From the NCBI GenBank assembly GCA_040754625.1, contig JBFMCF010000096.1, positions 1,651 through 65,650 of the forward strand: a stretch of 64,000 nucleotides of DNA, written 5' to 3'. Below are positions 1-64,000 of the stretch, piece after piece. The position numbers and the translations under genes were made by a program. The notes beneath the pieces were generated by a model, which did not search any database, had not been told where the DNA came from, and worked only from the letters and a program-made list of their open reading frames with translations. This DNA comes from a bacterium (GTDB lineage Bacteria > JACRDZ01 > JAQUKH01). How positions within the stretch are numbered: position 1 is the first letter of the stretch; every line of letters starts with the position of its first letter.

Positions 1-11
1 TGAAGCCCTGT

Positions 12-287
12 TTATACGGCTCCAGCTAATTTGAATTTATTAAAATCCTCAAACACCCAATCGTTTTTCAGGGTGCGGTAAATTATTGTGAGAAATTTTC
101 TCGCCGCAGCGATGATCGCTTTGCCACTGCCTTTTCTTGCTTTTATCTTAAAGTAAAATTTCCTCAAATATGGATTGTATTTTATCGCTATCAGATAAGA
201 AGCCAGTTTTTTGTCGTCCTTGAAATCATTCACATTACCAATGGTATTCAAAAGAATCGTTGCCGATATGTCTCCGATTCCTGTCAT
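12..287 (-). pseudogene. IS110-family transposase C-terminal fragment (Transposase_20-like); degenerate remnant
   Basis: The 91-aa ORF has GIGDISAT...NDFKDDKKLASY and NPYLRKFYFKIKARKGSGKAIIAAARKFL, which resemble the conserved C-terminal region of IS110 (DEDD) transposases. The middle section looks deleted and there is no N-terminal catalytic domain. Confidence 0.4.
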
Positions 288-319
288 CGATGTCAGATTC
301 TCCTTTCTATTTTGAACAA

Positions 320-583
320 TTAAGTGGTCGGGTTTGTCAAGACCAATTCTCTGCCACAGTTAAGATGGAAAACGTTTGTCATTAAAGGCCGGCCTTTTTG
401 GCCTTCAATGTTGCCCTGGGAATAAACCTGCCAAGGTGTCCTGTTATCAAGAGACTGATGAAACCTTTCCTTGTTGTAAAACTCGAAATATTCCGTTAAT
501 CCAAGTCTGGCTTCCGGGATCGTCCGATAGTCCCGCAGATACACATTTTCGTATTTAACCGTCCGCCAGAGCCGCTCAATCAC
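320..583 (-). pseudogene. IS3-family OrfB (rve integrase core) C-terminal fragment
   Basis: ERLWRTVKYENVYLRDYRTIPEARLGLTEYFEFYNKERFHQSLDNRTPWQVY matches the C-terminal end of IS3-type DDE transposases (ERFNRTLK...YN.ERPH.SL...TP). The upstream catalytic part is absent. Confidence 0.55.
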
Positions 584-848
584 CTCTTTTACTATTGACC
601 TTTTGAACCAAATCCAAAATATATTTTTGTATCATACCTCCCCCCAAGCAATTTGTCAAGAAAAATTTTAGACTTGTCAACCCAATTTAGAAATGTCCGG
701 TTTTTACTGTTTTTTGTTTTTCTCTTTTCTTTTCAAATTTTAGATAGATAATCATATTTGTGGAGAGTGTGGGTAACTGCGGAGCGGTTATCCAAGTGAT
801 GGGGATAACATCTTTTCGTTATCCCCAGAACGGCACTATCCACAAATA

Positions 849-2159
849 TCAAGCGGCTTTCTTTTCTTTCTCAAACATCGCATTTATTGTTCGCCGCCAT
901 GAATAATCAACCGGCATTTTAAGCTGCTGGACAATTTTCTTTTCAGGCTTTACCCGTTGTTTGACTTTTACCGCTTCTTTTTTTACAGGAAAAATCTCTT
1001 TGTATCTCAGTCTTTTCCCTTTACTTGTTATCGAAACTGAACCGTCCACGCGCTCATTTACCGTGACTTTTCTGGCAGGGATACAATCCAGTATCTGATA
1101 GAATTTTTTGTCGTGATTTACTGTGAAGTCATTCCTGACTGCTCTTTCTGTTTTTACGCAAAGAATATCGTCTAAATTGAAACCTTTGGGTATATTACGA
1201 TGTAAATCTGTCTCTTTTTCAGCTTCTACCGAGAATTTTTTGTTGAATTTAGGCATATATTTTCTTAAGAATTCGTTCGCTTCTTCCATTGAACTTATAT
1301 TTTCCAGTCGCATTTCTTTTATCAACCGATCCTGCAGGGTATTAAATAACCTTTCCACTCTTCCTTTTGCCTGCGGGCTGTTTGCGTGTATCACTTTTAT
1401 CTCGAGTCCCTTCAATGCCCGTTCATACTGGCTTAACAGCGCCTGTTTACCCGCCAATTCATCTTCTATGCTTAATTTCCCGGTCGATTTATACGTTGAA
1501 TGCCTGTCTAAATAAACGCTGCGGGGAATCCCGTACCGCTTTATATATCTTTTCATTAAGTCCATCGCTGGTATCGTTCCTTCGTATTCATAAAATCTGC
1601 AAAATATTTCTCCCTTTGCGTCGTCTATAAAGGCCATCAATACCATCTTTGGCCCTCTGCCTTCAAGCCAATCATGATGAGATCCATCCATCTGTATCAT
1701 CTCCCCAAAATATTCTTTCCGTTCCCTCCATTGCCTGTGTTTCCTGCCTTTTCGACGCCCTTTGTATTCTATACCTTCTTTTACAAACCATTTTCTAAGG
1801 GTTTCATCGCTTATTTTTATTTCATCTCTTTCACTTAGTTTTTCCATGCATAACGTCGGCCCAAAACCAACATATTTTTCTCTGCATTTATCAAGTATCT
1901 TTCCTCTCCATTCCCTCGAAAATTCCCTGTTTGACTCTCTGCCCCGTGATTTATGTATTAAACCTTTTTCCCCTTCTTCTTTTACCCTTTGCACTAATCT
2001 TCTTATCTGACGATCGCTTATTTCTATCTTTCCTGCCGCTTCTTTTTGGGTTAGATGTTTTTTCATTACCTCATGTATTATCTTGACCCGTTTTAACTCT
2101 TTTTGGCTCATTATGATATTGTCCTTTCCTGCCATCAATGTCCTCCTTCCTGGAGGCAT
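849..2159 (-). mobile_element. DDE transposase with N-terminal HTH and rve integrase core (IS481/ISNCY-like), apparently intact
   Basis: 436 aa. The N-terminal HTH is KKHLTQKEAAGKIEISDRQIRRLVQRVKEEG. The DDE core has QMDGSHHDW...YLDRHSTY...QAKGRVERLFNTLQDRL. Structured inverted repeats lie just downstream of the stop (756-847), and near-identical 15-20-bp direct motifs (aaaaattttagactt) lie at about 661 and about 2202. Confidence 0.7.
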
Positions 2160-2293
2160 TTTAGCACCTTCTTATTAGGACATTATCATATTGGTATTAC
2201 AGAAAAATTTTAGACTTTGCCAAACTCTTAGTTGTATCCATTTTTTTTGGGGGGGCCCTGACTCGTCAGTAATTTAACCGTCAATTGGAATGG

Positions 2294-3631
2294 CTAATTA
2301 TAAGTTTCTGAGTTTTTGGTAAGCTTACTATTTACAAGAAGTATAATGTATAATCCAAGTCCATTTAGAAACATGTATCTCGCCAAAAATACGCTAAAGA
2401 GATATGACGTTACTATAAAAACTATTGATGTAATGAATACAACAGACGCAAGCCGTGAGTTTTGTCGTGAAAGAAGTCTATAGAAAAATGCATGCACTAC
2501 CAGTCCAAAACAAAAGATAAATATAAAAGACCCAAGCCCTCCGAAATCATATATTAAGCCGCGAAAAATTGTAAAAATATTCGTTTCAAATACATTATCA
2601 AAGTGGCCCGTTTCCATATATATTCCGGGCGAGAAGACCCTGGTAATTCCAAACGTGTTAAAGATAGACGCAAATGTGTAATATCCAAACGAGTTGAAAT
2701 CGTCCAAAAAAGTAGAAACCGATTCCATCCCAACATAAAACGAAAAGAAATCTGAAAAAGCATATATTTCCCCGAGCGTGTATGAAGTTATCGCAAATCT
2801 TAACAGACCAATGGTTCTACTCAAATTACCGGAATCAAAATACCCCTCTCGAGAAATAAATGATATCAATACAAGCGGGAGTAATAAAAATATAATACCG
2901 ATACTTTTCGGCATATAGGAAATTTTAAACAAATTAGTCTTGCCAGCATATATTTTCATTAAAAGAATTGATGCCAAATATAATGAGCTGGCAACAAACA
3001 AAACAAGTTTTGATGATTGTGTAACCATGATGTACAAAGCCGGAGTCAATGAAAGAGCAAGAAAAACCATTTTCCATGAGCGTGTTTTTTGAGAATAAGA
3101 AACAAAACCACCAAGGACTGGTGCTATATAGGTAAAAAACACACTTAAAGTACCTATGATTCCATACTCTAAACCCTTAGTTCCACGCATCGCAGCGAAG
3201 CGACCACTCGTAGCGATGGGATCAAAAAATATTGATTTAAGGTCATACCCGTTCAGAACCATACTGTAAGTTGAAAACACAATCGATAACACAATAGAAA
3301 TATATAAACAGCAGCGAATAAATTTACTGTCCAGTTGAGGTTCACATACAGATTTTTTAGTTTCATTCGCCTTGAATGCGTTCGACCAATTGAATGGTAA
3401 TGCGCTCAGCGAAAATGCCAACGTGCAGAGAAATATATATAAAATAGAAAATGGATTAATAGGTACATTAAATAATATAACTAATGGGAAAAATGTATAT
3501 ACGAACCATGCAAGTGAAAATATAGCGGCAGGGATAATGTACGTACCAACAGCAAGCCTTATAACAAATGCCTGCACAAGCATCATTACGCTGAATACTA
3601 TAGCCAACAGTTTATACTCAAATCCATACAT
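2294..3631 (-). CDS. Polytopic membrane protein, putative oligosaccharide repeat-unit polymerase (Wzy-like)
   Basis: 445 aa, more than 10 predicted hydrophobic spans, no catalytic soluble domains. It is the last gene of the polysaccharide array. Confidence 0.4.
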   Translation of the reverse strand: MYGFEYKLLAIVFSVMMLVQAFVIRLAVGTYIIPAAIFSLAWFVYTFFPLVILFNVPINPFSILYIFLCTLAFSLSALPFNWSNAFKANETKKSVCEPQLDSKFIRCCLYISIVLSIVFSTYSMVLNGYDLKSIFFDPIATSGRFAAMRGTKGLEYGIIGTLSVFFTYIAPVLGGFVSYSQKTRSWKMVFLALSLTPALYIMVTQSSKLVLFVASSLYLASILLMKIYAGKTNLFKISYMPKSIGIIFLLLPLVLISFISREGYFDSGNLSRTIGLLRFAITSYTLGEIYAFSDFFSFYVGMESVSTFLDDFNSFGYYTFASIFNTFGITRVFSPGIYMETGHFDNVFETNIFTIFRGLIYDFGGLGSFIFIFCFGLVVHAFFYRLLSRQNSRLASVVFITSIVFIVTSYLFSVFLARYMFLNGLGLYIILLVNSKLTKNSETYN

Positions 3632-3663
3632 GTTGATTTACCTATCACTAACCGCGATTGTTA

Positions 3664-3797
3664 TATTTCCACAAATCCCGATTTTGCCTGTAACTGGACA
3701 AATAAACCAGGAGCCTTGAAAAATTATAGAACCTGTTTGGGCCAATCAAACGCAAAACGACCCGCATTACCGAGTATATAATTTTAAATTTATTTTC
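3664..3797. repeat. About 135-bp direct repeat, copy 1 (flanks the TA insertion)
   Basis: About 90% identical to 4553..4693 (tatttccacaaatcccgatt[t/c]tgcctgtaactgga[c/t]aaataaacca...cgcattaccgagtatataattttaaattt). Confidence 0.85.
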
Positions 3798-3851
3798 TCC
3801 CGTTTCGCAAGCTGGTTGTTATCCCCCAAATTTACAATCCTTATACTTAAT

Positions 3852-4142
3852 TTACGCCGCCTTAAAACTAATAACCACTTCTTTCCCTAAAGCATGCGCG
3901 ATTTTATGCAATAATTTCAACGAAGGCACCCTTGTATCCGTGCCTTTTTCTAATCTGGCAATTACCGGCTGGCTGGTCCTGGCTTTTTGGGCAAGTTCTT
4001 TTTGGGTTATACCCTCTTTCTGCCTGATTTTCATAACAGCTTTTGCGATTCTATTTTTTATCAATTCGTCTTCGTAATAAATTCTGAATTCTTCATCTTT
4101 TATTTTTTCTTTAATTACGTCATCCAATAAAAGCGTTTTCAT
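3852..4142 (-). CDS. HTH XRE-family antitoxin (HigA-like)
   Basis: 96 aa; GITQKELAQKARTSQPVIARLEKG is a helix-turn-helix. It overlaps the upstream toxin gene by 23 bp, a toxin-first order as in HigBA. Confidence 0.6.
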   Translation of the reverse strand: MKTLLLDDVIKEKIKDEEFRIYYEDELIKNRIAKAVMKIRQKEGITQKELAQKARTSQPVIARLEKGTDTRVPSLKLLHKIAHALGKEVVISFKAA

Positions 4143-4473
4143 TTTTTAATACCTCCATTAAGCGTTTTGCCGCTACTTTTATTTCTTTATCCGGCGCCTT
4201 TTGCGATTGTTTTTTGTAAGAATGCAGCAAAACCATTATATTCTTTTTAATTGTTACATAAAATATTCTATATCCTCCGCCAATACTTCTTATTTTTATT
4301 TCCCAAAGTTTACCATCTATTTGTCGGAATTGAACTCTCGGAGATTCAAGTCCCAATTCCTGTATATTTTCCAAACACCCTAATATTTTTGCCTGATCAG
4401 TTTTTTCTAAACTATTAATAAATTCTAAAACAGGAGATTTCCCATTTGCACTTAAGAAAAATTTTATTTTCAT
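4120..4473 (-). CDS. Type II toxin, RelE/ParE superfamily (HigB/Gp49-like mRNA interferase)
   Basis: 117 aa. Size, the LWEIKIRSIGGGYRIFYV motif and pairing with the downstream XRE antitoxin fit RelE/HigB-family toxins. Confidence 0.5.
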   Translation of the reverse strand: MKIKFFLSANGKSPVLEFINSLEKTDQAKILGCLENIQELGLESPRVQFRQIDGKLWEIKIRSIGGGYRIFYVTIKKNIMVLLHSYKKQSQKAPDKEIKVAAKRLMEVLKNENAFIG

Positions 4474-4548
4474 ATCTTCTATTTTTTCTATATATTATAC
4501 CCATTTGGATATATTTGCAACTCTTATTTTAAAACACATGCAAAATAT

Positions 4549-5778
4549 TTAGTATTTCCACAAATCCCGATTCTGCCTGTAACTGGATAAATAAACCAGA
4601 AGCCTCGAAAAATCATAGAACCTGTTGGGGCCGATCAAACGCAAAATTGTCCGCATTACCGAGTATATAATTTTAAATTTAAATTTATTTTCTGATATCT
4701 TGGAATAGCCGCTTGGTTTATACGCAGATGAATGGCCTTTCTTTTCAAACAGGAAATTCTTCCTCGCGAAGCTGCCGACAACGCCGTTTGAGTCGAACGG
4801 ATCGTGGCCGGGAGGCAGTTCTTTTAAAATACACGCGTAAGCGCGGCGAAGCGTCGGGGATATATATTCCCCGCCGGACATATAATCAAACCCGTATTTT
4901 ATCGATTCCGCTCCTGTTTTTTTCGCGGAAAGCTTTTCCCCGTAGGCAGTGCCCAATTCTAAAAGGTCCGGCCGTTTTACATTTTTTTCGTATAAGGACC
5001 TTTTATTCAAATATTCCGGATCCGCGCCGTCAAAATTACTGAAGTGAAAAAAAATGAGAGGATAAATTTTATTTACAAGATAACGGCCTTCACTATCCTT
5101 TGTTATAAACCTCTCATATGAATTCCACGCGGCAGTATTATAACCTAAATTAAATGAAATATATATATCCTTGAATAAACAAGGCGCGATAGTAACCCAC
5201 TTCTGGTCCGTGGACAACCCGAATTGGGACTCCATAAAACTGAACTGCAGGCACCTGTTAGACCACCACTTTAAAAAAGATACTCCTTCCAGGGAATTTT
5301 TTACCGCGTAAAAACCCAGGTTAAACGAACCAAATCTCATCATAGCCATATCGCTTTCTGAAAAATTGTCGGATTGAGGTGTTGTATAGTGAGGGGTTAA
5401 GACTACTGAATGACCGTCTAAATCACATAAAACAGGTTCAACTGAATCATATAAACATGTATCAGCATCTAAAAATATTACCTTTTTAAATCTTTCAAAT
5501 AATTTTAAGGTAAGATACGGCTTAAGGCTGGTACTCAATTCTATGATATCATATTTAAACGCCAGCTCATAAAAGTCCGGAATGCCGACATCTTCAATCC
5601 AGACTATATTGGCTTCAACAGCAGAAAGATCAATAGTTGCCTTCTTATCAATAAGATATATTATTAACTTTATATTATTAAATTTTAATACCGATTCAGC
5701 AAGCACAAGCGCTTTAGGCATATAAGCTAAATTACAAACTGTAAAAATCGCATATTCCTGTTTTTTATCCGGAATCAC
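4549..5778 (-). CDS. Putative glycosyltransferase (GT-A-like, DxD motif)
   Basis: 409 aa, soluble, with the acidic motif FLDADTCLYDS. It lies in the glycosyltransferase block of the locus. Confidence 0.35.
   Translation of the reverse strand: MIPDKKQEYAIFTVCNLAYMPKALVLAESVLKFNNIKLIIYLIDKKATIDLSAVEANIVWIEDVGIPDFYELAFKYDIIELSTSLKPYLTLKLFERFKKVIFLDADTCLYDSVEPVLCDLDGHSVVLTPHYTTPQSDNFSESDMAMMRFGSFNLGFYAVKNSLEGVSFLKWWSNRCLQFSFMESQFGLSTDQKWVTIAPCLFKDIYISFNLGYNTAAWNSYERFITKDSEGRYLVNKIYPLIFFHFSNFDGADPEYLNKRSLYEKNVKRPDLLELGTAYGEKLSAKKTGAESIKYGFDYMSGGEYISPTLRRAYACILKELPPGHDPFDSNGVVGSFARKNFLFEKKGHSSAYKPSGYSKISENKFKFKIIYSVMRTILRLIGPNRFYDFSRLLVYLSSYRQNRDLWKY
4553..4693. repeat. About 135-bp direct repeat, copy 2 (overlaps the 3' end of the glycosyltransferase gene 4549..5778)
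   Basis: Near-identical to 3664..3797; contains an extra aaattt duplication. Confidence 0.85.
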
Positions 5779-6608
5779 TTTAATATCCTTTTTTTGGGCC
5801 CAAAAACATTAATTACCCTGACCAAAATTTGCCAGTAAATATACCCCGCGAATGAACGAATAACCGCGTAAGAGAATAAGATGTTCCCGCTTTTAATTGA
5901 GGCAAACAGCAATCTTATGCTTGCAAACGTGGTATCAAAAATCCGGTTAAAAGAATACTCGCGTAACAGCCTTTCCTTTCCAAAGATGACATACTTAGCA
6001 TCAGGCTGTTCCGACTCATGGTCAAAACCCGGAGTTTTTGAACACTCGCCGATCCTTAAATTATTATTATTTGATCGAAGGCAAAATTCATAATCCACGC
6101 AATCAACAAAATATTTTTCATTATGCCAGTTTATTCTTTTTAGGTTTTCGAGAAAAAATAAACTCCCGCTGCTTCTTGCCAGCAAAACATCTTTAAACAT
6201 AAATCTGTTCCCGGTAACTAAATCCCCATTTTTTTGTGTACCAAACACAATCGCGCTGTAACCGGATATTAAATTGGTGTTGTTAATATAAAAATCTTCA
6301 ACAAAATCCAAAGTATTACAATCAAATACCGTGTCCTGATCAAAAAATATTAAAGCAGGATATGAATCATAATACGCCTGGGCGCAAACAGATGAAATTC
6401 CAAAACCTAAACCCGCGTTTTTCCCACAAGTAATATATTTGGGAGTATTCGCATTGAATTTCCGGCAAAATTGCCTTATCAATTCATCTTCCGGGCTGTT
6501 ATCAAAAATATATATTGAAAACCCTGATGTTATCGCGCTTTGTAATCTGAGCGTCAGGTCTATATTTGGTTTGTAAGTAACCATTCCTATCGCAATTTTT
6601 CTATTCAC
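5775..6608 (-). CDS. GT2-family glycosyltransferase (WbbL-like rhamnosyltransferase type)
   Basis: IAIGMVTYKPNIDLTLRL...IFDNSPED...FFDQDT is the typical GT2 N-terminal signature. 4-bp overlap with the downstream gene. Confidence 0.55.
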   Translation of the reverse strand: MNRKIAIGMVTYKPNIDLTLRLQSAITSGFSIYIFDNSPEDELIRQFCRKFNANTPKYITCGKNAGLGFGISSVCAQAYYDSYPALIFFDQDTVFDCNTLDFVEDFYINNTNLISGYSAIVFGTQKNGDLVTGNRFMFKDVLLARSSGSLFFLENLKRINWHNEKYFVDCVDYEFCLRSNNNNLRIGECSKTPGFDHESEQPDAKYVIFGKERLLREYSFNRIFDTTFASIRLLFASIKSGNILFSYAVIRSFAGYIYWQILVRVINVFGPKKRILK

Positions 6609-6624
6609 TCTTATTCCCTTTAAA

Positions 6625-7896
6625 TTACAGTGACGTATATTTTTTCGCGTACATAAGTAAAATCATCAAATCGGCACCGGCCCTTATAACCCAGATGACC
6701 GCGGCTCCCGGCAATCCAAAATACTTTAAAAACATAAATAAAAGGGGAAAATAAAATACAAATTCTCCTAAATGTAAAATTGTGGTCATCTTGGCATTTC
6801 CTGCCGCTTGAACCGCGGCATAGGGGATTTGAGCTATGCCATTAAAAAATAATCCAACCGACAGAATAGAGGCAATTTTCCAGGAGTGTTGAGAAAAATC
6901 CCTTCCTAACCAAAGTGTTAAACCCCAATATGACCCGACAGCAATACTCAGGCATATCGCAAACATAGTAAGAGATGTTATTTTCAGGCTCTTTTTATAT
7001 ACGTTCTCAGCTCCCCTTTGATCCGCGCTCATCATAGAAGAAAGCCTTGGAAACAAAGCCGCTGCCAACGCACCGGGAATAATCAGAATACGAATTAAAA
7101 AATCAGAAGGCACAGTGTAATACGCGATTAAACCGGCACCTATCACGGATGAAATAATAAACCTGTCTGCCACCACCATTAAAGGGCTTACAATATTAGA
7201 CAAAGTCATCCAGGCACCAAATGAAAGCAGGTTGGATATCTCTTTCTCACTGCACTTTACCTTAATCCAGTTTATAGGCAACTTTTTATGCACTAAACAT
7301 ATATGCGCGCCTAATATCATAAACCTGGCTGCGATTAAACTGAACACTATCATATTAAGCGATGGTCCAAAAGCCATAACGCTTAAGACAGGTAACCCGA
7401 AATTAGCAAGCCCGAATAACAACCGCAGCAGATTAACTGTTTTAAAGTCTTCGAATGCTTCCAATACGCCTTTTAGCCCTGTTGTGAGAGTAACCATCGG
7501 GATACCAAATGCCACGATCAACAGGGAGTCAACTGTGTTTTGCTGCAGCGCCGCGCTGACATTCAGCCACTTAAAACCAAGCGGATTTGCCGCAACTGCT
7601 AATAAAACACCCCCAAAAGCCCCAGTAACTAACGTAAACAGCATCCCTGTCTTAACTAAACCAGATAATTTCTCAATTTGTTCTAACGCGCGATTAGCCG
7701 CGACTTGTTGAGTAAGCGCGCGGCCAAGCCCGAAATCAAAGAGGCTAAAATATCCAATTAAAGTCCATACAAGCGTAAGAATGCCGAATGCCTCTACTCC
7801 AATTTTATTTAACAAATACGGGATAGTGACAACACCCAGCAGGAATGGAATACCAGCCCCTGATATATTCCACAGCGTATTACGTTTCAATGACAT
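6625..7896 (-). CDS. wzx: Wzx-type polysaccharide flippase (MOP superfamily)
   Basis: 423 aa, about 12 TM. The N-terminus LWNISGAGIPFLLGVVTIPYLLNKIGVEAFGILTLVWTLIGYFSLFDFGLGRALTQ is the classic Wzx/PST start. Confidence 0.7.
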   Translation of the reverse strand: MSLKRNTLWNISGAGIPFLLGVVTIPYLLNKIGVEAFGILTLVWTLIGYFSLFDFGLGRALTQQVAANRALEQIEKLSGLVKTGMLFTLVTGAFGGVLLAVAANPLGFKWLNVSAALQQNTVDSLLIVAFGIPMVTLTTGLKGVLEAFEDFKTVNLLRLLFGLANFGLPVLSVMAFGPSLNMIVFSLIAARFMILGAHICLVHKKLPINWIKVKCSEKEISNLLSFGAWMTLSNIVSPLMVVADRFIISSVIGAGLIAYYTVPSDFLIRILIIPGALAAALFPRLSSMMSADQRGAENVYKKSLKITSLTMFAICLSIAVGSYWGLTLWLGRDFSQHSWKIASILSVGLFFNGIAQIPYAAVQAAGNAKMTTILHLGEFVFYFPLLFMFLKYFGLPGAAVIWVIRAGADLMILLMYAKKYTSL

Positions 7897-8018
7897 TTAA
7901 ATGCTCTCAAAAGTGTGATAATGATTTACCTTAATAACGCGGAGATGTTAACATAAAAAGGCTATTTATGTCTATTTAAAAATTGAAGATTCTTCATAAA
8001 AAAAACATAATTAACTGA

Positions 8019-8119
8019 GCCATCGGGGATTTTTTTTATTTCCCGAAGGCTCACATTTGTTTTAGACCCTTCGTCGCTTTGCTCCTCAGGGTGAGTGGTC
8101 GAAACACACCGACCCCTCA
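8019..8119. repeat. MITE-like imperfect palindromic element, copy A (half element)
   Basis: About 85% identical over about 60 bp to the reverse complement of 39859..39920 (tgaggggtcgg.gtgtttcgaccactca.cctgagga..aa...gacgaagg.tctaaaa). It provides the last 11 codons and the stop of ORF 8086..9399. Confidence 0.6.
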
Positions 8120-9399
8120 TTTAATTCCTCTTGTTTTTTAACAATATTTTCAATAATAAATATTAAAGCGATATTAAACCATAAAAACATTGAAATTTTT
8201 TCGTTTTTATTATGGTTAGCAAAAAATATTGTAGTCTGTGAACAAAAAAAGTATCCAACCAAACTCAGCATTATGCCATCAAGTAAATTCTTTAGTTTAA
8301 TATCTTCTATTTTATTCCTCAACTCAAAACACTTTCTAAAAGAAATAACAATAATTATCAAAAAACTAACCAGGCCAATTATTCCGTTTTCCGGAGCGAT
8401 ATGCAAAAATATATTATGCGCGTGCCAGCCGCGCGGCCATTCTTCTTTCACCTCAACTCCTTTATACTTCTGAACAACAACATCATATGTGCCCGGTCCT
8501 GTTCCAAAAAATGGAAAATCTTTAATCATTTTTAAAGAGCTTCCCCATGTAGGGAGCCTGTCTCCAATACTGTCTTGTTTAAAATTTGCAATAGATATAA
8601 TTCTCGTTTTAATACTCGCGGGTAATATTAAATATAATAATACGACAGTCAATAAAATTAAAAGGAAAAATTTCCAATTTTTTAACACCCTGTTGTTAAG
8701 AATAATTAAAAATAAAAAAACGCCCGTAAAACCTATCCAGCTGCCGCGGGAATAACTAATTATTAAACCCATAATTAAAATAATTAATCCCAGTATAAAA
8801 AAAATCGAGGCGGCTGTTTTTTTACGGTAATTCATAAGAAAACTGATTAAAATAGGTATCAGGAGCACTGTCACGGCCCCAAATTCAGCACGGCCGCCAA
8901 AACTATAATAATTACGATTCCAGTAACTTAATTGCATTTTTATATGGTGATAAATACCACGGCTGACTGAATAAAGAACAGCTATTATTAAAATAAACAG
9001 TATTGCCTCCAGTTTGTTTTTATTATCAATATTATTTATTAATAAATAAGCCATGCCTATGTGAAGAAGAAAATCCCGAAAATATAAAAAACTGACCTTT
9101 GGCTGGGAAGAAAAAATTGAGGCGGATATAAATGTTATTAAATAAATTAAGACAGGAAAATCTAAATCGGTCTTTTGAAATTTAATTTCTTTATCAATAG
9201 CTTTTCTAATAAACCAGAATAATATTGCGGCAACTAAAATATTTTTCAAACTATGAAGGCTTATCATTTTACTGCCGACAGCAAAATCAAAGCCAATCCC
9301 GCCCATTACACTTATAAGCAATATGATTAAACTTAAAACCAAAATATCAAGAAATGTTTTAAAATTAATTGAAGGCATCATCATTAAAATACCCAACAA
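8086..9399 (-). CDS. O-antigen ligase/polymerase family membrane protein (Wzy_C domain), paralog A
   Basis: 437 aa polytopic. SRGSWIGF motif in a large periplasmic loop; G..PGT..D; WHAHNIFL. Close paralog of 14582..15853. Confidence 0.6.
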   Translation of the reverse strand: MLGILMMMPSINFKTFLDILVLSLIILLISVMGGIGFDFAVGSKMISLHSLKNILVAAILFWFIRKAIDKEIKFQKTDLDFPVLIYLITFISASIFSSQPKVSFLYFRDFLLHIGMAYLLINNIDNKNKLEAILFILIIAVLYSVSRGIYHHIKMQLSYWNRNYYSFGGRAEFGAVTVLLIPILISFLMNYRKKTAASIFFILGLIILIMGLIISYSRGSWIGFTGVFLFLIILNNRVLKNWKFFLLILLTVVLLYLILPASIKTRIISIANFKQDSIGDRLPTWGSSLKMIKDFPFFGTGPGTYDVVVQKYKGVEVKEEWPRGWHAHNIFLHIAPENGIIGLVSFLIIIVISFRKCFELRNKIEDIKLKNLLDGIMLSLVGYFFCSQTTIFFANHNKNEKISMFLWFNIALIFIIENIVKKQEELNEGSVCFDHSP

Positions 9400-9402
9400 A
9401 TT

Positions 9403-10182
9403 CTATCTACCCGGTTTTGTCTTTTCCCAATTTTCAGCCAAAAGAGCATAAGATATGCCGGCCATTAATGCCACAAAACACGAAAATACAATTATTGGTA
9501 CTTTTTTTGGAGAAACCGGATATTTTGATTTAACAGGGCCGTCAATTAATTTAAACTCTTTATTAACAACTAATTGTGTTTCCAATTGAAATTTTTGAAA
9601 TAACAAGTCTCTAATCTGCACCTTATCATCGGGATAAGCCAGGGGCGATACATTTTCCCTTTTAGCTAACGCGTTTTTATCCGCGCTAAGTTTGGTTTTT
9701 TCAATCAGGTTTTCAACTTGATAAATCTGATTTCTTATTAAATCAGTTTGTCTATTATAATTTGAATTCCCATATTCAATATAAACACTGACTATTTCCT
9801 TGCATAAAGAATATGCAATATCATTATCTTTTAACCTGACCTTTAACATAAATAAATTACTTTCTTTAATATTTTCTAATAAAATCATTTTTTTTATTTC
9901 ATGTTCTTGTGGAATTCTTAAGCCTATTTTTTCAAAAATCGGATTTAAAAAAAGTCCCGACCTTATTAGTGTTGACGCTTCCGGATAAGTTATAATCGGC
10001 ACATTTATATAACCATTTTGTATAGTTGCTTTTACCTCATAAGTTTTGGGAATAATAAATATTATAATACTCGCTAAAACCATTGCAACAAGAGCTGTAC
10101 TTAAAATAAAAGTTTTTCGTTTATTAATAATCTGAATAAAATCTATAAGGCCGATTTCTTCATTATATTTTGGATTTAACAT
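9403..10182 (-). CDS. Wzz-like chain-length determinant (polysaccharide co-polymerase, short form)
   Basis: 259 aa with an N-terminal TM (FILSTALVAMVLASIIIFIIP), a coiled-coil periplasmic segment and a C-terminal TM (VPIIVFSCFVALMAGISYALL). Confidence 0.5.
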   Translation of the reverse strand: MLNPKYNEEIGLIDFIQIINKRKTFILSTALVAMVLASIIIFIIPKTYEVKATIQNGYINVPIITYPEASTLIRSGLFLNPIFEKIGLRIPQEHEIKKMILLENIKESNLFMLKVRLKDNDIAYSLCKEIVSVYIEYGNSNYNRQTDLIRNQIYQVENLIEKTKLSADKNALAKRENVSPLAYPDDKVQIRDLLFQKFQLETQLVVNKEFKLIDGPVKSKYPVSPKKVPIIVFSCFVALMAGISYALLAENWEKTKPGR

Positions 10183-10259
10183 TTATTAATTACCTCCTTT
10201 TTCAAAAGTCACATCTTGCAAGTTTTAGATTTATACTTATAATAACCAATTTTTGTTTT

Positions 10260-11324
10260 TTATTTACTTATATAATATTCGTAAGTCTTTTTGATTCCAT
10301 CCGACAAGCTAATTTCCGGTTTCCACCCTAAAGATTTAATTTTTGAACTATCAAGAAGTTTTCTTGGAATACCGTCAGGTTTTGAAAAATCAAATTTTAT
10401 TTCTCCGACAAAACCCACTATATCTTTTATCAACTTTGCTATATCTTTTATTTTTATTTCCTCACCGCTCCCGGTGTTAATAAATTCACCTATATTTTTA
10501 TATTCATAATTTTCCATCAAAAATAAACATGCATCAGCCATATCATCCACATATAAAAATTCCCTATAAGGTTCACCGCTGCCCCAAAGAGTAACATATT
10601 CCGGAGTTATACCCAGTTTTTCCAGGCTTAAATCATCAACGGCATCTGAATTCAGCCTGAAGTTAAACCCTATAGGATAAGTTTCTATGTCTTTTTTTAC
10701 CTCGTTATACTTTTTTTGGCTCAAAAGTTTTGCGAGATGAAACTTTCTTATCAAAGCCGCCGGGAGATGAGCTGTTTCTAAATTATAATTATCTCCCCGG
10801 CCATAAAGATTTGTAGGCATACCGGAAATAAAATTTGTCCCATATTGCTCATTGTAATATTGGCATAATTTTATCGCGGCTATTTTTGCTATCGCATACG
10901 GTTCATTAGTCGGTTCCAAAATCCCTATAAGGAGATGCTCTTCTTTCATCGGTTGAGGCGCGTTTCTTGGATAAATACAAGATGAACCAAGATTAAGAAG
11001 TTTTCCCACACCGTATTTATAAGCGGAATTTATAACATTGGCACCTATTATAATATTATCATATATAAACTCCGCTTTATATGTGCTGTTTGCAAGAATT
11101 CCGCCGACTTTTGCTGCTGCCAGGAACACATACTCGGGTTTTTCTTTTTCAAAAAAATCTTCAACTTCAGCCTGCTTTCTCAAATCAAGTTCTTTGCTTG
11201 TTTTGACAACTACATTTGTATATCCTGAGGCTTGAACTTTTCTTAGTAAAGCAGACCCTACTAATCCTTTATGTCCTGCGATATAAATTTTTGAACTTTT
11301 GTCCATCTGTTTACTTTTTCCCAT
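10260..11324 (-). CDS. fcl: GDP-L-fucose synthase (GDP-4-keto-6-deoxy-D-mannose 3,5-epimerase/4-reductase)
   Basis: KIYIAGHKGLVGSALLRKV...FLAAAKVGGI..N..YPA.F...N......N...A......KLL.LGSSCIYP: full Fcl/WcaG signature. Confidence 0.8.
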   Translation of the reverse strand: MGKSKQMDKSSKIYIAGHKGLVGSALLRKVQASGYTNVVVKTSKELDLRKQAEVEDFFEKEKPEYVFLAAAKVGGILANSTYKAEFIYDNIIIGANVINSAYKYGVGKLLNLGSSCIYPRNAPQPMKEEHLLIGILEPTNEPYAIAKIAAIKLCQYYNEQYGTNFISGMPTNLYGRGDNYNLETAHLPAALIRKFHLAKLLSQKKYNEVKKDIETYPIGFNFRLNSDAVDDLSLEKLGITPEYVTLWGSGEPYREFLYVDDMADACLFLMENYEYKNIGEFINTGSGEEIKIKDIAKLIKDIVGFVGEIKFDFSKPDGIPRKLLDSSKIKSLGWKPEISLSDGIKKTYEYYISK

Positions 11325-11865
11325 TTTTTTGCCGTTTTCTTACAGTGTGCTTAAATTTCAACACAGCAAAATTCAATTCGATAGTTGTCTCATTCTCGTT
11401 AGACACCAAACTATCATCCAGAATTTCGGCAATAATCCCGCCGCTTTTTTGAAGCAAGTTCTGTTTTTGGCTCTCGTCATGTACGTTTGATATCGCTTTA
11501 ATATTTCGTGTAAGGTTTCTAATTTTCGCGAATGTCTCAATAATGGCTATTGTCGTTTGGGCAGCTTGCTGACTCTTTAATATCGTTGCCAGCATATACA
11601 AGCCTTTTTCAGAAAAAGCTTTGGGCAAAACTCTTATCTTTGAAAATTTTGCGGTGGAAAATTTCCACCGCAAACCTTCAAACTCCGTTCTATTAAGCTC
11701 AAGAATATAACCATCAGGAAATTTGCCGGGATTATTTTTGACTGCTTTGTTTATATCCCTTGTTTCAACTCTATAAAGTTCTGCTATATCAGTATCAAGA
11801 ATAACTTTTTGGTTTCTCAATTCAAGTATTTTGCTTTCAATTTTTTCAAACGCAACTATATCCAT
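11311..11865 (-). CDS. ORF6N (KilA-N-like) domain protein, phage/mobile-element-associated DNA-binding protein
   Basis: 184 aa. N-terminal ILELRNQKVILDTDIAELYRVETRDINKAVKNNPGKFPDGY resembles the ORF6N domain of phage antirepressors. It overlaps the fcl start by 14 nt. Confidence 0.45.
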   Translation of the reverse strand: MDIVAFEKIESKILELRNQKVILDTDIAELYRVETRDINKAVKNNPGKFPDGYILELNRTEFEGLRWKFSTAKFSKIRVLPKAFSEKGLYMLATILKSQQAAQTTIAIIETFAKIRNLTRNIKAISNVHDESQKQNLLQKSGGIIAEILDDSLVSNENETTIELNFAVLKFKHTVRKRQKNGKK

Positions 11866-11880
11866 TTAAACCTCCAAATA

Positions 11881-13071
11881 TTAATGGCCTTTTACCGCTG
11901 CGCAATAAATTTTTTCATAAAAGGCAAAATCATGATTTGTATATTCAAACCCTTTTTTCTTTGAAATTTCTATCCCTTCACCCGGCGCATCCAGCCCGAT
12001 TAATCTTAAATCATAATCAACCATTATTTTTATCAGTTCTTGAAAATTTACCCTCGCCTGCCATTTTAATTTCTTTTTTGCCTTTGTCACATCTGCTTTG
12101 AGATAATCCACTTCTGTAGGCCTGAAATAACGCGGGTCTATTTCAATTAAAACGTCTCCCTTTTTAATGCTGGAGGTTGGAGGCTGGAGGCTGGAGGTTA
12201 AGGAATGAATGATACCTTTTTCGTTTACACCTTTTCCTTCCCATGCGATTTCAATACCGGCGTATTTAAAAGCAGTCTCAACAAATTCACGGACTTTATA
12301 ACTTTCCCCCGTACCAACGACATAATCATCCGGTTCAGACTGCTGAAGCATAAGCCACATCATTTCTACATATTCAGGGGCAAATCCCCAGTCACGTTTG
12401 GCATCGAGATTTCCCAGATAAAGCTTATCCTGCTTTCCTGCCAATATATTTGCTAAAGCTCTTGTGATTTTTCTTGTTACAAAAGTTTCTCCGCGCCGCG
12501 GGCTTTCGTGATTAAAAAGAATACCGTTGCAGGCAAACATATTATATCCGTCACGGTAATTTTTAGCCATCCAGTAAGAATACAATTTTGCGCAGGCGTA
12601 AGGACTTCTTGGTTCAAAAGGGGTATTTTCAGACTGGGGCGGTTTTGCAGAACCAAATATCTCCGATGACGAGGCTTGATAGAATTTTGTTTGGACGCCG
12701 CTTCTTCTTACCGCTTCCAGCAATCTTACCGTCCCCAGAGCAGTAACATTACTGGTATATTCCGGAATATCAAAACTGACACGTACATGGCTTTGAGCAC
12801 CCAGATGGTATATTTCCTGAGGTTTAATACTATAAATTAAACTGTTTATCTGCTCGGCATCTGATAAATCCCCGTAATGCAGAAAAAGCTTTGCACCGGG
12901 GGAATGAATATCGACATAAATATGATCAATCCTGCCTGTATTAAAGGTACTGGCTCGGCGTATAATACCGTGTACTTCATATCCCCTGGACAAGAGAAAT
13001 TCGGCAAGATAAGAACCATCCTGGCCGGTTATTCCCGTAATTAACGCTTTTTTCGCATTTTTACGCGGCAT
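11881..13071 (-). CDS. gmd: GDP-mannose 4,6-dehydratase
   Basis: [28 protein letters not shown]...[28 protein letters not shown]: canonical Gmd. Carries an unusual loop insert encoded by a 7-bp x4 tandem repeat. Confidence 0.9.
12170..12197. repeat. Heptanucleotide tandem repeat (YTGGAGG x4) inside the gmd coding sequence
   Basis: ctggagg ttggagg ctggagg ctggagg; encodes SSLQPPTSS in a Gmd surface loop. Confidence 0.8.
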
Positions 13072-13145
13072 TTATTGAAATCTCCTTTTCTATTTTTAAA
13101 TTATTTATTATAACATTATTATTATTTTATACAAAATATTTTATG

Positions 13146-14585
13146 CTACCTTCCATATATATCATCAATTCTCTCGATATCATCTTCCCCTAAATATTCA
13201 CCGTTCTGGACCTCTATTATTTCTAAAGATGTTTCCCCTTGGTTTTCCAGCCGGTGAACGGCAGTTTTTGGAATATAGGCGGATTCGTTTTCACGGACAA
13301 TCAATTCTTTTTCTCCAATCGTAACTTTTGCAATTCCTTTTATAACCACCCAGTGTTCTGAACGATGTTTATGCCTCTGGAGGCTTAATTTAGCATTTTT
13401 ATTTACGATTATTCTCTTAATTTTATACCGGCCACCTTCCTCAAGCACAGTATAACTTCCCCAGGGCCTGTAAGTACAAGTATGTTCTACCGCTTCTTTG
13501 CGGTTATCTTTTTCTAATTTTCCAATAACATCCCTGACTTTCTGGGAACATCCCTTTTTTGCTATAAGCGTGGCATCAGCAGTATCAACCACAAGACAAT
13601 CTTCCAAACCTACCGTGGCTATTAATCTTTTGTCACCAATAATAAGACAATTTTTTGTGTCTGTAGTTAAAATATCACCTATCTTCGCGTTACCCGATTC
13701 ATCTTTTTCGAGTATTTCAAAAAAAGAATCCCATGACCCGATATCGTTCCAATATAAATCCATTGGAATGACCGCGACTTTGTCCGATTTTTCCATCACG
13801 GCGTAATCAATTGAAAGAGAAGGCATTCTACCAAATTCTTTCAGCATATCATCAAAATTTTTATCGAGAAATTCACCAATTTGAGGGGCATGTTTATTTA
13901 ATTCTTTAATAGCTGTCCCAATGGTAAAGGCAAACATTCCCGAGTTCCAGTAATAATCCCCGGAATCAACATATTTCTGCGCGGTCTCTCTATCCGGCTT
14001 CTCAACAAACTTTTCCACCTTTAAATAATTAATTTCTTCTGCTTTCTTCCTTCTGCCTTCTTCCTTCAGTCTTCTGACTTTAATATATCCATACCCCGTT
14101 TCAGGTTTCAAAGGTTTTATACCAAAAGTTGCCATATAGTTATCTTTAGCAACCTCTTCCGCATATTTCATATATTTTTTAAACATATCTTCATCTTCAT
14201 TTTTTATCATCTGGTCTGATGGCAAAACATAAATTAACTCATCCAGCCCGCAGCCAAGTTTTTCAATACAGTATTTCACACCTAATGCTATTGCAGGAGC
14301 GGTATTTTTACTCATAGGCTCAAGAATTATATGAGCAGGCGTATTCGCCTGCTCATCCTGAGTACAACGAAGGATCTCAGAAATATCGGATTTCACATGG
14401 AATTGATATTTATCGTTAGTTATAAAAATAATATCTTTTAATGATACCAAACCTGAAAGCCTTGCTATGGTCTGCTGCAAAAAAGATTTACCATTGTTTA
14501 TTTTTAAAAACTGTTTCGGGTAATTGCGCCTGCTCATCGGCCATAACCGCGTCCCTGAGCCGCCCGCCAAAATAAATGTTTTCAC
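13146..14585 (-). CDS. manC: Mannose-1-phosphate guanylyltransferase / mannose-6-phosphate isomerase (bifunctional, cupin C-terminus)
   Basis: LAGGSGTRLWPMSRRNYPKQFL at the N-terminus; C-terminal cupin HRLEN.GE....IEVQNGEYLGEDDIERIDDIYGR. Confidence 0.85.
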   Translation of the reverse strand: MKTFILAGGSGTRLWPMSRRNYPKQFLKINNGKSFLQQTIARLSGLVSLKDIIFITNDKYQFHVKSDISEILRCTQDEQANTPAHIILEPMSKNTAPAIALGVKYCIEKLGCGLDELIYVLPSDQMIKNEDEDMFKKYMKYAEEVAKDNYMATFGIKPLKPETGYGYIKVRRLKEEGRRKKAEEINYLKVEKFVEKPDRETAQKYVDSGDYYWNSGMFAFTIGTAIKELNKHAPQIGEFLDKNFDDMLKEFGRMPSLSIDYAVMEKSDKVAVIPMDLYWNDIGSWDSFFEILEKDESGNAKIGDILTTDTKNCLIIGDKRLIATVGLEDCLVVDTADATLIAKKGCSQKVRDVIGKLEKDNRKEAVEHTCTYRPWGSYTVLEEGGRYKIKRIIVNKNAKLSLQRHKHRSEHWVVIKGIAKVTIGEKELIVRENESAYIPKTAVHRLENQGETSLEIIEVQNGEYLGEDDIERIDDIYGR

Positions 14586-15853
14586 ACCGCCCTTCCTTTT
14601 TCATCTTGCTTTTTGGCAATATTTTCAATAATAAATATTAAAGCTATGTCAAACCATAAAAACATGGATATCTTTTCATTTTTGTTATGATTAGCGAAAA
14701 ATACTGTTGTTTGAGAGCAAACCAGATAGCCCCCTAAACTTGCCATGGTTCCATTTAACAGATTTTTAAGATGAATATCATTAATTTTTTCTTGTAATTC
14801 AAAATACTTTTTGAAGGAAATAAAAATAATCAACAAAAAACTGAATAATCCAATTAACCCATTCTCTGAAGTAACATGCAAAAAGATATTATGCGCGTGC
14901 CAGCCACGCGTCCAATCTTCTTTAGCATCATTCCCTTTATACTGCTGGGCAATAACATCATATGTCCCCGGGCCTATTCCCAAAAAAGGAAAATCTTTAA
15001 TCATAGCTAAAGAACTTTTCCATGCAGAAATTCTATCTCCTGTAGTATTTTTAAAATCAGCTATGGAAATCATTCTCTGCTTTAAACTGGAGGGTATGAT
15101 TAAAAATAAAAAAACAAGTGTTAGAAAAGTTAAAACAAAAAATCTCCAATTTTTTAATATATGCACATACATCAAAATAAAAAATAAAATAACAGCGATA
15201 AATCCTATCCAGCTCCCGCGTGAATAACTAACTACCATCCCTGTAATTAAAATAATTAATCCTGACACAAAAAAGATTGAAAATGTCAAATTCTTCCTAT
15301 AATTAAGAAGAAATCCAGCTAAAACCGGTATAGTAAGCACAGCAGCAGCTCCAAATTCAGCACGGCCACCAAAGCTATAATAATTTCCATCATCATAGCC
15401 AAGTCTTGAATTTACATGTTGAATAGTCCCTCTGGCTGATGTATAAATAACAGAAATTAAAAAAATAAACAATATTGCTTCCAGTTTATTTTTATTATCA
15501 ATATTATTTATTAATAAAAAAACCATACTTGTATAAAGAATAAAATCCCGAAAATATAAAAAACTGACTTTTGGCTGTGAAGAAAAAACCACAGCAATTA
15601 AAAATGTTATTAAATAAATTAAAACAGGCAAATTCAAGCTGGTTTTAATAAAGCTGCTTTCCTTATAAATGATTTTTTTAATAATCCAAAATAAAATTGT
15701 TGCTATTAAAACATTTTTTAAGCTGTGCAGGCTTACCATTCTATTACCAACAGCGAAGTCAAATCCAACACCGCCCATTATACTAACGAGTAATGGAATT
15801 AAACTTAAAATTAGAACATCAAGAAAGGTTTTAAAAGCAATTGGAGATATCAT
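14582..15853 (-). CDS. O-antigen ligase/polymerase family membrane protein (Wzy_C domain), paralog B
   Basis: 423 aa with the same motifs as paralog A (SRGSWIGF, WHAHNIFLH, ISMFLWF.IALIFIIENI). Internal DNA stretches are about 90% identical to 8086..9399. Confidence 0.6.
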   Translation of the reverse strand: MISPIAFKTFLDVLILSLIPLLVSIMGGVGFDFAVGNRMVSLHSLKNVLIATILFWIIKKIIYKESSFIKTSLNLPVLIYLITFLIAVVFSSQPKVSFLYFRDFILYTSMVFLLINNIDNKNKLEAILFIFLISVIYTSARGTIQHVNSRLGYDDGNYYSFGGRAEFGAAAVLTIPVLAGFLLNYRKNLTFSIFFVSGLIILITGMVVSYSRGSWIGFIAVILFFILMYVHILKNWRFFVLTFLTLVFLFLIIPSSLKQRMISIADFKNTTGDRISAWKSSLAMIKDFPFLGIGPGTYDVIAQQYKGNDAKEDWTRGWHAHNIFLHVTSENGLIGLFSFLLIIFISFKKYFELQEKINDIHLKNLLNGTMASLGGYLVCSQTTVFFANHNKNEKISMFLWFDIALIFIIENIAKKQDEKGRAV

Positions 15854-15883
15854 TATTTTACTATTTATGACTAAGCGGATTTA

Positions 15884-17722
15884 TTAGTCACCATTCGATG
15901 AAATTATATTTTGCATACTTTGAATAATACTGTTTTCATCCATTATATTCGCAAGTTTTTGCAGATTTTTAACCTGAGTGCGCAATTTTATAGTATCAAA
16001 CAACTCAGATTGACTGATATAAATTTTGTTATGTTTTGTAACTCTATCTTTTTCTTTATCTAAAAGAAGCTCTTCAGAAAGCTTCTCACCGGGCCTTAAC
16101 CCGATGAATTTAAAAGAAATATCTTTATCAAGAACTAAACCTGATAATGCAACCAGATTCTTTGCTATATCCACTAGCTTTATCTGTTCACCCATATCCA
16201 GGATAAAAAGTTCCCCGCCCTTGCCTATCGCCCCGGCCTGTAACACAAGAAGAGCCGCCTCTTTTACACTCATGAAATATCTTTCAGTGTCTTTATGAGT
16301 TATAGTTATCGGCCCGCCTGATTCTATCTGTTTTTTAAATAAAGGAACCACGCTCCCGTTCGAACCGATTACATTTCCAAAACGTACCGCCATAAATTTT
16401 GTCTTACTGTTTCTAGCCTTCGACTGTAAAATCATTTCCGCTATCCGCTTGCTCATTCCCATGACATTAATGGGATTTACCGCCTTGTCCGTTGAAATAG
16501 CAACAAATCTTTCAACTTTATAGTGACTAGCCGCATAGATAAGATTGCGGCTTCCGATTATATTATTTTTAACCGCGGCTGTTGGATTTTCTTCCATTAA
16601 CGGCACATGTTTATGAGCGGCGGCGTGAAAAACAATCTGGGGAGAATAGCGGGAAAAAGTTTGTTTTAATAAACCGATATCACTGATATCTCCTATAACC
16701 GTTTTTATTTTTATATGAGGATATTTTGTTTTAAATTCCACCAATAAAAAATAAACATCATTTTCATTATGGTCAAAAAGTATAATCTTTTTTGGCGAAA
16801 AATTTACTATCTGCCTGCAGAGTTCAGATCCTATCGACCCGCCGGCCCCGGTAACAAGAATTTTCTTATCAAAAATATAATTGCCTATTTCTGTTTCATC
16901 TATTTTAAACGTATCTCTTCCTAGAAGATCTTCCGGCCTTACTTCTCTCGGTTTTATTTCTAATTCCCCGCTTAAAAATTTTTGGAATTTAGGGATAATT
17001 TTAATTTTCACTTTTGATACAGGGCAATGAGAAATTATTTCCCTAATCACTTCACCTCTTGCTGAAGGAATTGCCAAAATTATCTCATCAATATCATAAT
17101 CTTCTGCCACTTTAGAAATATGCTCTTTCCCTCCTAAAATTTTTTTGCCATAAATAGTCCCGTGATGTTTTACTTTATCATCATCAACGAAACCAATAAT
17201 TTCTCCGCTGCCCGGATTATTGCGATATTCTTTTAACGCTAAAATTCCCGCTTCTCCCGCTCCTACGATAAGGATTTTTTTTTGTTTTTTTGAGTTATCT
17301 GCCCGGTACCTTTCCCTGAACAAACGGACAAAAAAACGTATCCCCGCGACCATACCAGTACAAATGGCAAAATCAATAATAAAAACAGACCGGGGAAAAT
17401 CTTTCAGACCATAAATAAAAACTTCGCCTAAAATAAAAACAACAACCGCTAAAGCGTTTGCTTTAAGTATCTGCGCCAAATCACTCATACTGACATACCG
17501 CCAGAGGCCTTCAAATACTCCAAAATAATAGAAAATAAAAAATTTAATTATAATCAATAGCGGAAGAGTTTCCCAAAAAACACTTAAGTATGGTTCGGAC
17601 AGGCTAAAATCGAAACGTGTGTAAAAAGAAAAATAATAAGCCCATGTTATTAAAATCAGGTGGGTAATTATTATAAATAACCTGCGATATTTCAAAATAA
17701 ATTCTTTATATTTTGTTATCAT
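15884..17722 (-). CDS. Membrane-anchored UDP-GlcNAc 4,6-dehydratase (CapD/WbpM/PglF family)
   Basis: 612 aa. N-terminal TM segments followed by two Rossmann regions (ILIVGAGEAG; ILVTGAGGSIGSEL). Domain order is typical of CapD. Confidence 0.8.
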   Translation of the reverse strand: MITKYKEFILKYRRLFIIITHLILITWAYYFSFYTRFDFSLSEPYLSVFWETLPLLIIIKFFIFYYFGVFEGLWRYVSMSDLAQILKANALAVVVFILGEVFIYGLKDFPRSVFIIDFAICTGMVAGIRFFVRLFRERYRADNSKKQKKILIVGAGEAGILALKEYRNNPGSGEIIGFVDDDKVKHHGTIYGKKILGGKEHISKVAEDYDIDEIILAIPSARGEVIREIISHCPVSKVKIKIIPKFQKFLSGELEIKPREVRPEDLLGRDTFKIDETEIGNYIFDKKILVTGAGGSIGSELCRQIVNFSPKKIILFDHNENDVYFLLVEFKTKYPHIKIKTVIGDISDIGLLKQTFSRYSPQIVFHAAAHKHVPLMEENPTAAVKNNIIGSRNLIYAASHYKVERFVAISTDKAVNPINVMGMSKRIAEMILQSKARNSKTKFMAVRFGNVIGSNGSVVPLFKKQIESGGPITITHKDTERYFMSVKEAALLVLQAGAIGKGGELFILDMGEQIKLVDIAKNLVALSGLVLDKDISFKFIGLRPGEKLSEELLLDKEKDRVTKHNKIYISQSELFDTIKLRTQVKNLQKLANIMDENSIIQSMQNIISSNGD

Positions 17723-17802
17723 AATATTAATATTCCTGAATAATAAATTATTATATAATATTAATTTAAAATAGGCAATTGTTTAAATCGAATTATATTT
17801 TA

Positions 17803-18363
17803 TCAGTGTTTAATACCTTCTTTATTAACAACCTTTATAACAGTCATGAATAATATTTTCAGATCAAAAATAAAGGAATTGTTTTTAAGATAAAACTCAT
17901 CAAATTCCACTTTTACCGGTATCGGTAATTCATCTCTTCCATTTATCTGCGCCCAGCCTGTAATACCCGGTTTAAGTTTATGGATATTTTTTTCTGTTCT
18001 TAATCCAATGAGGTCATATTGATTAAATAACGCCGGGCGCGGGCCAACAAAGCTCATATCCCCTCTTATCACATTCAATAACTGCGGTAATTCATCAAGG
18101 CTTGTTTTTCTCAAAAATTTTCCGACTGAAGTTAAATAAATATCTGGATCTTTCAAAAGATGCGTCGCTACCGGAGGCGTATTTATTTTCATCGTCCGGA
18201 ATTTAGCCATTTTAAAAATATTATTGTTAACTCCAATTCTGTCGGACCAATATAAAACCGGGCCAATAGAAGTAAGTTTTATTATTATACTGATAAATAA
18301 CATTGGAACAAAAAATATTATTAAAAACAAACAGGCAAAAAAAATATCAAAAATGCGTTTCAT
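17803..18363 (-). CDS. Initiating phosphoglycosyltransferase, small bacterial sugar transferase (PglC/WbaP-C/Cap5M type)
   Basis: 186 aa with a single N-terminal TM, then GP.LY...R.G.....F...KFRTM......P.....D...[25 protein letters not shown]. Confidence 0.8.
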
Positions 18364-19276
18364 AATGTATATAATGGTCGATGGTTTCTTTTATACCTTC
18401 TTCAAGTGTAAACGGCGGTTTCCAACTAAGTAAATTCCTGATTTTACTGCTGTCTACAGTAAGAGATCCCACCAATTTTCCCACTTCTTCACCCTTTCCT
18501 GCAATTTTACACAGCGTCATCAAGATACCCGTGGATAAAGGAAACAAAAGAGGCCTCTTACCCAAGGCAAAAGCGATCATCTTTATTAAATCTGGAGTGG
18601 AAATATCCTGTCCATCACTTAACATAAAAATTTCTCCTGCCGCTAAAGGATGATTAACACAAGTAATAATTGCATCAAGTAAATTGCCAAGATAAATTAA
18701 ACTGCGCCGGTTAGTAACATTCTTAAATGGTAAAGGCACACCTGAGTTGACAAGTTTAATCAAATTTCTAAAATTAGCCTTTACTCCCGGACCATAAACC
18801 AAAGGTAGCCGTAAAATTACCACTTGAAGCCCAGTCTCAGCAGCTATGCAAACTAATGAATTTTCGGCTTCCTGCTTACTGGCACCATAAGGATCTTTCC
18901 CATTTGCTTTAATTGAGCTGATAAAAATGAACCGTTTTATCCCGCTTTTTACCGCCTGCTCTGCCAATCGTTTGGTACCCATAGCATTAATTCGATGATA
19001 TACATAATCAGGGTCACTTTCTTGTTCACGCATTACATGAGCCCGTCCAGCCAAATGGACAACAAAATCAACATCACAAAGGGCATTACTCCAATCAGTT
19101 AACTCGCTTATGTCCCCGACTTGAATATATTCATCAGCCTCAGAAACATTATGCGCATTATTACGTACAGCACCTCTAACAAAACAGCCCTTTTCTTTTA
19201 AAAAAGTGCATAGACTGCAGCCGATAAATCCATTCGCACCTGTAACAAGTATTTTTCTTTTTTTATTTATCTCCAT
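18347..19276 (-). CDS. NAD-dependent epimerase/dehydratase family protein (Cap5N-like)
   Basis: ILVTGANGFIGCSL Rossmann motif; 309 aa. It follows the CapD-like and CapM-like genes as in staphylococcal cap loci. Confidence 0.55.
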   Translation of the reverse strand: MEINKKRKILVTGANGFIGCSLCTFLKEKGCFVRGAVRNNAHNVSEADEYIQVGDISELTDWSNALCDVDFVVHLAGRAHVMREQESDPDYVYHRINAMGTKRLAEQAVKSGIKRFIFISSIKANGKDPYGASKQEAENSLVCIAAETGLQVVILRLPLVYGPGVKANFRNLIKLVNSGVPLPFKNVTNRRSLIYLGNLLDAIITCVNHPLAAGEIFMLSDGQDISTPDLIKMIAFALGKRPLLFPLSTGILMTLCKIAGKGEEVGKLVGSLTVDSSKIRNLLSWKPPFTLEEGIKETIDHYIHYETHF

Positions 19277-19297
19277 ATATCTTGACTAAACATATAG

Positions 19298-20563
19298 CTA
19301 TTTAGATGCATTTTTAATCAGTTTAGAAATAACCGAATTATATTTTTCTGCACTGGCTTGTTTTGAATAATGCTCAAGAACAAATAACCTGCCCTTTATC
19401 CCTTCATCTTCAAGTAAATATTTTTCATTGAAAGCTTTTAACACCGCATCACAAAAAGCCTCATGGTTTTCAGGAAGAACCATCCTGCCACAGCCTGAAG
19501 TTTTTATTAATTGCTCCATTTCAGAATCTTTATAAGCAGAAATAATAACAGTCTTTGCGCTGGCAAAGCTTGTATATATTTTTGATGGGAACCCGTCTCT
19601 TATTCCTACCTGAGTCATTGGGATCATGATTATGTCGACACTGGCGTTAATCAAAGGCATTATATGATTGGATTGATATGGAATTAAAACAATATTGCCA
19701 AGATTTAATTCTTTAATTCTATCTCCCAGCCAGTTACGACAGATTCCATCTCCAACAATAACGAATTTTATCGGATAATCAGACAAATGCTCCGCTGCAA
19801 AAACAACAGATTCCCAATCCTGCATAAGTCCAATATTGCCGGCATATAAAACAATAAAATATCCCACTAAACCATTTGCTTCGAGAAACGTATTGTTTTT
19901 CTGAAGGGGACGATAGAATTCACAGTCAACCCCATTGGGGATAAATGATATTTTTTCAGGAAATATTCCGCGAGTGGATATAATTTTCTTAAATTGTTCA
20001 GTAATAGTCACAATGTGCGTGTTCCAGCGATACACCAGCTTTTCTAAATATTTCATCAAATTAATAAGGACTTTCCATTTGATTAAACCCCGGCTGATTA
20101 CAATATCCGGATATAATTCTTGTACTACATATACTGACGCCGCTTTCCATCGTAATGCAAGAAAATACCCGATAATACCAATGGTTAAAGGCGGAGAGTT
20201 TGAAATAACTATATCCTGCTTCTCTAATAAAAATAAATTCACGAGCAATGAAAAAAAATGAAACTTTACGTAATCCACCGCCCTCAGCCACAATCTATTG
20301 CCTTTTATAGGAATCTTTATATGCCAAACAGGAATTCCGTCACACTGGCCGTAATATAAAAATCCCAGCCATTTTTTTTTAAGCGTGTAAGACTTTAGTG
20401 TTTTCTTATCAATATTGTAGTGAGGTGTCGTGGTTAGGATAGTGACGTTATGCCCAAAACGTTTGAGTTCAAGCGCAAGGTCAGTCACTATATAAGCAGT
20501 CGAAACTCTATCAGGAAAAAAAACTAAGGAATGCAAAAGAATGCGGCTCATTTTTCCTGCCAA
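19298..20563 (-). CDS. GT4 glycosyltransferase (WbuB/Cap5L-like, L-fucosamine-type transferase)
   Basis: 421 aa. GT-B fold with N-terminal FFPDRVSTAYIVTDLALELKRFGHNVTILT; positioned immediately downstream of the fnlC/fnlB homologs. Confidence 0.6.
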   Translation of the reverse strand: MAGKMSRILLHSLVFFPDRVSTAYIVTDLALELKRFGHNVTILTTTPHYNIDKKTLKSYTLKKKWLGFLYYGQCDGIPVWHIKIPIKGNRLWLRAVDYVKFHFFSLLVNLFLLEKQDIVISNSPPLTIGIIGYFLALRWKAASVYVVQELYPDIVISRGLIKWKVLINLMKYLEKLVYRWNTHIVTITEQFKKIISTRGIFPEKISFIPNGVDCEFYRPLQKNNTFLEANGLVGYFIVLYAGNIGLMQDWESVVFAAEHLSDYPIKFVIVGDGICRNWLGDRIKELNLGNIVLIPYQSNHIMPLINASVDIIMIPMTQVGIRDGFPSKIYTSFASAKTVIISAYKDSEMEQLIKTSGCGRMVLPENHEAFCDAVLKAFNEKYLLEDEGIKGRLFVLEHYSKQASAEKYNSVISKLIKNASK

Positions 20564-21669
20564 ACAACCCGACGGACAAAATCGGTATAACTTAAAATAA
20601 TTCTCATGACTTTCTCAGATACATTATCCACGGTGTAATCGTTAACTAGTTTTAACGATCTTTCTTCTCCTCTCTTCTGGTCATTCAAAACAGTTAACGC
20701 TTCAATTATTCGTTCCCAATTATACCCGACCATCATTACCGAGGCTTCCTCCATACCTTCAGGACGTTCATGGGACTGCCTTAAGTTTAAAGCCGGAAAA
20801 TTAAGAATTGATGATTCCTCGGTAATAGTCCCGCTATCAGAAAAGACGGCTTTGGCATTTATTTGCAATTTTACATAATCAAGAAAACCAAAAGGCTTCA
20901 TTATCTCTACCAACGGATTTAAATCAACCTTATCCCCTTCCATCCTCATTTTAGTTCTTGGATGAGTAGAAAAAATAATCCTTTTGCCATACTTTTTGGC
21001 CAAATTATTAAGCAAAATAACTAATTTACTAAATTGTTCCGGACAATCAATATTCTCTTCCCTATGAGAACTAAAAACAAAATAATCTAAACGGGTTAAT
21101 TTCATCCTTTTTAAAACATCGGATGACTCAATTTGAGGAAGATAATAATTCAGCACCTCAAACATCGGGCTTCCGGTTTTAATAATTCTATCTGCAGGCA
21201 ATCCTTCCCTAAGCAAGTTTTCTCTGGAAATCGAGGAATAGGGAAGATTAATGTCACTAATATGGTCAATTATCTTTCGGTTAATCTCTTCCGGTACGCG
21301 CTGGTCAAAACAACGGTTTCCCGCTTCCATGTGGAAGATAGGTATTTTTTGCTTTTTTGCCGCAATGGCAGATAGACAACTATTAGTATCGCCCAAAACC
21401 AGCAAGGCATCGGGATTGGTTTTTCTCAATACTTCATCCGAACCGGAAATAACTAAGCTGATAGTTTCAGCAGCAGTTTTACCCGCAGCCTCGAGAAAAA
21501 AATCAGGCTTACGTATGTTTAATTCTTTAAAGAAAATTTGATTGAGTTCATAATCATAATTCTGTCCCGTGTGAATAATTATGTGCTGAGTGAATTTATC
21601 CAACACAGCCATAACTCTGGACAACCTGATAATTTCGGGTCTTGTACCGATAATTGTAGCTATTTTCAT
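20548..21669 (-). CDS. UDP-N-acetylglucosamine 2-epimerase (non-hydrolysing; FnlC/Cap5G type)
   Basis: MKIATIIGTRPEIIRLSRV...IHTGQNYDYELNQIFF...LVLGDTNS: classic 2-epimerase motifs. Confidence 0.85.
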   Translation of the reverse strand: MKIATIIGTRPEIIRLSRVMAVLDKFTQHIIIHTGQNYDYELNQIFFKELNIRKPDFFLEAAGKTAAETISLVISGSDEVLRKTNPDALLVLGDTNSCLSAIAAKKQKIPIFHMEAGNRCFDQRVPEEINRKIIDHISDINLPYSSISRENLLREGLPADRIIKTGSPMFEVLNYYLPQIESSDVLKRMKLTRLDYFVFSSHREENIDCPEQFSKLVILLNNLAKKYGKRIIFSTHPRTKMRMEGDKVDLNPLVEIMKPFGFLDYVKLQINAKAVFSDSGTITEESSILNFPALNLRQSHERPEGMEEASVMMVGYNWERIIEALTVLNDQKRGEERSLKLVNDYTVDNVSEKVMRIILSYTDFVRRVVWQEK

Positions 21670-22823
21670 TAATATCCTTTCTTTTCCATTTTGTCCAAAA
21701 TTACATTCATTGGATATGTATCCGTATTACCGGGGTCGAGAATCTGGTTGGACCAAAACAATGTAACTAAATTTCCTGAGCCGGTATTTTTTATCGAATG
21801 GGCGTATCCGGGCGGAATATCAATAACCCGCAGGTCAGAACCACTAACTTTATATTCAATTATATCAGAACAAAATATATTGCGGAAGGCGATCACTGCC
21901 TCTCCCTCAACCACAAAAAACTTTTCTGTTTTAGTATTATGATAGTGGTTTCCACGAATGACTCCGGGCAAAGTATTTGAAACAAAAATTTGGCCAAACC
22001 CGCCGGCCTTTAAAAACTCGCCTAAATATCCCCGGTTATCTGATTTTTTCTCCAACGTATATGATAAGTTGCCCGAATCAAGATATGAAAGATATGTAGC
22101 ATAAAGTTTTCTTATAAACTCATCGGCAAAATCAGGAGATAAAAGATTTGAACGGAAACTTTTAAAATCCATCAGCGTTTGAGCTAATTTTCCAAGAGTT
22201 ATCGTATAATCAGGGAAAACTTCTTTATAAAAAAACCCACTTGTATGGAATGACTCGATTTCGTTTGTAAAATCTTTTACTACATCATCAATATAAACCA
22301 ATGTTAACTTAGCATCCATATCGGAGATCGACAATGGCAGATTATGAGCAATATTATAACAGAAAGTTGCCACAACAGAATTATAATTTGGTTTACACCA
22401 TTTACCAAAAACATTTTTTAGCCGGTAAACAGTCACTTTTGCATTTGTTTTTTCAGAATACTCCTTTAATAATGTTTCTGCATCTTTTTTACTTTGTCCA
22501 TAAGGATTTGTTAAATTCGCTTGTATTGAAGAAGAGAAAATAACAGGTATTTTCCGTTTATTTTTATAGAGTAATTCACACAGCTTTCTGGTAAAATCCA
22601 CATTACCGGTTTGAAACTCGCCTTCTTCCTTAGGCCGGTTTATACCGGCTAAATGAACTACTATATCCGCATCTTTCAAACAAGCTTCAAGTTCAGAATA
22701 ATTATTCCCTATGTCGAACTGAATAACATTATATTGTAATCTCTGAAGCAAAAAAGACACCAGATTCTTTCCAATAAAACCCTTTGCCCCAGTAATTAAA
22801 ACAGTTGATTTTTCATTAACCAT
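21669..22823 (-). CDS. CapF/FnlB-like bifunctional SDR reductase with C-terminal cupin (UDP-2-acetamido-2,6-dideoxy-L-talose dehydrogenase type)
   Basis: N-terminal LITGAKGFIGKNL Rossmann domain plus a C-terminal cupin region (GVIRGNHYHNTKTEKFFVVEGEAVI). The two-domain architecture is characteristic of Cap5F/FnlB. Confidence 0.7.
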   Translation of the reverse strand: MVNEKSTVLITGAKGFIGKNLVSFLLQRLQYNVIQFDIGNNYSELEACLKDADIVVHLAGINRPKEEGEFQTGNVDFTRKLCELLYKNKRKIPVIFSSSIQANLTNPYGQSKKDAETLLKEYSEKTNAKVTVYRLKNVFGKWCKPNYNSVVATFCYNIAHNLPLSISDMDAKLTLVYIDDVVKDFTNEIESFHTSGFFYKEVFPDYTITLGKLAQTLMDFKSFRSNLLSPDFADEFIRKLYATYLSYLDSGNLSYTLEKKSDNRGYLGEFLKAGGFGQIFVSNTLPGVIRGNHYHNTKTEKFFVVEGEAVIAFRNIFCSDIIEYKVSGSDLRVIDIPPGYAHSIKNTGSGNLVTLFWSNQILDPGNTDTYPMNVILDKMEKKGY

Positions 22824-22890
22824 TTTTGTATTCTTTTTACTCCTCTGCGGTATAATCCACTTTCATTAACATTTCTATCATCTCCAGCTC

Positions 22891-23688
22891 TTACAAAATA
22901 TGTGTATTATCAGAGTTATAATTGGCACGTATAAGATTATCTTTTTCTGCCCTGTTAGGATAATTAATAAGAACTGCTTTGTATACACCTTTGAATACAA
23001 ATAAACTACCGGCAGCCGCACCTATGATCCTGTGTTTATTAATTAGCTTGCCTATATCATTAAGCGATCTTGCGCCCCCAAGAACTGTTAACGGTATATT
23101 AACCGCCTCCCGGACTTTCTCAACTAAATCAAGATCATAGCCTTTCATAAGGCCGTCATTATCTATAGAATTTATCACTATCTCGCCTGCTCCAAGCCTT
23201 TCCATTTGCAGTGCCAATTCTGACGGGCATTTTCCGGTAGCCTTATGCCCATTGTGTGTCCAAATCTCATACTTACCATCTGCAAAATGTTTTTTTACAT
23301 CTAATACAACCACCACGCTCTGATTACCAACACATTCAGCCGCCTCAGTTACAAGACCAGGGTTTTCTATTGCGGCAGAACTTATTGCTACTTTTTCTAC
23401 ACCTGATTGAATAATTCTTTGTATCTGCCCAATAGTCTTTACACCGCCTCCATAGCAAAGAGGCATTCGACATTCCGCCGCTAAATGTTCAATCATATTA
23501 TAATCGGGTTCTCTTTTTTCAAGAGTCGCACTAATATCTAATACTATAAGTTCGTCCACTTCCTTCTCGTTGAAAATCTTTACAGCATTTATAGGGTCTC
23601 CTACATACTTCGGACTTTTAAAATTGACAGTCTTAACAAGGCCTTTGTCTTTAACCAATAAGCATGGAATAATCCGTGGATATAACAT
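22891..23688 (-). CDS. HisF-like cyclase subunit of imidazole-glycerol-phosphate-synthase-type amidotransferase (WbuZ-like)
   Basis: RIIPCLLVKDKGLVKTVNF......GDPINAVKIFNEKEVDELIVLDI: (beta/alpha)8 HisF family. It sits in an LPS/O-antigen context next to a HisH-like gene. Confidence 0.75.
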   Translation of the reverse strand: MLYPRIIPCLLVKDKGLVKTVNFKSPKYVGDPINAVKIFNEKEVDELIVLDISATLEKREPDYNMIEHLAAECRMPLCYGGGVKTIGQIQRIIQSGVEKVAISSAAIENPGLVTEAAECVGNQSVVVVLDVKKHFADGKYEIWTHNGHKATGKCPSELALQMERLGAGEIVINSIDNDGLMKGYDLDLVEKVREAVNIPLTVLGGARSLNDIGKLINKHRIIGAAAGSLFVFKGVYKAVLINYPNRAEKDNLIRANYNSDNTHIL

Positions 23689-23690
23689 CT

Positions 23691-24305
23691 TTACAGCTTT
23701 CCAAAATTTTCAAGGAGCCTAATACCCCATTGATGACTTTTTTCCGGATGAAATTGAACACCAAAAACATTTCCGGAATTCACTGCACAGGCAAATTCTC
23801 CGCCATAATCAGTTACAGCAATAACATTCCCGCTTTCACGGCTTTGAAAATAATATGAATGTAAAAAATAAAAGCGCGCGTTAATATCAAGACCCTGCAG
23901 CAAACCATTCATTTTTAATGGTTTGATATTGTTCCAGCCCATGTGAGGCACACACATTGAATATCCTGAAGAAGAAGGATTGAACCTTTTTATCTCCCCA
24001 TCTATCCACCCAAGACCAGGCAGGTTTCCCTCCTCGCTGGAACGTGCAAGTATCTGCATCCCAACACATATACCCAAAACTGGTATATGACGACTAAGCA
24101 CAATCTCATCAAGGAACTGCCGCATACCTGATTTTTGAAGCATCTGCATCGCATAATCAAAAGAGCCAACGCCCGGTAATATCACCTTACTGGCATTTTC
24201 TAAATCTTCGGGTTGCTTAACAATTTTAGCCGGTATATTTAATTTTTTATAGACATTAGCAAACGCTCTCACATTTCCCAATCCGTAATCAATTATTGAT
24301 ATCAT
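23691..24305 (-). CDS. HisH-like glutamine amidotransferase subunit (WbuY-like)
   Basis: IIDYGLGNVRAFANVYKKL...ILPGVGSF...PVLGICVGMQIL...HMGWN: class-I GATase triad motifs. Confidence 0.8.
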   Translation of the reverse strand: MISIIDYGLGNVRAFANVYKKLNIPAKIVKQPEDLENASKVILPGVGSFDYAMQMLQKSGMRQFLDEIVLSRHIPVLGICVGMQILARSSEEGNLPGLGWIDGEIKRFNPSSSGYSMCVPHMGWNNIKPLKMNGLLQGLDINARFYFLHSYYFQSRESGNVIAVTDYGGEFACAVNSGNVFGVQFHPEKSHQWGIRLLENFGKL

Positions 24306-25447
24306 CGGATTATTACCTTTTGTATCCTAAACATTCGCAAAATATTTGTTGCAAAACTGATTAAAGGCATGCTGGATTTGTAATCCCGGTAAGTCTTATT
24401 CTTACCGTTCATTATCTCCCGCAGTTCAGGCACAGTCAGACCCAGCTTTGTAGCTACATACTCGAAGTCCTGGATCATTGTCTGCTCATCATATGCTTTT
24501 TGTGCAATACGTTCAAGCGCTGCTTCGCGTGTCATTTGTTTGGTTAAAATTAAACTGGAAAAATGCGCTCGGCGCTTATCATATCCAAACTTTGTTGGAA
24601 GCCAATATCCTTCATAAAATCTTGTAAAACGCGATTCGTAATGCTTATGAGCGTATTTTTGCCAGCCAAATTTGTCCATCAACTCTTGCATGGCCTCTTC
24701 TTTAATATAAGAAACATAATTTAGCAGTTTTACTACCCTGACACCTTTAATATACCGGTAGTATAACTTATATTTAAAAATATCAGCTAATGGAAATGTT
24801 TTTAAAGGGCGGTGACCAAAACGGCGGTGAATATCTCTTATCTGACGTAAATCGGAAGCATGGTAATGCCATTCAAGCGGTTCGCGAACACATTCAGTAG
24901 AATAGTTCGCGCCTGTTAATACGTATCTGAAACCGTTCTTTGCCGCAAAATTATAAAGCGCGGCAAAAAATGCATGATCCTGCGGCGTGTCAATATGAGG
25001 AACCTGCGCTTTAAAAAAAGCTAACTGCAAATCCTTCATCTCAAGCCAATCAACAACCTCCGTATGTAAGTCAAGATTGAGTCCGTCGATCAACCTTTCA
25101 ATATTATTTACGCTTTCCTGCGAGTTCCAGCCGGCGTCGACATGAAACAACAACGGTCTTAAGCCAAATCTTTTTTTTGCAAGATATGCACAATATGAAC
25201 TGTCAACACCGCCGCTTATGCCGATAAGACAATCGTGGCCGCGCCCTTTTCCATCCTTCTTGATCCTCTCAACGAGAGGAGCAAGCATCTTTTCACCATT
25301 CTCATTTGGGTGCCAATTCGGCAAAATATTTTTATGGTAATTACGGCAATAGTCGCACCAGCCCCGCTCATCAAAAGTAATATTGGGGTCGGTAGTGTCC
25401 ATTATGCAGTTTGAGCATATTTGATACTTTGTTTTACTCATATTCAC
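24302..25447 (-). CDS. N-acetyl-sugar amidotransferase (WbuX/PP-loop ATP pyrophosphatase family)
   Basis: CSNCIMDTTDPNITFDERGWCDYC zinc ribbon plus the PP-loop GISGGVDSSY. Forms a wbuXYZ-like trio with the two downstream genes. Confidence 0.75.
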   Translation of the reverse strand: MNMSKTKYQICSNCIMDTTDPNITFDERGWCDYCRNYHKNILPNWHPNENGEKMLAPLVERIKKDGKGRGHDCLIGISGGVDSSYCAYLAKKRFGLRPLLFHVDAGWNSQESVNNIERLIDGLNLDLHTEVVDWLEMKDLQLAFFKAQVPHIDTPQDHAFFAALYNFAAKNGFRYVLTGANYSTECVREPLEWHYHASDLRQIRDIHRRFGHRPLKTFPLADIFKYKLYYRYIKGVRVVKLLNYVSYIKEEAMQELMDKFGWQKYAHKHYESRFTRFYEGYWLPTKFGYDKRRAHFSSLILTKQMTREAALERIAQKAYDEQTMIQDFEYVATKLGLTVPELREIMNGKNKTYRDYKSSMPLISFATNILRMFRIQKVIIR

Positions 25448-25509
25448 AGCTCCTCATATTAAAAAAACCTGGCCAGAAAAATGGTTATTCAAAAATATTT
25501 TCAACGCAA

Positions 25510-26685
25510 CTATTTCCCCTTAAAAAGCTGGCGATTCCCCTCCAATATAGTAGGATCTAATAAGCGCTCAATAATTTTAGCCTTAACAACAGCCCGTTTC
25601 TTTAAACGTTCATTATAGCTCAATAAGGCAAAATTCTCAATTGTTTTTACAAAAGAATCCATCTGAGTTAAATCTATATCCCAGCCTAATCCATCGGCCT
25701 GTAAATTACGCCAGGAAGTTTTGTTACTAATCAGTACCGGTGTCCCTGCTGTTAAAGATTCAATAATGACATGTCCGTAATTCTCTCCGGCTGTCGGAAG
25801 TAAAAAAAGATCGTACTGGCTAAAAACATGTCCAACTTCACCGGGGTTTACACTTCCGAAATAATTTACCTTCACGTTATCGGGCATCCTATTCATTAAT
25901 TCCTGGCATTCTTTCCAATAAACCGTATCTTCTGCAGGCCCATAGATATCAAAAATCACCTTTGTTTTAACTTTACTTAAAACATTTAAAGCATAATCTA
26001 ATCTCTTTTCCCGCGCAATTCGGGATAAAAATACAACTTTTAAATTTTCAAAATCAGATGATGGTTGCAAAGTTACTTCAGGATATTTATCAGAAATAAC
26101 TTTGTTTGGCAAATCACGCGCTATGCGGATTGTATCAGGTTTCACCTTCATAATCTTAATGATATCCTTTACTTCAAATTCACTAGATGCCTGCCATATA
26201 ACCTTATTATAAAATCCGAACAACCTGGCCATCTGAATATAAATGAACTTTTTTGGATATTTCAAACCTAATGACCCCCAGGCAAACTCTCCACGCGGTG
26301 CAACAATTATATGTTTAAATTTTGCAAAACCAAACTTGCGGATTAATAACACCTTTACGGTAAGAGGATCAAAAAAGCTATTTAGGTAAACTACATCATG
26401 TGGGGTATTTTTCAGCAAATTCAATATATCTTTTACAGTGCTCGTCTGCGGTTGCAAATAAAAAACCACTGCATTGCCAACCTTATTCCATTGATTAGGC
26501 TTTATGCAGGCGTAAGGAATATCTTCCCCCAAATCCCTGTCTCGCGTAACTATACGAAAGTCGAAATCATCACATAAATAATCAACAGTGTTGGCGATTG
26601 TGCGCAAGATACCTCCTGCTTTATAGCCGGGAAGATAATTGCCAATAAAAGTAAGAATAATTGGTTTATCATTAAAACTCTTCAT
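25510..26685 (-). CDS. GT4 glycosyltransferase
   Basis: 391 aa. GT-B fold with the C-terminal retaining-GT motif region (FLLPTAGENYGHVIIESLTAGTPVLIS). Confidence 0.65.
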   Translation of the reverse strand: MKSFNDKPIILTFIGNYLPGYKAGGILRTIANTVDYLCDDFDFRIVTRDRDLGEDIPYACIKPNQWNKVGNAVVFYLQPQTSTVKDILNLLKNTPHDVVYLNSFFDPLTVKVLLIRKFGFAKFKHIIVAPRGEFAWGSLGLKYPKKFIYIQMARLFGFYNKVIWQASSEFEVKDIIKIMKVKPDTIRIARDLPNKVISDKYPEVTLQPSSDFENLKVVFLSRIAREKRLDYALNVLSKVKTKVIFDIYGPAEDTVYWKECQELMNRMPDNVKVNYFGSVNPGEVGHVFSQYDLFLLPTAGENYGHVIIESLTAGTPVLISNKTSWRNLQADGLGWDIDLTQMDSFVKTIENFALLSYNERLKKRAVVKAKIIERLLDPTILEGNRQLFKGK

Positions 26686-26747
26686 TATTTTTCATTATTC
26701 CAAAACACTCATCTTATTTCAATGAGCAAAACTATCAATACTGTTCT

Positions 26748-28211
26748 TCAAATTCTTGCCAGCTTTTCCCGCAGATAGTTAAATCCCGACCAATGTGTAA
26801 CCCTTAAGAATAAAAAATTAAGAGTTATGCCGGACCGAACTTTGACCATAAAAGTTTGCATCAAAATCCACCAAAGCGGTTTATAACCTTTATAAACCTG
26901 ATAATTAAACCATGTATATGCTTTTTGAATTTGACGTTTAGAAAAATGAGGGAAATCAATCACAGGCTGTCTCCGTTCCAGCCGATAATCAATAGGTGGT
27001 TTTAGATAACCTTCCCGAATACACATGTTATATAATTCTGTGCCCGGATATGGGAAAAAAATCCCCGAATAATGAAAATCCGGCTGGCATTGACGATTTA
27101 CTAAAACTGTTTCCATATAATCATTGTAAGCCTCGCCGGGAAGGCCTATTATATTAAACACAAAGATTTTAAGCCCAGCTTTACGCGCCATAGCAGTAAC
27201 ATCCAAAAAATCCTTGTTTGAATAGTCCCGCTTGAGTATTTCCTTGCGAACCCGTTCACTTCCTGACTCAAGACCAATATTAATTTTATAAAAATGCGCT
27301 TTTTTGAGCGCAAATAATATGTCTTCATCTTTTGATTGCGGGGAAATTCGGAAATTACAGCCATACGAAATAAAATTATCAATTGTTGCGTTAAACCTTT
27401 CAAGCTGTTTACAAAATTCAAAAAGCCAAGCTTTATTCAAAGCTATAGATTCTACCTCGAAATATATTCTTGATTGTGTCGGATATGTTGTATGAAGAAA
27501 AGCAATTTCTTTGATAATATTTTCAGGAGAACGAAATCTCACATATTTTCCAGCAGCAACTTTTTTAAGAGCGTGGTTGCAACAATATGTACAACCGTGG
27601 GGACAGCCCCGCCCCAGCAATACAGCTAATTCAGCCCCCGACTGTTCTTTCATCCATGGTATCCATATTGCCCTATCCGGAAATGGCAAACTATCAATAT
27701 CTTGAAAAAAAGGACGGGTAGAATTCCTTTCAATATTTCCGTCCGAAGATTTTATCCATAGATTTTGAATCCCGTGGGGGACAGTACCCGCTTCTATCTG
27801 GCGGCATAATTCTAACATTGAATATTCTCCTTCCCCTATGCAAACAGCGTCAAAATGGCCGTTTATTACCTCGGAAGGATTCAAAGTAGCATGTACTCCA
27901 CCGATAATAAGATATTTATCAGGCCATTGACTTTTTATAAAACTTGCTATTTTTTCAATGAAAGGATACTGACTCGTTACGGCAGTAAAACAAATAACAT
28001 GAGGAAAAAACTTCTCTACAAACTTGTTTAACAGCTTTATGTTCTTTTCCCATGGATTACTGCTTCCTAATACTACAAGTTGAGTTTCGTAACCATTAAT
28101 TTTTAATACAGAAGAAATGTAAGAAATTCCAAACGATATGTCTGACCAGGACTGCAAAGGCCTTGAGATTGATTGAGCATCCTCTAACGAATAAATAAAC
28201 GCAATTTTCAT
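26748..28211 (-). CDS. Cobalamin(B12)-binding-domain radical SAM enzyme
   Basis: N-terminal B12-binding-like Rossmann region, then GRGCPHGCTYCCN (CxxxCxxC) and a radical-SAM TIM-barrel region; 487 aa. Confidence 0.7.
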   Translation of the reverse strand: MKIAFIYSLEDAQSISRPLQSWSDISFGISYISSVLKINGYETQLVVLGSSNPWEKNIKLLNKFVEKFFPHVICFTAVTSQYPFIEKIASFIKSQWPDKYLIIGGVHATLNPSEVINGHFDAVCIGEGEYSMLELCRQIEAGTVPHGIQNLWIKSSDGNIERNSTRPFFQDIDSLPFPDRAIWIPWMKEQSGAELAVLLGRGCPHGCTYCCNHALKKVAAGKYVRFRSPENIIKEIAFLHTTYPTQSRIYFEVESIALNKAWLFEFCKQLERFNATIDNFISYGCNFRISPQSKDEDILFALKKAHFYKINIGLESGSERVRKEILKRDYSNKDFLDVTAMARKAGLKIFVFNIIGLPGEAYNDYMETVLVNRQCQPDFHYSGIFFPYPGTELYNMCIREGYLKPPIDYRLERRQPVIDFPHFSKRQIQKAYTWFNYQVYKGYKPLWWILMQTFMVKVRSGITLNFLFLRVTHWSGFNYLREKLARI

Positions 28212-28270
28212 TGATAATTCCTTAAATTTACAATCAATTAATATAGTTTTGAGAACAGAAAATATTTTCT

Positions 28271-29050
28271 CTATTTCGCAATTGTTCCTGTATTCCTGTT
28301 TAAATAAACCACATTATCATGCCTGTCCTGTAAATAGAAACCGTGAATATCAATTAACTCTTTTAACATATCATCCACAGATACCGGAACTCCGGCATAC
28401 GTTGTATTATGTAATTCAAAAAAAATATGCTGGCAGTCACGCAACGCTTCTCTGTCTTGACGAATAATATAGACTTCTTCACCTTCTATATCCGCTATGA
28501 GCACAAAATCATTAATATGATAAGCGGATTTCAATTCAAATAAAGTAACCGCTTTAACCATAATAGAATTATGTTGCGGATTTCCACAAGTTAATCTTCC
28601 TGTCGTTGATAAATGGCCTGGTGTAAAAAAGACATTATTATTACTTTTTTTATTATAATTAATGGCCATATTGAGGCATTCTACATTATGATATAGACGG
28701 TTAAGATTTAAGTTTACAGGTATATGCCTACTCAATGCAGGGTGCGCTTCCACACAAATTAAACAGGCATTTTTATAGAGACGTTTTCTGATGAGTGAAG
28801 AAACAACTCCAATAGAACTGCCTAACTCAATAACATCGAACGACTCAGGCAAATACTTTTGAATAAAACGAATCTCTGCACTTTCATATATTTTCCAAAA
28901 AAGTTCAGCCTTAGTTGCTGGAGAAATCTCAGGAATTGAAGTATTAAATACCATACCCCTGAAAGGAATTTTATCATTATAGAAATAAGACAAAATTTTT
29001 CCTATCAGGGAGATAGTTAACATCCTGGCAATAAATATTTTTATTTTCAT
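28271..29050 (-). CDS. FkbM-family SAM-dependent methyltransferase
   Basis: VIELGSSIGVVSSLI...CVEAHPA matches the FkbM methyltransferase domain. Confidence 0.55.
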   Translation of the reverse strand: MKIKIFIARMLTISLIGKILSYFYNDKIPFRGMVFNTSIPEISPATKAELFWKIYESAEIRFIQKYLPESFDVIELGSSIGVVSSLIRKRLYKNACLICVEAHPALSRHIPVNLNLNRLYHNVECLNMAINYNKKSNNNVFFTPGHLSTTGRLTCGNPQHNSIMVKAVTLFELKSAYHINDFVLIADIEGEEVYIIRQDREALRDCQHIFFELHNTTYAGVPVSVDDMLKELIDIHGFYLQDRHDNVVYLNRNTGTIAK

Positions 29051-29067
29051 TATTTACATAATTTAGT

Positions 29068-30135
29068 TTAACTGCTTCTAATTTCCGATATAATTTGATG
29101 AAATTTTTCAGCCCAATGGGTATGCACGTAAAATGAACTTAACCGTTTGCTCTCGTTATAAACCTCATTTAATTTCCAACCAGGTAAGGAAGCAGCTTCT
29201 TTTAGTTTTTCTGATAACTCGTTAACCGATTTTGCTTTAAAAATAAATCCGTTCTTTTTATTTAAAAATTCATAGCGGTTTCCTACCCGATCGCTAAGAA
29301 TCAAACCACATCCTGTCAGAGCAGCCTCCGAGACAACCAATGGCCAGTGATCTTCTATACTGGGCAGCACTAAAAATCTCGACCGCTTTAAAGCATCGGC
29401 TATTTGAAGAGACTGCATAAATGGATGAACTATTACACCCGGACAACTTTCCAGAAGGTTTTTATATTCACCAGCACCATACACGAGGATTTTCCAATCA
29501 GGAAAATCCTGATGGAATATCTTGAATGCTTTTGCCAGGGTAGAAACCCCTTTTCGGGCAATAAACTGCCCGATAAAAATAAACTGCTTAGGCCTCTGAG
29601 TTAGAATAGGCCCAGGAGTAAAGCAATTAGAATCTGACCCATAAAGGCCCGTATATATCTGTGAAGAAGGCATGCCAAAAAAACGCATAAGGTGAACCGC
29701 TGATTCGCCGGGCACCCAAACTGCTGAAAACCATTTTTTATAAAAAAAACGAAATTTAACTGCTCCCATCCATTGCCGTATGTTGTTTTTCCAGCAATTA
29801 TCTATAAGACATATAACTTTTCCACCATTATCTCTGACTTCTCTCCCTAACTTATTAAATGAAGGAATAAACCAGCCTGCTTGAAAAAAAATATCCGGAA
29901 TAGATAAATCAATGTCATGCCATGAGTTCACATTTGATTTATCTATCCAGTAAATTTTTTGGCCGAGAAGTTCCTCCGAATCCTTGGTAGACATTTGCGG
30001 CATTGTTCCGATAACTATTACAGGATGCCCCAATCTCTTAATACCTTCCCGGATAAGACGGGCACCATAAGCAGGAATACCCGACCATGAAATAGCAATA
30101 TTAATTTTAGTTCCAGAAGTTTTTACAACATTCAC
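29068..30135 (-). CDS. GT4 glycosyltransferase
   Basis: FIFIGQFIARKGVSTLAKAF...ILVYGAGEY...LVLPSIEDHWPLVVSEAALTGCGLILSD: GT-B/GT4 C-terminal domain. Confidence 0.65.
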   Translation of the reverse strand: MNVVKTSGTKINIAISWSGIPAYGARLIREGIKRLGHPVIVIGTMPQMSTKDSEELLGQKIYWIDKSNVNSWHDIDLSIPDIFFQAGWFIPSFNKLGREVRDNGGKVICLIDNCWKNNIRQWMGAVKFRFFYKKWFSAVWVPGESAVHLMRFFGMPSSQIYTGLYGSDSNCFTPGPILTQRPKQFIFIGQFIARKGVSTLAKAFKIFHQDFPDWKILVYGAGEYKNLLESCPGVIVHPFMQSLQIADALKRSRFLVLPSIEDHWPLVVSEAALTGCGLILSDRVGNRYEFLNKKNGFIFKAKSVNELSEKLKEAASLPGWKLNEVYNESKRLSSFYVHTHWAEKFHQIISEIRSS

Positions 30136-31280
30136 AATATGTCATCCTGCAGCCAATTAATTAATCTATCAGCCTGGTAACTCCAAGTCTTTTTTTTCAA
30201 CAAAAAGTCCTTTATCTTCATAGAATTTTGGCCTATTCTATTATCAGGCCAATGCAACACATTTTCAATCGTTTTTGCTAAACAATCTTCGGTTTCTTCT
30301 TTCAATACTTCAAGCACATCACGATACTCAGGACTAAGTCCAGATGTCCATGTGCTAATAACCGGTTTCCCGTAACTCAAGTATTCTAAAATCTTTGAAG
30401 GGAAATTCATATTATTGCCGGGAACACGTGAAGGCCTCGGATTTACCAGAACAGATGCCTGCCTGCACATTTTCTGAAGCTGTGACTCAGGAACAAGGCC
30501 GAAAAAACGTATGCGGGAATCTTGCTTGAGAGCGGCCTTCAAATCTGAACTGCTTCCATGTCCACAAATCCAGAGCTCAATGTTAGTATCGCGAATCTGT
30601 TCAAAAGCCTTTAGTAAAAAACTGACCCCTCCCCAAACACTCATCATCCCTGTATATAGAACAATTTTTTTATTCTCCGATCCCTTGTTAGACTGTGTTT
30701 CCGGGTTAAATCGCAAGAGGCTGATTCCCCCATCTAAATGCAATTTTTTCGGAAAAGGACAATTTTGAAAAGCGTGATAGGACAAAAATACATGGCCTTT
30801 CGCCATATCAGCACCAGAAGGATACCGGGCCCAATTAGGACCAGGATCATATTGATCAGCGCATATATCTATCCATGGAACATGGTAATTTTTCTGCGCA
30901 TAAAGTCCAGCAGTTATACTCTCAGGGTTCGGGTTATAGGAAAATACTGCCAAAGGGTTTCCTCGCTTCTCACAGATTTCACAAATAGCCTTAATATATA
31001 CCCGGCGTAAACTGGCAACTCTCAATAATGGAATGTTCCAATAATGAACAAAGCGGCTATCAAAACCCGGATCAAGGTCACCAAAACTGCCTGGATTATA
31101 TTTCCCTCTCGGCCATATGGGTTCGGGTAAATGCGATATCAGAACAATGGAAAATCCCTGCTCACTTAAAGCCTTGATCAATCCTGCCTGCCAGCGGTTA
31201 GCGGCAGGACTGGTAGCAGGGTGTTTTACTAAAGAATCTTCACTAAAAATTCCACCCAACCATAACAACCACTTTGCCAA
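30132..31280 (-). CDS. GT4 glycosyltransferase
   Basis: IVLYTGMMSVWGGVSFLLKAFEQI...ELWICGHG...VLVNPRPS...NFPSKILEYLSYGKPVIST. Confidence 0.65.
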   Translation of the reverse strand: MAKWLLWLGGIFSEDSLVKHPATSPAANRWQAGLIKALSEQGFSIVLISHLPEPIWPRGKYNPGSFGDLDPGFDSRFVHYWNIPLLRVASLRRVYIKAICEICEKRGNPLAVFSYNPNPESITAGLYAQKNYHVPWIDICADQYDPGPNWARYPSGADMAKGHVFLSYHAFQNCPFPKKLHLDGGISLLRFNPETQSNKGSENKKIVLYTGMMSVWGGVSFLLKAFEQIRDTNIELWICGHGSSSDLKAALKQDSRIRFFGLVPESQLQKMCRQASVLVNPRPSRVPGNNMNFPSKILEYLSYGKPVISTWTSGLSPEYRDVLEVLKEETEDCLAKTIENVLHWPDNRIGQNSMKIKDFLLKKKTWSYQADRLINWLQDDIL

Positions 31281-31292
31281 TTAGACCTCCAT

Positions 31293-32762
31293 TTATCGTT
31301 TTAGTCCAGGTACTAAAGATTGACTTCGTTGAAAAGGCCGCAACTGCCTATTTTCAGATAAAGGGCTATCTTGCAGAAACAAACAATGACACAGCCCGGC
31401 CAAACTCCAAATCCAAAATCCCACAGTTTGGTCTGCCGGAAAATCACCCGTTGTCATTCCTACAATACCAACACCCAAAATACCCGCAGCCAAACTCTTA
31501 AGAACCGGATCGGTAGATTTCGTCAATACCAAAAGATTATTCTTCAAAGCAAGGAATAAAATAACAAGCATGATTGTCCCAGCGAATAATCCATCAAGCC
31601 GTAAAATTTCAAGAGCGGTGTTATGAGCGCCCACTACCCACTCATCGGGAAGACCAGGAGTTTCCAAAAGCAACGGCTTACCGGAAGGAATAACGAAATA
31701 AGGCCCTGAAATAATCTGTTTTAATGCTGCATGCCAGAAAGGTAACCGGTCAGACAGTAATTTGGCTTTAAACCTTTCCGCAAAGGTACCATAATAAGAA
31801 CCATGTGAAAGTGAAGGTTTATAGTCAGGATGATATCCCAGTAAACTGATACCAGCAGAAAAGAACAGAATCCCTAAAATTGCTATACCTCCAATAAATT
31901 TCGCAATACGATTACGAAAAATTGAGTTTGGTCTTTTTATTATAGAACCATAAGAAGTGTTGATAAGCGGCTTCTGTTTTTTTTCACCTAAATAAGATAA
32001 AAGGACAGATAGCGAAATAATTCCTATAGTAGTTATAGAACCTTTTATCGCATATTCTACTAATAAAAAAAACACCAATATCCCTAACAGACGATATTTA
32101 AGCGGCCGATTGTAAATCAAATAGATCGAAAAAGCCCCGCTCAAACCCATGAAAAGGAAACCGTGATGTGACCAATAAACTCCCAAGCACATCAATGAAA
32201 ACATAATAATAACAAATGGCAGAAGAATGGGAATTAAAATGTCATTTTTCTCCCTTGGCCAATGTTTGGCCAGAATATAGCCATAGAAATAACTTCCTGT
32301 AATCATTAAAAAACGTAGGCCGCGCGTCCAGTTAGGATTTCTCGTCTGGTAGGCTAAATAAAACCCGATCAAAACAGGCAAAAAAGCTGTTAACCAAAGT
32401 GATAAAAGAATTTTTGGAAATTGTGATTTAAAGGTTCTAGGTCGAACAAGTTTCTCCAGAAAAACCCGTAAACTAATAAAACCACAAGCCACTGTTTCGA
32501 CATTTATAGGTAATCCTGCCACAATAACATATTCTCTAAACTCATCAGGTATTGACCCATCATTGATATTATAAAAATAATAACGCGTTAAATACAGTAA
32601 AAACAGCCCCAAAATACCATCCGGCCTACCACGCATTATAAGCCAAAAAGATAGGCAAATGCCCAGAAAGGTTGACAGTGTAACACTAATAAAAGACAAC
32701 AAAAAACAAGAGAAACAAACAACAGTAATAGGAATAAACAAACTTGTTTTTAAATAATTCAT
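31293..32762 (-). CDS. Polytopic membrane protein, O-antigen ligase/polymerase-like (third Wzy_C-like candidate)
   Basis: 489 aa, more than 10 TM, with a large loop containing WHAALKQIISGPYFVIPSGKP. Not a paralog of the 8086/14582 pair. Confidence 0.4.
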   Translation of the reverse strand: MNYLKTSLFIPITVVCFSCFLLSFISVTLSTFLGICLSFWLIMRGRPDGILGLFLLYLTRYYFYNINDGSIPDEFREYVIVAGLPINVETVACGFISLRVFLEKLVRPRTFKSQFPKILLSLWLTAFLPVLIGFYLAYQTRNPNWTRGLRFLMITGSYFYGYILAKHWPREKNDILIPILLPFVIIMFSLMCLGVYWSHHGFLFMGLSGAFSIYLIYNRPLKYRLLGILVFFLLVEYAIKGSITTIGIISLSVLLSYLGEKKQKPLINTSYGSIIKRPNSIFRNRIAKFIGGIAILGILFFSAGISLLGYHPDYKPSLSHGSYYGTFAERFKAKLLSDRLPFWHAALKQIISGPYFVIPSGKPLLLETPGLPDEWVVGAHNTALEILRLDGLFAGTIMLVILFLALKNNLLVLTKSTDPVLKSLAAGILGVGIVGMTTGDFPADQTVGFWIWSLAGLCHCLFLQDSPLSENRQLRPFQRSQSLVPGLKR

Positions 32763-32780
32763 TACAAAATGTTAATCCTT

Positions 32781-34013
32781 TCAGCCAAGAATTGAATCAT
32801 AAATTCCGGTTATTTTGGCCATTTGCCGCTTAATATTAAAATCTATCCGCGCCTTATTAAAAGCATTTTCACCCAGTTCTCTCATTTTATCCGAATCTAA
32901 TAAAAGTTCCTCCAATGCCCCAGCTAAAGCATCCGGAGAATTGGGTTTAACTAAAAGACCAGTACGCCCATGTTCAATCAGCTCATTAATCCCACCCAAA
33001 TCCGACCCGATAGAAGGTTTCCCCATGGCTGCGGCCTCAATAACTGGCCGGGCAAAATGAGGCTGAGTAGCAGGGAAAACGATTATATGGCTTGCGGCAA
33101 TAAAAGGCGTAATATCTTCCTGAAAGGGCAAAAATTTCAAGTGGGATTGTATGCCCAACTCATGGACTTGTTTCTCCACTTTCTGCGCTAACACACCCGA
33201 TCCAAACAACGATAAAATTTTTCTTACCATCAACGAAACTAATCTCCCGGACGACAAAAGATTCGAACCGGCCAAAATACAGACAAAATTCGGAACTGAA
33301 TCGCGAACCAAACTTAGCGCGTTTAGAAGCACCTGTATCCCATTGATTTCTGAAACCCCTCCCAAAAATAATATTATTTTAGTATTTTCAGGTATCCCCA
33401 TTTTTATCTTTATGCCGTTAGGAGAAACATCCGGATTAAATTTTTTTAGATCAATAAAGTTGGCTATAACACATCCCCGCGATTTGCCTATCCAGTTTTC
33501 CCAATCATAGTGAGAAATAAATATCACCTCGTTACCGTATTTTTTAAGCAAAAACCTCATAAAATTTGTTCTCAGGCCAAAATATCCTTTCACCGAAGCT
33601 TCACGGACATGCCAAACAAAAGGAATACGACCTTTTGCCAAAGCCATGGCTGAAGGAACCAAAACAACAGAATTAAGATGAACTAAATCAGGTTTTACTT
33701 TTGCAACTAAATCCAAAGTAAGACGCATAGATTGTTTCCAATGGATAAAACTTTGTACCAAAGAAAGGCATCCTAAAGGAGAACTCAAACAGGCCCAAGA
33801 AGCAGTGGTATGCTCAAAAGTATAAATTCCAGGAGCAACTACTACTGTAAACCCTGCCTTTTCATAAAAATTAATTACTTCCATACAAGGACGGATAAGA
33901 GCAACGACGGGCTCAAATCGCGAAAGGTCGAGACCCTGTAATGTATAGAGCAGACTCATACACGAACCGCCCAAGCCGCCCGCATGTTGAATATAAAGAA
34001 TCTTTCTTTTCAT
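32781..34013 (-). CDS. GT4 glycosyltransferase
   Basis: ILYIQHAGGLGGSCMSLL...IILFLGGVSEINGIQ...VFPATQPHFARPVIEAAAMGKPSIGSDLGG. Confidence 0.65.
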   Translation of the reverse strand: MKRKILYIQHAGGLGGSCMSLLYTLQGLDLSRFEPVVALIRPCMEVINFYEKAGFTVVVAPGIYTFEHTTASWACLSSPLGCLSLVQSFIHWKQSMRLTLDLVAKVKPDLVHLNSVVLVPSAMALAKGRIPFVWHVREASVKGYFGLRTNFMRFLLKKYGNEVIFISHYDWENWIGKSRGCVIANFIDLKKFNPDVSPNGIKIKMGIPENTKIILFLGGVSEINGIQVLLNALSLVRDSVPNFVCILAGSNLLSSGRLVSLMVRKILSLFGSGVLAQKVEKQVHELGIQSHLKFLPFQEDITPFIAASHIIVFPATQPHFARPVIEAAAMGKPSIGSDLGGINELIEHGRTGLLVKPNSPDALAGALEELLLDSDKMRELGENAFNKARIDFNIKRQMAKITGIYDSILG

Positions 34014-34014
34014 T

Positions 34015-35886
34015 TTAATTCAATTTTATCCGTTTTTTCTCAAGCCATGAAAGCAAAATTCCCCATGCCCAAAGCGATCTTGGAGGTCTGTCTTTACGAA
34101 GCATGCTGTATAGGCTTCGAAGATAAACCGGACGAAATATTTTTTTTGCAGATTCGCTATTTAAAAGTTCTTCAAAACATGGTTTCAAATCGCCTTTCAT
34201 CCAGCTGATAAAAGGTAATTCAAATCCCATCTTAGGACGATCTCGTAATTTTTCTGGTAAAAATTCCGCTACAGCATTAATAAAAATTTTTTTTGTTTCT
34301 ATATCACTTAACTTGTGTGCCGCAGGCAGCGCATAAGCAAATTCAACCAGAGGATGATCCAGAAGCATTGGTCGAACCTCGAGACCGTGCGCCATACTCA
34401 TAACATCCCCATCCCGAAGCAAAGTGCTTAGTAAATAACCTTTCATCTCAGCATAACTGGTTTGTTGAACTTCATCCGCATCAGCCATTAACAATTTCTC
34501 TTGACCTTCTACAAGACGTTTACGAAAAGATTTGCACCATTCAGGTTGTACAGCATCTTCAAACTCAAAATTCTCCAGAATGCGCCGCAGCATTGTCAAA
34601 CGTTCGACTGAGCTTGCTAATTTGAAAAGCAAACGCAATGTAATAAAGTTCGGTCTCAGTTTATGTGTTTTTTCCAGAAGATTATATATAATCGGATTAG
34701 GATTGGATATCAATTTTTTATCTTCTGCAAGCCAGCGAAAATGTGTATACCCTGCAAAAAGCTCGTCTCCTCCAAGGCCGGATACGCAAACTTTAACATA
34801 ATACCGGGATGCATGAGAAATTATCCATGTGTTGGTCCCGTCGATACTTGGCTGATCAATAGCTGTTACTATTTTCTCAAATATTTTCGATGCATCATTT
34901 GAAGTTATTACTATTTCCTCATGTTCGCTTTTTAAATAATCAGCCGCTATACGGGCATATTTCCGTTCGTCAATGGCACTATGCGTATTCTCAAAACCTA
35001 CTGAAAAGGTCTTTATTTTTCTCCCGCTTACAGCACTCATTAATCCAACAACTGCAGTCGAATCGATTCCGCCGCTCAAAAACGCTCCTACCGGCACATC
35101 TGACACTAAATTATAGCGAGCGGCATCCTGAAGAAATATCTTCAATCTCTCGGATGCTTCATGGAAACAAACATTACGTAGTTCCTTTCTAAGTTCAGCA
35201 GTTTCTTCATGAAGGTCCCAATATTTAACAAACCGTTTCTTATTTTTACAAACCTCCATCCAATGTCCGGCTGGAATTGCCTTAATTCCTTTAATTATTG
35301 TCTTCGGCTGGAATACCGCTCCCACAGCTAAATAATCCAGCAAAGCATCCGGATCAATCTCCCGGTTTATCCATCCATTTTCCAAAAGGCCGCGCAATTC
35401 AGACGCAAAAAAAAGTTGGGAAGCATTTTCATAATATAGTAACGGTTTGATTCCCAATCTGTCCCGGACAAGTATCAGCTCAGGACAACCTGGAGAAGGA
35501 TATCTATCAACCAATGCAAAAGCAAACATGCCCCGCAGACGTTTAAAAGAATCCCTACCCCACTTTAAATATGCCGCAAGAATAACCTCTGTATCCGAGT
35601 TGGAATAGAACCGGCACCCAAGGGCTTCCAACTCAGACCTTAATTCTTTGAAATTATATATCTCTCCGTTAAAAGCAATCCATAATCGCCCGTTAGCGTA
35701 AGACATAGGCTGATGGCCTTCGGGTGATAAATCAATAATTGAGAGCCTGCAATGACCAAGTGTAACAGGAATCTCCTGATTGTTCCATATTCCACTTCCA
35801 TCCGGTCCGCGATGGGATTGGACATTTATCATCCTTCCAACTGTTGCTTCATCTGAAACTCCATATATACCGGCAATTCCACACAC
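34015..35886 (-). CDS. Asparagine-synthase-family glutamine amidotransferase (AsnB/WbpS-like), copy 1; probable GTG start
   Basis: The catalytic N-terminus CGIAGIY follows a GTG at 35886. This GTG is preceded by GAGGTG at a 7-nt spacing; the ORF-track start at 35901 is a TTG. PP-loop SGGIDST; 623 aa from the GTG start. Confidence 0.75.
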   Translation of the reverse strand: MCGIAGIYGVSDEATVGRMINVQSHRGPDGSGIWNNQEIPVTLGHCRLSIIDLSPEGHQPMSYANGRLWIAFNGEIYNFKELRSELEALGCRFYSNSDTEVILAAYLKWGRDSFKRLRGMFAFALVDRYPSPGCPELILVRDRLGIKPLLYYENASQLFFASELRGLLENGWINREIDPDALLDYLAVGAVFQPKTIIKGIKAIPAGHWMEVCKNKKRFVKYWDLHEETAELRKELRNVCFHEASERLKIFLQDAARYNLVSDVPVGAFLSGGIDSTAVVGLMSAVSGRKIKTFSVGFENTHSAIDERKYARIAADYLKSEHEEIVITSNDASKIFEKIVTAIDQPSIDGTNTWIISHASRYYVKVCVSGLGGDELFAGYTHFRWLAEDKKLISNPNPIIYNLLEKTHKLRPNFITLRLLFKLASSVERLTMLRRILENFEFEDAVQPEWCKSFRKRLVEGQEKLLMADADEVQQTSYAEMKGYLLSTLLRDGDVMSMAHGLEVRPMLLDHPLVEFAYALPAAHKLSDIETKKIFINAVAEFLPEKLRDRPKMGFELPFISWMKGDLKPCFEELLNSESAKKIFRPVYLRSLYSMLRKDRPPRSLWAWGILLSWLEKKRIKLN

Positions 35887-35947
35887 AATTATACACCTCA
35901 AATAATATTAAACGAACCTATTGCCACACAAAAAGATATGAGCGAAT

Positions 35948-36619
35948 TCACTGTTTACATGCAACAACGTGAACAGAGCTATCATTGAGTCGATACAATT
36001 TGCTCGGTGTTTCATTTTTATCAAGGATATTAAATCCAACATCCCGTAACTTTTTTGTCATCGAATATGAATCGTACATCAAGCGGTGTTGCAACCCAAA
36101 ACCTCCGAAAAATTCTAGCAATCGATACTTGAGAGAACCTCTTGATTCATTGCTAAGTAAAGTTGCCCTAATAAAATCGTCAGCGGCTCGAGATTCTGCA
36201 TCCCTATTTTTAAGTAGATACCGCTCTGCCTGCTCTTTGAGATCTGGGACGATGACGTGCAGCGTAGCCCCTGTCTTCATCACGCGATAAAAATCTCTAA
36301 TAATTCTCTCCATCTCAATAGGAAATACATGCTCCAAAAAATGCGAACATAGAATGTGGTCTACAGAATTATCAGGAAAAAATAAAGTAGTTCTGCAATC
36401 ATGCTTAATTAACAACACCTTTTTCATTGCTTCACAATACTGTTCGATAATCTCAGAATATTTTCGCGGCACAATTCTCTTGATTAACTTAAAATATTTT
36501 AATAAATACAGAAATATAGTGTTATCAAGATTGACAAACTCCTCCAGTACATAGGTTGATGATGCAATATTTAACCAGATTTCACCCTTCAAGTTTCTAT
36601 AATAGTCAACATTTCTCAC
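35948..36619 (-). CDS. Class I SAM-dependent methyltransferase
   Basis: HILCSHFLEHVFPIEMERIIRDFYRVMKTGATLHVIVPD is typical of Methyltransf_11-like domains. Confidence 0.5.
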   Translation of the reverse strand: MRNVDYYRNLKGEIWLNIASSTYVLEEFVNLDNTIFLYLLKYFKLIKRIVPRKYSEIIEQYCEAMKKVLLIKHDCRTTLFFPDNSVDHILCSHFLEHVFPIEMERIIRDFYRVMKTGATLHVIVPDLKEQAERYLLKNRDAESRAADDFIRATLLSNESRGSLKYRLLEFFGGFGLQHRLMYDSYSMTKKLRDVGFNILDKNETPSKLYRLNDSSVHVVACKQ

Positions 36620-36648
36620 TTCTTATTTACCTCCTATCACCTACATTT

Positions 36649-37806
36649 TCATAAAATCCTTTCAATAAATTCCCATAACCGCTTTGAGGATTCTCCATCC
36701 TTATAACGGTGATGAAGGTTTCTCATCCATGCGCGCTTCTCTCTATAGTAATCTTTTTCAGAAAGACAATATAAAATTTCCTTTTGCAGTGTATCTTGAT
36801 TAAATACCTTTGGCCCAGGAGCCCAATTTTCAAACGATTCTATAAGAAATCCTCTTGCAGCACTATACGAATCAACATCAACAGGCGCGAATATTATTGG
36901 TTTATCAAATAATAAATAGTCATAAAAAACAGAAGAATAATCTGTTATTAACATGTCAGACGCATTCAATAGCTCATATAAATCAAGGCTGTTCGCAACA
37001 AGATCCGAGTCTTTAAGTATAAGCATATTTTTTAAAGGATAATCACGAAAATAACTAATAATTAAAGCTTCTTCATGCGGGTGCGGTTTAAAAATTATTT
37101 TACATTTGTTTCCCTCTAAAAATTTATCAAAGCCCTCCGGGGAAAATTTTACAAAACCAAATGGATTATTATAGTTTTTATTCCCCTGATTTTTACCGTA
37201 ATAGTCTCTAAAAGTCGGCAGAAAAAAAACAAGTTTATCATCCTTTATTTTCTCACCGAATATTTTCTTTACATTGGACATTCCTTCTGAAACAAAAAGA
37301 AAGTCGTTCCTTGGTGCCCCCGTAATTATATACTTGTTTGAATTGGTAGGCATACATGCGTTTAAAAAAGTATTGCATGTTTCTGAATAAGACATTATAT
37401 AATCAACTTTAAGCCAGTCTTTTTGAGTTTTAAATACGCTGTCAGGTTTATTATCCAGCATAACTCCATTTTTTTTAACAAATACTCCGTGCCACAGTTG
37501 TAAATGTATATGTCTTTTGCTCGGCTTGTACGAGGCATGAGTAGTAACTATCAATTGCGCAGAGGATATTAATCTATACTTTTTAATAAAATGCGTAAAA
37601 CCTTTCCCGTCTAAAGCGGAATCCTGATATAGAATTATTTCATACTTCTTTTTCGTATCCTCACCGGCTAATTTCCATAATGCATAACTATTTGAACCCG
37701 ACCATGATTCCTGCATAAAAAGAATTCTATTCTTCTTACATTTTGTAATAACCGTAATAATATCACGGCCTATTTTTCTAATTATTTTTTTAAATAAATT
37801 ATTCAT
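36649..37806 (-). CDS. CDP-glycerol glycerophosphotransferase family protein (TagB/TagF-like)
   Basis: LQLWHGV...FLPTFRDY...KPHP motifs of the TagF family; directly downstream of tagD. Confidence 0.6.
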   Translation of the reverse strand: MNNLFKKIIRKIGRDIITVITKCKKNRILFMQESWSGSNSYALWKLAGEDTKKKYEIILYQDSALDGKGFTHFIKKYRLISSAQLIVTTHASYKPSKRHIHLQLWHGVFVKKNGVMLDNKPDSVFKTQKDWLKVDYIMSYSETCNTFLNACMPTNSNKYIITGAPRNDFLFVSEGMSNVKKIFGEKIKDDKLVFFLPTFRDYYGKNQGNKNYNNPFGFVKFSPEGFDKFLEGNKCKIIFKPHPHEEALIISYFRDYPLKNMLILKDSDLVANSLDLYELLNASDMLITDYSSVFYDYLLFDKPIIFAPVDVDSYSAARGFLIESFENWAPGPKVFNQDTLQKEILYCLSEKDYYREKRAWMRNLHHRYKDGESSKRLWEFIERIL

Positions 37807-38219
37807 CCTTTTCTCAAATTAATTAAAACCTCATTTATTAAGGTCGATGATGTTCCTTTTGTATAAGGGAAATAAACGATCTTTACTCCAACATCTTTAA
37901 ACCCAGCCTCCATTTTTTCCCATTTATTTTCTTTGTACCAATCATCTCCTACAAACATTATGTCAAACTTCAGTTTCTCCCAGGCCTCAAATTTATTCAT
38001 TGTCTCCTGTGGAATTACAGCATCTACATATCGAATACTGCGTATAATCTCCATGCGCTCTGTAAATGGGATAACTGCCTTTTTGGCCTTGTAGGATACC
38101 AACTCGTCAGTAGTAACTCCAACAATAAGTTTATCGCACATGGATTTTGCGTTTCGCAACAGGTTTAAATGCCCAATGTGGAACAGGTCGTAAACACCAG
38201 TCGTGTAACCAATAATCAT
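37803..38219 (-). CDS. tagD: Glycerol-3-phosphate cytidylyltransferase
   Basis: IIGYTTGVYDLFHIGHLNLLRNAK...VGVTTDE...R.EI...RYVD: HxGH cytidylyltransferase signature; 138 aa. Confidence 0.85.
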   Translation of the reverse strand: MIIGYTTGVYDLFHIGHLNLLRNAKSMCDKLIVGVTTDELVSYKAKKAVIPFTERMEIIRSIRYVDAVIPQETMNKFEAWEKLKFDIMFVGDDWYKENKWEKMEAGFKDVGVKIVYFPYTKGTSSTLINEVLINLRKG

Positions 38220-39790
38220 AGATTTACTCCTTTCAATTCGGTAAAGTTAATATCAGCACCAAATAGTTCCGACAAATTAAATTCAAGCCATTGGTCCACT
38301 GGAGTCGCGGCTTTCGGCAAACCAAATGAAATATTGTCTAGCGGAACGGGGAAACCAACCTTTTTGCGTCGAATAATCGGCTCTGGAATTAAATCCCGAA
38401 AGATGCGCTTTAACGGGCTTTTAATCTCACCGTCCTTCATACGATAACTAAACGCTACACCTGCCATACGTTCAATTAACGGATGACAATCCACAAAAGG
38501 AACACGCGCCTCCACTGAACATAGCATTGTCGAATTATCGAGCCGGCGCAGCAAACCGTGGAGATGCGCCACTTGAAAAAAATGTGCAACAATATCCAGC
38601 GGATTCTTTCGATGCATAAACGGACACAATGCATCTTCCACAATCTCCAGATCATTATGTGAACCATAGGCGTATAATTGGGTAAACTTCGCAACATCCC
38701 ATGTCTTCGCTTCAGACGCCCACCGAAAAATCCTGTCATACCCGAAAAAAAGTTCATCCGCACCTTCTCCGCTTAGAATAACAGTATTTTCTTTTTTGAC
38801 TTCGCTGGTCATTTTATATAGAAGAATTTCATTGGGCACTGACAATGGTTCACGCCGCTTTTTAATCATCCAGCGTCCCAGTGTGACAAATTCCTCGGAT
38901 GTAATTAACACCTCGTGGTGCTCACTATTAATATGTTTAGAAGCCAACCGAGCCCATTTAAATTCATTATTTTCAGTAAATCCAACTGTCCATGTATGCG
39001 GTTTTTGAGCCAATGCTGCTATAATAGTGCTATCCAAACCGCCGCTAAGATAAGAACCAACAGGCACATCTGAAATAAGTCTCTGTTGAACAGACTCAAT
39101 AATCAGCTGCCTTAGTTCATCATCTGTCGGCGGATCCTGATAAGTTTCGGGAAACTGCCAATAACGGTGTATATGCCCTGATAGCATATAACACCCTGCA
39201 GGAAACATCTCAACTCCCTCATATGCGGTCCTTCCATTAAAAAACGTTCGCAGTTTCAGATATTGACGCAGTCCAATCGGATCGGCTTTACTGCAACCAG
39301 TCAATTTTAATATGGGCGCTATCTCCGATGACAATACTAATTCCCCGTTTCTTCGATATATATAAAGCGGCTTTACACCAAGTCTATCCCGCGCCACAAA
39401 TATATCCTGTGTTATTGTATCCAGAATTATAAAGGCAAACATTCCATTAAGCCATTGCAAAAATTTTGGGCCATATTTAGCATATAATTCAACAATAACT
39501 TCCGTGTCGCTTGTGGTTTTCAAAGGAGTTATATTATGCTCACGGGCTAACTCCCTGTAATTATATATTTCACCATTAAAAATTATAACATGGCGTTCAT
39601 CACGGGAATAAAAAGGTTGATTACTACGATCTTCCATGTCCAAAATCTTCAGCCTCTTATGGCCTATTTGAATATTCGTAATTTTTACATAACCCATTGC
39701 ATCAGGGCCGCGATGATGAAGCAGTTCCAATGCAGATAAAAACTCCTTCTTGGAGTATTTATTATCGGAAGTTAATAAGATTCCACACAT
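38216..39790 (-). CDS. Asparagine-synthase-family glutamine amidotransferase, copy 2; start reassigned to the internal ATG
   Basis: MCGILL begins at 39790 with AGAGGT 6 nt upstream; the ORF-track start at 39811 has no RBS. HHRGPD, PP-loop LSGGLDST. Confidence 0.75.
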   Translation of the reverse strand: MCGILLTSDNKYSKKEFLSALELLHHRGPDAMGYVKITNIQIGHKRLKILDMEDRSNQPFYSRDERHVIIFNGEIYNYRELAREHNITPLKTTSDTEVIVELYAKYGPKFLQWLNGMFAFIILDTITQDIFVARDRLGVKPLYIYRRNGELVLSSEIAPILKLTGCSKADPIGLRQYLKLRTFFNGRTAYEGVEMFPAGCYMLSGHIHRYWQFPETYQDPPTDDELRQLIIESVQQRLISDVPVGSYLSGGLDSTIIAALAQKPHTWTVGFTENNEFKWARLASKHINSEHHEVLITSEEFVTLGRWMIKKRREPLSVPNEILLYKMTSEVKKENTVILSGEGADELFFGYDRIFRWASEAKTWDVAKFTQLYAYGSHNDLEIVEDALCPFMHRKNPLDIVAHFFQVAHLHGLLRRLDNSTMLCSVEARVPFVDCHPLIERMAGVAFSYRMKDGEIKSPLKRIFRDLIPEPIIRRKKVGFPVPLDNISFGLPKAATPVDQWLEFNLSELFGADINFTELKGVNL

Positions 39791-39858
39791 TATAACCTCT
39801 ATTTTCCTCATTTAGAAATAAAAACCATCCACAATGCTTATTTATCCATTTATTTATT

Positions 39859-39966
39859 TGAGGGGTCGGGGTGTTTCGACCACTCATCCTGAGGAACGAA
39901 GTGACGAAGGATCTAAAAATATACAAGAGCCCCTTCGCTTTGCTCAGGGTGAACAGTCGGGAAAAC
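39859..39966. repeat. MITE-like imperfect palindromic element, copy B (full element, inverted relative to copy A)
   Basis: The left arm matches the reverse complement of 8042..8119. The right arm (cccttcgctttgctcagggtgaacagtcggg) is an imperfect inverted copy of the left arm. Lies in the 180-bp intergenic gap. Confidence 0.6.
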
Positions 39967-39991
39967 TCCCCGCCTGCTCATTTACTTATCT

Positions 39992-40945
39992 TTATTTAAT
40001 AAACTCCCAATCATCATCTGGAGCACAAACAACTCTTCCCCACTTATTTTTTGGATCCGCCCACACCTCAAAGACATATCCCGCATCAATACAAGGCACA
40101 TTAAGCGGCTCCATTTGTACCATAATATTGGCCTTTCCAATCCCTGCGCCAACCAATGCCAAATCTACATTCCCAATGAAAGGGCCCATATCCACGGAAT
40201 CATATAATGACCTTTTCAAAGAAATCGAACACCACTGAACTTCTAACACTCCTTCCCGCTTCAAACCTTCTATTATTTTCTGCTTTTTTTCTCCTGTTTG
40301 TCCGTTCACAACCAGAACCCTGCGGTTTTTTAACAATTCACCGCGCCGTGGACCAGTGAGCAAAGCGTAAACAAAATAAAATGGGTAATAGTTATTATTA
40401 TTTATGATTATTTTTTTCCCCTTTAGCCACCGTTCAAGCGCTGGGAAATACCGTTCTTGAAATGGAACATTCGTGTAATTCAGATGAAGTGCTAATATTC
40501 CGTTTTCACTTATTTTACGTATCATTTGAGGATAATCCACACGTGCTTTGCGCCACTCATCAGCAGAATATTCTCCCGAATGATAATGTCCTTCAGTAAA
40601 CGGTCCAAGCCCGCCATTCAGAAGAATCCGGTGTTTAAACCGGCTAAGTTCCTGTTTTAATTTTTGAACAAACGGCAATCTTATATCGAAAGGTTGTTCC
40701 CCCAGTAAAAAAAGAAACTCGCCATCACTCATCCTGCAAACGGGCAGGAATTGGCGGCCGCACGCATTAACCAACTTATCTATAAACTCATTATACCACT
40801 CTTCGCAGCCACGTTTTTTTAACGCAAGTGTCTTACTGCTGCCCGGGACACAACTTCTTTCAAAACCGGGAATAACAAATTCGATACTCTCAGGAAACAT
40901 CTGCATTTGGTATTCCTTTGGCAATTTCACTGGTATCTGTTCCAT
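39992..40945 (-). CDS. Hypothetical protein, possibly GT-D (DUF1792)-like glycosyltransferase
   Basis: 317 aa, soluble. CRMSDGEFLFLLGE resembles the R.GDGE motif that I recall for GT-D domains; there is no other recognisable signature. Confidence 0.25.
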   Translation of the reverse strand: MEQIPVKLPKEYQMQMFPESIEFVIPGFERSCVPGSSKTLALKKRGCEEWYNEFIDKLVNACGRQFLPVCRMSDGEFLFLLGEQPFDIRLPFVQKLKQELSRFKHRILLNGGLGPFTEGHYHSGEYSADEWRKARVDYPQMIRKISENGILALHLNYTNVPFQERYFPALERWLKGKKIIINNNNYYPFYFVYALLTGPRRGELLKNRRVLVVNGQTGEKKQKIIEGLKREGVLEVQWCSISLKRSLYDSVDMGPFIGNVDLALVGAGIGKANIMVQMEPLNVPCIDAGYVFEVWADPKNKWGRVVCAPDDDWEFIK

Positions 40946-40989
40946 TTTTCTTGCTAATATCCTCCTGATATAATTATTTTAAAAATCAG

Positions 40990-41979
40990 CTATGTAGAAT
41001 AAAACACCAGATGAGATCCAAGATTTTCGAACCGGATGGGGACAAGAAGCAAGTCTTTTAATTTTTCTTTAACATTATCCTGCCTTTCAGGAGGAACAAA
41101 TAAAAGAATAAAACCTCCGCCTCCGGCTCCGCATAATTTTCCACCTATGGCCCCGGCATTAATTGCCGTTGTGTAAATATCATTTATATTCCCATTAGAA
41201 ATAAGTTTCGTGAGATTTCTTTTTAACATCCATGACTCGTTGAGCAATTTTCCAAATTCGTGGAACCGTTCAACAGGCCCACTAAGAATATTAATGGCCT
41301 CGTCCACCATTTCTTTCATCAAATTAAGTTCATTAATCTTCTGGGGGGTCTTTTCAATTTGCTCTTTAGCTAACTCGCTTGAATATCTCGGATACCCCGT
41401 GAAATAAAATAAAAGACAATGTTGAAGATATTCCAGTTTTTCTTCATTGACGGGAATGGTCTGGACAAAAATGTCATCTTTTTTGCACCCGAACTCAATT
41501 CGATTGAAGCCGCCAAAAGCAGCTGCAATCTGGTCCTGTGACCCTACCGGCTCGCCTATTAAATTTTGTTCAACATGGATAGCATCAAAAGCAAGCCTTC
41601 TTTTTGTAACTGCCTCTCCTTTCAATGCGTATAATGCATTCAGCAAACCTACGGTAAATGATGAACTTGACCCAATGCCGGACATGGCGGGAATATCACC
41701 GGTGTGCACAATTTCAACACCTCGTTCTATCCCCATATGTTTCAGGCATTCCCGAACAGAAGGATGAATAATTTCATCAATAGTTTGTGTTTCTTCTTTA
41801 TTCGTATATCTTATACGAAACTTATGATCAAAAAACGGGGGTAAATAACGGCACGTTATATAGCAATATTTATTGATGGTTGTACTTAAAACAACACCGC
41901 CATGTTTTCTGAAAAAAACAGGGTAATCTGTACCGCCGCCGAAGAAAGATATTCGAAACGGCGTTCTTGTTATTATCAT
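40990..41979 (-). CDS. GHMP-family sugar kinase (HddA/WcbL-like heptose-7-phosphate kinase type)
   Basis: MIITRTPFRISFFGGGTDYP N-terminus and the GHMP motif PAMSGIGSSSSF. Confidence 0.7.
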   Translation of the reverse strand: MIITRTPFRISFFGGGTDYPVFFRKHGGVVLSTTINKYCYITCRYLPPFFDHKFRIRYTNKEETQTIDEIIHPSVRECLKHMGIERGVEIVHTGDIPAMSGIGSSSSFTVGLLNALYALKGEAVTKRRLAFDAIHVEQNLIGEPVGSQDQIAAAFGGFNRIEFGCKKDDIFVQTIPVNEEKLEYLQHCLLFYFTGYPRYSSELAKEQIEKTPQKINELNLMKEMVDEAINILSGPVERFHEFGKLLNESWMLKRNLTKLISNGNINDIYTTAINAGAIGGKLCGAGGGGFILLFVPPERQDNVKEKLKDLLLVPIRFENLGSHLVFYST

Positions 41980-42003
41980 AATAAGTCAACTCCTTAACAA
42001 ATA

Positions 42004-42960
42004 TTATTCCATAATTTTTGTAATTGTTTCTATTATACTTTCTTCGTCAAGATTATTTATTTTATGCAGATATTCCCTGTCACCCACTTCAAACACATAA
42101 CCATCTCCAAAACCAAACGCATTCAATTCAGATGAAAATTTATTTCTTCTCAAAATATTCGATATTAATGAATCTAAACCGCCTTTATCAATAAATCCCT
42201 CTTCCATGGTAAAAATATATTTATATTTACTCATCACTTCGGAAAGCCTCTTTTCATCAAATGTCTTTAATAGAAAAAAATCAATATGGCCGGCATTAAT
42301 ATTTTTTTCCTTTAATATATTGACAACTTTGAGCGCTTTATGAGTCATATACCCTGTTGATATAATACAAACATCTTTCCCATTCTTTAATTCGTAAAAA
42401 CCTTTTTCTATAACTATCTCTTTTTCATTATTATATATGGAAGGTTGAGCCTTGCCGTCCAGCCGTATATATTTAGGTTTATTGGTATTAAGCGAAAATT
42501 CAACAAATTTTTCCGCCATAATGTGGTCACTCGGTGAAAACACAACAATATTAGGCAGAACCCTGATTATCGGTATATCTTCAAAACAATGATGAGTAGG
42601 GCCTGTCACATCATAACTTAATCCGGCGCCGACACTAATCATATTTACATTTAAATTTCTTATCTGAGACATCAGGGATAAATTTATTCTTATTTGCTCA
42701 TAACATCTCATGGACAAAAATGGCGCAATCGCATAGGCATAAACTATATAACCCTCTAATGCCAAACCGGTTGAAACATTTATAAGATTTTGTTCCGCGA
42801 TTCCCACATTAATGAATCTCTCTTTAAAATCTTTCCTTAATTTGTCCAAAACAGGAGAACCAAAATCAGCCGACACAAAAAATATTTTATCATTGTTGAA
42901 CATTCTTTCATATATTTTTTCTATCAAAGCATCACGCATTGTTTTTGGGTTATTATTCAT
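42004..42960 (-). CDS. Transketolase, C-terminal subunit (split transketolase)
   Basis: 318 aa with pyrimidine-binding and C-terminal transketolase domains (FINVGIAEQNLI...FEVGDREY). Confidence 0.8.
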   Translation of the reverse strand: MNNNPKTMRDALIEKIYERMFNNDKIFFVSADFGSPVLDKLRKDFKERFINVGIAEQNLINVSTGLALEGYIVYAYAIAPFLSMRCYEQIRINLSLMSQIRNLNVNMISVGAGLSYDVTGPTHHCFEDIPIIRVLPNIVVFSPSDHIMAEKFVEFSLNTNKPKYIRLDGKAQPSIYNNEKEIVIEKGFYELKNGKDVCIISTGYMTHKALKVVNILKEKNINAGHIDFFLLKTFDEKRLSEVMSKYKYIFTMEEGFIDKGGLDSLISNILRRNKFSSELNAFGFGDGYVFEVGDREYLHKINNLDEESIIETITKIME

Positions 42961-43772
42961 TATTTCTCCCGAAGCAATTTATCGATTTCCTCCGCTTTTA
43001 ACGCCTTTATATGGCATAAGGAATCTGTTTCCAATCTCGGAACACTCTTGCCTTTTATTGTATTTGCGATCAACACTTTAGGTTTATTGATTTCATCTTT
43101 TTTAAAAGATAGTAAACTATCATATAATTCTTTAATATTATGTCCGTCCACAATCTTTGTTTTCCAATTAAAAATCTCGAATTTTTTGTCCAATGGTTCT
43201 AAATTCAAAATTTTCGCACAATAATCAAGCATACATATTTTGTTGTTATCAATAATTAATATCAGATTATCTAGATTATGATGGGCTGCAAACATAACGG
43301 CCTCCCAAACAGAACCTTCATATAATTCGCCATCTCCGGATAAAACAACAACTTTTTCTTTCTTACCTTTCTTTTTTAGCGCCAAAGACATACCGCATGC
43401 CACCCCTAAACCATATCCTAAACTGCCATTAGCCGTTTCATAACCGGGTATTGAACAGTCCGGAATATCCCCTAAAATTGATCCTGGTTTACCTACCATT
43501 CTCAGATATTTTGAATCAAAATATCCGAGATCTGCAAGAATCGGATAAAACGAAACTGACCCATGCGCTTTACTGATAATAAATCTATCCCTGTTTTCAG
43601 AGTGAATGTCTTTCGGATCAAATTCTAATATTTCTCCGTAATACAATACTGTAAGAATTTCCACACAAGACAAGGCCGACGCCAATCTAATTCCGGGCGC
43701 TATTTTGTGAATCTTTAAAGTTTCTTTCCAAACCCAATCCGACTTTTCTCTTAAAAAATCAAAATTTACCAT
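42960..43772 (-). CDS. Transketolase, N-terminal ThDP-binding subunit (split transketolase)
   Basis: 270 aa. ThDP motif region GSLGYGLGVACGMSLA...VVLSGDGELYEGSVWEA (GDG...E). Confidence 0.8.
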   Translation of the reverse strand: MVNFDFLREKSDWVWKETLKIHKIAPGIRLASALSCVEILTVLYYGEILEFDPKDIHSENRDRFIISKAHGSVSFYPILADLGYFDSKYLRMVGKPGSILGDIPDCSIPGYETANGSLGYGLGVACGMSLALKKKGKKEKVVVLSGDGELYEGSVWEAVMFAAHHNLDNLILIIDNNKICMLDYCAKILNLEPLDKKFEIFNWKTKIVDGHNIKELYDSLLSFKKDEINKPKVLIANTIKGKSVPRLETDSLCHIKALKAEEIDKLLREK

Positions 43773-43789
43773 ATTTTTATATTAATTTA

Positions 43790-44764
43790 TTATTTATAAT
43801 ATTTCTTATACCATTCCATAGTCTTTTTAATTCCGGTCTTAACATCAGTTTTTATTTTAAAACCTAACAGCTTCGCTGCTTTTTCTGCATTAATAAGACG
43901 TATTGGAATCATTGACGGTTTGCTGGAATCATAGGTTACAACGGCATTTTTAAACCCTTCGACCTCAAGGCACATATTGATAATCTCTTTTACGCTGTAG
44001 CCTTTTCCATAGGCGATATTTACAGGCTCATAAGTTTCAATCTTTTCTGCCGATAAAATAAGCGCCTCTATAAAATCATCAATATATATTAAATCCCTGA
44101 CATCATCACCATTCCCCCATACGTTAATCGGATTCTGTCTTTCAATAATTTTTCTTATTGTCGCGGCCATCATATGGGAAGTGGCAAAATCAAAATCATC
44201 ATACGGCCCATAAATGTTTGACGGCCGCACCACTACCGTCGGCATAGGATTTTTTAATTTTGTTGAATACATTCTGCATAAAATCTCAGTATATCTTTTC
44301 ATCCACGCGACACCAAAATAGATATCATACGGATCCCCGTTAAACATTTCTTCTTCTTTCACATATCTATCATCAGACGGTGGATAAGCGGCATTGCTGC
44401 TCAGCCATATAAACTTTTTTACTTTCGCAAAATACGCAGCCTCAAGCATTTGAGAATTCATTATTATATTCGGAGTCACATGCACAAGCGGGGTTGATGC
44501 TATTACTGCTGCGCCGGAAGTATTCGCCGCACATAAAAAAACATAATCCATACCATCAACAACTTTTTTGCAATCATCCATATTCAGTAAATTACATTTA
44601 ACATACTCAATTCTTTTATCAATAATAACAGCATCTTTTCTGTACAACGTAGCCCTGACATTAGCACCTAAGGTTAATAATCTATTAATTAAATTTGCAC
44701 CAACAAAACCAGTTCCGCCTGCAACCAGTACTTCAGCATTTCTAAACATTTTCACTCCCTTCAT
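43790..44764 (-). CDS. NAD(P)-dependent epimerase/reductase (GDP-sugar reductase-like SDR)
   Basis: VLVAGGTGFVGANLINRLL Rossmann motif; 324 aa extended SDR. Confidence 0.6.
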   Translation of the reverse strand: MKGVKMFRNAEVLVAGGTGFVGANLINRLLTLGANVRATLYRKDAVIIDKRIEYVKCNLLNMDDCKKVVDGMDYVFLCAANTSGAAVIASTPLVHVTPNIIMNSQMLEAAYFAKVKKFIWLSSNAAYPPSDDRYVKEEEMFNGDPYDIYFGVAWMKRYTEILCRMYSTKLKNPMPTVVVRPSNIYGPYDDFDFATSHMMAATIRKIIERQNPINVWGNGDDVRDLIYIDDFIEALILSAEKIETYEPVNIAYGKGYSVKEIINMCLEVEGFKNAVVTYDSSKPSMIPIRLINAEKAAKLLGFKIKTDVKTGIKKTMEWYKKYYK

Positions 44765-45257
44765 CTCGCCTTGAAACCATAGGATTTTTTACTGGCCACC
44801 ATATATTTATTTTTGGATCATTCCATAATATAGTAAACTGCCCCGCCCTGTTGTAATTTGTAGACTGTTTATAATGAAACATGGCCTGTTCACTTAAAAC
44901 AAGATGCCCATTCCCGAATTTCGGAGGGACCAAAACCTGTAATCTGTTAGTTTCCGATAGAACAAAAGATTCCCATTTACCAAACTGAGGAGAACTCTTG
45001 TCCCAATTAATAACTACAAGATAAAATTTTCCATATAGACAAGAAACTAATTTATATGTATCATTATCTCCATGAATACCTCTAAGAACATGTTTTGAGG
45101 ATACTGAAATATCATCTTGCATAAAATTGACATTAATACCTGCTTTCCGATAAAGACCATCGTTATAAATTTCTATATAACTTCCCCTGAAATCTTCAAA
45201 AATAGTAGGCGGCTTTATAAGTAAAACCCCTTCAAGTTTTGTTTTGCTGACTTCCAT
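44742..45257 (-). CDS. dTDP-4-dehydrorhamnose 3,5-epimerase-like cupin (RmlC superfamily NDP-sugar epimerase)
   Basis: LEGVLLIKPPTIFEDFRGSYIE...RGIHGD......KLV.C..G: RmlC fold motifs; 171 aa. Confidence 0.7.
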   Translation of the reverse strand: MEVSKTKLEGVLLIKPPTIFEDFRGSYIEIYNDGLYRKAGINVNFMQDDISVSSKHVLRGIHGDNDTYKLVSCLYGKFYLVVINWDKSSPQFGKWESFVLSETNRLQVLVPPKFGNGHLVLSEQAMFHYKQSTNYNRAGQFTILWNDPKINIWWPVKNPMVSRRDEGSENV

Positions 45258-45259
45258 AA

Positions 45260-46246
45260 TTACTCCTTAAAATAATTTTTTTTATTCAAATATTCATTCT
45301 GATTTTTTAAAAACCAGTTCCATGTTTCTTTTAATCCATCCAGTAAAGAGGTTGTTGGGTTATAATCAATTAGCTCTGCTGCCAGAGAAATATCCATAAC
45401 CCGTTTGGGGAATCCCGAAGATTTTGTTGTATCAAACTTATAATTAAAGTCAATAAAGCTATTTAATGTTTCTACCAGTTCTTTAATAGTAACGCCTTTG
45501 CCACTGCCTAAATTAACAAAACCGGATTTTGTCCCGTGATAGAGCGCGAGAATAACACCTTCAGCCACATCTCTGCTATACGCAAAATCTCTTACCGCGG
45601 TTCCATCACCCCAAATTGTTACCGGATTTTCTTTATTATAAATTCTATACATCAAACTCGGTATTACCATTGCATTATCCGGATCAAAATTATCGCCCGG
45701 GCCGTATACGTTACAAGGCCTGACAATGGCAAAATTTTCCAGGCCGTATTGAATTTTATAAGCCTGGACCTGAAGTTCGGCCATTCTTTTCGCCCATCCT
45801 GGAAACATATCCATCGGCGGGCCTTCAAGATTTTCGTTTTCTTTAAATATTTCCGCGCTGGAGTAAGCGCCTATAGAACTTGTATAAACAACCTTTTGAA
45901 CTTTATTGATTCTGCTTGCCTCCAAAACATTAGTATTAAACATCAAAAGAGGAACAAAAAAACTTGCGGGTTTTGATTTTGTAACTTCGACAGAACCTTT
46001 TATTCCAGCCATATGGAAAACAAAATCCATATCTTTTGTCACTTCTTTGCAGAATTCAAAATTCGTAAGGTCTCCGAAAATATGTTCTGCTTTATCATTT
46101 ACATTAACCTTATCCAAGGAAACTATCTTTACGTACACCCCAGTATCGCACAAAAGATTAACAACCTGTCTTCCAATAAGGCCTGTTCCCCCTGTTATCA
46201 AAACACTTTTCCTTATAAAACTTTTCAATATATTGTCCCTTATCAT
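45260..46246 (-). CDS. NAD-dependent epimerase/dehydratase family protein
   Basis: VLITGGTGLIGRQVV Rossmann motif; YTSS...Y...K catalytic-like residues; 328 aa. Confidence 0.6.
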   Translation of the reverse strand: MIRDNILKSFIRKSVLITGGTGLIGRQVVNLLCDTGVYVKIVSLDKVNVNDKAEHIFGDLTNFEFCKEVTKDMDFVFHMAGIKGSVEVTKSKPASFFVPLLMFNTNVLEASRINKVQKVVYTSSIGAYSSAEIFKENENLEGPPMDMFPGWAKRMAELQVQAYKIQYGLENFAIVRPCNVYGPGDNFDPDNAMVIPSLMYRIYNKENPVTIWGDGTAVRDFAYSRDVAEGVILALYHGTKSGFVNLGSGKGVTIKELVETLNSFIDFNYKFDTTKSSGFPKRVMDISLAAELIDYNPTTSLLDGLKETWNWFLKNQNEYLNKKNYFKE

Positions 46247-46310
46247 TTAAATCTCCCATTAAAACATTTACTTTCTGCATGATCAACTGGAATTATGGAA
46301 CCAACAAAAC

Positions 46311-46886
46311 TTATATTTTTATGATTTTTCTGTTTATCAGATATTTAGCAATAATCGCAATCTGAAAGCCGATATAAATTTCACCTTCTGCAATCTTTTC
46401 AAGAATATCATTAAATGTAAAGCATTCAACGCTTACAATTTCATTGTCATGAACTCCCCTTGAGTCAAACTCCTGCCGTGTAAGGTGGATTTGGAAAATA
46501 TATGGAAGAACAGGACTACGCAACATGTGTATAAGCGGGGGCAGCATCTGGAATCTATTAAGATCAGAGATAAGAATTCCAGTTTCTTCAGCCAGTTCTC
46601 TGCCCGCTGTTTCAACAGGCAATTCGTTATCTTTCAAACCTCCCGCAGGGACCTCAAGAGTTCTATCGGCAACAACAGGCCTGTCAACCCTCACCATAAC
46701 TATCGAATTATTGTCCACGATTGGCAAAATAAGTACCTGCGGCATGTTGTATTCTACAGTAAAGTAACCTTTTCTATTGCGCACCGCAAACCATGGATTT
46801 TCATGTACTGTTTCCACCGGTATCAGTGAAAAACACTGAGCTTCCACCAGTCTTGGATCATTTAATAAATATTTTCTTCCGTCCAT
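46311..46886 (-). CDS. Nudix hydrolase (NDP-sugar / ADP-ribose pyrophosphatase type)
   Basis: Nudix box GGLKDNELPVETAGRELAEETGI. Confidence 0.7.
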   Translation of the reverse strand: MDGRKYLLNDPRLVEAQCFSLIPVETVHENPWFAVRNRKGYFTVEYNMPQVLILPIVDNNSIVMVRVDRPVVADRTLEVPAGGLKDNELPVETAGRELAEETGILISDLNRFQMLPPLIHMLRSPVLPYIFQIHLTRQEFDSRGVHDNEIVSVECFTFNDILEKIAEGEIYIGFQIAIIAKYLINRKIIKI

Positions 46887-46892
46887 CTTTTT

Positions 46893-47906
46893 CTATCTTG
46901 TCAGAAAAACTCTGCCTAATTTAAGCCTTTCCCTCCAATAATCAAGCAAATCCTGCATAGTTTTTTCGAAAGGTATTCTTGGTTTCCAGCCTGTGTGCCT
47001 TTCAAACTTGCTTGTATCCGGCACCTGAAGATCGGCATCTAAAGGACGAAACCTTGAAGCCTCAGTCTCAACTCTAATTATATTTTTATGAGTCGAAATC
47101 GAAATTAAATACTTAAGCATTTCTCCAACTGTACATGAAAAAGTCCCGCCAATATTATAGTACTCACCGGGTAACGGATTAACAGTGACCAGCATATAAT
47201 ATGCCCGAACAGCATCTCTGACATCCGACCATGTACGTAAAGAATCTAAATTACCGGTCTTTACTACGGGTGCAATCAACCCTTTCTCAATCATCGCAAT
47301 TTGTTTTGCAAAAGTGGATTCGGCAAATATATCTCCTCTGCGTGGCCCGGTGTGCGTAAACATCCTGGTTACAACAATTCTCTGGCCATAAGCTTCTGCA
47401 TGAAATCTGGCTATAAGATCAGTTCCTGTTTTGGATATCGCATAGGGAGATGCCGGATGAAATGAACATTCTTCATTAATCGGCAATTTATCTTTTTTTA
47501 CGCGTCCAAAAACTTCAGAAGATGAGCATACATGGATAACGGGGTCGATTCCTTTGCATTTTCTTAATGCTTCCAGCAATCTTTCAGCGCCTAGAATGTT
47601 TGTATCAAGTGTTTGTATGGGAGATGTAAAACTTGTACTCGGGTAACTCTGGGCGGCTAAATGAAAAACAAAATCCGGCCTGCTTTCTTCAACAACATTT
47701 TGCAGTGATATATAATCACATAAATCGCCATACATAAAACATAAACGGTCTTTTTTATTAGCTCTATTGAGAAGGTGTTCCACATTATCCATAGAACTGC
47801 GCCATCGGCACATCCCATAAATATCCCAATCTGTATTTTCAAGTAAAAAATCCGCCAAATGGGAACCAACCATACCGGTAATACCTGTAATCAACGCTTT
47901 TTTCAT
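46893..47906 (-). CDS. NDP-sugar 4,6-dehydratase/reductase of the Gmd/Rmd extended-SDR family (DmhA-like)
   Basis: [21 protein letters not shown]...FHLAAQS; 337 aa. Confidence 0.55.
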   Translation of the reverse strand: MKKALITGITGMVGSHLADFLLENTDWDIYGMCRWRSSMDNVEHLLNRANKKDRLCFMYGDLCDYISLQNVVEESRPDFVFHLAAQSYPSTSFTSPIQTLDTNILGAERLLEALRKCKGIDPVIHVCSSSEVFGRVKKDKLPINEECSFHPASPYAISKTGTDLIARFHAEAYGQRIVVTRMFTHTGPRRGDIFAESTFAKQIAMIEKGLIAPVVKTGNLDSLRTWSDVRDAVRAYYMLVTVNPLPGEYYNIGGTFSCTVGEMLKYLISISTHKNIIRVETEASRFRPLDADLQVPDTSKFERHTGWKPRIPFEKTMQDLLDYWRERLKLGRVFLTR

Positions 47907-48658
47907 TGTTCATTACTCCCAAATTTTTCAGCCTTAGTAAACCTTTTTACCTTTTTAAAAAAATTTTCTGCTTCCTTATACGAATCCGGTGTGCCTATAT
48001 CGATGAATTCTGCATCCTGCGGAAATGCAAACAATCCGTTACCAATCATTTTTGGGAAGAAATCTTTTTCAAATGAAATATTTTTCTTTTCCTGCATTGA
48101 TGCTATTAATTCACGGTTTATACAATATATTCCGCTATTGATCCACCCACTTCCTTTATTTGCTTTTTTCTCATCAAATGAAGTAATCATGTAACTTGAA
48201 TCAAAATTAACACAGCCGTACCTGCTCACATCCGGCACCTGAACTAACAAAAGCGTACATGATGCTTTTATTGCAGTATGCCATTCTAATAAAGTTTGCG
48301 GATTAATGTTGCAGTACGAATCCCCGTTAAAAATCATAATAGCGTCAGATTTTACCATACCCGCCGCGTTTCTCACTGCGCCTGCCGTACCTAAAGGCTC
48401 ATTTTCTTCTGAATAACGCAGGTAAAGTGTCTTGTATCTATCACCTAAAAGGTTTTTGACTTGCCCACTCATAAATCCCGTACATAAAATCACATCTTCA
48501 CCGCCGGCATTTGAAATCTGATCCAGAATAAATGTGATAAACGGGTTTCCCATGATATCGGCAAGAGCCTTTTGACGGTCAGATACTATTGGCCGCAGCC
48601 TTTTACCGAAGCCTCCACAGAGAATTAATGTGCTAATTTCAGAAAAAATATTTTTCAA
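47903..48658 (-). CDS. Sugar-1-phosphate nucleotidyltransferase (HddC/WcbM-like)
   Basis: ILCGGFGKRLRPIVSDRQKAL matches the G.G.R signature of NTP-transferases; 251 aa. Confidence 0.65.
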   Translation of the reverse strand: MKNIFSEISTLILCGGFGKRLRPIVSDRQKALADIMGNPFITFILDQISNAGGEDVILCTGFMSGQVKNLLGDRYKTLYLRYSEENEPLGTAGAVRNAAGMVKSDAIMIFNGDSYCNINPQTLLEWHTAIKASCTLLLVQVPDVSRYGCVNFDSSYMITSFDEKKANKGSGWINSGIYCINRELIASMQEKKNISFEKDFFPKMIGNGLFAFPQDAEFIDIGTPDSYKEAENFFKKVKRFTKAEKFGSNEQ

Positions 48659-48691
48659 GATTATAGACAGAAATTAAATAGCCGTGATATC

Positions 48692-49873
48692 TTAAACATC
48701 AAGCCATGCAGTATCCGAACAATCACGTATTTCTTTCGCATACGCATCCCACTCTGCCCTCCGTATCACATATTGTTCCAATTCTTCAGCCCCCAGCCCC
48801 CAATCATTGCCATTATAAACTATCTGGCGTTTCCCGTCTTTCATTTCATCTATTGCTTCCCAATATTCTTTATAACATCCTGAGCTGATTTCAGGTTTTT
48901 TATCCTTATTCTTTTCTTTTAATGTTTTTGGAGTAAGCTTACTCTTTAACTCCCCAAGCTTTAAAGCCCCGATGAAAAACATTAAACAGCTGGCAAGCTT
49001 ATCCGAAAAACAATAGAAAAGTATTTTATCGCACAATCCGGGAATCGTACTTCTCCACCGGGAATCGTGGTCAATATGATAAATACAGCATTCATCAGGA
49101 AGCATTTCTTCTTTAATCCCCTTTAAATAAGCCATATTGCAAAGCAAAATTTCCACCCCCAGACCCAAATTATCCCTTTCAGGAAAACCCCTCAAAGAAT
49201 GCCATGATTCCCTCGACATTAATAATAAATCTGCTCCATTAAGATGCAAATTGGGGAAATCCCGATTACCGGCATTGATATCAAGATTCCTACTTCTTAA
49301 GTGTTGTTTTTTTTTCCTCACTACTGGAATGCTAATGTTGCGAGTGTGAATCCAGATAACATTTTTCCTGCAGAATTCCAATAAATCAGCCGACGATACT
49401 TCCAATATATTTCTGTTTACATCCTGCCTGTCCGTCCTGTATATCTTATCAGCCTCAAGAATTTCTTTGGCAACAAACTCTATTAATTCATCGGAAAATA
49501 AAATATCAATGGATGTCATCAGAACAAACTTTCCCCGTGCCCTTTTAAGTCCCGCGTTTTGTGCCACACTGAAATTGTAAGGTGTTTTATCCGAATCCTT
49601 GAAGCGTGTGTGAATTGACGATGGAACAACCAAATACCTGATTGTGCAATATTTTGTCTCTTCAGGCCAGCATAATACATCTTTTAAAAGAGGTTTATGA
49701 GAAGGAGGATTATAATCCGTTAATATTACTTCCGATTTAAGTTTATATTTTTCAAGCTGGCCTATGACGGAACTAAGTGTTGTCTGTGTCCGTTTAAACA
49801 TATTGCCACCGTGATCATCATTTCTTGAGCTGGTAACAATGCTTAAATATGGAGACTCGTGAACATCATTCAT
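48692..49873 (-). CDS. GT2-like (GT-A fold) glycosyltransferase
   Basis: LSIVTSSRNDDHGGN...NFSVAQNAGLKRARGKFVLMTSIDILFSDE follows the GT2 pattern (IPTYN..., NxG..A.G......D.D). Confidence 0.4.
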   Translation of the reverse strand: MNDVHESPYLSIVTSSRNDDHGGNMFKRTQTTLSSVIGQLEKYKLKSEVILTDYNPPSHKPLLKDVLCWPEETKYCTIRYLVVPSSIHTRFKDSDKTPYNFSVAQNAGLKRARGKFVLMTSIDILFSDELIEFVAKEILEADKIYRTDRQDVNRNILEVSSADLLEFCRKNVIWIHTRNISIPVVRKKKQHLRSRNLDINAGNRDFPNLHLNGADLLLMSRESWHSLRGFPERDNLGLGVEILLCNMAYLKGIKEEMLPDECCIYHIDHDSRWRSTIPGLCDKILFYCFSDKLASCLMFFIGALKLGELKSKLTPKTLKEKNKDKKPEISSGCYKEYWEAIDEMKDGKRQIVYNGNDWGLGAEELEQYVIRRAEWDAYAKEIRDCSDTAWLDV

Positions 49874-50075
49874 ATCTATTACACATACTCCTTTATATCG
49901 CCATTCCTGCCCCTCCCTCGAGTGCCAGCAGAATTTTTACGCTCTAACAATTTGCCGAATCCCCTTCAAAACAGTTTTAACATTGTCAGGTACGGCGCTA
50001 CCTGCCTCATCAAATTATTCAAGACCAGATAATTTGTAAATCCTGGATTCGTATTTATGCTTTCCATTAACTCAT

Positions 50076-50648
50076 TTATCCTTTTATCGCTTCAACGTTA
50101 AGGGCAACAAATTTACCTTTAAACCATTCACTGTCAGGCAAAATTTTATTTTTTTTATCTCTGTAGGGCATGTAATTTAAACTCCAGTCACGCACTTGCG
50201 CGTGTTCTGTCTTATTACGGTCATACCGCCGCACATTTACAAACCCAACAGACAATAAATCTTTCTTAAGTGTTTTAAAATCCCAGCACCAATAATGATA
50301 ATTACCGGGATTATCCTGCCCTCCATATAATGCGCAGTACATTGTTTCCAAATCCTTTGTTTTCATATAGTATTCACATAGAGACTCAAAATCAGGCACA
50401 CTAAGCCTCAATATTCCGCCCTTTTTTAATAAATCATACCATCTTTTCAACGCCGGCATATATTCCCACCTGCCCAAATGTTCAAGCACATTACTGCCAT
50501 AAATTAAATCAACTGAGTTTTCTTCAAATTTTCTTAAATGCCTGACATTATCCACAGCATCAACATTGGGCAAATAATTTGAATCAATATTGATAAAACC
50601 ATCGATGCGAACATTGCCACAACCCAAATGCAATTTCAATTTATCCAT
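50076..50648 (-). CDS. Class I SAM-dependent methyltransferase
   Basis: LHLGCGNVRIDGFINID...VDLIYGSNVLEHL...KKGGILRLSVPD. Confidence 0.55.
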   Translation of the reverse strand: MDKLKLHLGCGNVRIDGFINIDSNYLPNVDAVDNVRHLRKFEENSVDLIYGSNVLEHLGRWEYMPALKRWYDLLKKGGILRLSVPDFESLCEYYMKTKDLETMYCALYGGQDNPGNYHYWCWDFKTLKKDLLSVGFVNVRRYDRNKTEHAQVRDWSLNYMPYRDKKNKILPDSEWFKGKFVALNVEAIKG

Positions 50649-50705
50649 TGTTTTCCCCTGGCTTTCTCTGTTCTAAGCAGGCAACATAGCCTAAAACAGG
50701 TTTTT

Positions 50706-51710
50706 TTATATGAAATTTACTTGATATTTCTTACTGTGTGTGCCGTCAAGAATGATATTTCCTATAATGGTATTAAGCCATTCTTTAGAGCAAAATTTGC
50801 ATTTTTTTGGATTTATGGAAGCTACTAAATCTTTATGTTTTTGAGAACCCCACAAATCATATAATTCCCGCCAATTGTTTCTAGTATAATCGTCCGTAAG
50901 AATATAGCCGGTTCTTACATCGCAACATAAATAAAATTTGTGATTCGCCCCGAAAGTTGCATAAAGTGGAGTCCCCCGGCACACTTCAAATTCATATTGA
51001 ATTGCAGAGTTCTTAGGCAAGGCATCTTTCAAAATATATTTGCATCCCAATGTCTTTGCCAATTGAGGAAGCATTTCGGCATCAGCGTAATTATCTTTTT
51101 GTCTGCATTGAGTTGTCTTTTTCTTGTCTCTGATTCCCATAGTTGGCGAAAGCTCTTTTCTCCCCAGATGAATTTCCTCACACCATCTGATGAATTTGAG
51201 GGAAATTTCCAGGTCCGGAACACTATCACGGATACGTTTGACGTTATTGATAATTCGATGGAAGTTTTTCTCCGAAGATCCTTTCAATTGGCTCCAGGTC
51301 CTTGCAGTGGCTGCATCTAAACTTATACCCAACCAGCTAAGTAAATGCAGATTTTTAACTTTATCAAGCAAAACCCCATTAGTAATCAATCCCATATGGA
51401 TACCGTTTTCATATCCGCTCTGAAAAAGATAATGTATGTCCGGATTCAACGTTGGCTCGCTATCTCCTGCTATCCTCCAGGATTTTATGCCCCATTTTTT
51501 ACAGAACGGTCCCATTTTTTTTATAGTTTCTATAGACATAAATGTTGATTCTTTCGTTTCCTGGCTTGCTCGCTGAGCGCACCATTCGCAATTCAAGTTA
51601 CATGCACCATTTACAGGATCCACATCCGCCATTATGGGTGGCAAAAATTCTCCGTCCAAAATACCTTTAACTCTATCATAGTATCGTAACAATTTTATTT
51701 TCGAATCCAT
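50706..51710 (-). CDS. Radical SAM enzyme with C-terminal Cys-rich (SPASM/twitch-like) region
   Basis: GACNLNCEWC (CxxxCxxC) near the N-terminus. Additional Cys clusters are present (YLCCD, KKCKFC). 334 aa. Confidence 0.65.
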   Translation of the reverse strand: MDSKIKLLRYYDRVKGILDGEFLPPIMADVDPVNGACNLNCEWCAQRASQETKESTFMSIETIKKMGPFCKKWGIKSWRIAGDSEPTLNPDIHYLFQSGYENGIHMGLITNGVLLDKVKNLHLLSWLGISLDAATARTWSQLKGSSEKNFHRIINNVKRIRDSVPDLEISLKFIRWCEEIHLGRKELSPTMGIRDKKKTTQCRQKDNYADAEMLPQLAKTLGCKYILKDALPKNSAIQYEFEVCRGTPLYATFGANHKFYLCCDVRTGYILTDDYTRNNWRELYDLWGSQKHKDLVASINPKKCKFCSKEWLNTIIGNIILDGTHSKKYQVNFI

Positions 51711-51751
51711 TTTCTAACTTTCCTCATAACTCACGGCCACATTTTTGGTGT

Positions 51752-52504
51752 TCAACGCGCGCCAGATACAGGAATAATCGAACCTGATACATAAGAAGCC
51801 TCATCGGATAACAACCAGGCTATTGTCCTCGCAACTTCTACCGGCTTACCCATACGGCCCGTCGGCAATGAATGTTTTAGCATTTCTCGCCTTTCTTTAG
51901 CAATACCTTTATGTACATCCGTGTCAATTACACCCGGGCTCACAGCGTTTACTCTGATGTTAAAAGGAGCTAATTCTTTCGCGAATCCTTTCGTGACAAT
52001 ATTTATCGCTGCCTTTGAAGCGGCGTAATGTGTAAGTTTGTTTCCACCGAATATAGCTGCTTCAGAAGAAACATTTACAATACCGCCTCTGCCAATTTTT
52101 TTCATGCGTTTTACTGCCTCTCTAATACAGATAAAAACACCAAATACGTTTAATGAAAAAACTGACGTAAGTGTATCCAAGGTTATTTCTTCACAAACTG
52201 AAAAACCTCCGATATCTCCTGCATTATTTACAAGTGCTGTAACAACCCCATAATTCCTATCTATATACTTAAATAGATTAAGAATATCTTTTTCCTTCCT
52301 AATGTCAGCTTGTATTTGAACTGCTCTGCCACCAGTTTTCAAAATTTCATCTACAACATTCTGGGCTAATTCTATATCTTTGAAATAGTTCACGCATACA
52401 AAATATCCCTTTTCCCCTAACAATTGTGCAGTCGCAGCACCAATACCTTTACTCGCACCTGTCACAAGAGCTATTTCATTGTTCATAGCATGGCCTTTAA
52501 GCAA
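51752..52504 (-). CDS. Short-chain dehydrogenase/reductase (FabG-like classical SDR)
   Basis: ALVTGASKGIGAATA...NNAG...S....Y..SKAA: classical SDR motifs. Confidence 0.75.
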   Translation of the reverse strand: MLKGHAMNNEIALVTGASKGIGAATAQLLGEKGYFVCVNYFKDIELAQNVVDEILKTGGRAVQIQADIRKEKDILNLFKYIDRNYGVVTALVNNAGDIGGFSVCEEITLDTLTSVFSLNVFGVFICIREAVKRMKKIGRGGIVNVSSEAAIFGGNKLTHYAASKAAINIVTKGFAKELAPFNIRVNAVSPGVIDTDVHKGIAKERREMLKHSLPTGRMGKPVEVARTIAWLLSDEASYVSGSIIPVSGAR

Positions 52505-52521
52505 TTCTAATGATAGAAAGC

Positions 52522-53631
52522 TTATTTATCAATAATTTTAGAAACAATTTTATACCACTTTTGATATTCAACAAAAAATTGCTTTATCATTTCTTTTTCA
52601 ACAGCACCACGTATTTTCATTTTTCCCAAATCTTGTTGGCAATTTTTAATTAATTCGCCAAGTGCTTCAAAATAAGTATTTTTTGTCAACTCAGCGTTCC
52701 GAAGCAATAAAACAAAGTCATCAGCCGCACGATTATTTATTAATTCTATGTCCAAATCATCCCATAAATCATGCATATTTCTTATTTGCCTTACTAAGGG
52801 TTGGCCAAAAGTTATAACATGACCAAAATGTCCGGCAAGTTTGTTAATTAAATATGCTGTCCATATATCTCCGTTCCTCAAAGTTGATAGTGGCCTATAA
52901 TATAAAGGTATTAATTCACGACATAAGGATGTGTTTTGATAATTAAACGGAGACCATGTTCCCGGGTAAAGACCAAACTGTTGATCAAAATCAGATTTCA
53001 TACCAGTGGCACGTATAGGCCAAAATAATCGTGAAATAGCATCTATATCGGGATCTTCGAGCACTAATCCCTGATTTGCAACCACTTTGACTTTTTTTGA
53101 ACTGTATGTTTTTTTACTTGCCTCAGGATTTCTTTGTTTCCATGGAAAACCTCTAGGATAAAAAGGAATATTATGTTCCTCTTCCAACGCACTATGGACA
53201 TTAAACCATCCCGAACTATTCTTAATCAACTTCAGATTGGCTTCTGTGCCGGTCACAGAATGAAATCCCACGAAATCATGTTCAGTTGTATAATTATCGT
53301 CATCAACTGCAATCAGCCTGTCACATCCTCTCATATAACTAAGCATACCGCCTAACATAATTCGATCGGGTGTATTGTATGGAAAAAGTTCCAGCAGGTC
53401 TTTATGTTTGAATAAAGCTTTTTTCTGACCTTCAATGCTTAAATATTCAATATCAAATTTGAATTTATCAGCTATTTTTTTGCAATATTCTTCAGTTTCA
53501 GCTGGTGTTTTAACATCGCCAATAACAAGAATTGAGACATCTAATCTATTATAATTTATTAAATTTTGACAAATTCCTTTTATAAATTCTGGAACATTTA
53601 TAGTAGTAATAGTTATCGCTGTCTTGCCCAT
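52522..53631 (-). CDS. GT75 / reversibly-glycosylated-polypeptide-like protein (UDP-L-arabinopyranose mutase family homolog)
   Basis: Blocks are collinear with the plant RGP proteins as I recall them: ITITTINVPEF vs LDIVIPTIRNLDF; LIAVDDDNY vs IFTIDDDCF; NQGLVLEDPDIDAISRL vs SHGLWLNIPDYDAPTQL; NGDIWTAYLINKLAGHFG vs YDDMWAGWCVKVICDHLG. A strong RBS (AAGGAG) precedes the start. Confidence 0.5.
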   Translation of the reverse strand: MGKTAITITTINVPEFIKGICQNLINYNRLDVSILVIGDVKTPAETEEYCKKIADKFKFDIEYLSIEGQKKALFKHKDLLELFPYNTPDRIMLGGMLSYMRGCDRLIAVDDDNYTTEHDFVGFHSVTGTEANLKLIKNSSGWFNVHSALEEEHNIPFYPRGFPWKQRNPEASKKTYSSKKVKVVANQGLVLEDPDIDAISRLFWPIRATGMKSDFDQQFGLYPGTWSPFNYQNTSLCRELIPLYYRPLSTLRNGDIWTAYLINKLAGHFGHVITFGQPLVRQIRNMHDLWDDLDIELINNRAADDFVLLLRNAELTKNTYFEALGELIKNCQQDLGKMKIRGAVEKEMIKQFFVEYQKWYKIVSKIIDK

Positions 53632-53919
53632 CTAAAAAATCTCCTTTTCAGTTTATTAATTATAAATTTATTTTACAATAACCAACTATGCAAATATTTT
53701 AATATTCTCCCCTCCTCCCATAATACATCTTCATAATTAACTTTCAACTGATTCGTTATAGCCAGTGCAATATAACAATTCTTTCATTCCTTGTCAACAG
53801 GAATTTTAAATGAAAGTATCCTCATTTTTAAAATAATGATTAGAATGGATAATATAATTTTTTTAATAAATCAGGAACCTTGTGAATATTTTATCGTTGA
53901 ATAATGATTAGCTTTTAAG

Positions 53920-55437
53920 TCAAGTTGGCAGTATACGCAGTTTCTGGATAACTCCCTTAATTTCACACCTGAAATTCATTGAAACCAAGTAAATAAGACA
54001 ACTATATAAAAAACAAAATACCGCCACCAGAGCGAAAAATCGAAACCAGTTTTCCGGGTAACACCATGAGAATCCCAAAGTTAAAGAAACCATAACGGCC
54101 AAAGCCAAAAAACCTTCATACATGATATTCTTACGATCTTGAACAGACAATTTAAGCAACCTGGAAAAAGTTCGGGAATAATACCAAGCTGAAACTGCAA
54201 GTATTGCGACTGATGGGGCAAGTACTGTGCCAAGCAAACCAAAATATTTAGTTCCAAAAATCACTAAAGGGATAAATACCAGTGACTGCACCAGACCTGC
54301 TAAACTGTTTCCTTTAATATTGCCAAGAGCCATACAAATGTTCCCAAAACAGTTTGCAGTAAAAGTAAAAATAAGTGACACACAAATTATCAGATTGATG
54401 GTTTTACCGGCAAACAGATACGGGCCAACCCAAAGCCTTACAAAATCATCGTTTAAGGCAATAAGGCCTCCAACAGTTAAACAAAGTATCCAAAGCAGCA
54501 TGTGTATTAAACGAATCAGGACTTTTCGCGCTTTGTCAATTTCACCCGAACCAGTCAAGTGAGAAATAGCAGGCATAAAAGCTACACTCGGCTGGTTGAC
54601 AAATTCCTTGCTATAATCAGGAGCTTTACGGGTCAGGGATAAAATTGTAACCGTCTCCGGACCCAGAAACCGGGAAACAACAAACAAATCCACGTTATTA
54701 GCAAGTATACCAGATACGCGTCCCAGAAATGTATACGATAAAAGTTTTGTTAAAGCAGAAATGTTATTAAACGAAAATTTAAATCCTATTTTTTCATCCG
54801 TCAATCTCCAAATAAGGTATGTGCCTTGTCCCAATGTATAGAATACTCCACCAAAGATCGAAGCAATAGCTATGGCAAGCAAGCCAAAACCTTTATAAAG
54901 CAAAACGGCAGTCAGAACAGTCATAAGTGCAGTGACAATAAAATTTGTAAGTCCAAATCCCAGACTGCTTTGAAAACCCTGGTTAATGGCAGAAATTGAA
55001 AAAGAGAAAACTGTTAGAGAAGTTCCAATCACCGCGATAGAAAATGCCTGTACTATTAACGATTTATCTATACCGGGAGGCAGGCTAAGAAACAACGGTA
55101 AATAGGGAGCAATGATAAAACCAATAGCAATTATGGAAATCGAAATAACGCCAGCAATAAACAACCCGCCTCCTAAAAGTTCGCGTATGGTTTGATAATC
55201 CCGTTTTCCATAAGCGGAACCTATTCGTTGCTGTAATACAACAGTCAGCCCAGGATCAAAAAACGAAAACCATATAAGAACATTCCCGCTGGCAAGCCAT
55301 GCTCCATAAACATCAGTTGGAATAAATTTGAGATAAAGAGGAACCATGATAACGCCCGAAACAATTGCCAATAGAATCGATCCGTATCGGATAAAAAGGT
55401 TCCATGTGGTAGTTTTTTTTCGGCTTCTAATATACAT
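53920..55437 (-). CDS. Second Wzx/polysaccharide-biosynthesis (MOP-family) flippase
   Basis: 505 aa, about 14 TM. N-terminus LFIRYGSILLAIVSGVIMVPLYLKFIPTDVYGAWLASGNVL is typical of PST/Wzx exporters. Confidence 0.6.
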   Translation of the reverse strand: MYIRSRKKTTTWNLFIRYGSILLAIVSGVIMVPLYLKFIPTDVYGAWLASGNVLIWFSFFDPGLTVVLQQRIGSAYGKRDYQTIRELLGGGLFIAGVISISIIAIGFIIAPYLPLFLSLPPGIDKSLIVQAFSIAVIGTSLTVFSFSISAINQGFQSSLGFGLTNFIVTALMTVLTAVLLYKGFGLLAIAIASIFGGVFYTLGQGTYLIWRLTDEKIGFKFSFNNISALTKLLSYTFLGRVSGILANNVDLFVVSRFLGPETVTILSLTRKAPDYSKEFVNQPSVAFMPAISHLTGSGEIDKARKVLIRLIHMLLWILCLTVGGLIALNDDFVRLWVGPYLFAGKTINLIICVSLIFTFTANCFGNICMALGNIKGNSLAGLVQSLVFIPLVIFGTKYFGLLGTVLAPSVAILAVSAWYYSRTFSRLLKLSVQDRKNIMYEGFLALAVMVSLTLGFSWCYPENWFRFFALVAVFCFLYSCLIYLVSMNFRCEIKGVIQKLRILPT

Positions 55438-55582
55438 ATAGTAATAATAAATGAGACGGCATTGTTATATTATTTTATTATTGATACTTACGAAATCCCC
55501 TGGTGCTTTTGTTTTTTTATAGTGCTTCGCCCTCTCAGTTACATTTCTGTAAACAGTAACCAACGATGGGCAATTTAAATTC

Positions 55583-56152
55583 TTAAATTTTTTCAACATC
55601 TGATGCATCTATTTTTAAAGACGCACCATGCATAAGCACGTCCACTGAAATTATTAGTATATGCTGTCCGGACCTTTTTGAAAGAACACCTTCGACTCCT
55701 GAAAGAGGGCCTTTTTTTATCCTCACTCTCTGTCCTTCTTTCAAATAAGGATACGGATCGAGGGGTTCCCGGCTTTCAACAATTCTTCTTAGAAAAATAA
55801 TTTGTTCCTCCGGTACAGGCTCCGGTTCACCATGTTTTATCCCAAGAAATTTCACTACACCCGTTGTCTTCAAAACATTTAACACATTTTGGGGATTTTT
55901 AAGCATATTAACAAAAAGATATCCCGGGAAGAGCGGAAACTTTACCAGTTTTTTTCTATCCTTCCATCTGTTTAGTTTCTCCACAACAGGGAGAAATGTG
56001 TTTATCCCGGTTTCTGTTAACCTCTCCAATACCTTAAACTCATGCCGGGACCTCACATGAATAACATACCAAAAAGCTTTATTAGAAAATTCGAATGGAG
56101 ATTTTCCACTAACAGAATAAAACTTTGAAACCACTCTATCCGATGGATTCAT
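55583..56152 (-). CDS. NusG-family transcription antiterminator paralog (RfaH/UpxY/LoaP-like); start trimmed to the internal Met
   Basis: NGN domain (WYVIHVRSRHEFKV...FPGYLFV) plus a C-terminal KOW (EGQRVRIKKGPLSGVEGVL). The ORF-track N-terminal 39 aa overlap kpsF and look non-coding. Confidence 0.6.
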   Translation of the reverse strand: MNPSDRVVSKFYSVSGKSPFEFSNKAFWYVIHVRSRHEFKVLERLTETGINTFLPVVEKLNRWKDRKKLVKFPLFPGYLFVNMLKNPQNVLNVLKTTGVVKFLGIKHGEPEPVPEEQIIFLRRIVESREPLDPYPYLKEGQRVRIKKGPLSGVEGVLSKRSGQHILIISVDVLMHGASLKIDASDVEKI

Positions 56153-56243
56153 AAAATTGGATAACTTTATTAGTTTTAAAAAATTTTCCGAAGATATATT
56201 AATTTCTTCGATTATAAATGTTAAGAGGTCAAGAATTTTTAAA

Positions 56244-57209
56244 TTATAAACCAATGCTGATAAGATCATGCATTCTGACCATACCTACAACAATTTTTTT
56301 CTTATTTATAACAGGCAAAATTGTTATTGGTTTTTCCCTTTTTTCCATCATTTCCAAAGCTGTAAAAGCTTTCTCATTTTCATAAATAAAAATTGGTTTT
56401 TTATTCATAATATCGTTGATTTTCAATTTAAAAATATCTTTCCCTTTTTCTAGAATTCTTCTTATGTCATAATCCGTTACAAGCCCAATTAATCTACTTT
56501 TTTTATCAATTACTGAAACGGCCCCTGCTTTTTTTTCTGTAATAACCATTAACATTTTGTGAATATTGTCGTATTCGTTAACAACCGGATTCTCCATACC
56601 GCATAACATAATATCCGAAACTAAAAGGTTAAGCCTTTTCCCCAAACGTCCGCCTGGATGAAAAAATGCGAATTCTTCAACCTTGAAATTTCTAAGCTTC
56701 ATTAGTACGACCGCAAATGCGTCCCCAATAACAATTGACACGGTAACGCTTGATGTAGGGGCAAGATTAAAAGGGCATGCTTCTTTAATATCTCCGATAT
56801 TTATTACAATGTCCGAAGTTCTTGCTAAAGGCGAGTTTTTATTGGAAGTTATTGATATAATTTTTACTTTGATTTTTTTAAGGAAAGGAAGCAGGGTGTT
56901 TAATTCGGAACTTTCACCGCTTTTCCCGATAGCAATCACGACATCAGACGAATTTACAATTCCAAGGTCCCCGTGCATAGCTTCCGAGGGATGCATAAAA
57001 ATAGCAGGTGTACCTGTGCTCGCCATTGTGGAAGCAATCTTTTTCGCGGCTATACCTGATTTCCCAATACCTGTTATTATTACCTTTCCCCTGCAATTTA
57101 AAATGGCATTAATCGCTTTTTCAAATTCCCTGCTTACTTCTTTTTTAATATCGGATAGCGCGTTTATTTCAATATCTATGACTTTTTTTATTTCGGCTTG
57201 AATATTCAC
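56244..57209 (-). CDS. kdsD: Arabinose-5-phosphate isomerase (KpsF/KdsD; SIS + tandem CBS)
   Basis: SIS domain GKVIITGIGKSGIAAKKIASTMASTGTPA plus two C-terminal CBS domains; 321 aa. Confidence 0.75.
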   Translation of the reverse strand: MNIQAEIKKVIDIEINALSDIKKEVSREFEKAINAILNCRGKVIITGIGKSGIAAKKIASTMASTGTPAIFMHPSEAMHGDLGIVNSSDVVIAIGKSGESSELNTLLPFLKKIKVKIISITSNKNSPLARTSDIVINIGDIKEACPFNLAPTSSVTVSIVIGDAFAVVLMKLRNFKVEEFAFFHPGGRLGKRLNLLVSDIMLCGMENPVVNEYDNIHKMLMVITEKKAGAVSVIDKKSRLIGLVTDYDIRRILEKGKDIFKLKINDIMNKKPIFIYENEKAFTALEMMEKREKPITILPVINKKKIVVGMVRMHDLISIGL

Positions 57210-57213
57210 AATT

Positions 57214-57738
57214 CTAAATTTTTTGTTTTATTTTGATGACAAAATCACAAAATTCTCTTACAGCGCCCTTCCCTCCGCGGGCTTTTGTAATATGCAGTGA
57301 TATTTTTTTAACTTCAGGATACGCGTCAGCCACACAAACAGGCAAACCAACAATCTGCAGACATTCGAGGTCATTTATATCATTTCCCACGTAAGCTGTT
57401 TTTTCCAAATCAATTCCTATTTTTTTCACTTCCCTTCTAAGAACTATGGCCTTGTGGTCTATTCCCTGTATACAAGGTATTCCTAGTTTTTTACAGCGGA
57501 CCGAAACAACGGGATTGACTTCCTTGGAAATGACAAGCATTTTAAGGCCGATATCTCTCAACATATTCAGCCCTAAACCGTCACTCCTGGAACATAAAAC
57601 ACCTTCTGAACCATCCTGCATAACTAAAACCCTGTTGTCAGTAAATACCCCATCAAAATCAAACACAATTAATTTTATCCCCGCAGCTATTTTCTCAATG
57701 TCTAACATGGATAGCGGTTTAAAATATTTTTTATTCAT
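57214..57738 (-). CDS. kdsC: HAD-IIIA phosphatase, Kdo-8-phosphate phosphatase type
   Basis: IVFDFDGVFTDNRV...NMLRDIGLKMLVISKEVNPVVSVRCKKLGI...YVGNDINDL...GLPVCVADA. Confidence 0.7.
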   Translation of the reverse strand: MNKKYFKPLSMLDIEKIAAGIKLIVFDFDGVFTDNRVLVMQDGSEGVLCSRSDGLGLNMLRDIGLKMLVISKEVNPVVSVRCKKLGIPCIQGIDHKAIVLRREVKKIGIDLEKTAYVGNDINDLECLQIVGLPVCVADAYPEVKKISLHITKARGGKGAVREFCDFVIKIKQKI

Positions 57739-58433
57739 TACTGTTTTTTTTCATTAAGATTTTTTAATCTATTTACTAAGTCATTCTTTTTAATATATTC
57801 AAAAATAAATACAAAAAAAACAGCAAAAACAAGACTGGATATTCCTGTTAAAATAGATTTCTTAATTAATCCTCTTGGCATTCTTGTTTCAGGTGGAACC
57901 GCGCGGTCAATCACCTGGACCAGGGAAATATTTGTGCTTAATTGAAGTTCCCTATTAAAATTATCTAATTTATCCAGATACGAGTTAGCAATTTTTGCAG
58001 ACAATTCCGGATCCTGAGTTATAACATCTAAGGTTATAACACTTCCTTTACCTAACGAAATTGTTGTTATACCTCTAAGCTTTATTCTTGTATCTTCTAA
58101 AAGAGTTTCATTCCATGTTGTTTTCAATTGCAACTCATTAATAATTTTATCCGCCATTTCCCTGCTTTTCAAAATTGAAATTATCAAATCTTCAAGAACC
58201 AATTTGGGTTTTAATACTTCTCCTGCCATATTTTCAGATTTATATTCCTTCACATTTAACGGGAAGAAAGTAACAGAAGCCTTATATTTAAACGGCTGTT
58301 TTAATATATTTATTGCGTTTAAACATACCGATATTAATACTATACCAATAACAATATTTCTATATTTATATATGACCTTAAAATATTCAAATAAATCTAT
58401 TTCCTCTTCTCTGCTGAATTCTTCAACCGGCAT
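57738..58433 (-). CDS. Wzz-like chain-length determinant / polysaccharide co-polymerase (second copy)
   Basis: 231 aa with an N-terminal TM (IVIGIVLISVCLNAI), a periplasmic coiled-coil and a C-terminal TM (ILTGISSLVFAVFFVFIF). Adjacent to wza. Confidence 0.5.
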   Translation of the reverse strand: MPVEEFSREEEIDLFEYFKVIYKYRNIVIGIVLISVCLNAINILKQPFKYKASVTFFPLNVKEYKSENMAGEVLKPKLVLEDLIISILKSREMADKIINELQLKTTWNETLLEDTRIKLRGITTISLGKGSVITLDVITQDPELSAKIANSYLDKLDNFNRELQLSTNISLVQVIDRAVPPETRMPRGLIKKSILTGISSLVFAVFFVFIFEYIKKNDLVNRLKNLNEKKQ

Positions 58434-58534
58434 AAAAATCCTTTTTATAATTTATAATAATCAATTATCTCAATTAAATAATTATCTATGTCAGTCAATC
58501 TATTTTTTAAAATATCTTTTTTAAAAGAATATTT

Positions 58535-58975
58535 TTATCTGCCATTTAAAGCTTCTTTCCTAATCGCTACAATCATGCCTTTCTGCATTTTTTTAAGTAA
58601 AAATTGATAATCCAGATATTGGACTATTGTTTTGCTTTTGAACAAAGATAATTTATCCCTGTCCCGTTCAAAAACCACTCTCCCGTTTTTAATTATCTGA
58701 TAAGACAAAATTTCCCCTGTCTCCTGGAAAATCACCAAATCTATTTCTTTATTCAACAATTTCGCAATATCATTCTTGAACTTAAGTCTGGACATAAAAC
58801 TCTCTTGTTTGTTTTTGTACGGTTCAGTAAGGACAGCTATATCAACATCACTCTCTGGCCTCTGTTTATCTTCAGCGTAAGATACAAAAAGATAAAGAGC
58901 AATTATCTCTTCATTACCCTGGCCGTATTCTTTTAAGATTTTTTCCATATCATTAATCATATTGTTATCTTTCAA
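58535..58975 (-). CDS. Minimal nucleotidyltransferase (MNT / Pol-beta superfamily, antitoxin-like)
   Basis: LFVSYAEDKQRPESDVDIAVL: G.S...D.D NTase motif. 146 aa; no HepT/HEPN partner seen. Confidence 0.5.
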   Translation of the reverse strand: MKDNNMINDMEKILKEYGQGNEEIIALYLFVSYAEDKQRPESDVDIAVLTEPYKNKQESFMSRLKFKNDIAKLLNKEIDLVIFQETGEILSYQIIKNGRVVFERDRDKLSLFKSKTIVQYLDYQFLLKKMQKGMIVAIRKEALNGR

Positions 58976-58978
58976 ATT

Positions 58979-60589
58979 TTATTTTTTGTTTTCTAAATCT
59001 TCTTCCTTTTCCGGGACAATGATAATGTCCCCGCGGGAAATAATTTCATCACCTTTTAATTTCGTGAGGACCTTTCCGCTTGCTTTAACAATATAAATCC
59101 CATTTACGTGCGCCCTTTCCGTAAGCCCCCCAACTATATCCAGGTAATAATTTATATTATTGCCTTCTTTGAAAATCACGGTCTCAGGGTTATAAACCGC
59201 CCCGCTTATCATTACCCATTCAGGGACAGGCGGTATATATAAACTATCGCCTTTTTCAAGGATTATATCATCTTCTCCATTGCTTATTTTAGAAAAATCA
59301 ATAATTATCCTGCCCCTGGGGGATTGGGCCGCGAATAATTGCAATGCCTTTTTTCTTTTATCTATTCCTGCCTGCCGGATTTCTCTTTCTTCCTTTAATA
59401 TCAGGGCTTCCGCCAAGCTTGCTTCTTCTTCCTGGATACCTATCTCTCTTGCCCTGATTTCCTTGTTAATTATTTCTTTTTGCTTTTCTATTAACACCTG
59501 CCTTGTCAAAATAATCCCTTCAGGGTAAGCCCATTCCGTCACCCCCTCGAACCGTTTAATTAAACTGCTGAGTTTCTCGCCGTCTTTAATTATATAGCTT
59601 CCCGGGTTAACCGCCTCACCTGTAACAGTGACAGTTTTCATCATATCTTTCCCGAAAGGAGTAAAATTATATTCCGGTGTAATAAGAATTGTGTCCATAT
59701 ACTCAATCCTTATATCATCTTTCGTGTTTATTATTTTTTCGAAATCGTCTGTTATAATTTCTTTCACGGCAATAATATTTTTAGTTTCATTATTAAAACG
59801 CATAACCTGTATTTTTTTATTAGATTTACCGGGAATAACGCCTGATGCTGTATTTATTACTGCCGACAGATTCGAATCTTTATTTATTTCATATATTCCG
59901 GGCCGGACAACATCCCCCCGGACTGCGGCTAAATTTTCTATAAGAGGGACAAAAATCTTGTCACCGTGCTGAAGCGTAATATTTTTTGAATCATCGCCTT
60001 TTAAAACAAACTGGTAAAAATCAAAAATACCTATAACCTTATTTCCCCTTACCAATCTTATATTTTTTAAGCTCCCGTTTTCAGCAGGCCCGCCGGTAAT
60101 TATCAATCCATCTAAAATTCTGGCAAAAGGGCTTATGGAGAACATCCCGGGCTTTCGGACACTTCCCAAAACTGAAATACGTATATCCTGGACATTCCCC
60201 AAACTTAAATCGAACTGGACATTTACATATTTCTGGTTTAACGCATTTTTTATCTTTTCCTTTACCTCTTCAAGGACACTACCTACCACATAAACCGACC
60301 CGATGCGGGGAATAAGAATTTTTCCGTCATTATCGATTACAAGTGTGTATTTTTCTTCTATCTTTCCCCAGAGATTAATCACCAGTGTATCCCCGACACC
60401 TAATTTAAAATCCGGCTCCAGACGGTAAATTTCGCCTTTAAAAGGCGTAGAAAAAGCCTTGGCAAATTCTGCGTTCCCTACGCGCTCTAAATCTCTGTTA
60501 AACTGGTAAAAAAGATCATCGGCAAGAGATGTTTTAACAAAAAATACCGTTAAAATAATTAATATGATGTTTTTAAGTAATCCGCGCAT
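58979..60589 (-). CDS. wza: Polysaccharide export outer-membrane protein (Wza-like; Poly_export + SLBB domains)
   Basis: Signal peptide, then a Poly_export motif region (YRLEPDFKLGVGDTLVINLWG) and repeated SLBB-like beta-grasp segments; 536 aa. Confidence 0.75.
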   Translation of the reverse strand: MRGLLKNIILIILTVFFVKTSLADDLFYQFNRDLERVGNAEFAKAFSTPFKGEIYRLEPDFKLGVGDTLVINLWGKIEEKYTLVIDNDGKILIPRIGSVYVVGSVLEEVKEKIKNALNQKYVNVQFDLSLGNVQDIRISVLGSVRKPGMFSISPFARILDGLIITGGPAENGSLKNIRLVRGNKVIGIFDFYQFVLKGDDSKNITLQHGDKIFVPLIENLAAVRGDVVRPGIYEINKDSNLSAVINTASGVIPGKSNKKIQVMRFNNETKNIIAVKEIITDDFEKIINTKDDIRIEYMDTILITPEYNFTPFGKDMMKTVTVTGEAVNPGSYIIKDGEKLSSLIKRFEGVTEWAYPEGIILTRQVLIEKQKEIINKEIRAREIGIQEEEASLAEALILKEEREIRQAGIDKRKKALQLFAAQSPRGRIIIDFSKISNGEDDIILEKGDSLYIPPVPEWVMISGAVYNPETVIFKEGNNINYYLDIVGGLTERAHVNGIYIVKASGKVLTKLKGDEIISRGDIIIVPEKEEDLENKK

Positions 60590-60672
60590 ATTTTCTCCAG
60601 TAAAATGAAATTGATATTATCATATAAAATAAAATTGTGTCAACTGATAAAACTATTTTTTATTATTTATTA

Positions 60673-61560
60673 TTATTCTTTATCCGGCAAATTGTTAATT
60701 TCGTCTTTATGGGCAAGAATAAATGATTCGAATTCAGTGCTGTCCATTAGATTAGACAGGCTTTTTATTATATCAGCCTGGATACTTTTATCCTGTTTTA
60801 AAAGGTCAACCATAGGTTCTATCGCGCGTTTGTCTTTTATTTTGCCCAGGGATTCCAGTATTGCCAAACGGACACCGCCCTCCTCAATCTTGAGGGCTTC
60901 AACCAGCGGACCTACCGCGCGGGTATCTTTGATATTGCCAAGTGCAATTACTACGCCGCATTGAAGGAACATATCATCCCGGAAATTCAGAAACCCTAAA
61001 AGGGTTTCGACTGCACGCTGGTCACCTATCCTGCCCAAAACTTCGGCCGCTTTTAATTTAACACCGGTATCCTCTTCATTTTTAAGTGTGTTAATAAGCG
61101 GTTCAACCGCGGGCCCGCCCATTTTGGCAAGTACATTCATTACTTCGTTATGCAGCGAACTGAAAGTATTTTTAAGTTCCGAAATAAGTAAATCCACTGA
61201 TGTGTCGCCCATACAACTCAAGGTTTTTACGGCCCCTTCACGTAAATTTTCGCTGTCGTCTCCAAGCGCCTCAATAAGGATTATTACCGCAGGTTTACCT
61301 ATCTTACATAACGCTTCTGATACCTCTTCACGAATATTTTCATTGCTGTCCTGGAATGTTTCAATAAGGCTTTTCACAGCGCGTCCGTCTCTTAATTCGC
61401 CTAAATCCATTACGGCCTTTTTGCGGATATTACTGTCGCGATTTTTAAGTAAATCAATAGTTTCCTGCATTTTTTCCGGGGTTGTCTGTGATTGAGAATC
61501 CCCCAGACCGAACAAAAACCCGAAAAATAAAGTTAGAATGAATATTTTCTTTGACTTCAC
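60673..61560 (-). CDS. Secreted HEAT/PBS-lyase-repeat protein
   Basis: Signal peptide MKSKKIFILTLFFGFLFGLG followed by about 8 HEAT-like repeats (D...R..A...LG.....AV..L...L.D). Confidence 0.5.
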   Translation of the reverse strand: MKSKKIFILTLFFGFLFGLGDSQSQTTPEKMQETIDLLKNRDSNIRKKAVMDLGELRDGRAVKSLIETFQDSNENIREEVSEALCKIGKPAVIILIEALGDDSENLREGAVKTLSCMGDTSVDLLISELKNTFSSLHNEVMNVLAKMGGPAVEPLINTLKNEEDTGVKLKAAEVLGRIGDQRAVETLLGFLNFRDDMFLQCGVVIALGNIKDTRAVGPLVEALKIEEGGVRLAILESLGKIKDKRAIEPMVDLLKQDKSIQADIIKSLSNLMDSTEFESFILAHKDEINNLPDKE

Positions 61561-61637
61561 GATCTTTTCCTTAGAGCTCTTGATACAGTTTTAACACTAT
61601 ATGATACCAGATTTTTGAAAATTTGTGAAAATTTTTT

Positions 61638-63284
61638 TCAGGTTTCTTTGAAGATACTCAAAAGATGCGGGGCCAACTGTTTTTTGCGGGACAAAACGCC
61701 TTTTAATTCGGCAATATGCGGTTCCAGTAAAGGGTAACCCAAACGGCGGCAGAGATTAACATCTCCGTCAAAAACCAATAAGCTGTTCGATACCGAAATA
61801 TCCGTTACGAGAAGGGCGGAAAAATTATATTTGCGGCTGCGCCTTATTTTTACAAGTTCTTCAGTAAGCCGGTGTTTAATTTTGTCAAATTCGCTAAAAC
61901 CGACTAATTCTATCTGGCCCACTCCAAAAGTAATTTTCCCTGTTTTATACTCCTTAAAATCAGAAAGTATAATTTCCTCGGGGCTGCGGCCCGCAATATT
62001 CACCCCTGATGCCAATAGTTTCGCGCTATAGATTTCTAAATCCAGTTTCGCGGTATTATTGAGCCTTTCCATCATCTCTTTATCCAATGCGGTTGTCGTA
62101 GGAGATTTTAAATTAACAGTATCCGATATTATTCCCGAAATCAAAAGCCCTGCAGTTTTCGGATCTATTTCGATATTTTTTTCAAAATAAAGCCTGGATA
62201 TTAAAGTGCATGTGCTTCCCACCGGCTGGTTAATGAACAATATAGGATGCAGGGTTTCACGGTTGGCGAGCCTATGATGGTCTATAATCTCCATAATCTC
62301 GCACTGGTCTGCCCCGTCCACTGATTGCGAAATTTCATTATGGTCTATTAAAATGAGCTTTGGTTTGGAGAATTTCAAAAAATCAGCCATGGTAATTATC
62401 CCGGTAATTTTATGCTCCTCGTTAAGCACCGCCATGCCCCTGTTATAAGCCTTCAGGATTTTTAGCTGTGCCTCTTCCAATAACTCATCCGCGGTAAATG
62501 TGCCGTCGTAATTTTGCGCCACACGGTAAGCCGGTGTACTCAGCCTGACAAATCCAAGTGTTGTAGCGGTATCATATGGTGAAACTAGGAGGTTTACATT
62601 ATGCTCAACCGCCATACGGCGTATTTCTTCGGAAATGGACAGCCCGCCTGTAACCACGAGTGCCCTTACCCCGTTTTCAATAGCAATCTCCTGGATTTCC
62701 TCCCTATCCCCGGTTATCACAATACATTTTTTATGGTCAAGCCCGGACAAAACCTTGCCAAAAGAAAGTTCCTGCATCGCGCCCACAAGAAAAATTCCCT
62801 GGAAAACGTCATCAGAATGGTAAGCGTTCAGCAATTTTCCTCCGAGAGCGGCATGTATATACTTGACTGATGTAAAAATTTCACGTGAGTTTAACGGTGT
62901 CACCTCGCGAAAAAGCCCGTGGGCGATATCAAATAAGCTTACTATCCCGCAGTAACAATCCCTTTCATCAACCAACGGTATTAAACGGATATTATTTTTT
63001 TCCATCACAGCCAGTAATTCTTTTAATGATGCGTTCTTATTGCAAAAAATCACCTCTTTACTCATCGCATGTCCCACGTTGGGCGTGATGTCCGGAAGGA
63101 ATAAAGGCGCGGGAACACCAAAATATGATAATACAAATTCCGTTTGCAGGTTAAGGTTCCCCGCCCTCGCGGGAACCACATTATTTTCCCCCTGGGATTG
63201 TTTGAGTTTCGCGTATGCAATTGCCGCGCATATTGAATCTGTATCGGGGTTTTTATGGCCGATTATGAATATATTACTAATCAT
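61638..63284 (-). CDS. CBS-domain-containing family-II (DHH/DHHA2) inorganic pyrophosphatase-like phosphoesterase
   Basis: N-terminal DHH motif (IIGHKNPDTDSICAAIAYA), internal CBS pair and DRTGG-like region, C-terminal DHHA2 (LIDHNE...GADQCEIMEIIDHH). 548 aa. Confidence 0.65.
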   Translation of the reverse strand: MISNIFIIGHKNPDTDSICAAIAYAKLKQSQGENNVVPARAGNLNLQTEFVLSYFGVPAPLFLPDITPNVGHAMSKEVIFCNKNASLKELLAVMEKNNIRLIPLVDERDCYCGIVSLFDIAHGLFREVTPLNSREIFTSVKYIHAALGGKLLNAYHSDDVFQGIFLVGAMQELSFGKVLSGLDHKKCIVITGDREEIQEIAIENGVRALVVTGGLSISEEIRRMAVEHNVNLLVSPYDTATTLGFVRLSTPAYRVAQNYDGTFTADELLEEAQLKILKAYNRGMAVLNEEHKITGIITMADFLKFSKPKLILIDHNEISQSVDGADQCEIMEIIDHHRLANRETLHPILFINQPVGSTCTLISRLYFEKNIEIDPKTAGLLISGIISDTVNLKSPTTTALDKEMMERLNNTAKLDLEIYSAKLLASGVNIAGRSPEEIILSDFKEYKTGKITFGVGQIELVGFSEFDKIKHRLTEELVKIRRSRKYNFSALLVTDISVSNSLLVFDGDVNLCRRLGYPLLEPHIAELKGVLSRKKQLAPHLLSIFKET

Positions 63285-63599
63285 AACTATCTCTTTTTAT
63301 TTGTCTTTCTCTTTTGGGGTGGCCTTTTCTATTAATTTGTTCATGTCTTTCTCCCAGGAACTCCCTTTTTGTTCTTCGTTACCTTTTCTCGGCCGGCTGC
63401 AGCCTAAAAAACCAATAATAAGAAAAAGGCTTAACATATATGATAATAATCTCCTGAAACCGGATTTTTTCATTTTTGCTCCTTTTATTTATCCCGATAG
63501 AAGCCTTTAACTCCCTCTATTTTCCAAAGCGGGAAATAACTTTTAACGGAATTTATTACTTATAATACTACCAGATTGGATTTTTTGGCAATAGATATT

Positions 63600-63995
63600 T
63601 TAATCCGCTTTTTTTATGTTTGAAATAAAATGCACCACCCCGCCGGCCAAACTAAACATCATACCCACGCTGAAATATAAAAGAGAAATAAAAATGGCCT
63701 CTTCGGAGGGAACATTGACTTTGTTAAACAAATATACAAATATACCTTCACGGACCCCTATTCCGCTCAAAGATATGGGGATTACTGTCGCGAGAAACAC
63801 AATCGGCACAAAAATAAAAAAGTAAAAAACGCTTAAATCAAGACCTGCCGCCCTCGCGACAAAATAACAGCTTATTATTGATAAAATCTGCATCAACAAC
63901 GAATAGAATAATACCTTGAGAAGGACCTTCCGGTGTGTGATAAAAAAATGCATTGCCTCATAAAAAATTATAATATACTGTTTTATTTTATCCAA
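63600..63995 (-). CDS. Membrane protein, flippase-like / LPG-synthase-TM (UPF0104) domain, C-terminal part; the N-terminus probably continues beyond the window edge
   Basis: FVPIVFLATVIPISLSGIGVREGIFVYLF is characteristic of the UPF0104 flippase-like domain. The ORF reaches the window end. Confidence 0.3.
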   Translation of the reverse strand: MDKIKQYIIIFYEAMHFFITHRKVLLKVLFYSLLMQILSIISCYFVARAAGLDLSVFYFFIFVPIVFLATVIPISLSGIGVREGIFVYLFNKVNVPSEEAIFISLLYFSVGMMFSLAGGVVHFISNIKKAD

Positions 63996-64000
63996 TGCCT

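Follow-up and report, generated by a model that had tools for sequence, protein, structure and literature searches.

A 58-kb mosaic surface-polysaccharide locus with a UpxY-family NusG paralog and a single ops-like site in an uncultured bacterium

How are 56 closely packed surface-polysaccharide genes with duplicated assembly machinery expressed, and does such an array make one glycan or several? This question is raised by a 64,000-nucleotide stretch of DNA from a metagenome-assembled genome (the window), in which all 61 genes (every non-nested open reading frame of at least 70 aa) lie on the minus strand. The polysaccharide locus itself extends from Wza at 60589 to the last Wzy at 2294, and its 58,296 bp (56 genes, 96% coding) bear out a preliminary description of a strictly co-directional locus of about 60 kb and more than 55 genes with overlaps or short gaps: 15 of the 55 junctions overlap, 18 are gaps of 0-30 bp and 15 of 31-100 bp, and seven larger gaps span 101-288 bp. 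The gene count agrees with that of NCBI, two protein accession numbers differing by 38, the number of genes that we counted between them. The array is one very long capsule or O-antigen gene cluster of an uncultured bacterium, built of cassettes of differing origin.

The locus is flanked by genes that are not part of it. The CBS-pyrophosphatase gene, previously taken as its start, belongs instead to a housekeeping flank (60673-63284, GC 0.42) identified by Pfam and consisting of a CBS-DRTGG-DHH pyrophosphatase (61638-63284) and a HEAT-repeat protein (60673-61560); in one relative these proteins are 83% and 78% identical to those of the window, and their genes lie 8 kb apart with no Wza after them. 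Downstream, insertion sequence debris (1-2159) comprises an IS110-family fragment (12-287), an rve fragment (320-583) and a full HTH and rve transposase (849-2159). Since both flanks and this debris are co-oriented with the locus, co-directionality is not locus-specific and orientation alone does not prove a single operon. Five co-oriented genes within the locus have no polysaccharide function, encoding UpxY, an MNT-like nucleotidyltransferase, an ORF6N-domain protein, a toxin and an antitoxin. The preliminary description had overlooked these five, as well as the fact that there is only one initiating transferase gene.

The locus opens with a head block (56244-60589; Pfam and NCBIfam assignments) of Wza/OPX (58979-60589), the inserted MNT-like gene (58535-58975), Wzz#1 (57738-58433), a KdsC-like phosphatase (57214-57738) and the KpsF arabinose-5-P isomerase (56244-57209). 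In a related contig the same gene order recurs without the MNT gene. The 83-bp gap before Wza contains the best sigma-70-like match (60616-60643, TTGACA-16-GATAAT, 11/12), which is no more than a match to the consensus; shuffled sequences give equal counts of promoter-like sites. Next comes a UpxY-family NusG paralog (55583-56152; NF033644, 127.9 bits against a cut-off of 100), whose scores against the RfaH, LoaP and NusG models each fall under the respective cut-off and whose PDB sequence matches are NusG and RfaH. The NCBI annotation runs to 56269 (228 aa), and the likely true start gives 189 aa; homologs are 168-189 aa long, the nearest named ones coming from Nitrospirota, not Bacteroidota.

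Immediately past this gene lies a putative ops-like recruitment site (55520-55570, minus strand), a 40-nt hairpin-forming stretch (55570-55531) abutting the core GCGAAGC (55530-55524). It starts 12 nt past the UpxY stop codon and 87 nt ahead of the Wzx#1 start codon, and is present in a single copy in the window even when three mismatches are allowed. Each of the ten related locus types retrieved carries the same element alongside its UpxY gene, and a predicted hairpin abuts a GCGAAGC-type core in each UpxY locus compared. In the window itself the hairpin is weak (-8 kcal/mol, z -1.1), no consensus structure emerged from the alignment of the site with RNAalifold, and an Rfam search of the site gave no match, JUMPstart included.

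In Proteobacteria, a short non-template-strand element with GCGG/AGC (ops/JUMPStart) recruits RfaH, a specialised NusG paralog that suppresses polarity in long envelope-polysaccharide operons such as those for LPS and capsule. The window resembles this system in its specialised paralog, its short candidate element and its target operon type, but its protein scores only 85.8 bits against the RfaH cut-off of 144.5, the Rfam JUMPstart match is absent, and the factor is encoded within the operon, whereas RfaH is encoded away from its targets. A second parallel is offered by the UpxY/UpxZ-opsX capsule operons of Bacteroides, which also encode a UpxY-family paralog within co-directional polysaccharide genes (PMC11685472). 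Bacteroides opsX consists of a pause hairpin followed by 5'-YGCGNAGCR, the B. fragilis PSE site being CTGCGAAGCATA (PMC11685472). At the level of sequence, the candidate element of the window matches this published design of a hairpin followed by GCGNAGC, its GCGAAGCA being identical to the core of the B. fragilis PSE site (PMC11685472), although the base 5' of GCG is G where opsX has Y. There are further differences: the host is not from Bacteroidota, the ops-like site lies downstream rather than upstream of upxY, the export block precedes upxY, the locus is two to three times longer, and searches of the window for a UpxZ candidate and for invertible-promoter repeats found neither.

These features have led us to propose a model for expression of the array, whereby transcription would come in from ahead of Wza, of upxY or of both, RNA polymerase would pause at the single ops-like site just past upxY, and the operon-encoded UpxY would load there. 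UpxY and this one conserved loading site probably let the polymerase read through all 50 downstream genes, some 53 kb, to the Wzy at 2294; the site would not cover the head block, from Wza to KpsF, which precedes it. Because expression would depend on read-through from one site, an incoming recombined cassette would have to be co-oriented and would need no promoter of its own. This would account for the strict co-directionality, for the dense packing and for the passenger genes that share the orientation. Taken as a whole, with the two part-sharing assembly lines described below, we judge this model slightly better than an even bet.

The array could instead be a string of independent co-oriented operons with their own promoters in the larger gaps, UpxY acting on the first few genes only. 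Seven gaps exceed 100 bp, and internal promoters are possible since one of these (53631-53920) holds an 11/12 sigma-70-like match at 53797-53769; further matches lie at 26722-26694 and 17778-17750. Two gaps also hold structured elements, copies of a 65-nt repeat found only twice in the window: copy A (8060-8124, plus strand) in the gap between ligase#2 and Wzx#2 and copy B (39854-39918, minus strand) in the gap of 180 bp that separates the heptose-like module from the AsnB/Tag block. The copies are in opposite orientation and 88% complementary, folding of both gaps is better than that of shuffled sequences (z -2.6 and -3.2), and the elements could be terminators or processing sites. The co-orientation of the entire window, flanks included, is likewise compatible with separate operons. 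However, neither promoter-like nor terminator-like sites exceed their counts in shuffled sequences, 33 of the 55 junctions overlap or are at most 30 bp, the window has no second ops-like site, and known factors of the UpxY/RfaH type serve to express long operons from one site, so that we regard independent operons as rather unlikely.

The genes that UpxY-modified polymerase would traverse fall into successive blocks. The first (50076-55437) encodes Wzx#1 (53920-55437), a 369-aa protein with a faint GT-like match, an SDR, a radical-SAM enzyme and a methyltransferase. It is followed by a GDP-(6-deoxy)heptose-like module (39992-49873) of a 393-aa protein with a faint GT2-like match, an HddC-like nucleotidyltransferase, a Gmd-like 4,6-dehydratase, a NUDIX protein, two Fcl-like reductases, an RmlC-like epimerase, a split transketolase, an HddA-like GHMP kinase and a 317-aa protein. 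A decoration block (34015-39811) contains two AsnB-type amidotransferases (34% identical), TagD-like cytidylyltransferase, TagF-like glycerophosphotransferase and a methyltransferase, and a glycosyltransferase block (25510-34013) contains four GT4 enzymes (32781, 30132, 29068 and 25510), a putative Wzy-like protein (31293-32762), an FkbM methyltransferase and a B12-radical-SAM enzyme. The next block (17803-25447) carries WbuX, WbuY and WbuZ for acetamidino modification, an FnlB-like reductase, an FnlC-like 2-epimerase, a GT4, an epimerase/reductase and the only initiating phosphoglycosyl transferase (PGT; 17803-18363). An inner anchor (13146-17722) follows, comprising a membrane WbpM/CapD-type UDP-GlcNAc 4,6-dehydratase (15884-17722), ligase-family Wzy_C protein #1 (14582-15853) and ManC (13146-14585), and then a block (8086-13071) of Gmd (11881-13071), the inserted ORF6N-domain gene (11311-11865), Fcl (10260-11324), Wzz#2 (9403-10182) and ligase-family Wzy_C paralog #2 (8086-9399). 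Last are a horizontally mobile trio (4549-7896) of Wzx#2 (6625-7896), a 277-aa GT (5775-6608) and a 409-aa GT8-like GT (4549-5778), a toxin-antitoxin insertion and the terminal Wzy repeat-unit polymerase (2294-3631; TIGR04370, 61.2 bits against a cut-off of 40; 12 TM segments).

Five nucleotide-sugar modules had been proposed. The GDP-Fuc module is represented by ManC, Gmd and Fcl, and the glycerol-phosphate module is represented by the TagD-like and TagF-like genes. The other three stand in part: the FucNAc/FucNAm-like module has WbuX, WbuY, WbuZ and the FnlB-like and FnlC-like genes but no FnlA ortholog in the window; the Kdo branch has KpsF and the KdsC-like gene only, KdsA and KdsB not being found there; and the heptose-like module, in which GmhA and GmhB were not found, has equivalog scores that are all under their cut-offs, HddC-like and HddA-like matches included, so that its sugar product is a suggestion. 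With these enzymes absent from the window, the pathway assignments are incomplete.

The view of the locus as a mosaic is upheld by comparative genomics and by the GC profile. Among five relatives with the same UpxY or the same head block the cargo is entirely different and unrelated in each, and recurrence is confined to the head block (64-75% aa identity) and the PGT-WbpM-ligase-ManC inner anchor (62-90%), the anchor order being kept in three contigs (WbpM 90%, ligase 62-70%, ManC 81%). GC per block lies between 0.30 and 0.39, below the 0.42 of the flank; the mobile trio has 0.39 beside a neighbouring block of 0.30. The trio is 78-85% identical in one related locus (L027) and 70-74% in a locus of an Elusimicrobiota genome (L028), and Wzx#2 homologs of 57-82% identity are named from Chlorobium, Bacteroidota and Betaproteobacteria. 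These comparisons show a lineage-conserved head and a lineage-conserved anchor, variable sugar and glycosyltransferase cassettes, a GDP-fucose set, a ligase-family gene that has been duplicated, and a Wzx-GT-GT trio that is shared across phyla and has its own Wzy.

In L028 and L027 the L-FucNAc-type cassette is compact, in the order Wzx, 277-aa GT, GT of about 400 aa, Wzy, FnlA, FnlB, FnlC, GT4, epimerase and PGT. Nine of its genes have counterparts in the window, eight of them 49-85% identical; identity between the 17803-25447 genes and the second half of the L028 cassette is 49-63%. The window version is in two halves (22823-17803 and 7896-2294) 9.6 kb apart and in swapped order, with FnlA missing, an unrelated Wzy and WbuXYZ gained. 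The conserved anchor and GDP-Fuc genes lie between the halves, and the assembly lines therefore appear interleaved and sharing parts. Since the entire array has only a single PGT, Wza, antiterminator and ops-like site, the earlier wording of lines fused head-to-tail is not the best description.

Could this arrangement be an assembly chimera of polysaccharide loci from two co-occurring strains? The source is a metagenome assembly, such loci differ from strain to strain, and ligase#2 between Wzz#2 and Wzx#2 occurs in no related contig (in L027, Wzx directly follows Wzz). A chimera is nevertheless highly improbable: the two ligase genes (protein 67.5%, DNA 73-78% identical) are too diverged for assembly-graph collapse, joining contigs cannot yield an extra diverged copy, and the PGT-WbpM-ligase-ManC and Wzz-Wzx-GT-GT adjacencies are each found independently elsewhere.

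As to the number of glycans, the two Wzx, two Wzz-type proteins (two TM segments each) and one Wza reported earlier were all located, together with four polytopic proteins of the Wzy/ligase type where three or four had been counted. The fourth, at 31293-32762, is putative, with about nine TM segments, 30% identity over 106 aa to a Wzy_C paralog (weak) and no Pfam or NCBIfam match; the ligase family itself matches the WaaL structure 7TPG weakly in sequence. The locus contains two full sets of Wzx, Wzy, Wzz and ligase-like protein, and of the two or three lines suggested a third independent one is unsupported: the glycerol-phosphate, Kdo and heptose genes are precursor or decoration modules. In terms of biochemistry, the two Wzx/Wzy-dependent lines would make two different lipid-linked repeat units, both started by the single PGT and sharing the single Wza, and the two ligase-family paralogs would attach the products to acceptors. 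Among the 61 proteins a Bac_transf PGT occurs only once and WecA-type matches are absent; other parts of the genome could encode a WecA or another PGT.

A single, very complex glycan, with the second Wzx, Wzy, Wzz and ligase as redundant or decaying leftovers of recombination, would fit the single PGT and Wza, the absence of FnlA and the signs of recent rearrangement, namely insertion sequence debris, repeat scars and the toxin-antitoxin insertion (3664-4681; HigB/Gp49-like toxin 4120-4473, HTH antitoxin 3852-4142). On either side of the toxin-antitoxin pair lies a copy of a 129-nt direct repeat (3664-3792 and 4553-4681, 91% identical), which duplicates the 3' end of the GT gene. Yet the duplicated genes are all intact and full-length with the expected TM counts, the two Wzx are only 23% identical, which implies different substrates, the second Wzy scores above its curated cut-off, and conservation of the trio at 70-85% across lineages argues for function. 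A single glycan is consequently improbable.

Two lines with shared parts, as we propose, have a precedent in the A. tumefaciens UPP system, where two Wzx and two Wzy operate in overlapping pathways to two distinct polysaccharides that have one initiating transferase and one Wza-type exporter (OPX) in common (bioRxiv 10.1101/2021.04.22.440995). Its genes, unlike those of the window, are scattered over several clusters, and control by a NusG paralog is not reported for it (bioRxiv 10.1101/2021.04.22.440995). The 58-kb mosaic locus is real but has precedent in length as well: equally long mosaic loci are known, among them the O-antigen rfb locus of Leptospira, which encodes 88 proteins in L. interrogans Lai. 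Its ends are conserved, its variable interior is made up of syntenic blocks that have been shuffled, and it starts with a regulator gene (PMC10958091). That locus differs in phylum and sugar chemistry, and a UpxY/ops system is unmentioned in its description (PMC10958091), but the more distant UpxY relatives of the window resemble it in that they also begin with a MarR-like HTH gene.

The window is co-oriented throughout, with all 61 of its 61 non-nested ORFs on the minus strand. The polysaccharide stretch itself, from 60589 down to 2294, contains 56 genes in 58,296 bp and is 96% coding; Pfam and NCBIfam models give a polysaccharide synthesis or export role to nearly all of them, bearing out the long co-directional locus reported in the preliminary description. 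Our gene calls agree with the NCBI annotation, in which the accession numbers of the UpxY antiterminator and a ligase-family protein are 38 apart, the number of genes counted between them. Among the 55 junctions, 15 are overlapping, 18 are gaps of 0–30 bp, 15 are gaps of 31–100 bp and 7 are gaps of more than 100 bp. The locus had been taken to begin at a CBS-pyrophosphatase gene; this gene does share the common direction, but it and the HEAT gene are housekeeping flanks, and co-orientation is not limited to the locus but extends across the entire window, flanks and insertion sequence debris (1–2159) included. A genome scan with the pyrophosphatase found one relative only, which carries no polysaccharide locus beside that gene. 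The debris lies immediately past the last Wzy gene and comprises one complete transposase gene (HTH+rve) and two fragments, one of the IS110 family and one of the rve type; the three together suggest an IS-rich boundary or a recombination hotspot. Scans for sigma-70 promoters and intrinsic terminators gave matches at chance level, and operon structure is settled by neither; internal promoters are possible within the seven gaps of more than 100 bp, the best candidate being at 53797–53769.

A gene absent from the preliminary description separates the export block from 50 biosynthesis genes that run in the same direction. Its product (55583–56152) belongs to the UpxY family of NusG paralogs, scoring 127.9 bits with NF033644 (cut-off 100) and falling below the cut-offs of the RfaH (85.8, cut-off 144.5), LoaP (73.7, cut-off 125) and NusG (46.6, cut-off 135.7) models. 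The annotated ORF (55583–56269, 228 aa) runs into the KpsF gene and carries 39 N-terminal residues that homologs lack. Since these homologs are 168–189 aa long, the annotated start is probably too early; the true start is probably the ATG giving 189 aa, which would leave a 92-bp AT-rich gap. A UpxY gene inside a polysaccharide operon was also found in ten related locus types. The UpxY, ligase-family and flippase proteins of the window are identical to proteins encoded on a 93,484-bp contig of an NCBI MAG. The nearest named UpxY homologs, 60–71% identical, belong to Nitrospirota/Thermodesulfovibrionales, one of them being that of Dissulfurispira thermophila. A Bacteroidota origin, our first guess from the UpxY match, was rejected on the basis of these homologs, and the host is tentatively placed on the Nitrospirota side, with this one protein as the basis.

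An ops-like site (55520–55570, minus strand) begins twelve nucleotides past the UpxY stop codon and is situated 87 nt ahead of the first cargo gene; in it a 40-nt hairpin-forming stretch abuts GCGAAGC. A search for its 18-nt core, tolerating up to 3 mismatches, gave this single copy in the window. When a degenerate 11-mer was scanned over the 428 kb of the window and fetched loci, it adjoined the UpxY gene in every UpxY locus, and only two unrelated matches were found. The 11-mer lies downstream of the UpxY gene in L002, L017, L018/19, L020–23 and L024–26, and upstream of it in L003/04 and L018/19. The complete element, a hairpin followed by GAGGGCGRAGC, was located in these relatives at 10533 in L002, 9964 in L003/L004, 593 in L017, 9967 and 10629 in L018, 10583 in L020 and 10644 in L024. 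In distant relatives the 44–50 nt upstream fold as a hairpin ending exactly at the core (−14 to −22 kcal/mol, z −2.5 to −7), and the inner stems vary in sequence while pairing is kept; the window's own hairpin is weaker (−8 kcal/mol, z −1.1). The hairpin evidence consists of single-sequence folds; RNAalifold returned no consensus structure, since the hairpin arms are shifted relative to one another in the alignment of the elements. Rfam searches of the region, at the gathering threshold and at E values up to 10, gave no relevant match, JUMPstart included.

In Bacteroides, opsX was recently defined as a pause hairpin followed by non-template 5'-YGCGNAGCR, about 40 bp overall; B. fragilis has CTGCGAAGCATA at its PSE site, and E. 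coli has GCGGTAGC as its ops core (PMC11685472). The window site resembles opsX and the E. coli ops site; a hairpin and GCGAAGCA are present and conserved beside UpxY genes, but the 5' base is G rather than Y and the window's hairpin is weak. The layout also differs from that of Bacteroides, as the site follows upxY instead of lying in a leader before it, and the window has neither a UpxZ candidate (the gene for a 505-aa Wzx comes next after upxY, and no small gene qualifies) nor invertible-promoter repeats, only weak AT-rich pairs being found near candidate promoters. It is likewise unlike the RfaH/ops-JUMPStart system, since the window UpxY falls below TIGR01955 (85.8 versus 144.5) and the Rfam JUMPstart model has no match. 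None of the papers in the library searched combines UpxY with Nitrospir*. A pairing of UpxY and ops outside Bacteroidota in which the site follows the gene of the factor itself is a variant for which we found no description.

Comparison with related loci supports the mosaic character that had been ascribed to the locus: two blocks recur, cargo differs among relatives and one module crosses phyla. The first block is the head. L002, whose UpxY is 76% identical, has the same Wza-Wzz-KdsC-KpsF-UpxY order at 64–75% identity, followed by cargo of the nonulosonic-acid type, unlike that of the window. UpxY heads co-directional polysaccharide genes in L017, L018/19, L020–23, L024–26 and D. thermophila as well, with different cargo in each. 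The second block is an inner anchor. Among 5.8 billion proteins, only about seven are close homologs of the ligase-family protein, and those with visible contexts (L005, L006 and L007) share the window order PGT (82%)-WbpM (90%)-ligase (62–70%)-ManC (81%); a metagenome scan with the ligase-family alignment yielded distant proteins only, at most 33% identical, and no further gene context. From the recurrence of both blocks in relatives, the locus is a lineage-conserved head and a lineage-conserved inner anchor with variable cargo between and after them.

The cargo contains a trio of genes (4549–7896) encoding the second Wzx flippase and two glycosyltransferases (GTs), of 277 aa and about 400 aa. 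This trio is 78–85% identical in another metagenome contig (L027, 186–3512) and 70–74% identical in an Elusimicrobiota MAG (L028, 504–3855). Homologs of the flippase at 57–82% identity are named from Chlorobium, Bacteroidota and Betaproteobacteria, and this occurrence in several phyla suggests that the trio is a widely transferred O-unit module. Its GC content is 0.39, versus 0.30 in the adjacent block of the second Wzz and ligase-family genes and 0.42 in the flank. In L028 the trio is part of a compact cassette with the order Wzx-GT-GT-Wzy-FnlA-FnlB-FnlC-GT4-epimerase-PGT. A cassette of this type is split in the window into halves at 22823–17803 and 7896–2294 in swapped order, between which lie the anchor, the GDP-fucose genes and the second Wzz and ligase-family genes. 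In L027, Wzx directly follows Wzz with no ligase gene between them; therefore, the second ligase-family gene is an insertion or duplication peculiar to the window contig. That the contig is an assembly chimera is unlikely, because the two ligase-family paralogs are just 73–78% identical in DNA.

A complete Wzx/Wzy-dependent set (PGT, Wzx, Wzy, PCP/Wzz and OPX/Wza) is encoded in the window, and the two Wzx, two Wzz-like, three or four Wzy/ligase-family proteins and one Wza previously listed were all recovered, the Wzy/ligase type numbering four. The flippases (53920–55437 and 6625–7896) both match Polysacc_synt and are only 23% identical to each other; the two short Wzz-type proteins (57738–58433 and 9403–10182) each have a Wzz domain and 2 TM segments; and the single Wza (58979–60589) has Poly_export and SLBB domains. 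The four Wzy/ligase-type proteins are (i) and (ii) a pair of Wzy_C paralogs (14582–15853 and 8086–9399), 67.5% identical with 10–11 TM segments; (iii) a repeat-unit polymerase (2294–3631; TIGR04370 61.2 bits, cut-off 40); and (iv) an unassigned protein of about 9 TM segments with weak similarity to the Wzy_C pair (31293–32762). That inventory had omitted that the window holds only one initiating phosphoglycosyl transferase (PGT, 17803–18363; Bac_transf 204 bits), no window protein having a WecA-type match.

Both Wzy_C paralogs belong to the O-antigen ligase (WaaL) family, with Pfam Wzy_C scores of 88.7 and 83 bits against a gathering score of 31.7. A ligase-family profile matched the WaaL structure 7TPG at E 3.6e-5, and the protein scored below the equivalog cut-offs of RfaL (46 versus 277) and PEP_O_lig_1 (85 versus 188). 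A role as serotype-specific polymerases is disfavoured for the pair, as sequence and position are conserved in relatives with other cargo; the constant position of the gene despite differing cargo favours, by inference, ligases acting on a constant acceptor. We propose that the locus would encode two interleaved Wzx/Wzy lines. Each would have a flippase, a polymerase candidate, a Wzz and a ligase-family protein to itself, and the two would share the single PGT and single Wza, make two separate glycan products and use the Wzy_C proteins as ligases. The earlier reading of two or three glycan assembly lines fused head-to-tail stands in part: the locus is a mosaic, but the lines would be interleaved and share their PGT and Wza.

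The nucleotide-sugar modules attributed to the locus fared unevenly. The GDP-L-fucose pathway is complete, with ManC carrying its three domains, Gmd (Pfam 486.7 bits) and Fcl (NF047922 440.8 bits, slightly below the cut-off of 500, the match lying in two stretches split by an insertion). The FucNAc/FucNAm-like, heptose-like and Kdo modules are incomplete in the window. The UDP-L-FucNAc/FucNAm set at 17803–25447 includes WbuXYZ (WbuX 313, cut-off 203; WbuZ/AglZ-family model 383, cut-off 310), an FnlC-like protein (FnlC/WecB model 250, cut-off 210) and an FnlB-like protein (404, under the cut-off of 500), and lacks FnlA; no ortholog is present in the window, the nearest protein being the WbpM-type membrane dehydratase at 34–38% identity. 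For GDP-D-glycero-D-manno-heptose, the HddC-like and HddA-like proteins scored 148.8 versus 300 and 140.3 versus 600, and neither GmhA nor GmhB is present in the window. A transketolase split into separate N-terminal and C-terminal genes (42004–43772) lies inside the heptose-like module beside the HddA-like kinase and may supply sedoheptulose phosphate. The CMP-Kdo pathway is represented by KpsF (289.3 bits, cut-off 203.7) and one KdsC-like protein (103.4, cut-off 106.95) alone, and none of the 61 window proteins has a KdsA or KdsB domain.

We propose a model for expression of the locus whereby RNA polymerase would pause at the ops-like site and UpxY would load there, so that a single antiterminated transcription unit would extend from the site, by read-through, to 2294. 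It is conceivable, and in our judgement somewhat doubtful, that the single site licenses transcription of some 53 kb, with 50 genes, as a unit, that the locus serves as a plug-in platform and that UpxY with ops is general in Nitrospirota and relatives. If so, the array would be among the longest bacterial operons; any co-oriented cassette downstream, toxin-antitoxin genes included, would be expressed without its own promoter; this design, not described so far, would be shared generally by polysaccharide loci of Nitrospirota and relatives; and the opsX mechanism would be ancient and not confined to gut Bacteroides. The model offers a simple explanation for strict co-directionality despite cassette swapping.

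Neither the length nor the mosaicism of the locus is without precedent. The rfb locus of Leptospira, which codes for 88 proteins, is conserved at its ends, varies in an inner part made up of shuffled blocks and starts with a MarR gene (PMC10958091). In distant Nitrospirota-type relatives (L003, L018, L020 and L024; ~9300–9996), a 193-aa HTH_24/MarR-like gene always lies directly upstream of UpxY, which parallels the starting MarR gene of rfb. A. tumefaciens is documented to make two glycans that use two Wzx and two Wzy and share a single PGT and a single OPX, and in Bacteroides and Proteobacteria polysaccharide operons are known to be controlled by NusG paralogs. Because long mosaic loci, shared-PGT glycan pairs and NusG-paralog control are all already known, the locus adds one more case of a familiar kind, from a lineage that has been little studied. 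Of more use is the hairpin and GCGRAGC element conserved beside UpxY-type genes in ten related non-Bacteroidota loci, a concrete, testable candidate for the site at which uncultured Nitrospirota-like bacteria recruit a NusG paralog. It would extend the Bacteroides opsX model to another phylum with a different layout: site after the factor's gene, no UpxZ and no invertible promoter.

Passenger genes and rearrangement scars are present within the array. A 129-nt direct repeat (3664–3792 and 4553–4681, 91% identical), a duplicated 3' end of a GT gene, flanks a HigB/Gp49-like toxin and HTH antitoxin pair and resembles a scar left within the operon by an insertion. Two further passengers are co-oriented with their neighbours: a solitary MNT-like nucleotidyltransferase with no HepT partner (58535–58975), located between Wza and Wzz and absent in L002, and an ORF6N-domain gene (11311–11865) between gmd and fcl. 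Finally, a 65-nt element occurs in opposite orientations, with an 88% match, in two large gaps that are both cassette junctions (8060–8124, plus strand, and 39854–39918, minus strand). Both gaps fold better than shuffled sequences, and the element is a candidate MITE or REP-like element, terminator or processing site.

Follow-up and report, generated by a model that had tools for sequence, protein, structure and literature searches.

A probable recombination scar enclosing a HigBA-type toxin-antitoxin operon in the polysaccharide locus of an uncultured bacterium

Background

Direct repeats on either side of a block of DNA are a hallmark of several described systems. Target-site duplications are short (about 2-14 bp), identical and situated beside the ends of an element or its transposase. 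In Campbell-type integration, a single crossover yields a merodiploid in which direct repeats of the homologous segment surround the inserted DNA. In chromosomal integrons, toxin-antitoxin (TA) cassettes typically have repeats of about 120 nt on either side. A proposal made for T6SS and Rhs arrays combines a homologous anchor with an illegitimate end, which leaves orphan 3' pieces of genes behind, and the effector-immunity arrays of the T6SS have been likened to integron cassette arrays (PMC5361080). On homology-facilitated illegitimate recombination (HFIR) and displacement scars, that paper cites Prudhomme 2002, de Vries and Wackernagel 2002 and Jackson 2009.

Here, we compare with these systems a polysaccharide locus in which a complete TA operon lies between two copies of the 3' end of a glycosyltransferase (GT) gene. 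Our analyses make it probable that recombination in a mosaic Wzx/Wzy-type polysaccharide locus left this arrangement as a scar, in which a common, self-contained HigBA-type TA operon was trapped. The arrangement is known from one metagenome-assembled contig.

The end of the glycosyltransferase gene is present twice

A repeat search of the window (the whole stretch of 64,000 nt that was analysed) detected direct repeats at 3664-3792 and 4553-4681, with 91% identity and a spacing of 889 nt. A MAFFT alignment carries the homology past a 6-nt indel (AAATTT) and thus extends the copies to 135 and 141 nt (Table 1), the identity being 91% when this single indel is left aside and the longest exact run common to both being 31 nt. 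The number of repeat copies expected by chance in the window is 0, and no third copy was recovered in it, either with a 35-nt probe for which 3 mismatches were allowed or by blastn of positions 1-4800 against the whole window. The two repeats bracket the complete TA operon, and the unit bounded by them contains no transposase or inverted repeat.

Table 1. Features of the distal part of the polysaccharide locus (positions in the window)
Feature	Position	Strand	Evidence
IS fragments	12-583		rve_3 fragment at 320..583
ISNCY-family transposase, just past the polymerase gene	849..2159	-	NF033594, 410 bits (cut-off 250)
Oligosaccharide repeat-unit (O-antigen) polymerase, 445 aa	2294..3631	-	TIGR04370, 61 bits (cut-off 40)
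Repeat copy 1, orphan GT tail of 45 codons	3664-3798; with extension, 3645..3798	-	Alignment; reading in the GT frame
Spacer of 53 nt, antitoxin stop to copy 1	3799..3851	-	No stable fold; homology to L018 ends at 3862
Antitoxin, 96 aa, XRE-type HTH (HTH_3/HTH_37)	3852..4142	-	HTH_3 49.8 bits, HTH_37 32.3 bits, both above cut-offs
Toxin, 117 aa, Gp49/HigB-like, RelE/ParE superfamily	4120..4473	-	PF05973, E=1.3e-20
Putative TA promoter/operator region	4474..4531	-	Homology to L018; read from sequence
GT, 409 aa, nucleotide-diphospho-sugar transferase/GT8-like	4549..5778	-	ORF; weak PF03407 and PF01501 matches
Repeat copy 2, functional last 47 GT codons (...DLWKY, then TAA)	4553..4693	-	Repeat search; alignment

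Both repeats correspond to the final approximately 45 codons of the GT gene, and their homology stops exactly at the last sense codon, with unrelated flanks on both sides. The C-terminus encoded by copy 2 agrees with the family consensus and with the homologue sequences read. Copy 1 lacks a 5' gene body but is still open in the GT frame; four further codons (NNRG) lead into three stops, TAG TGA at 3645-3650 and a third TAG at 3642-3644, which end 10 nt ahead of the polymerase ATG. For the 31 nt that precede this gene, no relatives were present among the fetched loci or elsewhere in the window.

The GT is the final gene of a conserved flippase-P277-GT module. It has 775 homologues, typically of 403-412 aa, many of which share contigs with polymerase homologues, and the polymerase is its usual downstream neighbour, the two genes being adjacent in at least 12 loci (L004, L016, L020, L022, L023, L029, L041, L044, L051-L053 and L064). 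In L023, positions 6088-7606 contain an uninterrupted GT-polymerase junction, to which copy 1 and the polymerase gene (3792..2301) together align with 71% identity; they also align to the corresponding junction of L016. Beyond the polymerase gene, the transposase and the IS fragments mark the distal end of the locus.

These results bear on an earlier note on this DNA, which had described the direct repeats, set them apart from target-site duplications and suggested that the original gene junction was duplicated. The alignment bore out the repeats and their positions; at 135 and 141 nt and 91% identity, they are too long and too diverged for target-site duplications. The GT 3' end, and with it the gene junction, is indeed duplicated. 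The note had also taken copy 2 for the native C-terminus of the GT and copy 1 for a duplicate upstream of the Wzy-like gene. The former is correct on the GT side; on the polymerase side, however, the word native fits copy 1, because it is colinear with the polymerase in the uninterrupted loci L023 and L016. As for the latter, the GT 3' end is duplicated at that place, but copy 1 is not a fresh copy, as the divergence described below indicates.

A role of the tail as an expression signal for the polymerase gene, which could explain its retention, was considered and rejected, as loci with other inserts between the GT and the polymerase (L003, L017, L039, L040, L042/43 and L054) retain no tail. 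A pair of -35/-10-like elements at 3810..3781 straddles the junction, in a promoter/terminator scan that was at background level (18 sites against 14.7 expected). Copy 2 and its counterpart in L001, the nearest GT locus, have a dS of 0.70, which is not below the value of 0.65 for the whole gene, and thus no additional constraint at the DNA level is visible. An Rfam scan of positions 1-10000 gave no matches.

The toxin-antitoxin operon

The toxin scores 73.7 bits with PF05973 (cut-off 23.9) and resembles HigB of PDB 6af3 (E=3.9e-7) and RelE (about 1e-2); all of its 237 homologues belong to PF05973. TIGR02683 (NCBIfam) matches it below the cut-off of that model (32 versus 63 bits), and PADLOC returned weak, non-specific matches only for the TA pair. 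The toxin gene comes first and overlaps the antitoxin gene by 23 nt; an identical overlap is found in L018, an independent contig, and the layout is shared by L100-L107. Both ORFs are intact, and in comparison with L018, dN/dS is 0.12 for the toxin and 0.10 for the antitoxin. With a Gp49-type toxin above the cut-off and an adjoining XRE-HTH antitoxin, the description of the pair as a HigB/HigA-like TA cassette in the earlier note is upheld. Judged by its sequence, it is an ordinary HigBA-type type II pair, with predicted activities of growth arrest by ribosome-dependent mRNA cleavage for the toxin and of neutralisation for the antitoxin.

Upstream of the toxin gene, promoter-like elements can be read: a -35 element TTGCAA (4505-4510), a near-palindrome ATATCCAAATGGGTAT (4487-4502) and a -10 element TAATAT/TATAAT (4482-4489). 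In L018, the same place holds TTGACA and TATTAT, separated by 17 nt, together with a perfect palindrome, and a similar palindrome is present in L019. The putative promoter was absent from the list of the consensus scan because only 8 of its 12 positions match. Homology to L018 covers only 4531..3862 and the flanks are unrelated, which marks the TA operon as a discrete cargo with its own predicted promoter and operator. Its relatives adjoin IS21, a reverse-transcriptase gene and GmrSD-type genes, and they also occur on Legionella conjugative plasmids; the independent copies in L018, L019 and L100-L107 have no flanking repeat.

The DNA on either side of the operon is without relatives in the material compared. 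No relative was found for the 17 nt between the TA promoter region and the GT stop (4532-4548), and none among the fetched loci or in the rest of the window for the spacer 4520-4551. Likewise, the spacer between the antitoxin gene and copy 1 resembled neither the fetched loci nor other parts of the window.

The GT-polymerase junction in related loci

A search with the GT yielded 14 loci from several phyla among genome contigs and 80 loci among metagenome contigs, none of them with a TA operon. Within the approximately 80 homologous loci, the repeat sequence is ordinary GT coding DNA that is present once. A TA operon at the GT-polymerase junction was found in 0 of about 100 related loci, and the 80 metagenome loci contained no closer GT allele. 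No donor or recipient locus close enough to reveal the event was found: the nearest GT locus, L001, is 82% identical over the GT gene, in an alignment that ends 3 nt beyond the stop codon, and it has neither the TA operon nor the present type of polymerase.

Up to 28 nt beyond the GT stop, L023 and L026/L027 share 99% identity; their polymerase genes, which come next, are different, and behind these the identity is again high, at 96%. With this swap of polymerase genes, the GT stop represents a recurrent breakpoint. In other loci, the same slot is filled by IS elements and accessory genes.

A sensitive tblastn search for more orphan GT tails in related loci retrieved L007 only, a metagenome-assembled genome of Daejeonella. 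There, a full GT gene is followed by a gene of 282 aa and IS630, and then by an orphan GT tail. This tail shares 85% identity with the Mucilaginibacter allele in L004 but only 59% with the tail of the GT of L007 itself. Judging from these identities, L007 is a clear-cut second and independent case, in which the tail comes from a foreign allele.

Origin of the two copies

Between the two copies, the Nei-Gojobori method estimates 8 synonymous and 4 non-synonymous differences, which corresponds to a dN/dS of 0.11 and a dS of 0.38; these statistics are based on 12 differing sites in 42 codons only. The dN/dS falls within the range of true orthologue comparisons (0.07-0.12), and neutrality is contradicted by a binomial P of 0.0009. 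When L001 is used as the outgroup, 4 derived changes are assigned to copy 1 and 6 to copy 2, and thus the orphan copy has not evolved faster. As the copies differ mostly at synonymous sites, they appear to originate from two diverged functional GT alleles. We therefore have moderate confidence, given the 12 differing sites, that the orphan tail stems from a diverged allele and is not an in-place duplicate.

The most probable history of the locus, for which the ancestral order was flippase, P277, GT and polymerase, is that two diverged versions of it recombined. The first version would have contributed the intact GT gene followed by the TA operon, and the second the polymerase gene preceded by the final 135 nt of the GT gene belonging to that version. 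A homologous join in or upstream of the GT gene would have left no visible trace, while an illegitimate join (3799|3798) would have fused DNA 53 nt downstream of the antitoxin gene to codon -45 of the other GT allele. A linear fragment, as in HFIR, or a circularised fragment, through a Campbell-type crossover, would give an identical product. Neither the divergence to L001 nor the composition discriminated which side was incoming. In the present locus, the GT gene would be kept intact by copy 2 and copy 1 would be inert, the TA operon may be expressed from its own predicted autoregulated promoter, and the polymerase gene is presumably transcribed by read-through.

An origin of the repeat by duplication in place appears improbable. 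Here, the TA operon would have been inserted at the end of the GT gene while the last 135 nt were copied, for example through replication slippage, template switching or repair of a staggered break, and the copies would later have diverged to 91%. It is consistent with such an event within one lineage that the copies are each other's closest relatives, with 90.5% identity between copy 1 and copy 2 in comparison with 88.1% and 86.5% to L001. However, the divergence is of the coding type, copy 1 shows no acceleration, and its neutral drift since an in-place duplication is disfavoured at P=0.018. In addition, the dS of 0.38 exceeds half of the distance to L001 (0.65), and a fragment of no use would have had to persist over that time free of indels and stop codons. 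The end of the repeat at the last sense codon would also be a coincidence, whereas it is expected for conserved coding DNA shared by two alleles.

It is quite unlikely that the arrangement is an assembly chimera of two co-occurring strains, one with GT followed by TA and the other with GT followed by polymerase. In favour of a chimera, the contig is metagenome-assembled, the similar run accessions behind L001, L017 and L018 (SRR2238xxxx) hint at related samples, and exact runs of up to 31 nt are common to both copies. Nevertheless, collapsed GT tails would link the GT directly to the polymerase and omit the TA operon, and such a collapse would not set the downstream spacer of the TA operon against the first base of the tail. 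Furthermore, the 3799|3798 junction has no partner with a shared k-mer in the window or the fetched loci, and an independent assembly, L007, exhibits the same kind of architecture.

The idea that the repeats are attC-like or att-like sites of a mobile circular TA cassette, invited by their integron-like length and by the parallel drawn in PMC5361080, has almost nothing to recommend it, as both repeats (single-strand fold z = +0.38 and +1.80) and both spacers fold no better than shuffled sequence, the repeats are ordinary GT coding sequence, the independent TA copies lack them, and the neighbouring genes include no site-specific integrase or recombinase by Pfam and NCBIfam, their rve matches being IS transposases only.

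A recombination scar between two versions of the locus accordingly remains our preferred explanation. The earlier note had proposed integration of a circular TA cassette by homologous (Campbell-type) or site-specific recombination; the homologous part is sustained, but the site-specific part is not. A circular cassette is possible yet unnecessary, because a linear fragment that is homologous at one end and joined illegitimately at the other yields the same product. The further suggestion of the note, that the cassette would stabilise the end of the locus, is speculative, and none of about 100 related loci has a TA operon at this junction.

Implications

The event is of a known kind, with no new mechanism and no new gene family. 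As a worked example, it illustrates the rebuilding of serotype-determining polysaccharide loci, with a conserved gene end as the recombination breakpoint, and it adds to the view of such loci as mosaics in uncultured bacteria. An imprecise event of this type would leave a dated scar, in which synonymous divergence records the two parental alleles and through which a selfish TA pair may hitch-hike into an operon. For annotation, an orphan tail should be labelled neither as a gene nor as a mobile-element repeat.

A bolder reading, which we regard as doubtful, is that the strongly conserved 3' end of the GT gene is a standing homology arm for swapping the downstream genes across distant phyla and that the trapped TA operon protects the new junction. 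If so, the alternative polymerases, methyltransferases and IS elements downstream of the GT would be the swapped cargo, and orphan GT tails would be the footprints of rarer, one-sided events that are able to capture selfish cargo. The TA operon would then protect the GT-polymerase junction because homologous recombination from tail to tail would delete it and cause post-segregational killing.

Comparison with known systems

The TA pair resembles described HigBA type II systems in its toxin domain, the toxin-first order with an overlap, the HTH_3/HTH_37 antitoxin, the near-palindrome between the putative -35 and -10 elements, the purifying selection on both genes and the presence of related pairs both in variable regions and on conjugative plasmids. 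It differs only in its position, between GT and polymerase inside a polysaccharide operon.

With regard to the repeats, the long, diverged copies are distinct from target-site duplications, and neither the hairpin repeats nor the nearby integrase of an integron cassette was found. Direct repeats of a homologous segment around inserted DNA are shared with Campbell-type integration, which would, however, require a circle already bearing the illegitimate TA/GT-tail junction; no evidence of a circular intermediate was found. Exchange of polymerases and flippases in O-antigen and capsule loci is mirrored by the near-identical loci L023 and L026/L027, which differ in the polymerase only and have their breakpoints just outside it. 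Those cassette exchanges are clean replacements, whereas the locus in the window and L007 keep a duplicated GT tail.

There is also a likeness to HFIR, in which foreign DNA is trapped at the edge of a homologous anchor, and to C-terminal displacement in Rhs, CDI and T6SS arrays. In both cases, a conserved upstream gene serves as the anchor, and new DNA added downstream of it displaces the former 3' end, which persists further downstream as an orphan of a different allele; as in a displaced-3'-end scar, an orphan 3' fragment here lies downstream of an intact GT copy with inserted DNA in between. A scar of this kind would be marked by microhomology of a few bases at its illegitimate junction and by a donor fragment homologous on one side only; no donor sequence was found. 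In Rhs, CDI and T6SS loci, however, the displaced piece is a variable toxin tip with its immunity gene, whereas here it is a conserved and functionless GT end; moreover, the cargo is a TA pair, and there is one scar with an inferred mechanism and no array.

Gene organization around the direct repeats

The existence of the feature is confirmed and its components could be assigned well: it is probably a scar left by recombination of two diverged alleles of a glycosyltransferase (GT) gene, which has trapped a common toxin-antitoxin (TA) module. A repeat search located the direct repeats at 3664-3792 and 4553-4681 (91% identity, spacing 889 nt), and alignment of the two copies extended the homology past one 6-nt indel (AAATTT) to 3798 and 4693, giving full lengths of 135 nt for copy 1 and 141 nt for copy 2. 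The repeats thus lie where the earlier note had placed them. That note had named a dispersed repeat unrelated to the TA pair as a ground for refutation; a 35-nt probe allowing as many as 3 mismatches and a comparison of window 1-4800 with the whole window by blastn recovered these two copies alone, and this reading was therefore rejected.

Each copy is a GT 3' end; the GT itself is the last gene of a module that also comprises a flippase and a 277-aa protein (P277). The GT homologues whose sequences were read end in LWK, one of Y, L, V or I, and a stop, a pattern that copy 2 shares, while copy 1 in the GT frame reads ENKFKIIYSVMRVVLRLIGPNRFYNFSRLLVYLSSYRQNRDLWKY without a stop, followed by NNRG and three stop codons. 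One edge of the copy-to-copy homology falls exactly at the last sense codon and the other at codon -45/-47. The spacers flanking the copies matched nothing that was compared.

Features around the TA pair, listed in the direction of transcription (all genes on the minus strand)
Feature	Position	Strand	Remark
Wzx-type flippase	7896..6625	-	
P277	6608..5775	-	277-aa protein
GT	5778..4549	-	409 aa; copy 2 is its last 47 codons
Spacer	4532-4548	-	17 nt, without relatives
TA promoter region (predicted)	4531..4474	-	
Toxin	4473..4120	-	Gp49/PF05973
Antitoxin	4142..3852	-	HTH_3/HTH_37; 23-nt overlap with toxin gene
Spacer	3799-3851	-	53 nt, without relatives
Copy 1, orphan GT tail	3798..3664	-	
NNRG codons and three stops	3662..3642	-	
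Oligosaccharide repeat-unit polymerase	3631..2294	-	TIGR04370
ISNCY transposase	2159..849	-	
IS fragments	12-583		

Nearly the whole window (2294-60589) is one unidirectional polysaccharide super-locus of ~58 kb, with a Poly_export/SLBB protein, two Wzx-type flippases, three polymerase/ligase-like genes, two asparagine-synthase-like genes and two radical-SAM genes; it may represent two or three fused glycan clusters. Its distal end (12-2293) is IS debris, consisting of the intact ISNCY-family transposase, an rve_3 integrase-core fragment (320..583) and a 91-aa fragment (12..287); a search for inverted repeats at the ends of the ISNCY element found none. Between an epimerase gene and the GDP-mannose dehydratase gene, a 184-aa ORF6N (KilA-N-like) gene (11311-11865, minus strand) matches the PADLOC candidate defence family PDC-S05 (E=1e-77) and is apparently a second foreign gene within the polysaccharide operon.

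Exchange at the GT-polymerase junction

Homologues of the GT and of this polymerase family share contigs, and the polymerase lies directly 3' of the GT in at least 12 fetched loci. In the related locus L023 (6088-7606) the GT 3' end runs without a break through the intergenic region into the polymerase, and this stretch aligned in one piece to window 3792..2301 (71%); a second locus, L016, aligned likewise to copy 1 and the polymerase, but in two pieces. Given this colinearity and the usual GT-polymerase pairing, copy 1 and the polymerase represent the old GT-polymerase junction. The empty-site arrangement, which the earlier note had proposed seeking in related genomes or metagenome reads, is the common state of the family; a TA pair occupied this position in 0 of ~100 related polysaccharide loci.

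The comparisons indicate that this junction is a recombination hot spot in the locus family. Several JGI metagenome contigs carry a polymerase swap: L023 and L026/L027 are 99% identical over 6.2 kb until 28 nt past the GT stop, beyond which L023 has a TIGR04370-type polymerase and L026/L027 a different 423-aa polymerase-like gene homologous to that of L001, and beyond the polymerase they are again 96% identical (L023 6243-7781 versus L026/L027 6245-7910; distal breakpoint ~170 nt after the polymerase stop). The flippase-P277-GT block of the window has its nearest relative in L001 (82% nucleotide identity), whose homology to the window stops 3 nt after the GT stop; a 280-aa gene follows there, with a polymerase of the other type. 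Depending on the locus, the slot is occupied by IS630 (L042/43) or by a homologous 280-283-aa gene (L001, L017), or it is empty.

One other locus, L007 from a Daejeonella MAG, contains an orphan GT tail. There, a full GT precedes a 282-aa gene in the same slot position, a degenerate IS630 and a GT tail of 40 codons plus a stop. The tail shares 85% nucleotide identity with the Mucilaginibacter allele (L004) and only 59% with L007's own GT tail, and by this measure is clearly a displaced resident allele. In the region L007 6497-6645, 32 nt lying directly upstream of the orphan tail resemble the 5' end of the L004 polymerase gene (81%), which suggests that a remnant was scrambled; 105 nt further on, the contig ends.

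On the other side of the module, compared with L001, the window has a cleanly inserted 1.5-kb segment (7899-9411) that carries a Wzy_C (O-antigen ligase/polymerase-like) gene (8086..9399); in L001 the end of a Wzz-like gene abuts the flippase gene (183|184). GT homologues in genome contigs (L002-L014, 48-69% identity), usually inside the flippase-P277-GT trio, occur in Actinomycetes, Bacteroidota, Burkholderiales, Steroidobacteraceae, Spirochaetales and Sulfurimonas, and the module is one that horizontal transfer has spread widely.

Origin of the two copies

Of the 42 codons compared, 10 distinguish the copies, at 12 sites in all: seven of these codons show a single synonymous third-position change and three show conservative replacements (Nei-Gojobori: 8 synonymous, 4 non-synonymous). 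The dN/dS and dS values, 0.11 and 0.38 between the copies, 0.10 and 0.53 for copy 1 versus L001, 0.07 and 0.70 for copy 2 versus L001, and 0.12 and 0.65 for the whole GT versus L001, place the copies in the substitution regime of real orthologue comparisons. Duplication in place with later divergence would explain why the copies are each other's nearest relatives, within a tight trio with L001 (90.5%, 88.1% and 86.5% nucleotide identity; all other alleles at most 75%). However, the substitutions are of the coding type (8/12 synonymous: P=0.0009 under neutrality, P=0.018 if copy 1 drifted freely after duplication with copy 2 constrained), copy 1, now a useless fragment, has not evolved faster than copy 2 (4 versus 6 derived changes, 2 ambiguous, with L001 as outgroup), and the repeat ends exactly at the last codon, making such a duplication improbable. 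With moderate confidence from these 12 sites, most of the divergence would have arisen while each copy still terminated a functional GT gene in a genome of its own, the two being united later.

An assembly chimera is very unlikely, as tails collapsed in the assembly graph would skip the TA pair rather than join the spacer downstream of it directly to the tail's first base, and the 3799|3798 junction shares no k-mer with anything else compared. A site-specific or attC-type cassette can practically be dismissed: the repeats are plain coding sequence and do not fold, a search near them for a site-specific integrase found none, and other TA copies lack these repeats.

The orphan tail is probably not functional, because loci with other GT-polymerase inserts keep no tail and its synonymous sites have diverged as much as those elsewhere in the gene. 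An Rfam scan of 1-10000 gave no match, and a -35/-10-like pair across the junction (3810..3781) scored no better than background.

The TA module

The toxin matches PF05973 (E=1.3e-20), the HigB structure 6af3 (E=3.9e-7) and structures of RelE, which, with the HTH_3/HTH_37 antitoxin, bears out the HigB/HigA-like assignment made earlier. The closest independent copy is on L018, a 966-bp Logan contig (85% protein identity), where homology is limited to window 4531 to 3862, beginning 58 nt before the toxin ATG and reaching the 3' end of the antitoxin gene, with unrelated flanks. Upstream of the toxin, L018 has TTGACA, 17 nt and TATTAT, with the perfect palindrome ATATATCCAAATGGATATAT in the spacer, and the window has TTGCAA, 17 nt and TAATAT, with ATATCCAAATGGGTAT; a similar palindrome occurs in L019. 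This stretch looks like an autoregulated promoter. Comparison with L018 revealed purifying selection on toxin and antitoxin (dN/dS 0.12 and 0.10). TA relatives adjoin IS21, a reverse-transcriptase gene and GmrSD/HNH genes, frequently where a contig ends, and are also carried by Legionella conjugative plasmids. By these comparisons the pair is an ordinary, mobile HigBA-type module, probably active.

Proposed mechanism

Under recombination between alleles, two related loci would have met, one with the TA pair directly downstream of its own GT. The simplest history would take a single homologous exchange, within the GT or upstream of it, plus a single illegitimate join at 3799|3798; the polymerase would now be transcribed by read-through. 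The analysis shows the structures and the pattern of substitutions, from which we infer the recombination event itself and its direction, TA activity and this read-through. Divergence to L001 and base composition did not discriminate whether GT-TA or tail-polymerase was the incoming side. The observed order could result from a linear fragment anchored on one side (homology-facilitated illegitimate recombination, HFIR) or from a circularised fragment and a single crossover, two routes that differ in topology only. Thus, the Campbell-type crossover of the earlier note does yield the observed order, while its site-specific alternative is disfavoured by the lack of repeat folding and of a nearby site-specific integrase. 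It is conceivable, though rather doubtful, that the conserved GT tail serves as a general homology arm for swapping downstream cassettes and that the TA pair guards the junction against tail-to-tail deletion.

Scar and TA module are known kinds of thing, and a special integration mechanism is not called for. HFIR has been put forward to explain orphaned 3' regions of T6SS/Rhs arrays (PMC5361080 and references therein), which the one-sided anchored fragment envisaged here would resemble.

Follow-up and report, generated by a model that had tools for sequence, protein, structure and literature searches.

The window analyzed here, a 64,000-nucleotide stretch of a metagenome-assembled genome (MAG), contains two Wzy_C genes, A and B, that flank a set of GDP-fucose genes. 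A and B are probably old WaaL-like paralogs kept by selection at a junction between mosaic blocks, acting as ligase-type enzymes and not constituting a crossover hotspot. The main value of this result is corrective, in that the pair is not to be treated any further as a hotspot of recombination or a switch between glycans; such a feature is nothing unusual among glycan loci, and what remains is a narrow WaaL-like subfamily that is duplicated in one MAG.

Two diverged paralogs in a mosaic glycan locus

A and B lie on the same (minus) strand in direct orientation, offset in register by 6,472-6,475 bp, in agreement with the initial annotation, which had described a direct-repeat Wzy_C pair about 6.5 kb apart, and profile matches bear out its assignment of the bracketed genes as manC-gmd-ORF6N-fcl-wzz (Table 1). 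The open reading frame of A opens at a TTG codon at 9399, and the source annotation opens it at the ATG at 9384, yielding a 432-aa protein (P0002); the B protein is P0001, and B and manC share 4 nt, where the stop of the former overlaps the start of the latter. Alignment with blastn returned 74.9% identity over 1,287 nt (E = 0), indicating paralogy far beyond chance, but the genes are not near-identical, as had been claimed. Identity is 74.2% at the nucleotide level across the whole gene (949/1,279 columns), 66.9% at the amino acid level and 59% at third codon positions, and the longest exact run is 30 bp, followed by runs of 28 and 27 bp, with only five runs of at least 20 bp. The long stretches of about 90% identity that had been reported also proved overstated: 9000-9160 and 15472-15632 are 85.1% identical, and 89% is attained only over the best ~100 nt, a single tract, while sliding windows of 200 nt peak at 85% around a mean of 73-74%. 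Differences are spread evenly along the proteins (66% identity in transmembrane segments, 72% in periplasmic segments), and no homology was detected in the flanks outside the open reading frames, ending at borders 8105-9385 and 14583-15857.

Table 1. Features of the glycan locus, with positions in the window
Feature	Position	Strand	Profile match or other evidence
IS110-type fragment, IS remnant	12-287	-	PF02371 24.5 bits
rve fragment, IS remnant	320-583	-	PF13683 43.2 bits
ISNCY transposase, IS remnant	849-2159	-	NF033594 409.9 bits (cutoff 250)
True Wzy repeat-unit polymerase, 445 aa, ~10 TM	2294..3631	-	TIGR04370 61.2 bits (cutoff 40)
Gp49/HigB-like toxin and HTH antitoxin	3852..4473	-	PF05973 73.7 bits, PF01381 49.8 bits
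Two glycosyltransferase-like genes, 277 aa and 409 aa	4549..6608	-	Weak TIGR01556, PF03407 and GT8 matches
wzx flippase	6625..7896	-	PF01943 86.2 bits; 62.6% aa identity to collinear L018 gene
Wzy_C paralog A	8086..9399	-	PF04932 83.0 bits (cutoff 31.7)
Best-conserved A/B tract	9013..9113	-	Partner 15485-15585, 89% identity
Short Wzz-like polysaccharide co-polymerase, 259 aa, 2 TM	9403..10182	-	PF02706, GNVR
fcl, GDP-L-fucose synthase-like	10260..11324	-	NF047922 440.8 bits, below cutoff 500
ORF6N-domain gene between gmd and fcl	11311..11865	-	PF10543 95.8 bits
gmd, GDP-mannose 4,6-dehydratase	11881..13071	-	TIGR01472 558.6 bits (cutoff 415)
manC, bifunctional GMP/PMI	13146..14585	-	TIGR01479 538.6 bits (cutoff 373)
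Wzy_C paralog B, 423 aa	14582..15853	-	PF04932 88.7 bits (cutoff 31.7)
CapD/WbpM-like dehydratase and small Bac_transf initiating transferase	15884..18363	-	PF02719 392.6 bits, PF02397 204.4 bits

Among the bracketed genes, the NF047922 match of fcl falls in two stretches, the protein being 354 aa long against a model of 308 positions. Homologs of the ORF6N gene (65-83% identity) number in the thousands and span phyla, and elsewhere they adjoin toxin-antitoxin and polysaccharide genes. A is tightly linked to the short Wzz-like gene, whose product matches PF02706 at residues 8-55 (28.4 bits; cutoff 25.5) and GNVR, below its cutoff, at residues 209-248 (23.9 bits).

CapD and Bac_transf form a conserved block upstream of B and precede it as in L003, an ortholog-bearing contig from another sample (80.6% amino acid identity for Bac_transf, 88.8% for CapD), and manC follows the Wzy_C gene as in L001 and L004 (78-81% amino acid identity); the manC product is 83% identical to that of the manC gene behind the L001 ortholog. 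A shares no synteny with the orthologs. By the order Bac_transf-CapD-B-manC, B is the positional, syntenic ortholog and A the extra copy. The relatives carry a single Wzy_C gene and lack the gmd-fcl-wzz-second-copy segment, although with five close relatives, mostly on short contigs, single-copy status is firm for ~8-10 kb on either side in L001. Members remain 56-73% identical in amino acid sequence across loci with different sugar genes, and A and B belong to a narrow, lineage-restricted and previously uncharacterized Wzy_C (WaaL-like) subfamily.

Beyond A, a four-gene wzx-GT-GT-wzy block is collinear with L018 (57-73% amino acid identity) and L019, neither of which has a Wzy_C gene nearby; the 277-aa and 409-aa glycosyltransferase-like proteins are 57.5% and 72.6% identical to their L018 counterparts. 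The toxin-antitoxin pair, absent from the collinear L018 block, sits between the 409-aa glycosyltransferase gene and wzy, and the gap between these two genes is 917 bp here compared to 193 bp in L018. The Wzy protein is annotated as 'O-antigen polymerase' in the source MAG and has homologs at 41-57% identity in many phyla. IS remnants at 12..2159 close the glycan locus, which exceeds 55 kb and encodes two flippases as well as its own Wzy polymerase. On gene content and synteny, the locus is a mosaic of independently travelling blocks, variable but not by way of recombination between A and B. It exemplifies block assembly, with Bac_transf-CapD, Wzy_C-manC, gmd-fcl and wzx-GT-GT-wzy as blocks and the toxin-antitoxin, ORF6N and IS elements as hitchhikers.

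Age of the pair and recombination between its members

Comparison of A with B gave dN of 0.214, a saturated dS of ~1.07 and omega (dN/dS) of ~0.2, and at identical residues the same codon is used with a frequency of 0.64, compared to 0.50 expected at saturation. The A protein is 67% identical to B, 68% to P0005 and 66% to P0003, and in a codon-aligned five-gene alignment, A is 76.0% identical in nucleotides to the L003 ortholog and 73.9% to B. A neighbor-joining tree grouped A with B at 63-73% bootstrap, with a shared branch of 0.011-0.016 compared to terminal branches of 0.14, and for CapD, dS between the window and L003 is 0.75, below that of A and B. These values indicate that A and B parted as long ago as the host lineages did, and that the pair is therefore not a fresh scar of cassette insertion plus gene duplication, as had been proposed; A is as close to an ortholog in another organism as it is to B. 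A would have arisen through ancient duplication in situ or else have been acquired from a sister lineage, two origins that the star-like phylogeny does not separate.

The low omega also suggests that purifying selection keeps both copies functional. That one copy is a decaying redundant duplicate, or that the duplication is an artefact of metagenome assembly, could be imagined given that duplicated genes are often short-lived and that the sequence derives from a MAG of an organism seen once, yet both open reading frames are intact and retain all family-invariant residues, and at sites where the two differ, the orthologs agree with A in 65 cases and with B in 47, indicating that neither is degenerate. 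Furthermore, the copies are 26% diverged and each has unique flanks, with homology ending at the borders of the open reading frames, whereas assemblers collapse repeats rather than make diverged full-length copies. We consider both decay and artefact extremely unlikely.

The best-conserved A/B tract encodes FSSQPKVSFLYFRDF...LLINNIDNKNKLEAILFI. Identity across the conserved patch is 85% between A and B, 83% between A and the L003 ortholog and 81% between B and that ortholog, and the best 102-nt window of each ortholog pair, from different organisms, reaches 84-91%. Since ortholog windows are equally good, the high-identity tracts appear to reflect protein constraint, that is, conserved motifs written in AT-biased two-fold codons, and not conversion between A and B. 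No A/B-specific homogenized or conversion tract was found in comparison with the L003 ortholog. Permutation tests for A/B tracts were marginal (p = 0.02-0.08), as were scan statistics (p = 0.04-0.08), and the longest-run permutation test was nominally significant (p = 0.019); on this last value, a very old and short conversion event between A and B might have taken place.

The initial annotation had gone further, treating the paralogs as an active substrate for homologous recombination in which crossovers delete or insert the GDP-fucose and chain-length segment. The geometry holds, in that a crossover between A and B would excise manC-gmd-ORF6N-fcl-wzz, with a single chimeric Wzy_C gene left behind. 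Also in keeping with this model are the direct orientation and 6,472-bp spacing of the genes, the longest-run statistic, a surrounding mosaic with mobile-element debris, relatives that lack the segment, and exact runs close to the bacterial minimal efficient processing segment (MEPS) of at most 30 bp (PMC8918686). In contrast, the longest identical run does not exceed the minimal identity that recombination requires, and in Bacillus subtilis, where the MEPS exceeds 40 bp, divergence of ~21% lowers recombination by a factor of ~45,000 (PMC4824099). Recombinogenic repeats were taken to have identity above ~90-95% and identical tracts well above the MEPS, and the A/B pair falls short of both. Given the dS of ~1.07 and the lack of an A/B-specific homogenized tract in comparison with the L003 ortholog, A and B would have exchanged no sequence for a very long time, arguing against concerted evolution. 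Additionally, the GDP-fucose 'cassette' is not self-contained: past A come wzx, two glycosyltransferase genes and the true wzy, and a deletion of the cassette would strand these genes and deprive them of the fucose supply that they presumably use. Neither a chimeric protein nor a deletion allele was found among 5.8 billion protein clusters or in scans of genome and metagenome contigs, a search with little power for an organism present once. Recombination between A and B is thus possible in principle, as rare crossovers near an E. coli-type MEPS, but would be very inefficient and has left no trace. Active recombination is highly improbable in our assessment, and the 26% divergence, the saturated dS and the lack of homogenization contradict the designation of the pair as a hotspot for structural variation or glycan switching.

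Predicted activity of A and B

PF04932 is the sole Pfam family detected at E <= 1e-3 in both proteins, which have ~10 transmembrane segments by hydropathy and 12 long helices in the predicted model of A, with conserved Arg and His residues in a large periplasmic loop ahead of TM10. A Foldseek search of the PDB with the AlphaFold model of A (pTM 0.81) returned the ligase WaaL (7TPG_B; E = 9e-6, TM 0.51/0.54) as the only match at E <= 0.001, and WaaL 7TPG is also the top PDB match by sequence, with the GDR..W and HAHN motifs aligned. Residues R213, R276, H321, H323 and N324, invariant or nearly so down to homologs of 21-26% identity, are kept in both A and B. The two proteins score below the cutoff of every NCBIfam equivalog tried: the RfaL equivalog NF012031 gave 46.1 bits for A (cutoff 277) and no match for B, TIGR03097 (exosortase-associated O-glycosylation ligase) gave 79.1 and 85.5 bits for A and B (cutoff 188), TIGR00947 (IctB) gave 75.7 and 88.7 bits (cutoff 366), and the Wzy polymerase profile TIGR04370 matched neither. 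The PglL_A and Wzy_C_2 domains, which co-occur with Wzy_C in O-oligosaccharyltransferases of the PglL/PglS type (PMC12645811), were absent from A and B in the Pfam search at E <= 1e-3.

Wzy_C spans WaaL, some polymerases and O-oligosaccharyltransferases (PMC12645811), and neither sequence nor fold separates ligases from polymerases. A and B might be Wzy-type repeat-unit polymerases serving two linkages or polymers, a reading consistent with the inclusion of polymerases in the Pfam family, with a wzz-A-wzx gene order of the kind typical for Wzx/Wzy assembly, and with the two flippases of the locus, from which more than one polymer may be made. However, a true Wzy with an above-cutoff TIGR04370 match already accompanies the downstream wzx-GT-GT block, which elsewhere occurs without any Wzy_C gene, and A and B lack a match to this profile. 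Polymerases are also usually hypervariable between loci, whereas this subfamily is conserved at the level given above, and the sole significant structural match of A is a ligase. We therefore regard polymerase activity as unlikely, and we infer that A and B act as ligase-type enzymes, a prediction based on the separate true Wzy, the conservation of the subfamily across sugar loci, and the WaaL-like fold and catalytic residues.

As ligase-type enzymes, A and B would each transfer a finished undecaprenyl-PP-linked glycan to an acceptor, either lipid A-core or protein, with B representing the ancestral syntenic copy and A having been added by old duplication or acquisition from a sister lineage. 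The specificity of Wzy_C-family transferases is set mainly by the reducing-end sugar (PMC12645811), and the two copies may now prefer different donors or acceptors, for instance fucosylated versus non-fucosylated glycan; subfunctionalization of the pair is speculation on our part. A more elaborate scenario, which we consider quite improbable, is that an uncultivated diderm lineage holds a private WaaL-like subfamily with one copy for a fucose-free glycan and one for a fucosylated, chain-length-regulated glycan, possibly on different acceptors (lipid A-core, protein), and that rare homeologous crossovers toggle the second glycan off. If the copies do serve different glycans or acceptors, the pair would lend itself, as a compact system provided by nature, to the study of how ligase-type GT-C enzymes select their donors and acceptors.

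Comparison with known systems

The P. aeruginosa O11-type and E. coli fnl-containing clusters are mosaic Wzx/Wzy-dependent O-antigen/capsule loci. The present locus resembles them in its fnlB/fnlC-like genes, GT4, epimerase, initiating transferase and CapD/WbpM-like gene, and resembles mosaic Wzx/Wzy loci in its wzx-GT-GT-wzy block, lineage-shuffled blocks and IS flanks. Classical loci are not known to carry two ligase-like genes in the cluster, as this one does; it also has a toxin-antitoxin pair and an ORF6N gene inside operons. The IS1016-flanked cap locus of Haemophilus influenzae exemplifies direct-repeat-mediated deletion or amplification of surface-polysaccharide loci, and here too polysaccharide genes are flanked by direct repeats; however, the repeats in known cases are long and identical or nearly so, compared to 74% identity and a longest exact run of 30 bp for A and B.

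Among characterized enzymes, WaaL of Cupriavidus metallidurans (7TPG) shares with A and B the Wzy_C domain, a membrane fold of 12 predicted helices and a large periplasmic loop, and placement within a glycan locus, and its GVR..W and EHAHN motifs align with GDR..W and HAHN. It differs in its ~14% sequence identity to A and B, in the RfaL score, which here falls far short of the enterobacterial equivalog cutoff (46 vs 277 bits), and in the presence of two copies here. PglL/PglS-type enzymes carry PglL_A and Wzy_C_2, whereas A and B have neither, nor is a pilin or other acceptor gene adjacent to them. In Acinetobacter, a pilin-specific and a general O-oligosaccharyltransferase occur in one genome (Harding et al. 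2015, as cited in PMC12645811). Those enzymes are highly diverged and are not situated 6.5 kb apart in one biosynthetic locus, but like A and B they represent two functional paralogs of the ligase-like superfamily in a single genome, in their case split by acceptor or donor.

Divergence of the paired Wzy_C genes

The two genes, referred to as A (8086-9399) and B (14582-15853), both belong to the Wzy_C family, with PF04932 scores of 83.0 and 88.7 bits, respectively, against a Pfam cutoff of 31.7. As the initial annotation proposed, they lie in direct orientation, both on the minus strand and homologous over their whole length, and their register offset of 6,472-6,475 bp agrees with the suggested spacing of about 6.5 kb. 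In contrast, the reported near-identity of about 90% was not recovered. Global alignment identified 949 identical columns out of 1,279 (74.2% at the nucleotide level), the best 200-nt window reaches 85%, and the tract offered as an example (9000-9160 compared to 15472-15632) is 85.1% identical. The single best tract, approximately 100 nt at 9013-9113, reaches 89%. Exact runs extend to 30 bp at most, and only five are 20 bp or longer. Protein identity is 66.9%, while identity at codon positions 1, 2, and 3 is 74.5%, 86.5%, and 59.3%. The homology is confined to the open reading frames (8105-9385 and 14583-15857), and the flanks share nothing.

Nei-Gojobori estimates for the pair were 0.214 for dN and 1.07 for dS (omega about 0.2). 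At the protein level, A is 68% and 66% identical to P0005 and P0003, orthologs from other organisms, and 67% identical to B; at the nucleotide level, it is 76.0% identical to the ortholog on contig L003 and 73.9% to B. In the NJ tree, A and B were grouped at only 63-73% bootstrap, with an internal branch of 0.011-0.016 compared to terminal branches of ~0.14. For calibration, CapD is 90% identical between the window and L003 (dS 0.75), and manC is 83% identical between the window and contig L001 (dS 0.90). The equal similarity of A to B and to the orthologs, together with the dS of these flanking genes, implies that A and B split no later than the sampled host lineages separated. A fresh insertion or duplication scar, as had been suggested, is inconsistent with this dS and with A being as close to other organisms' orthologs as to B. 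Moreover, the absence of concerted evolution indicates that the two copies have likely not exchanged sequence.

The best-matching part of the alignment could be read as a trace of gene conversion between A and B, given that third-position identity and same-codon frequency are elevated across codons ~87-146, and that permutation tests gave marginal values (longest exact run, p = 0.019; synonymous-site scan statistics, p = 0.04-0.08). However, we rejected conversion specific to this pair because the L003 ortholog shares the patch (A-L003 83%, B-L003 81%, and A-B 85% identity), and because the best 102-nt window reaches 84-91% in every ortholog pair, the orthologs being from other samples. The patch codes for the invariant motifs FSSQPKVSFLYFRDF and LLINNIDNKNKLEAILFI, which are rich in F, N, K, I, D, and Y, effectively one-codon amino acids in the AT-rich source genome, and same-codon frequency between A and B is 0.64, compared to 0.50 expected at saturation. 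These data argue for protein constraint combined with codon bias, rather than A/B-specific exchange, as the origin of the tract.

A 22-nt sequence at 8158-8179 and 14633-14654 (+), at the 3' end of each paralog, recurs inverted at 11485-11506 (-) inside the ORF6N gene with 1 mismatch, and looked non-random (3 matches compared to 0.01 expected). It encodes WF(N/D)IALIF, present in all Wzy_C orthologs, while its complement encodes RNIKA(I/M)SN, kept in ORF6N genes of unrelated genomes, and the match was attributed to a coincidence of conserved coding sequences.

A stretch of strict identity is required for recombination in bacteria, with an MEPS of at most 30 bp according to the passage of PMC8918686 that cites Shen and Huang. 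In B. subtilis, the MEPS is over 40 bp, and recombination falls log-linearly with divergence, ~45,000-fold at 20.8% (PMC4824099). With 26% divergence and a longest exact run of 30 bp, a crossover between A and B is not impossible but is expected to be rarer, by orders of magnitude, than one between true repeats, and the saturated dS indicates that none has been fixed as a conversion. These values do not support the proposed role of the pair as a near-identical recombination substrate.

Relatives and locus context

A search of 5.8 billion protein clusters revealed a very narrow Wzy_C subfamily, consisting of the two window proteins and five relatives (59-65% identical to B), after which identity falls to 31% or less, mostly 24-26%. 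No chimeric A/B protein was detected among these clusters; the organism occurs once in the collections, so that a population sample is absent. Exact-protein look-ups with B and with gmd gave no match, a GTDB scan returned the L001 contig only, and a JGI metagenome scan returned only homologs at 24-29%. In relatives with known context, the Wzy_C gene is single-copy within the available DNA. The gene order is rSAM, Wzy_C, manC, rmlA, rmlC, and further genes in L001/L002; epimerase, Wzy_C, and manC in L004; and Bac_transf, an ORF, CapD, Wzy_C, and a different NTP_transferase in L003; in L013, Wzy_C is followed by non-coding DNA. The L003 and L013 contexts rule out the idea that manC follows Wzy_C in all relatives. 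Because B has upstream neighbors in common with L003 (Bac_transf, 80.6%, and CapD, 88.8% amino acid identity) and its downstream neighbor manC in common with L001 and L004 (78-81%), while A has neither upstream nor downstream neighbors in common with the ortholog contigs, B is the positional ortholog and A an extra copy.

Features of the glycan locus, with positions in the window
Feature	Position (strand)	Remarks
IS110/IS116-type fragment	12-287 (-)	
rve_3 integrase-core fragment	320-583 (-)	
ISNCY-family transposase	849-2159 (-)	intact; 409.9 bits, cutoff 250
wzy	2294-3631 (-)	10-TM protein; TIGR04370 61.2 bits, cutoff 40
Gp49/HigB-like toxin and HTH_3 antitoxin pair	3852-4473 (-)	between GT409 and wzy; toxin PF05973 73.7 bits
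wzx (second flippase)	6625-7896 (-)	beyond A, followed by two GT-like genes (GT277, 277 aa, and GT409, 409 aa)
Wzz-like gene		between A and B; 259 aa, two TM; Wzz segment N-terminal, GNVR segment C-terminal
fcl	10260-11324 (-)	NF047922 440.8 bits, under its cutoff of 500
ORF6N-domain gene	11311-11865 (-)	PF10543
gmd		between A and B; TIGR01472 558.6 bits
manC		between A and B; TIGR01479 538.6 bits
Distant Wzy_C-like ORF	31293-32762 (-)	489 aa, ~9 TM; polytopic
First flippase	53920-55437 (-)	
Wza-like exporter	58979-60589 (-)	

All window genes lie on the minus strand in a single glycan locus of >55 kb, which probably makes more than one glycan. Toward B, the order is many glycosyltransferases, then hisH/hisF-like, FnlB-like, FnlC-like, GT4, epimerase, Bac_transf, and CapD genes. 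The part at 15884-60589 (-) is exceptionally large and wholly co-directional, and includes two asparagine-synthase-like amidotransferases, a CDP-glycerol glycerophosphotransferase, and a B12-binding radical-SAM enzyme. The hisH/hisF-like genes adjoin the FnlB/FnlC-like genes, and this combination suggests a sugar of the acetamidino-FucNAc type. The distant Wzy_C-like protein is without a Pfam or NCBIfam match and is 24% identical to the C-terminal part of A (tblastn, E = 1e-6); it may be a polymerase or ligase for the upstream part of the locus.

The genes listed by the initial annotation between A and B were all confirmed. A crossover between the paralogs would, as claimed, excise the GDP-fucose genes together with the Wzz-like gene, but this segment is not self-contained, with wzx, the glycosyltransferases, and wzy left stranded. 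The ORF in the wzy position scores above the NCBIfam cutoff of the oligosaccharide repeat-unit polymerase model (TIGR04370) and is labelled O-antigen polymerase in the source MAG annotation. The wzx-GT277-GT409-wzy block (2294-7896, minus strand) is collinear with contig L018 (598-5606; 62.6%, 57.5%, 72.6%, and 57.7% amino acid identity) and also with L019/L020 (1-11389 in L019), with 40-73% identity across two unrelated metagenomic contigs, and it appears to move between lineages as a unit. The block's neighbors in L018 and L019/L020 are fnlA/B/C and GT4, with CapD in L019/L020, and no Wzy_C gene is present within 10-20 kb of it there. The idea of a second module, comprising all genes downstream of manC and having its own ligase, was softened, because in L018/L019 the block normally accompanies fnl, GT4, and CapD genes, which here lie upstream of B. 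Rather than a clean module, the interval between A and B is one part of a mosaic.

The ORF6N gene interrupts the gmd-fcl operon, separated from gmd by 15 nt and overlapping fcl by 14 nt. It belongs to a family of unusual conservation, in which thousands of proteins of ~180 aa from unrelated phyla (Nitrospirae, Desulfonatronum, and Elusimicrobia) are 65-83% identical, and homologs elsewhere adjoin toxin-antitoxin genes and lie at the margins of polysaccharide clusters. The gene resembles a promiscuous hitchhiker. The Fcl homolog has 354 aa compared to 308 model positions and matches in two stretches (residues 10-204 and about 248-337), suggesting an insertion of ~40 aa.

The toxin-antitoxin pair is without a counterpart in the collinear block of L018, where the gap is 193 bp compared to 917 bp here. 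An IS graveyard (12-2159, minus strand) closes the downstream end of the locus. The toxin-antitoxin pair, ORF6N, and IS remnants are hallmarks of an accessory, variable region. The GC profile shows no step at the segment borders, dipping over membrane-protein genes only, and is uninformative on foreign origin, and a promoter/terminator scan for transcription units gave counts not above shuffles. The claim of a variable region is supported only insofar as lineages differ in this part of the locus; the proposed mechanism is not supported, and the paired arrangement is what glycan-locus evolution ordinarily produces.

Likely function of A and B

Domains PglL_A and Wzy_C_2, which mark PglL/PglS O-OTases (PMC12645811), were absent from A and B in a Pfam search, and neither protein reached the curated equivalog cutoffs for RfaL, IctB, or PEP_O_lig_1. 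Neither copy is degenerate, and divergence between them is even (66% identity in TM segments and 72% in periplasmic segments). The subfamily is 56-73% identical across loci differing in sugar genes, unlike hypervariable polymerases. Because of this, and because the locus holds a separate true Wzy, we lean toward the view that both proteins are ligase-type transferases whose donor or acceptor preferences have diverged, a reading based on sequence and a predicted structure.

Comparison with known structures is consistent with this assignment. Among solved structures, the only relative by sequence is 7TPG, a WaaL ligase (E = 3.6e-5), in which GVRLKIW aligns with GDR(I/L)..W and EHAHN with GWHAHN. 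Modeled with AlphaFold (pLDDT 76.9, pTM 0.81), A contains 12 long helices with a large loop ahead of helix 10, and the model has a single significant fold match in the PDB, again 7TPG (E = 9e-6, TM 0.51/0.54), with the related SEDS proteins FtsW and RodA next in the ranking. Residues R213, R276, H321, H323, and N324 vary little or not at all down to homologs at 21-26% identity and are kept in both A and B; we take these to correspond to the ligase catalytic set, R215, R288, and H337-338 in E. coli WaaL.

Follow-up and report, generated by a model that had tools for sequence, protein, structure and literature searches.

A REP- or MITE-like hairpin element that probably donated the C-terminal tail and stop codon of a duplicated Wzy_C gene

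The last codons and the stop codon of an O-antigen ligase (Wzy_C) gene are encoded by a small palindromic repeat in the window, the whole 64-kb stretch of bacterial DNA analyzed here. A preliminary description had made this claim from the letters of the sequence, and it is confirmed: the residues EGSVCFDHSP and the TGA that follows them come from one copy of the repeat, designated copy A. The eleven element codons counted in that description are correct if the stop is included; the sense codons number ten. We consider it probable that the repeat is a non-autonomous hairpin element of REP/BIME or MITE type, situated at the 3′ terminus of a duplicated Wzy_C gene, to which it has donated both tail and stop. 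The element is small, noncoding, GC-rich, and built of three modules in a genome of ∼36% GC. The coordinates of its copies and of the genes discussed are collected in Table 1.

Table 1. Positions of the palindromic element, its modules, its relatives, and the associated genes (positions are those of the window unless L005, L007, or L009 is named)
Feature	Location	Strand	Remarks
Copy A, palindromic element	8016..8119	-	104 nt; forward orientation is the window minus strand
H1 hairpin of copy A	8092..8119	-	28 nt; TGAGGGGTCGG-TGTGTTT-CGACCACTCA
Left central arm of copy A	8065..8094	-	TCACCCTGAGGAGCAAAGCGACGAAGGGTC; contains the TGA stop of the gene
H3 hairpin of copy A	8016..8053	-	arms 8016-8027 / 8042-8053, 12 nt, one mismatch; A-rich loop
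Copy B, intergenic	39859..39980	+	122 nt; same three modules, fuller; H1 39859-39886, left arm 39884-39913, spacer, right arm 39930-39952, H3 39950-39980
O-antigen ligase / Wzy_C family gene	8086..9399	-	Pfam PF04932, E = 2.5e-23
TGA stop codon of the Wzy_C gene	8086..8088	-	within the CCTGAGG motif of the element
Paralogous Wzy_C gene without element	14582..15853	-	68% protein identity to 8086..9399; ends KKQDEKGRAV and stop
UpxY-family (RfaH/NusG-like) antiterminator gene	55583..56269
Related element in L007	391-476	-	between PyrK/NfnA-like and GltD/NfnB-like genes
Second palindrome of central-arm type in L005, without H1/H3	4732-4790		GTCATCCTGAGCGATAGCGAAGGATC ... GATCCTT; next intergenic spacer
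Tandem array in L009	684-1375		5.9 x 118-bp unit; upstream of dnaA

The window is AT-rich (31%–41% GC) and holds a polysaccharide-biosynthesis array in one long run, essentially all of its genes being on the minus strand. The NCBI protein for the element-bearing gene, MEW6088373.1 ("MAG: O-antigen ligase family protein [bacterium]"), is 100% identical to the translation of the ORF; as this protein has 432 amino acids, the annotated start would be the ATG at ∼9384. The translation closes with ...KKQEELNEGSVCFDHSP and a stop. Two other features of the locus were observed. A 129-nt direct repeat (3664–3792 and 4553–4681, 91%) brackets a Gp49/HigB-like toxin gene (4120..4473, minus strand) and an HTH_3 antitoxin gene (3852..4142, minus strand) and duplicates the 3′ end of a GT8-like gene (4549..5778), at the end of which the toxin-antitoxin cassette looks to have been inserted. 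The heptanucleotide GCTGGAG is repeated 4.1 times in tandem at 12169–12197, inside a GDP-mannose 4,6-dehydratase gene (11881..13071, minus strand); as seven bases are not divisible by three, slippage would put the gene out of frame, and the repeat is a possible site of phase variation.

A repeat search of the window paired two arms, 8060–8124 on the minus strand and 39854–39918 on the plus strand, which are 65 nt long and 88% complementary. With blastn-short, copies A and B aligned over 60 nt at 90% (E ∼2e-15), and the 16-mer GTGTTTCGACCACTCA has exactly two occurrences in the window, where 0.22 matches are expected at ≤3 mismatches. The match between the copies is real and not a product of chance. 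Copy B had been described as inverted and fuller; it is indeed fuller, and its end, previously placed at 39966, is corrected to 39980. The hairpin assigned to 8019–8053 does belong to the element, as its H3 module, but its arms are those given in Table 1 and begin at 8016, so that copy A extends from 8016 to 8119.

In the window copies, two hairpins, H1 and H3, flank a central arm, each overlapping it by 3–4 nt. Copy A consists, in order, of H1, the left central arm, an 11-nt spacer, and H3, and has no right central arm. Copy B also has a right arm (CCCCTTCGCTTTGCTCAGGGTGA), which is shorter than the left arm and pairs with it, the two being separated by a 16-nt spacer. Alignment and folding revealed the same three-module anatomy in A, B, and L005, one of two relatives found in other hosts (see below), and H1 plus the left arm in the other, L007. 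H1 of copy A, which as codons reads E G S V C F D H S, is identical to H1 of copy B at 27/28 positions, and the same module is present in both relatives. H3 of copy A resembles H3 of copy B and of L005, and for this reason it is regarded as part of the element and not as a separate terminator. The consensus is TGAGGGGTCGG-(K)GTGTTT-CGACC(M)CTCA for H1, TCA(Y)CCTGAGGA(R)C(R)AAG(Y)GACGAAGG(R)TC for the central arm (in short form TCATCCTGAGGA.C.AAG.GACGAAGG.TC), and TGA(R)C..TCGGG-(A-rich loop)-CCCCG..CTCA for H3. Copy B occupies the spacer between two minus-strand genes, 11 nt beyond the stop codon of 39992..40945 and 47 nt ahead of the start codon of 38216..39811, and is antisense to its operon.

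The effect of copy A on the end of the gene can be read directly. The minus strand of the gene ends AAA AAA CAA GAG GAA TTA AAT GAG GGG TCG GTG TGT TTC GAC CAC TCA CCC TGA, of which the ten sense codons EGSVCFDHSP, the last base of the Asn codon, and the TGA stop are derived from the element. The paralog was said to end differently, and it does. Ungapped DNA similarity between the two genes runs to 8125 / 14600, five bases upstream of the first base of the element (8119), and the genes part at "gaa tta aat gag" in 8086..9399 vs "gaa aaa gga agg" in 14582..15853. Beyond 8125 / 14600 the element-bearing gene reads TTAAA-TGAGGGG... and the paralog AAAGGAAGGGCGGTGTGA; TAAATGAGGGG is common to A, L005, and L007. 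The break in paralog similarity coincides with the left edge of the element. The preliminary description had proposed a comparison of the 3′ ends of ligase genes; among seven homologs, no two share the tail that follows the final conserved block (...IENI.KKQ.E), and its length is ∼1–12 residues. Because the tail differs in every homolog it is unconstrained, and a tail encoded by the element is likely to be tolerated. The nearest relatives of 8086..9399 are ≤70% identical and are located at the position of the paralog, so that the case for an insertion comes from the paralog comparison. From that comparison we infer that the native tail was replaced by residues of the element, the "rewritten C-terminus" of the preliminary description. 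Read from the sequence, the ORF would extend without copy A for ∼7–8 codons to a TGA in the spacer. An element-free ORF would therefore still stop soon, and the element changes the tail but does not rescue a truncated gene.

On the forward strand of the element, frame 1 opens with TGA, frame 2 has its TGA at CCTGAGG, 30 nt further in, and frame 3 is open and runs on through the element for at least 34 codons. With opal codons in two of the three forward frames, an entering ORF would usually be closed at once or after ∼10 codons. Frame use is directly readable in two cases. The Wzy_C gene enters the element in frame 2, which gives 10 residues and then the stop; the PyrK/NfnA-like gene upstream of the L007 copy enters in frame 1, and the first three bases of the element are its stop. 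In L005, the upstream gene stops 45 nt before the element.

Relatives of the element were found in two other sources. A scan of 185,579 species-representative genomes with the 20-base H1 core gave two loci, one real (L005) and one due to chance (L004), and a scan of JGI metagenomes with a 21-base core gave one real locus (L007) and one chance match (L006). Both chance matches were rejected: they lie within high-GC coding sequence, and their similarity is confined to the search pattern. L005 is a MAG labelled Pseudomonadota (46% GC in the fetched stretch) and L007 a JGI metagenome contig (56% GC in the fetched stretch). Each matches the window copies for at least 15 bases beyond the search pattern on both sides. 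They have AATGAGGGGTCGGGGTGTTTCGACCCCTCATCCTGAG in common with the window copies, with 35/36 nt identical to copy B over H1 and the start of the arm, and past it both go on CGAAG...CGAAGGATC. L005 has a more elaborate center and an H3 (TGACCCCTCGGGG-AAAAAACT-CCCCGAGGGGTCA); L007 is much like copy A in its H1 and left arm. The flanking genes are unrelated in each case. LPG_synthase_TM genes occur in both L005 and the window, but at only 29% identity over 55 residues they were rejected as a sign of related hosts.

These relatives decide against an origin within the contig alone, by local duplication, gene conversion, or misassembly, and without any wider family. Such an origin, to which the preliminary description would have turned had only two copies existed, fits the finding of just two copies in the 64 kb read. 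However, true relatives are present in two unrelated sources. In addition, copies A and B are mismatched at 10% of positions and set apart by an indel of 20–30 nt, unlike a misassembly, and the ORF shares its C-terminus with the protein that NCBI annotates on the deposited MAG contig. We regard an event of this kind as extremely unlikely.

Further searches yielded little. In IMG/VR viral contigs there was no relevant match to the H1 core, to its junction with the arm, or to an H1 pattern from which the loop was left out, and two IMG/VR loci (L012 and L013) were rejected as generic hairpins without the arm. Plasmid BLAST returned nothing for copy B and a 30-nt match only for the L009 unit described below, and a concatenated six-frame peptide query from the element gave no scorable proteins. 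The genome of L005 has one copy of the H1 core. From these scans the family looks rare and low-copy. A near-identical 36-nt module across very different base compositions, together with low copy number, is the mildly unusual aspect of the element; such conservation of a noncoding module across hosts of 36%, 46%, and 56% GC suggests horizontal movement or a conserved protein partner.

The central arm has a wider distribution. Copy B was translated in its open frame and searched against 1.84 billion representative proteins, which gave two "proteins" made of repeated CHPEERSDEGS / VILRSAATKDL / ILRVAQDD motifs. In a follow-up protein search there were 2,052 word-sharing candidates, with seven besides the query at E ≤ 0.01. 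Proteins of the CHPEERSDEGS type are evidently spurious ORFs across arrays of GTCATCCTGAGGAGCG(C)AGCGACGAAGGATC palindromes. One such array, in L009, has as its unit a GTCATCCTGAGGAGCGCAGCGACGAAGGATC ... GATCCTTCGCTGCGCTCAGGATGAC palindrome, and gene callers annotate it as several hypothetical proteins. The arm of copy A is identical to the L009 arm at 26/31 positions, a count that includes the preceding C, and the arm of copy B at 27/31. Single arms were also found inside the riboflavin operon of a Zixibacteriota MAG, central arms in two IMG/VR contigs, and a second palindrome of this type in L005, where it adjoins an apparently ordinary terminator hairpin. Judging by these sequences, the central arm belongs to a palindrome class spread over several lineages. 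No Pfam family for the repeat-derived spurious ORFs was found, and literature searches with sequence strings gave no published name for the GTCATCCTGAGGAGCG.AGCGACGAAGGATC palindromes (primer coincidences at most). Like the window arms, these palindromes of environmental MAGs are bulged and asymmetric; the window arm differs in being fused on both sides, to H1 and H3, and this composite was recovered from three sources only.

RNA structure prediction, another proposal of the preliminary description, gave strong folds. All four strands tested form structures much more stable than those of shuffled controls (z = -4.0 to -5.3). The minus-strand RNA of copy A has a predicted energy of -42.4 kcal/mol (z = -5.3), and copy B, as a single long hairpin, has one of -52.7 kcal/mol (z = -4.8). 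Besides this long imperfect palindrome, copy B can adopt an alternative fold of three hairpins. Neither copy contains an intrinsic terminator, that is, a GC-rich hairpin with a direct U-tract. In copy A a T-run starts ∼12 nt past H3, and because no U-tract follows directly, H3 is no canonical intrinsic terminator. The UpxY antiterminator gene lies upstream of ∼48 kb of co-directional polysaccharide genes, and hairpins within this run, copies A and B among them, would then be read through. Rfam gave nothing at the gathering score over the whole window, and at E ≤ 10 or E ≤ 1 only weak generic-hairpin matches. Two specific RNA classes were considered and rejected: a hammerhead-like CUGANGA...GAA core, which has no workable stem II and no Rfam match, and a bacterial SECIS after the UGA, which likewise has no Rfam match and would be implausible for a Wzy_C enzyme.

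Stable folds raise the question of a selected cis-acting RNA element, conserved but immobile, that serves as an mRNA stabilizer, a processing site, or a modulator of translation termination. Very strong conservation of ∼38 nt across distant hosts would agree with such a role, as would the sense orientation of three of the four copies between co-transcribed genes and the position of the L007 copy inside a PyrK/NfnA-like and GltD/NfnB-like gene pair. Nevertheless, we judge it very unlikely. The copies differ from one another by entire modules, their neighboring genes are unrelated throughout, copy B is antisense to its operon, and no Rfam family was matched at the gathering score or E ≤ 10. No covariation backs a selected structure among the four nearly invariant copies; the sole stem difference in H1 (A vs C) breaks a pair, with no compensatory change.

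The ends and flanks of the element bear on its class. A classical MITE would be the deletion derivative of an IS, with terminal inverted repeats, a fixed TTAA or TA duplication, and a parent transposase, and copy A would be a transposition into the last codons of the gene. Indeed, the element has inverted ends (TGAG...CTCA), which in copy A extend into AATTAA / TTAATT to give an inverted repeat of 25 nt at 72%. TTAA flanks A on both sides at a one-base offset, and TTTATT / TTTACT flank B (TTTAYT, 5/6). The size of 104–122 nt and the long-hairpin fold are also MITE-like (Table 1 of the review PMC2229807), and the copies in different hosts have differing gene contexts. But the terminal inverted repeats (TGAGnnnnCGGGG) match at only 9–10/13 positions, and the flanking repeats vary in sequence, length, and offset among the three AT-rich sites of A, B, and L005, being absent in the last. 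In AT-rich spacers, chance alone would produce 4–5 matching bases at about the few-per-cent level, and with three sites the flanking repeats are not separable from chance; as TTAA is itself palindromic, a duplication at copy A would look just like an extension of the inverted repeat. The copies have swapped internal modules, a pattern typical of REP/BIME mosaics rather than of deletion derivatives of an IS, and neither the species-representative nor the JGI scan gave a multi-copy genome. The preliminary description had called the repeat MITE-like; its ends do not support a MITE in the strict sense, and we consider this origin unlikely.

No transposase related to the element was found among the window ORFs scanned against Pfam (all but ∼35). 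The sole intact transposase seen in the window is of the ISNCY family (849..2159, minus strand). Remains of other IS elements lie near the edge of the polysaccharide locus (window 1–2200), namely an IS110-type fragment (12..287, minus strand) and an IS3-type rve fragment (320..583, minus strand). The ends of all of these are unrelated to those of the palindromic element, and an ISNCY-derived MITE was dropped for this reason. An integron attC site was likewise rejected: the core sites (RYYYAAC ... GTTRRRY) are absent, the ends being TGAG.../...CTCA, and the copy A flank, GTTAATT, fails GTTRRRY; the copy B flank reads TTTACTT.

Several families of bacterial MITEs, namely Coxiella QMITE1/2, Rickettsia RPEs, Correia/NEMIS, ERIC, and YPAL, share with the element a size of ∼100–200 nt, a long stable RNA hairpin, an intergenic and gene-3′-end siting, and the donation of C-terminal residues and stops. 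QMITE1/2 overlap the C termini of ubiB, pntAA, mutT, nagZ, ruvB, and others by 1–50 bp, and in one strain supply the 33 C-terminal residues of EnhC (PMC5896051); in-frame fusion to ORFs is documented for RPE, ERIC, Correia, and YPAL elements (review PMC2229807). Such families are characterized by well-defined terminal inverted repeats, by direct repeats that are usually TA or longer, and by a copy number per genome in the tens to hundreds, where the window offers imperfect ends, inconsistent flanking repeats, and two copies in 64 kb.

In organization the element also resembles REP, BIME, and REPIN sequences (PMC3733652; Bertels and Rainey, 2011, PMC3116915). Shared features are short GC-rich stem-loops whose inverted pairs form larger hairpins, a location immediately 3′ of an ORF and between co-directional genes, ends that often serve as the stop codon of the neighboring gene, and mosaic, modular copies. 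In REPs, an unpaired GTAG/CGTC tetranucleotide tags one end of a 20–40 nt palindrome (PMC3733652), and REP termini often supply stop codons, ∼10% of intragenic REPs being located at ORF ends (Di Nocera et al., 2013, PMC3733652). The window element differs in its lack of a GTAG/CGTC tag (its stems are flanked by AAA/TGAG and TCA/TCC), in that no RAYT was seen, and in its apparently low copy number.

It could be argued that the element is a true REP doublet or REPIN, handled by a single-copy HUH tyrosine transposase (RAYT/TIRYT) and kept in the extragenic space that follows genes, and that copy A merely abuts the ORF. Copy B has the arrangement of such a doublet, with two inverted arms of ∼55 nt, each containing its own hairpin, around the 16-nt spacer; copy A lacks half of it. 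Copies also lie just past stop codons between co-directional genes, the commonest position of REPs, whose termini frequently donate stops (PMC3733652), and H1 and H3 carry GGGGTCGG / GGGGTCA, which are close to the GGGGWSAS of TIRYT-flanking repeats, a resemblance only. Yet the stems have no adjoining GTAG or CGTC tag, and a scan of ∼40 ORFs from the window or the loci gave no cognate Y1 (HUH) transposase. REP families are usually abundant and lineage-specific, and REPINs number tens to hundreds per genome, whereas here the core is near-identical across hosts of 36%–56% GC and single-copy in the only reference genome matched. We therefore regard a REPIN in this narrow sense as improbable.

Our preferred reading is thus the broader one of a REP/BIME- or MITE-like hairpin element on the 3′ end of the Wzy_C gene. 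In outline, the element, mobilized in trans by some enzyme, would have arrived by insertion or recombination after the gene duplication. A native, poorly conserved cytoplasmic tail would have been replaced by the ten element-encoded residues, with translation ending at the TGA of the CCTGAGG motif. The element would be co-transcribed within the long co-directional polysaccharide operon, which carries the UpxY-type antiterminator, and its stable hairpins may act on the mRNA as a barrier to 3′-exonucleases or as a processing site, not as a terminator. Its present-day effect, if any, would most likely be at the RNA level, in 3′-end protection or processing.

A more far-reaching possibility, which we think unlikely, is that H1-arm-H3 is an undescribed low-copy element that moves between distant bacteria, is built on a widespread, apparently unnamed palindrome class, and caps itself; it might be mobilized by an HUH/Y1 enzyme or kept as a stabilizer of mRNA 3′ ends. 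If so, the opal codons in two of three frames would let it land at or next to gene ends in operons and avoid long read-through proteins.

Overlap of small palindromic repeats with the 3′ ends of genes is documented, and the present case is therefore real but fairly ordinary. It offers a clean, annotated example in which a mobile-looking hairpin repeat appears to have replaced the C-terminal tail of a membrane enzyme and donates its stop codon, and in another organism an independent copy (L007) donates a stop in a different frame. For annotation it carries a warning: the last residues of such proteins are repeat-derived, and the same repeats yield spurious "hypothetical proteins" with CHPEERSDEGS / VILRSAATKDL motifs.
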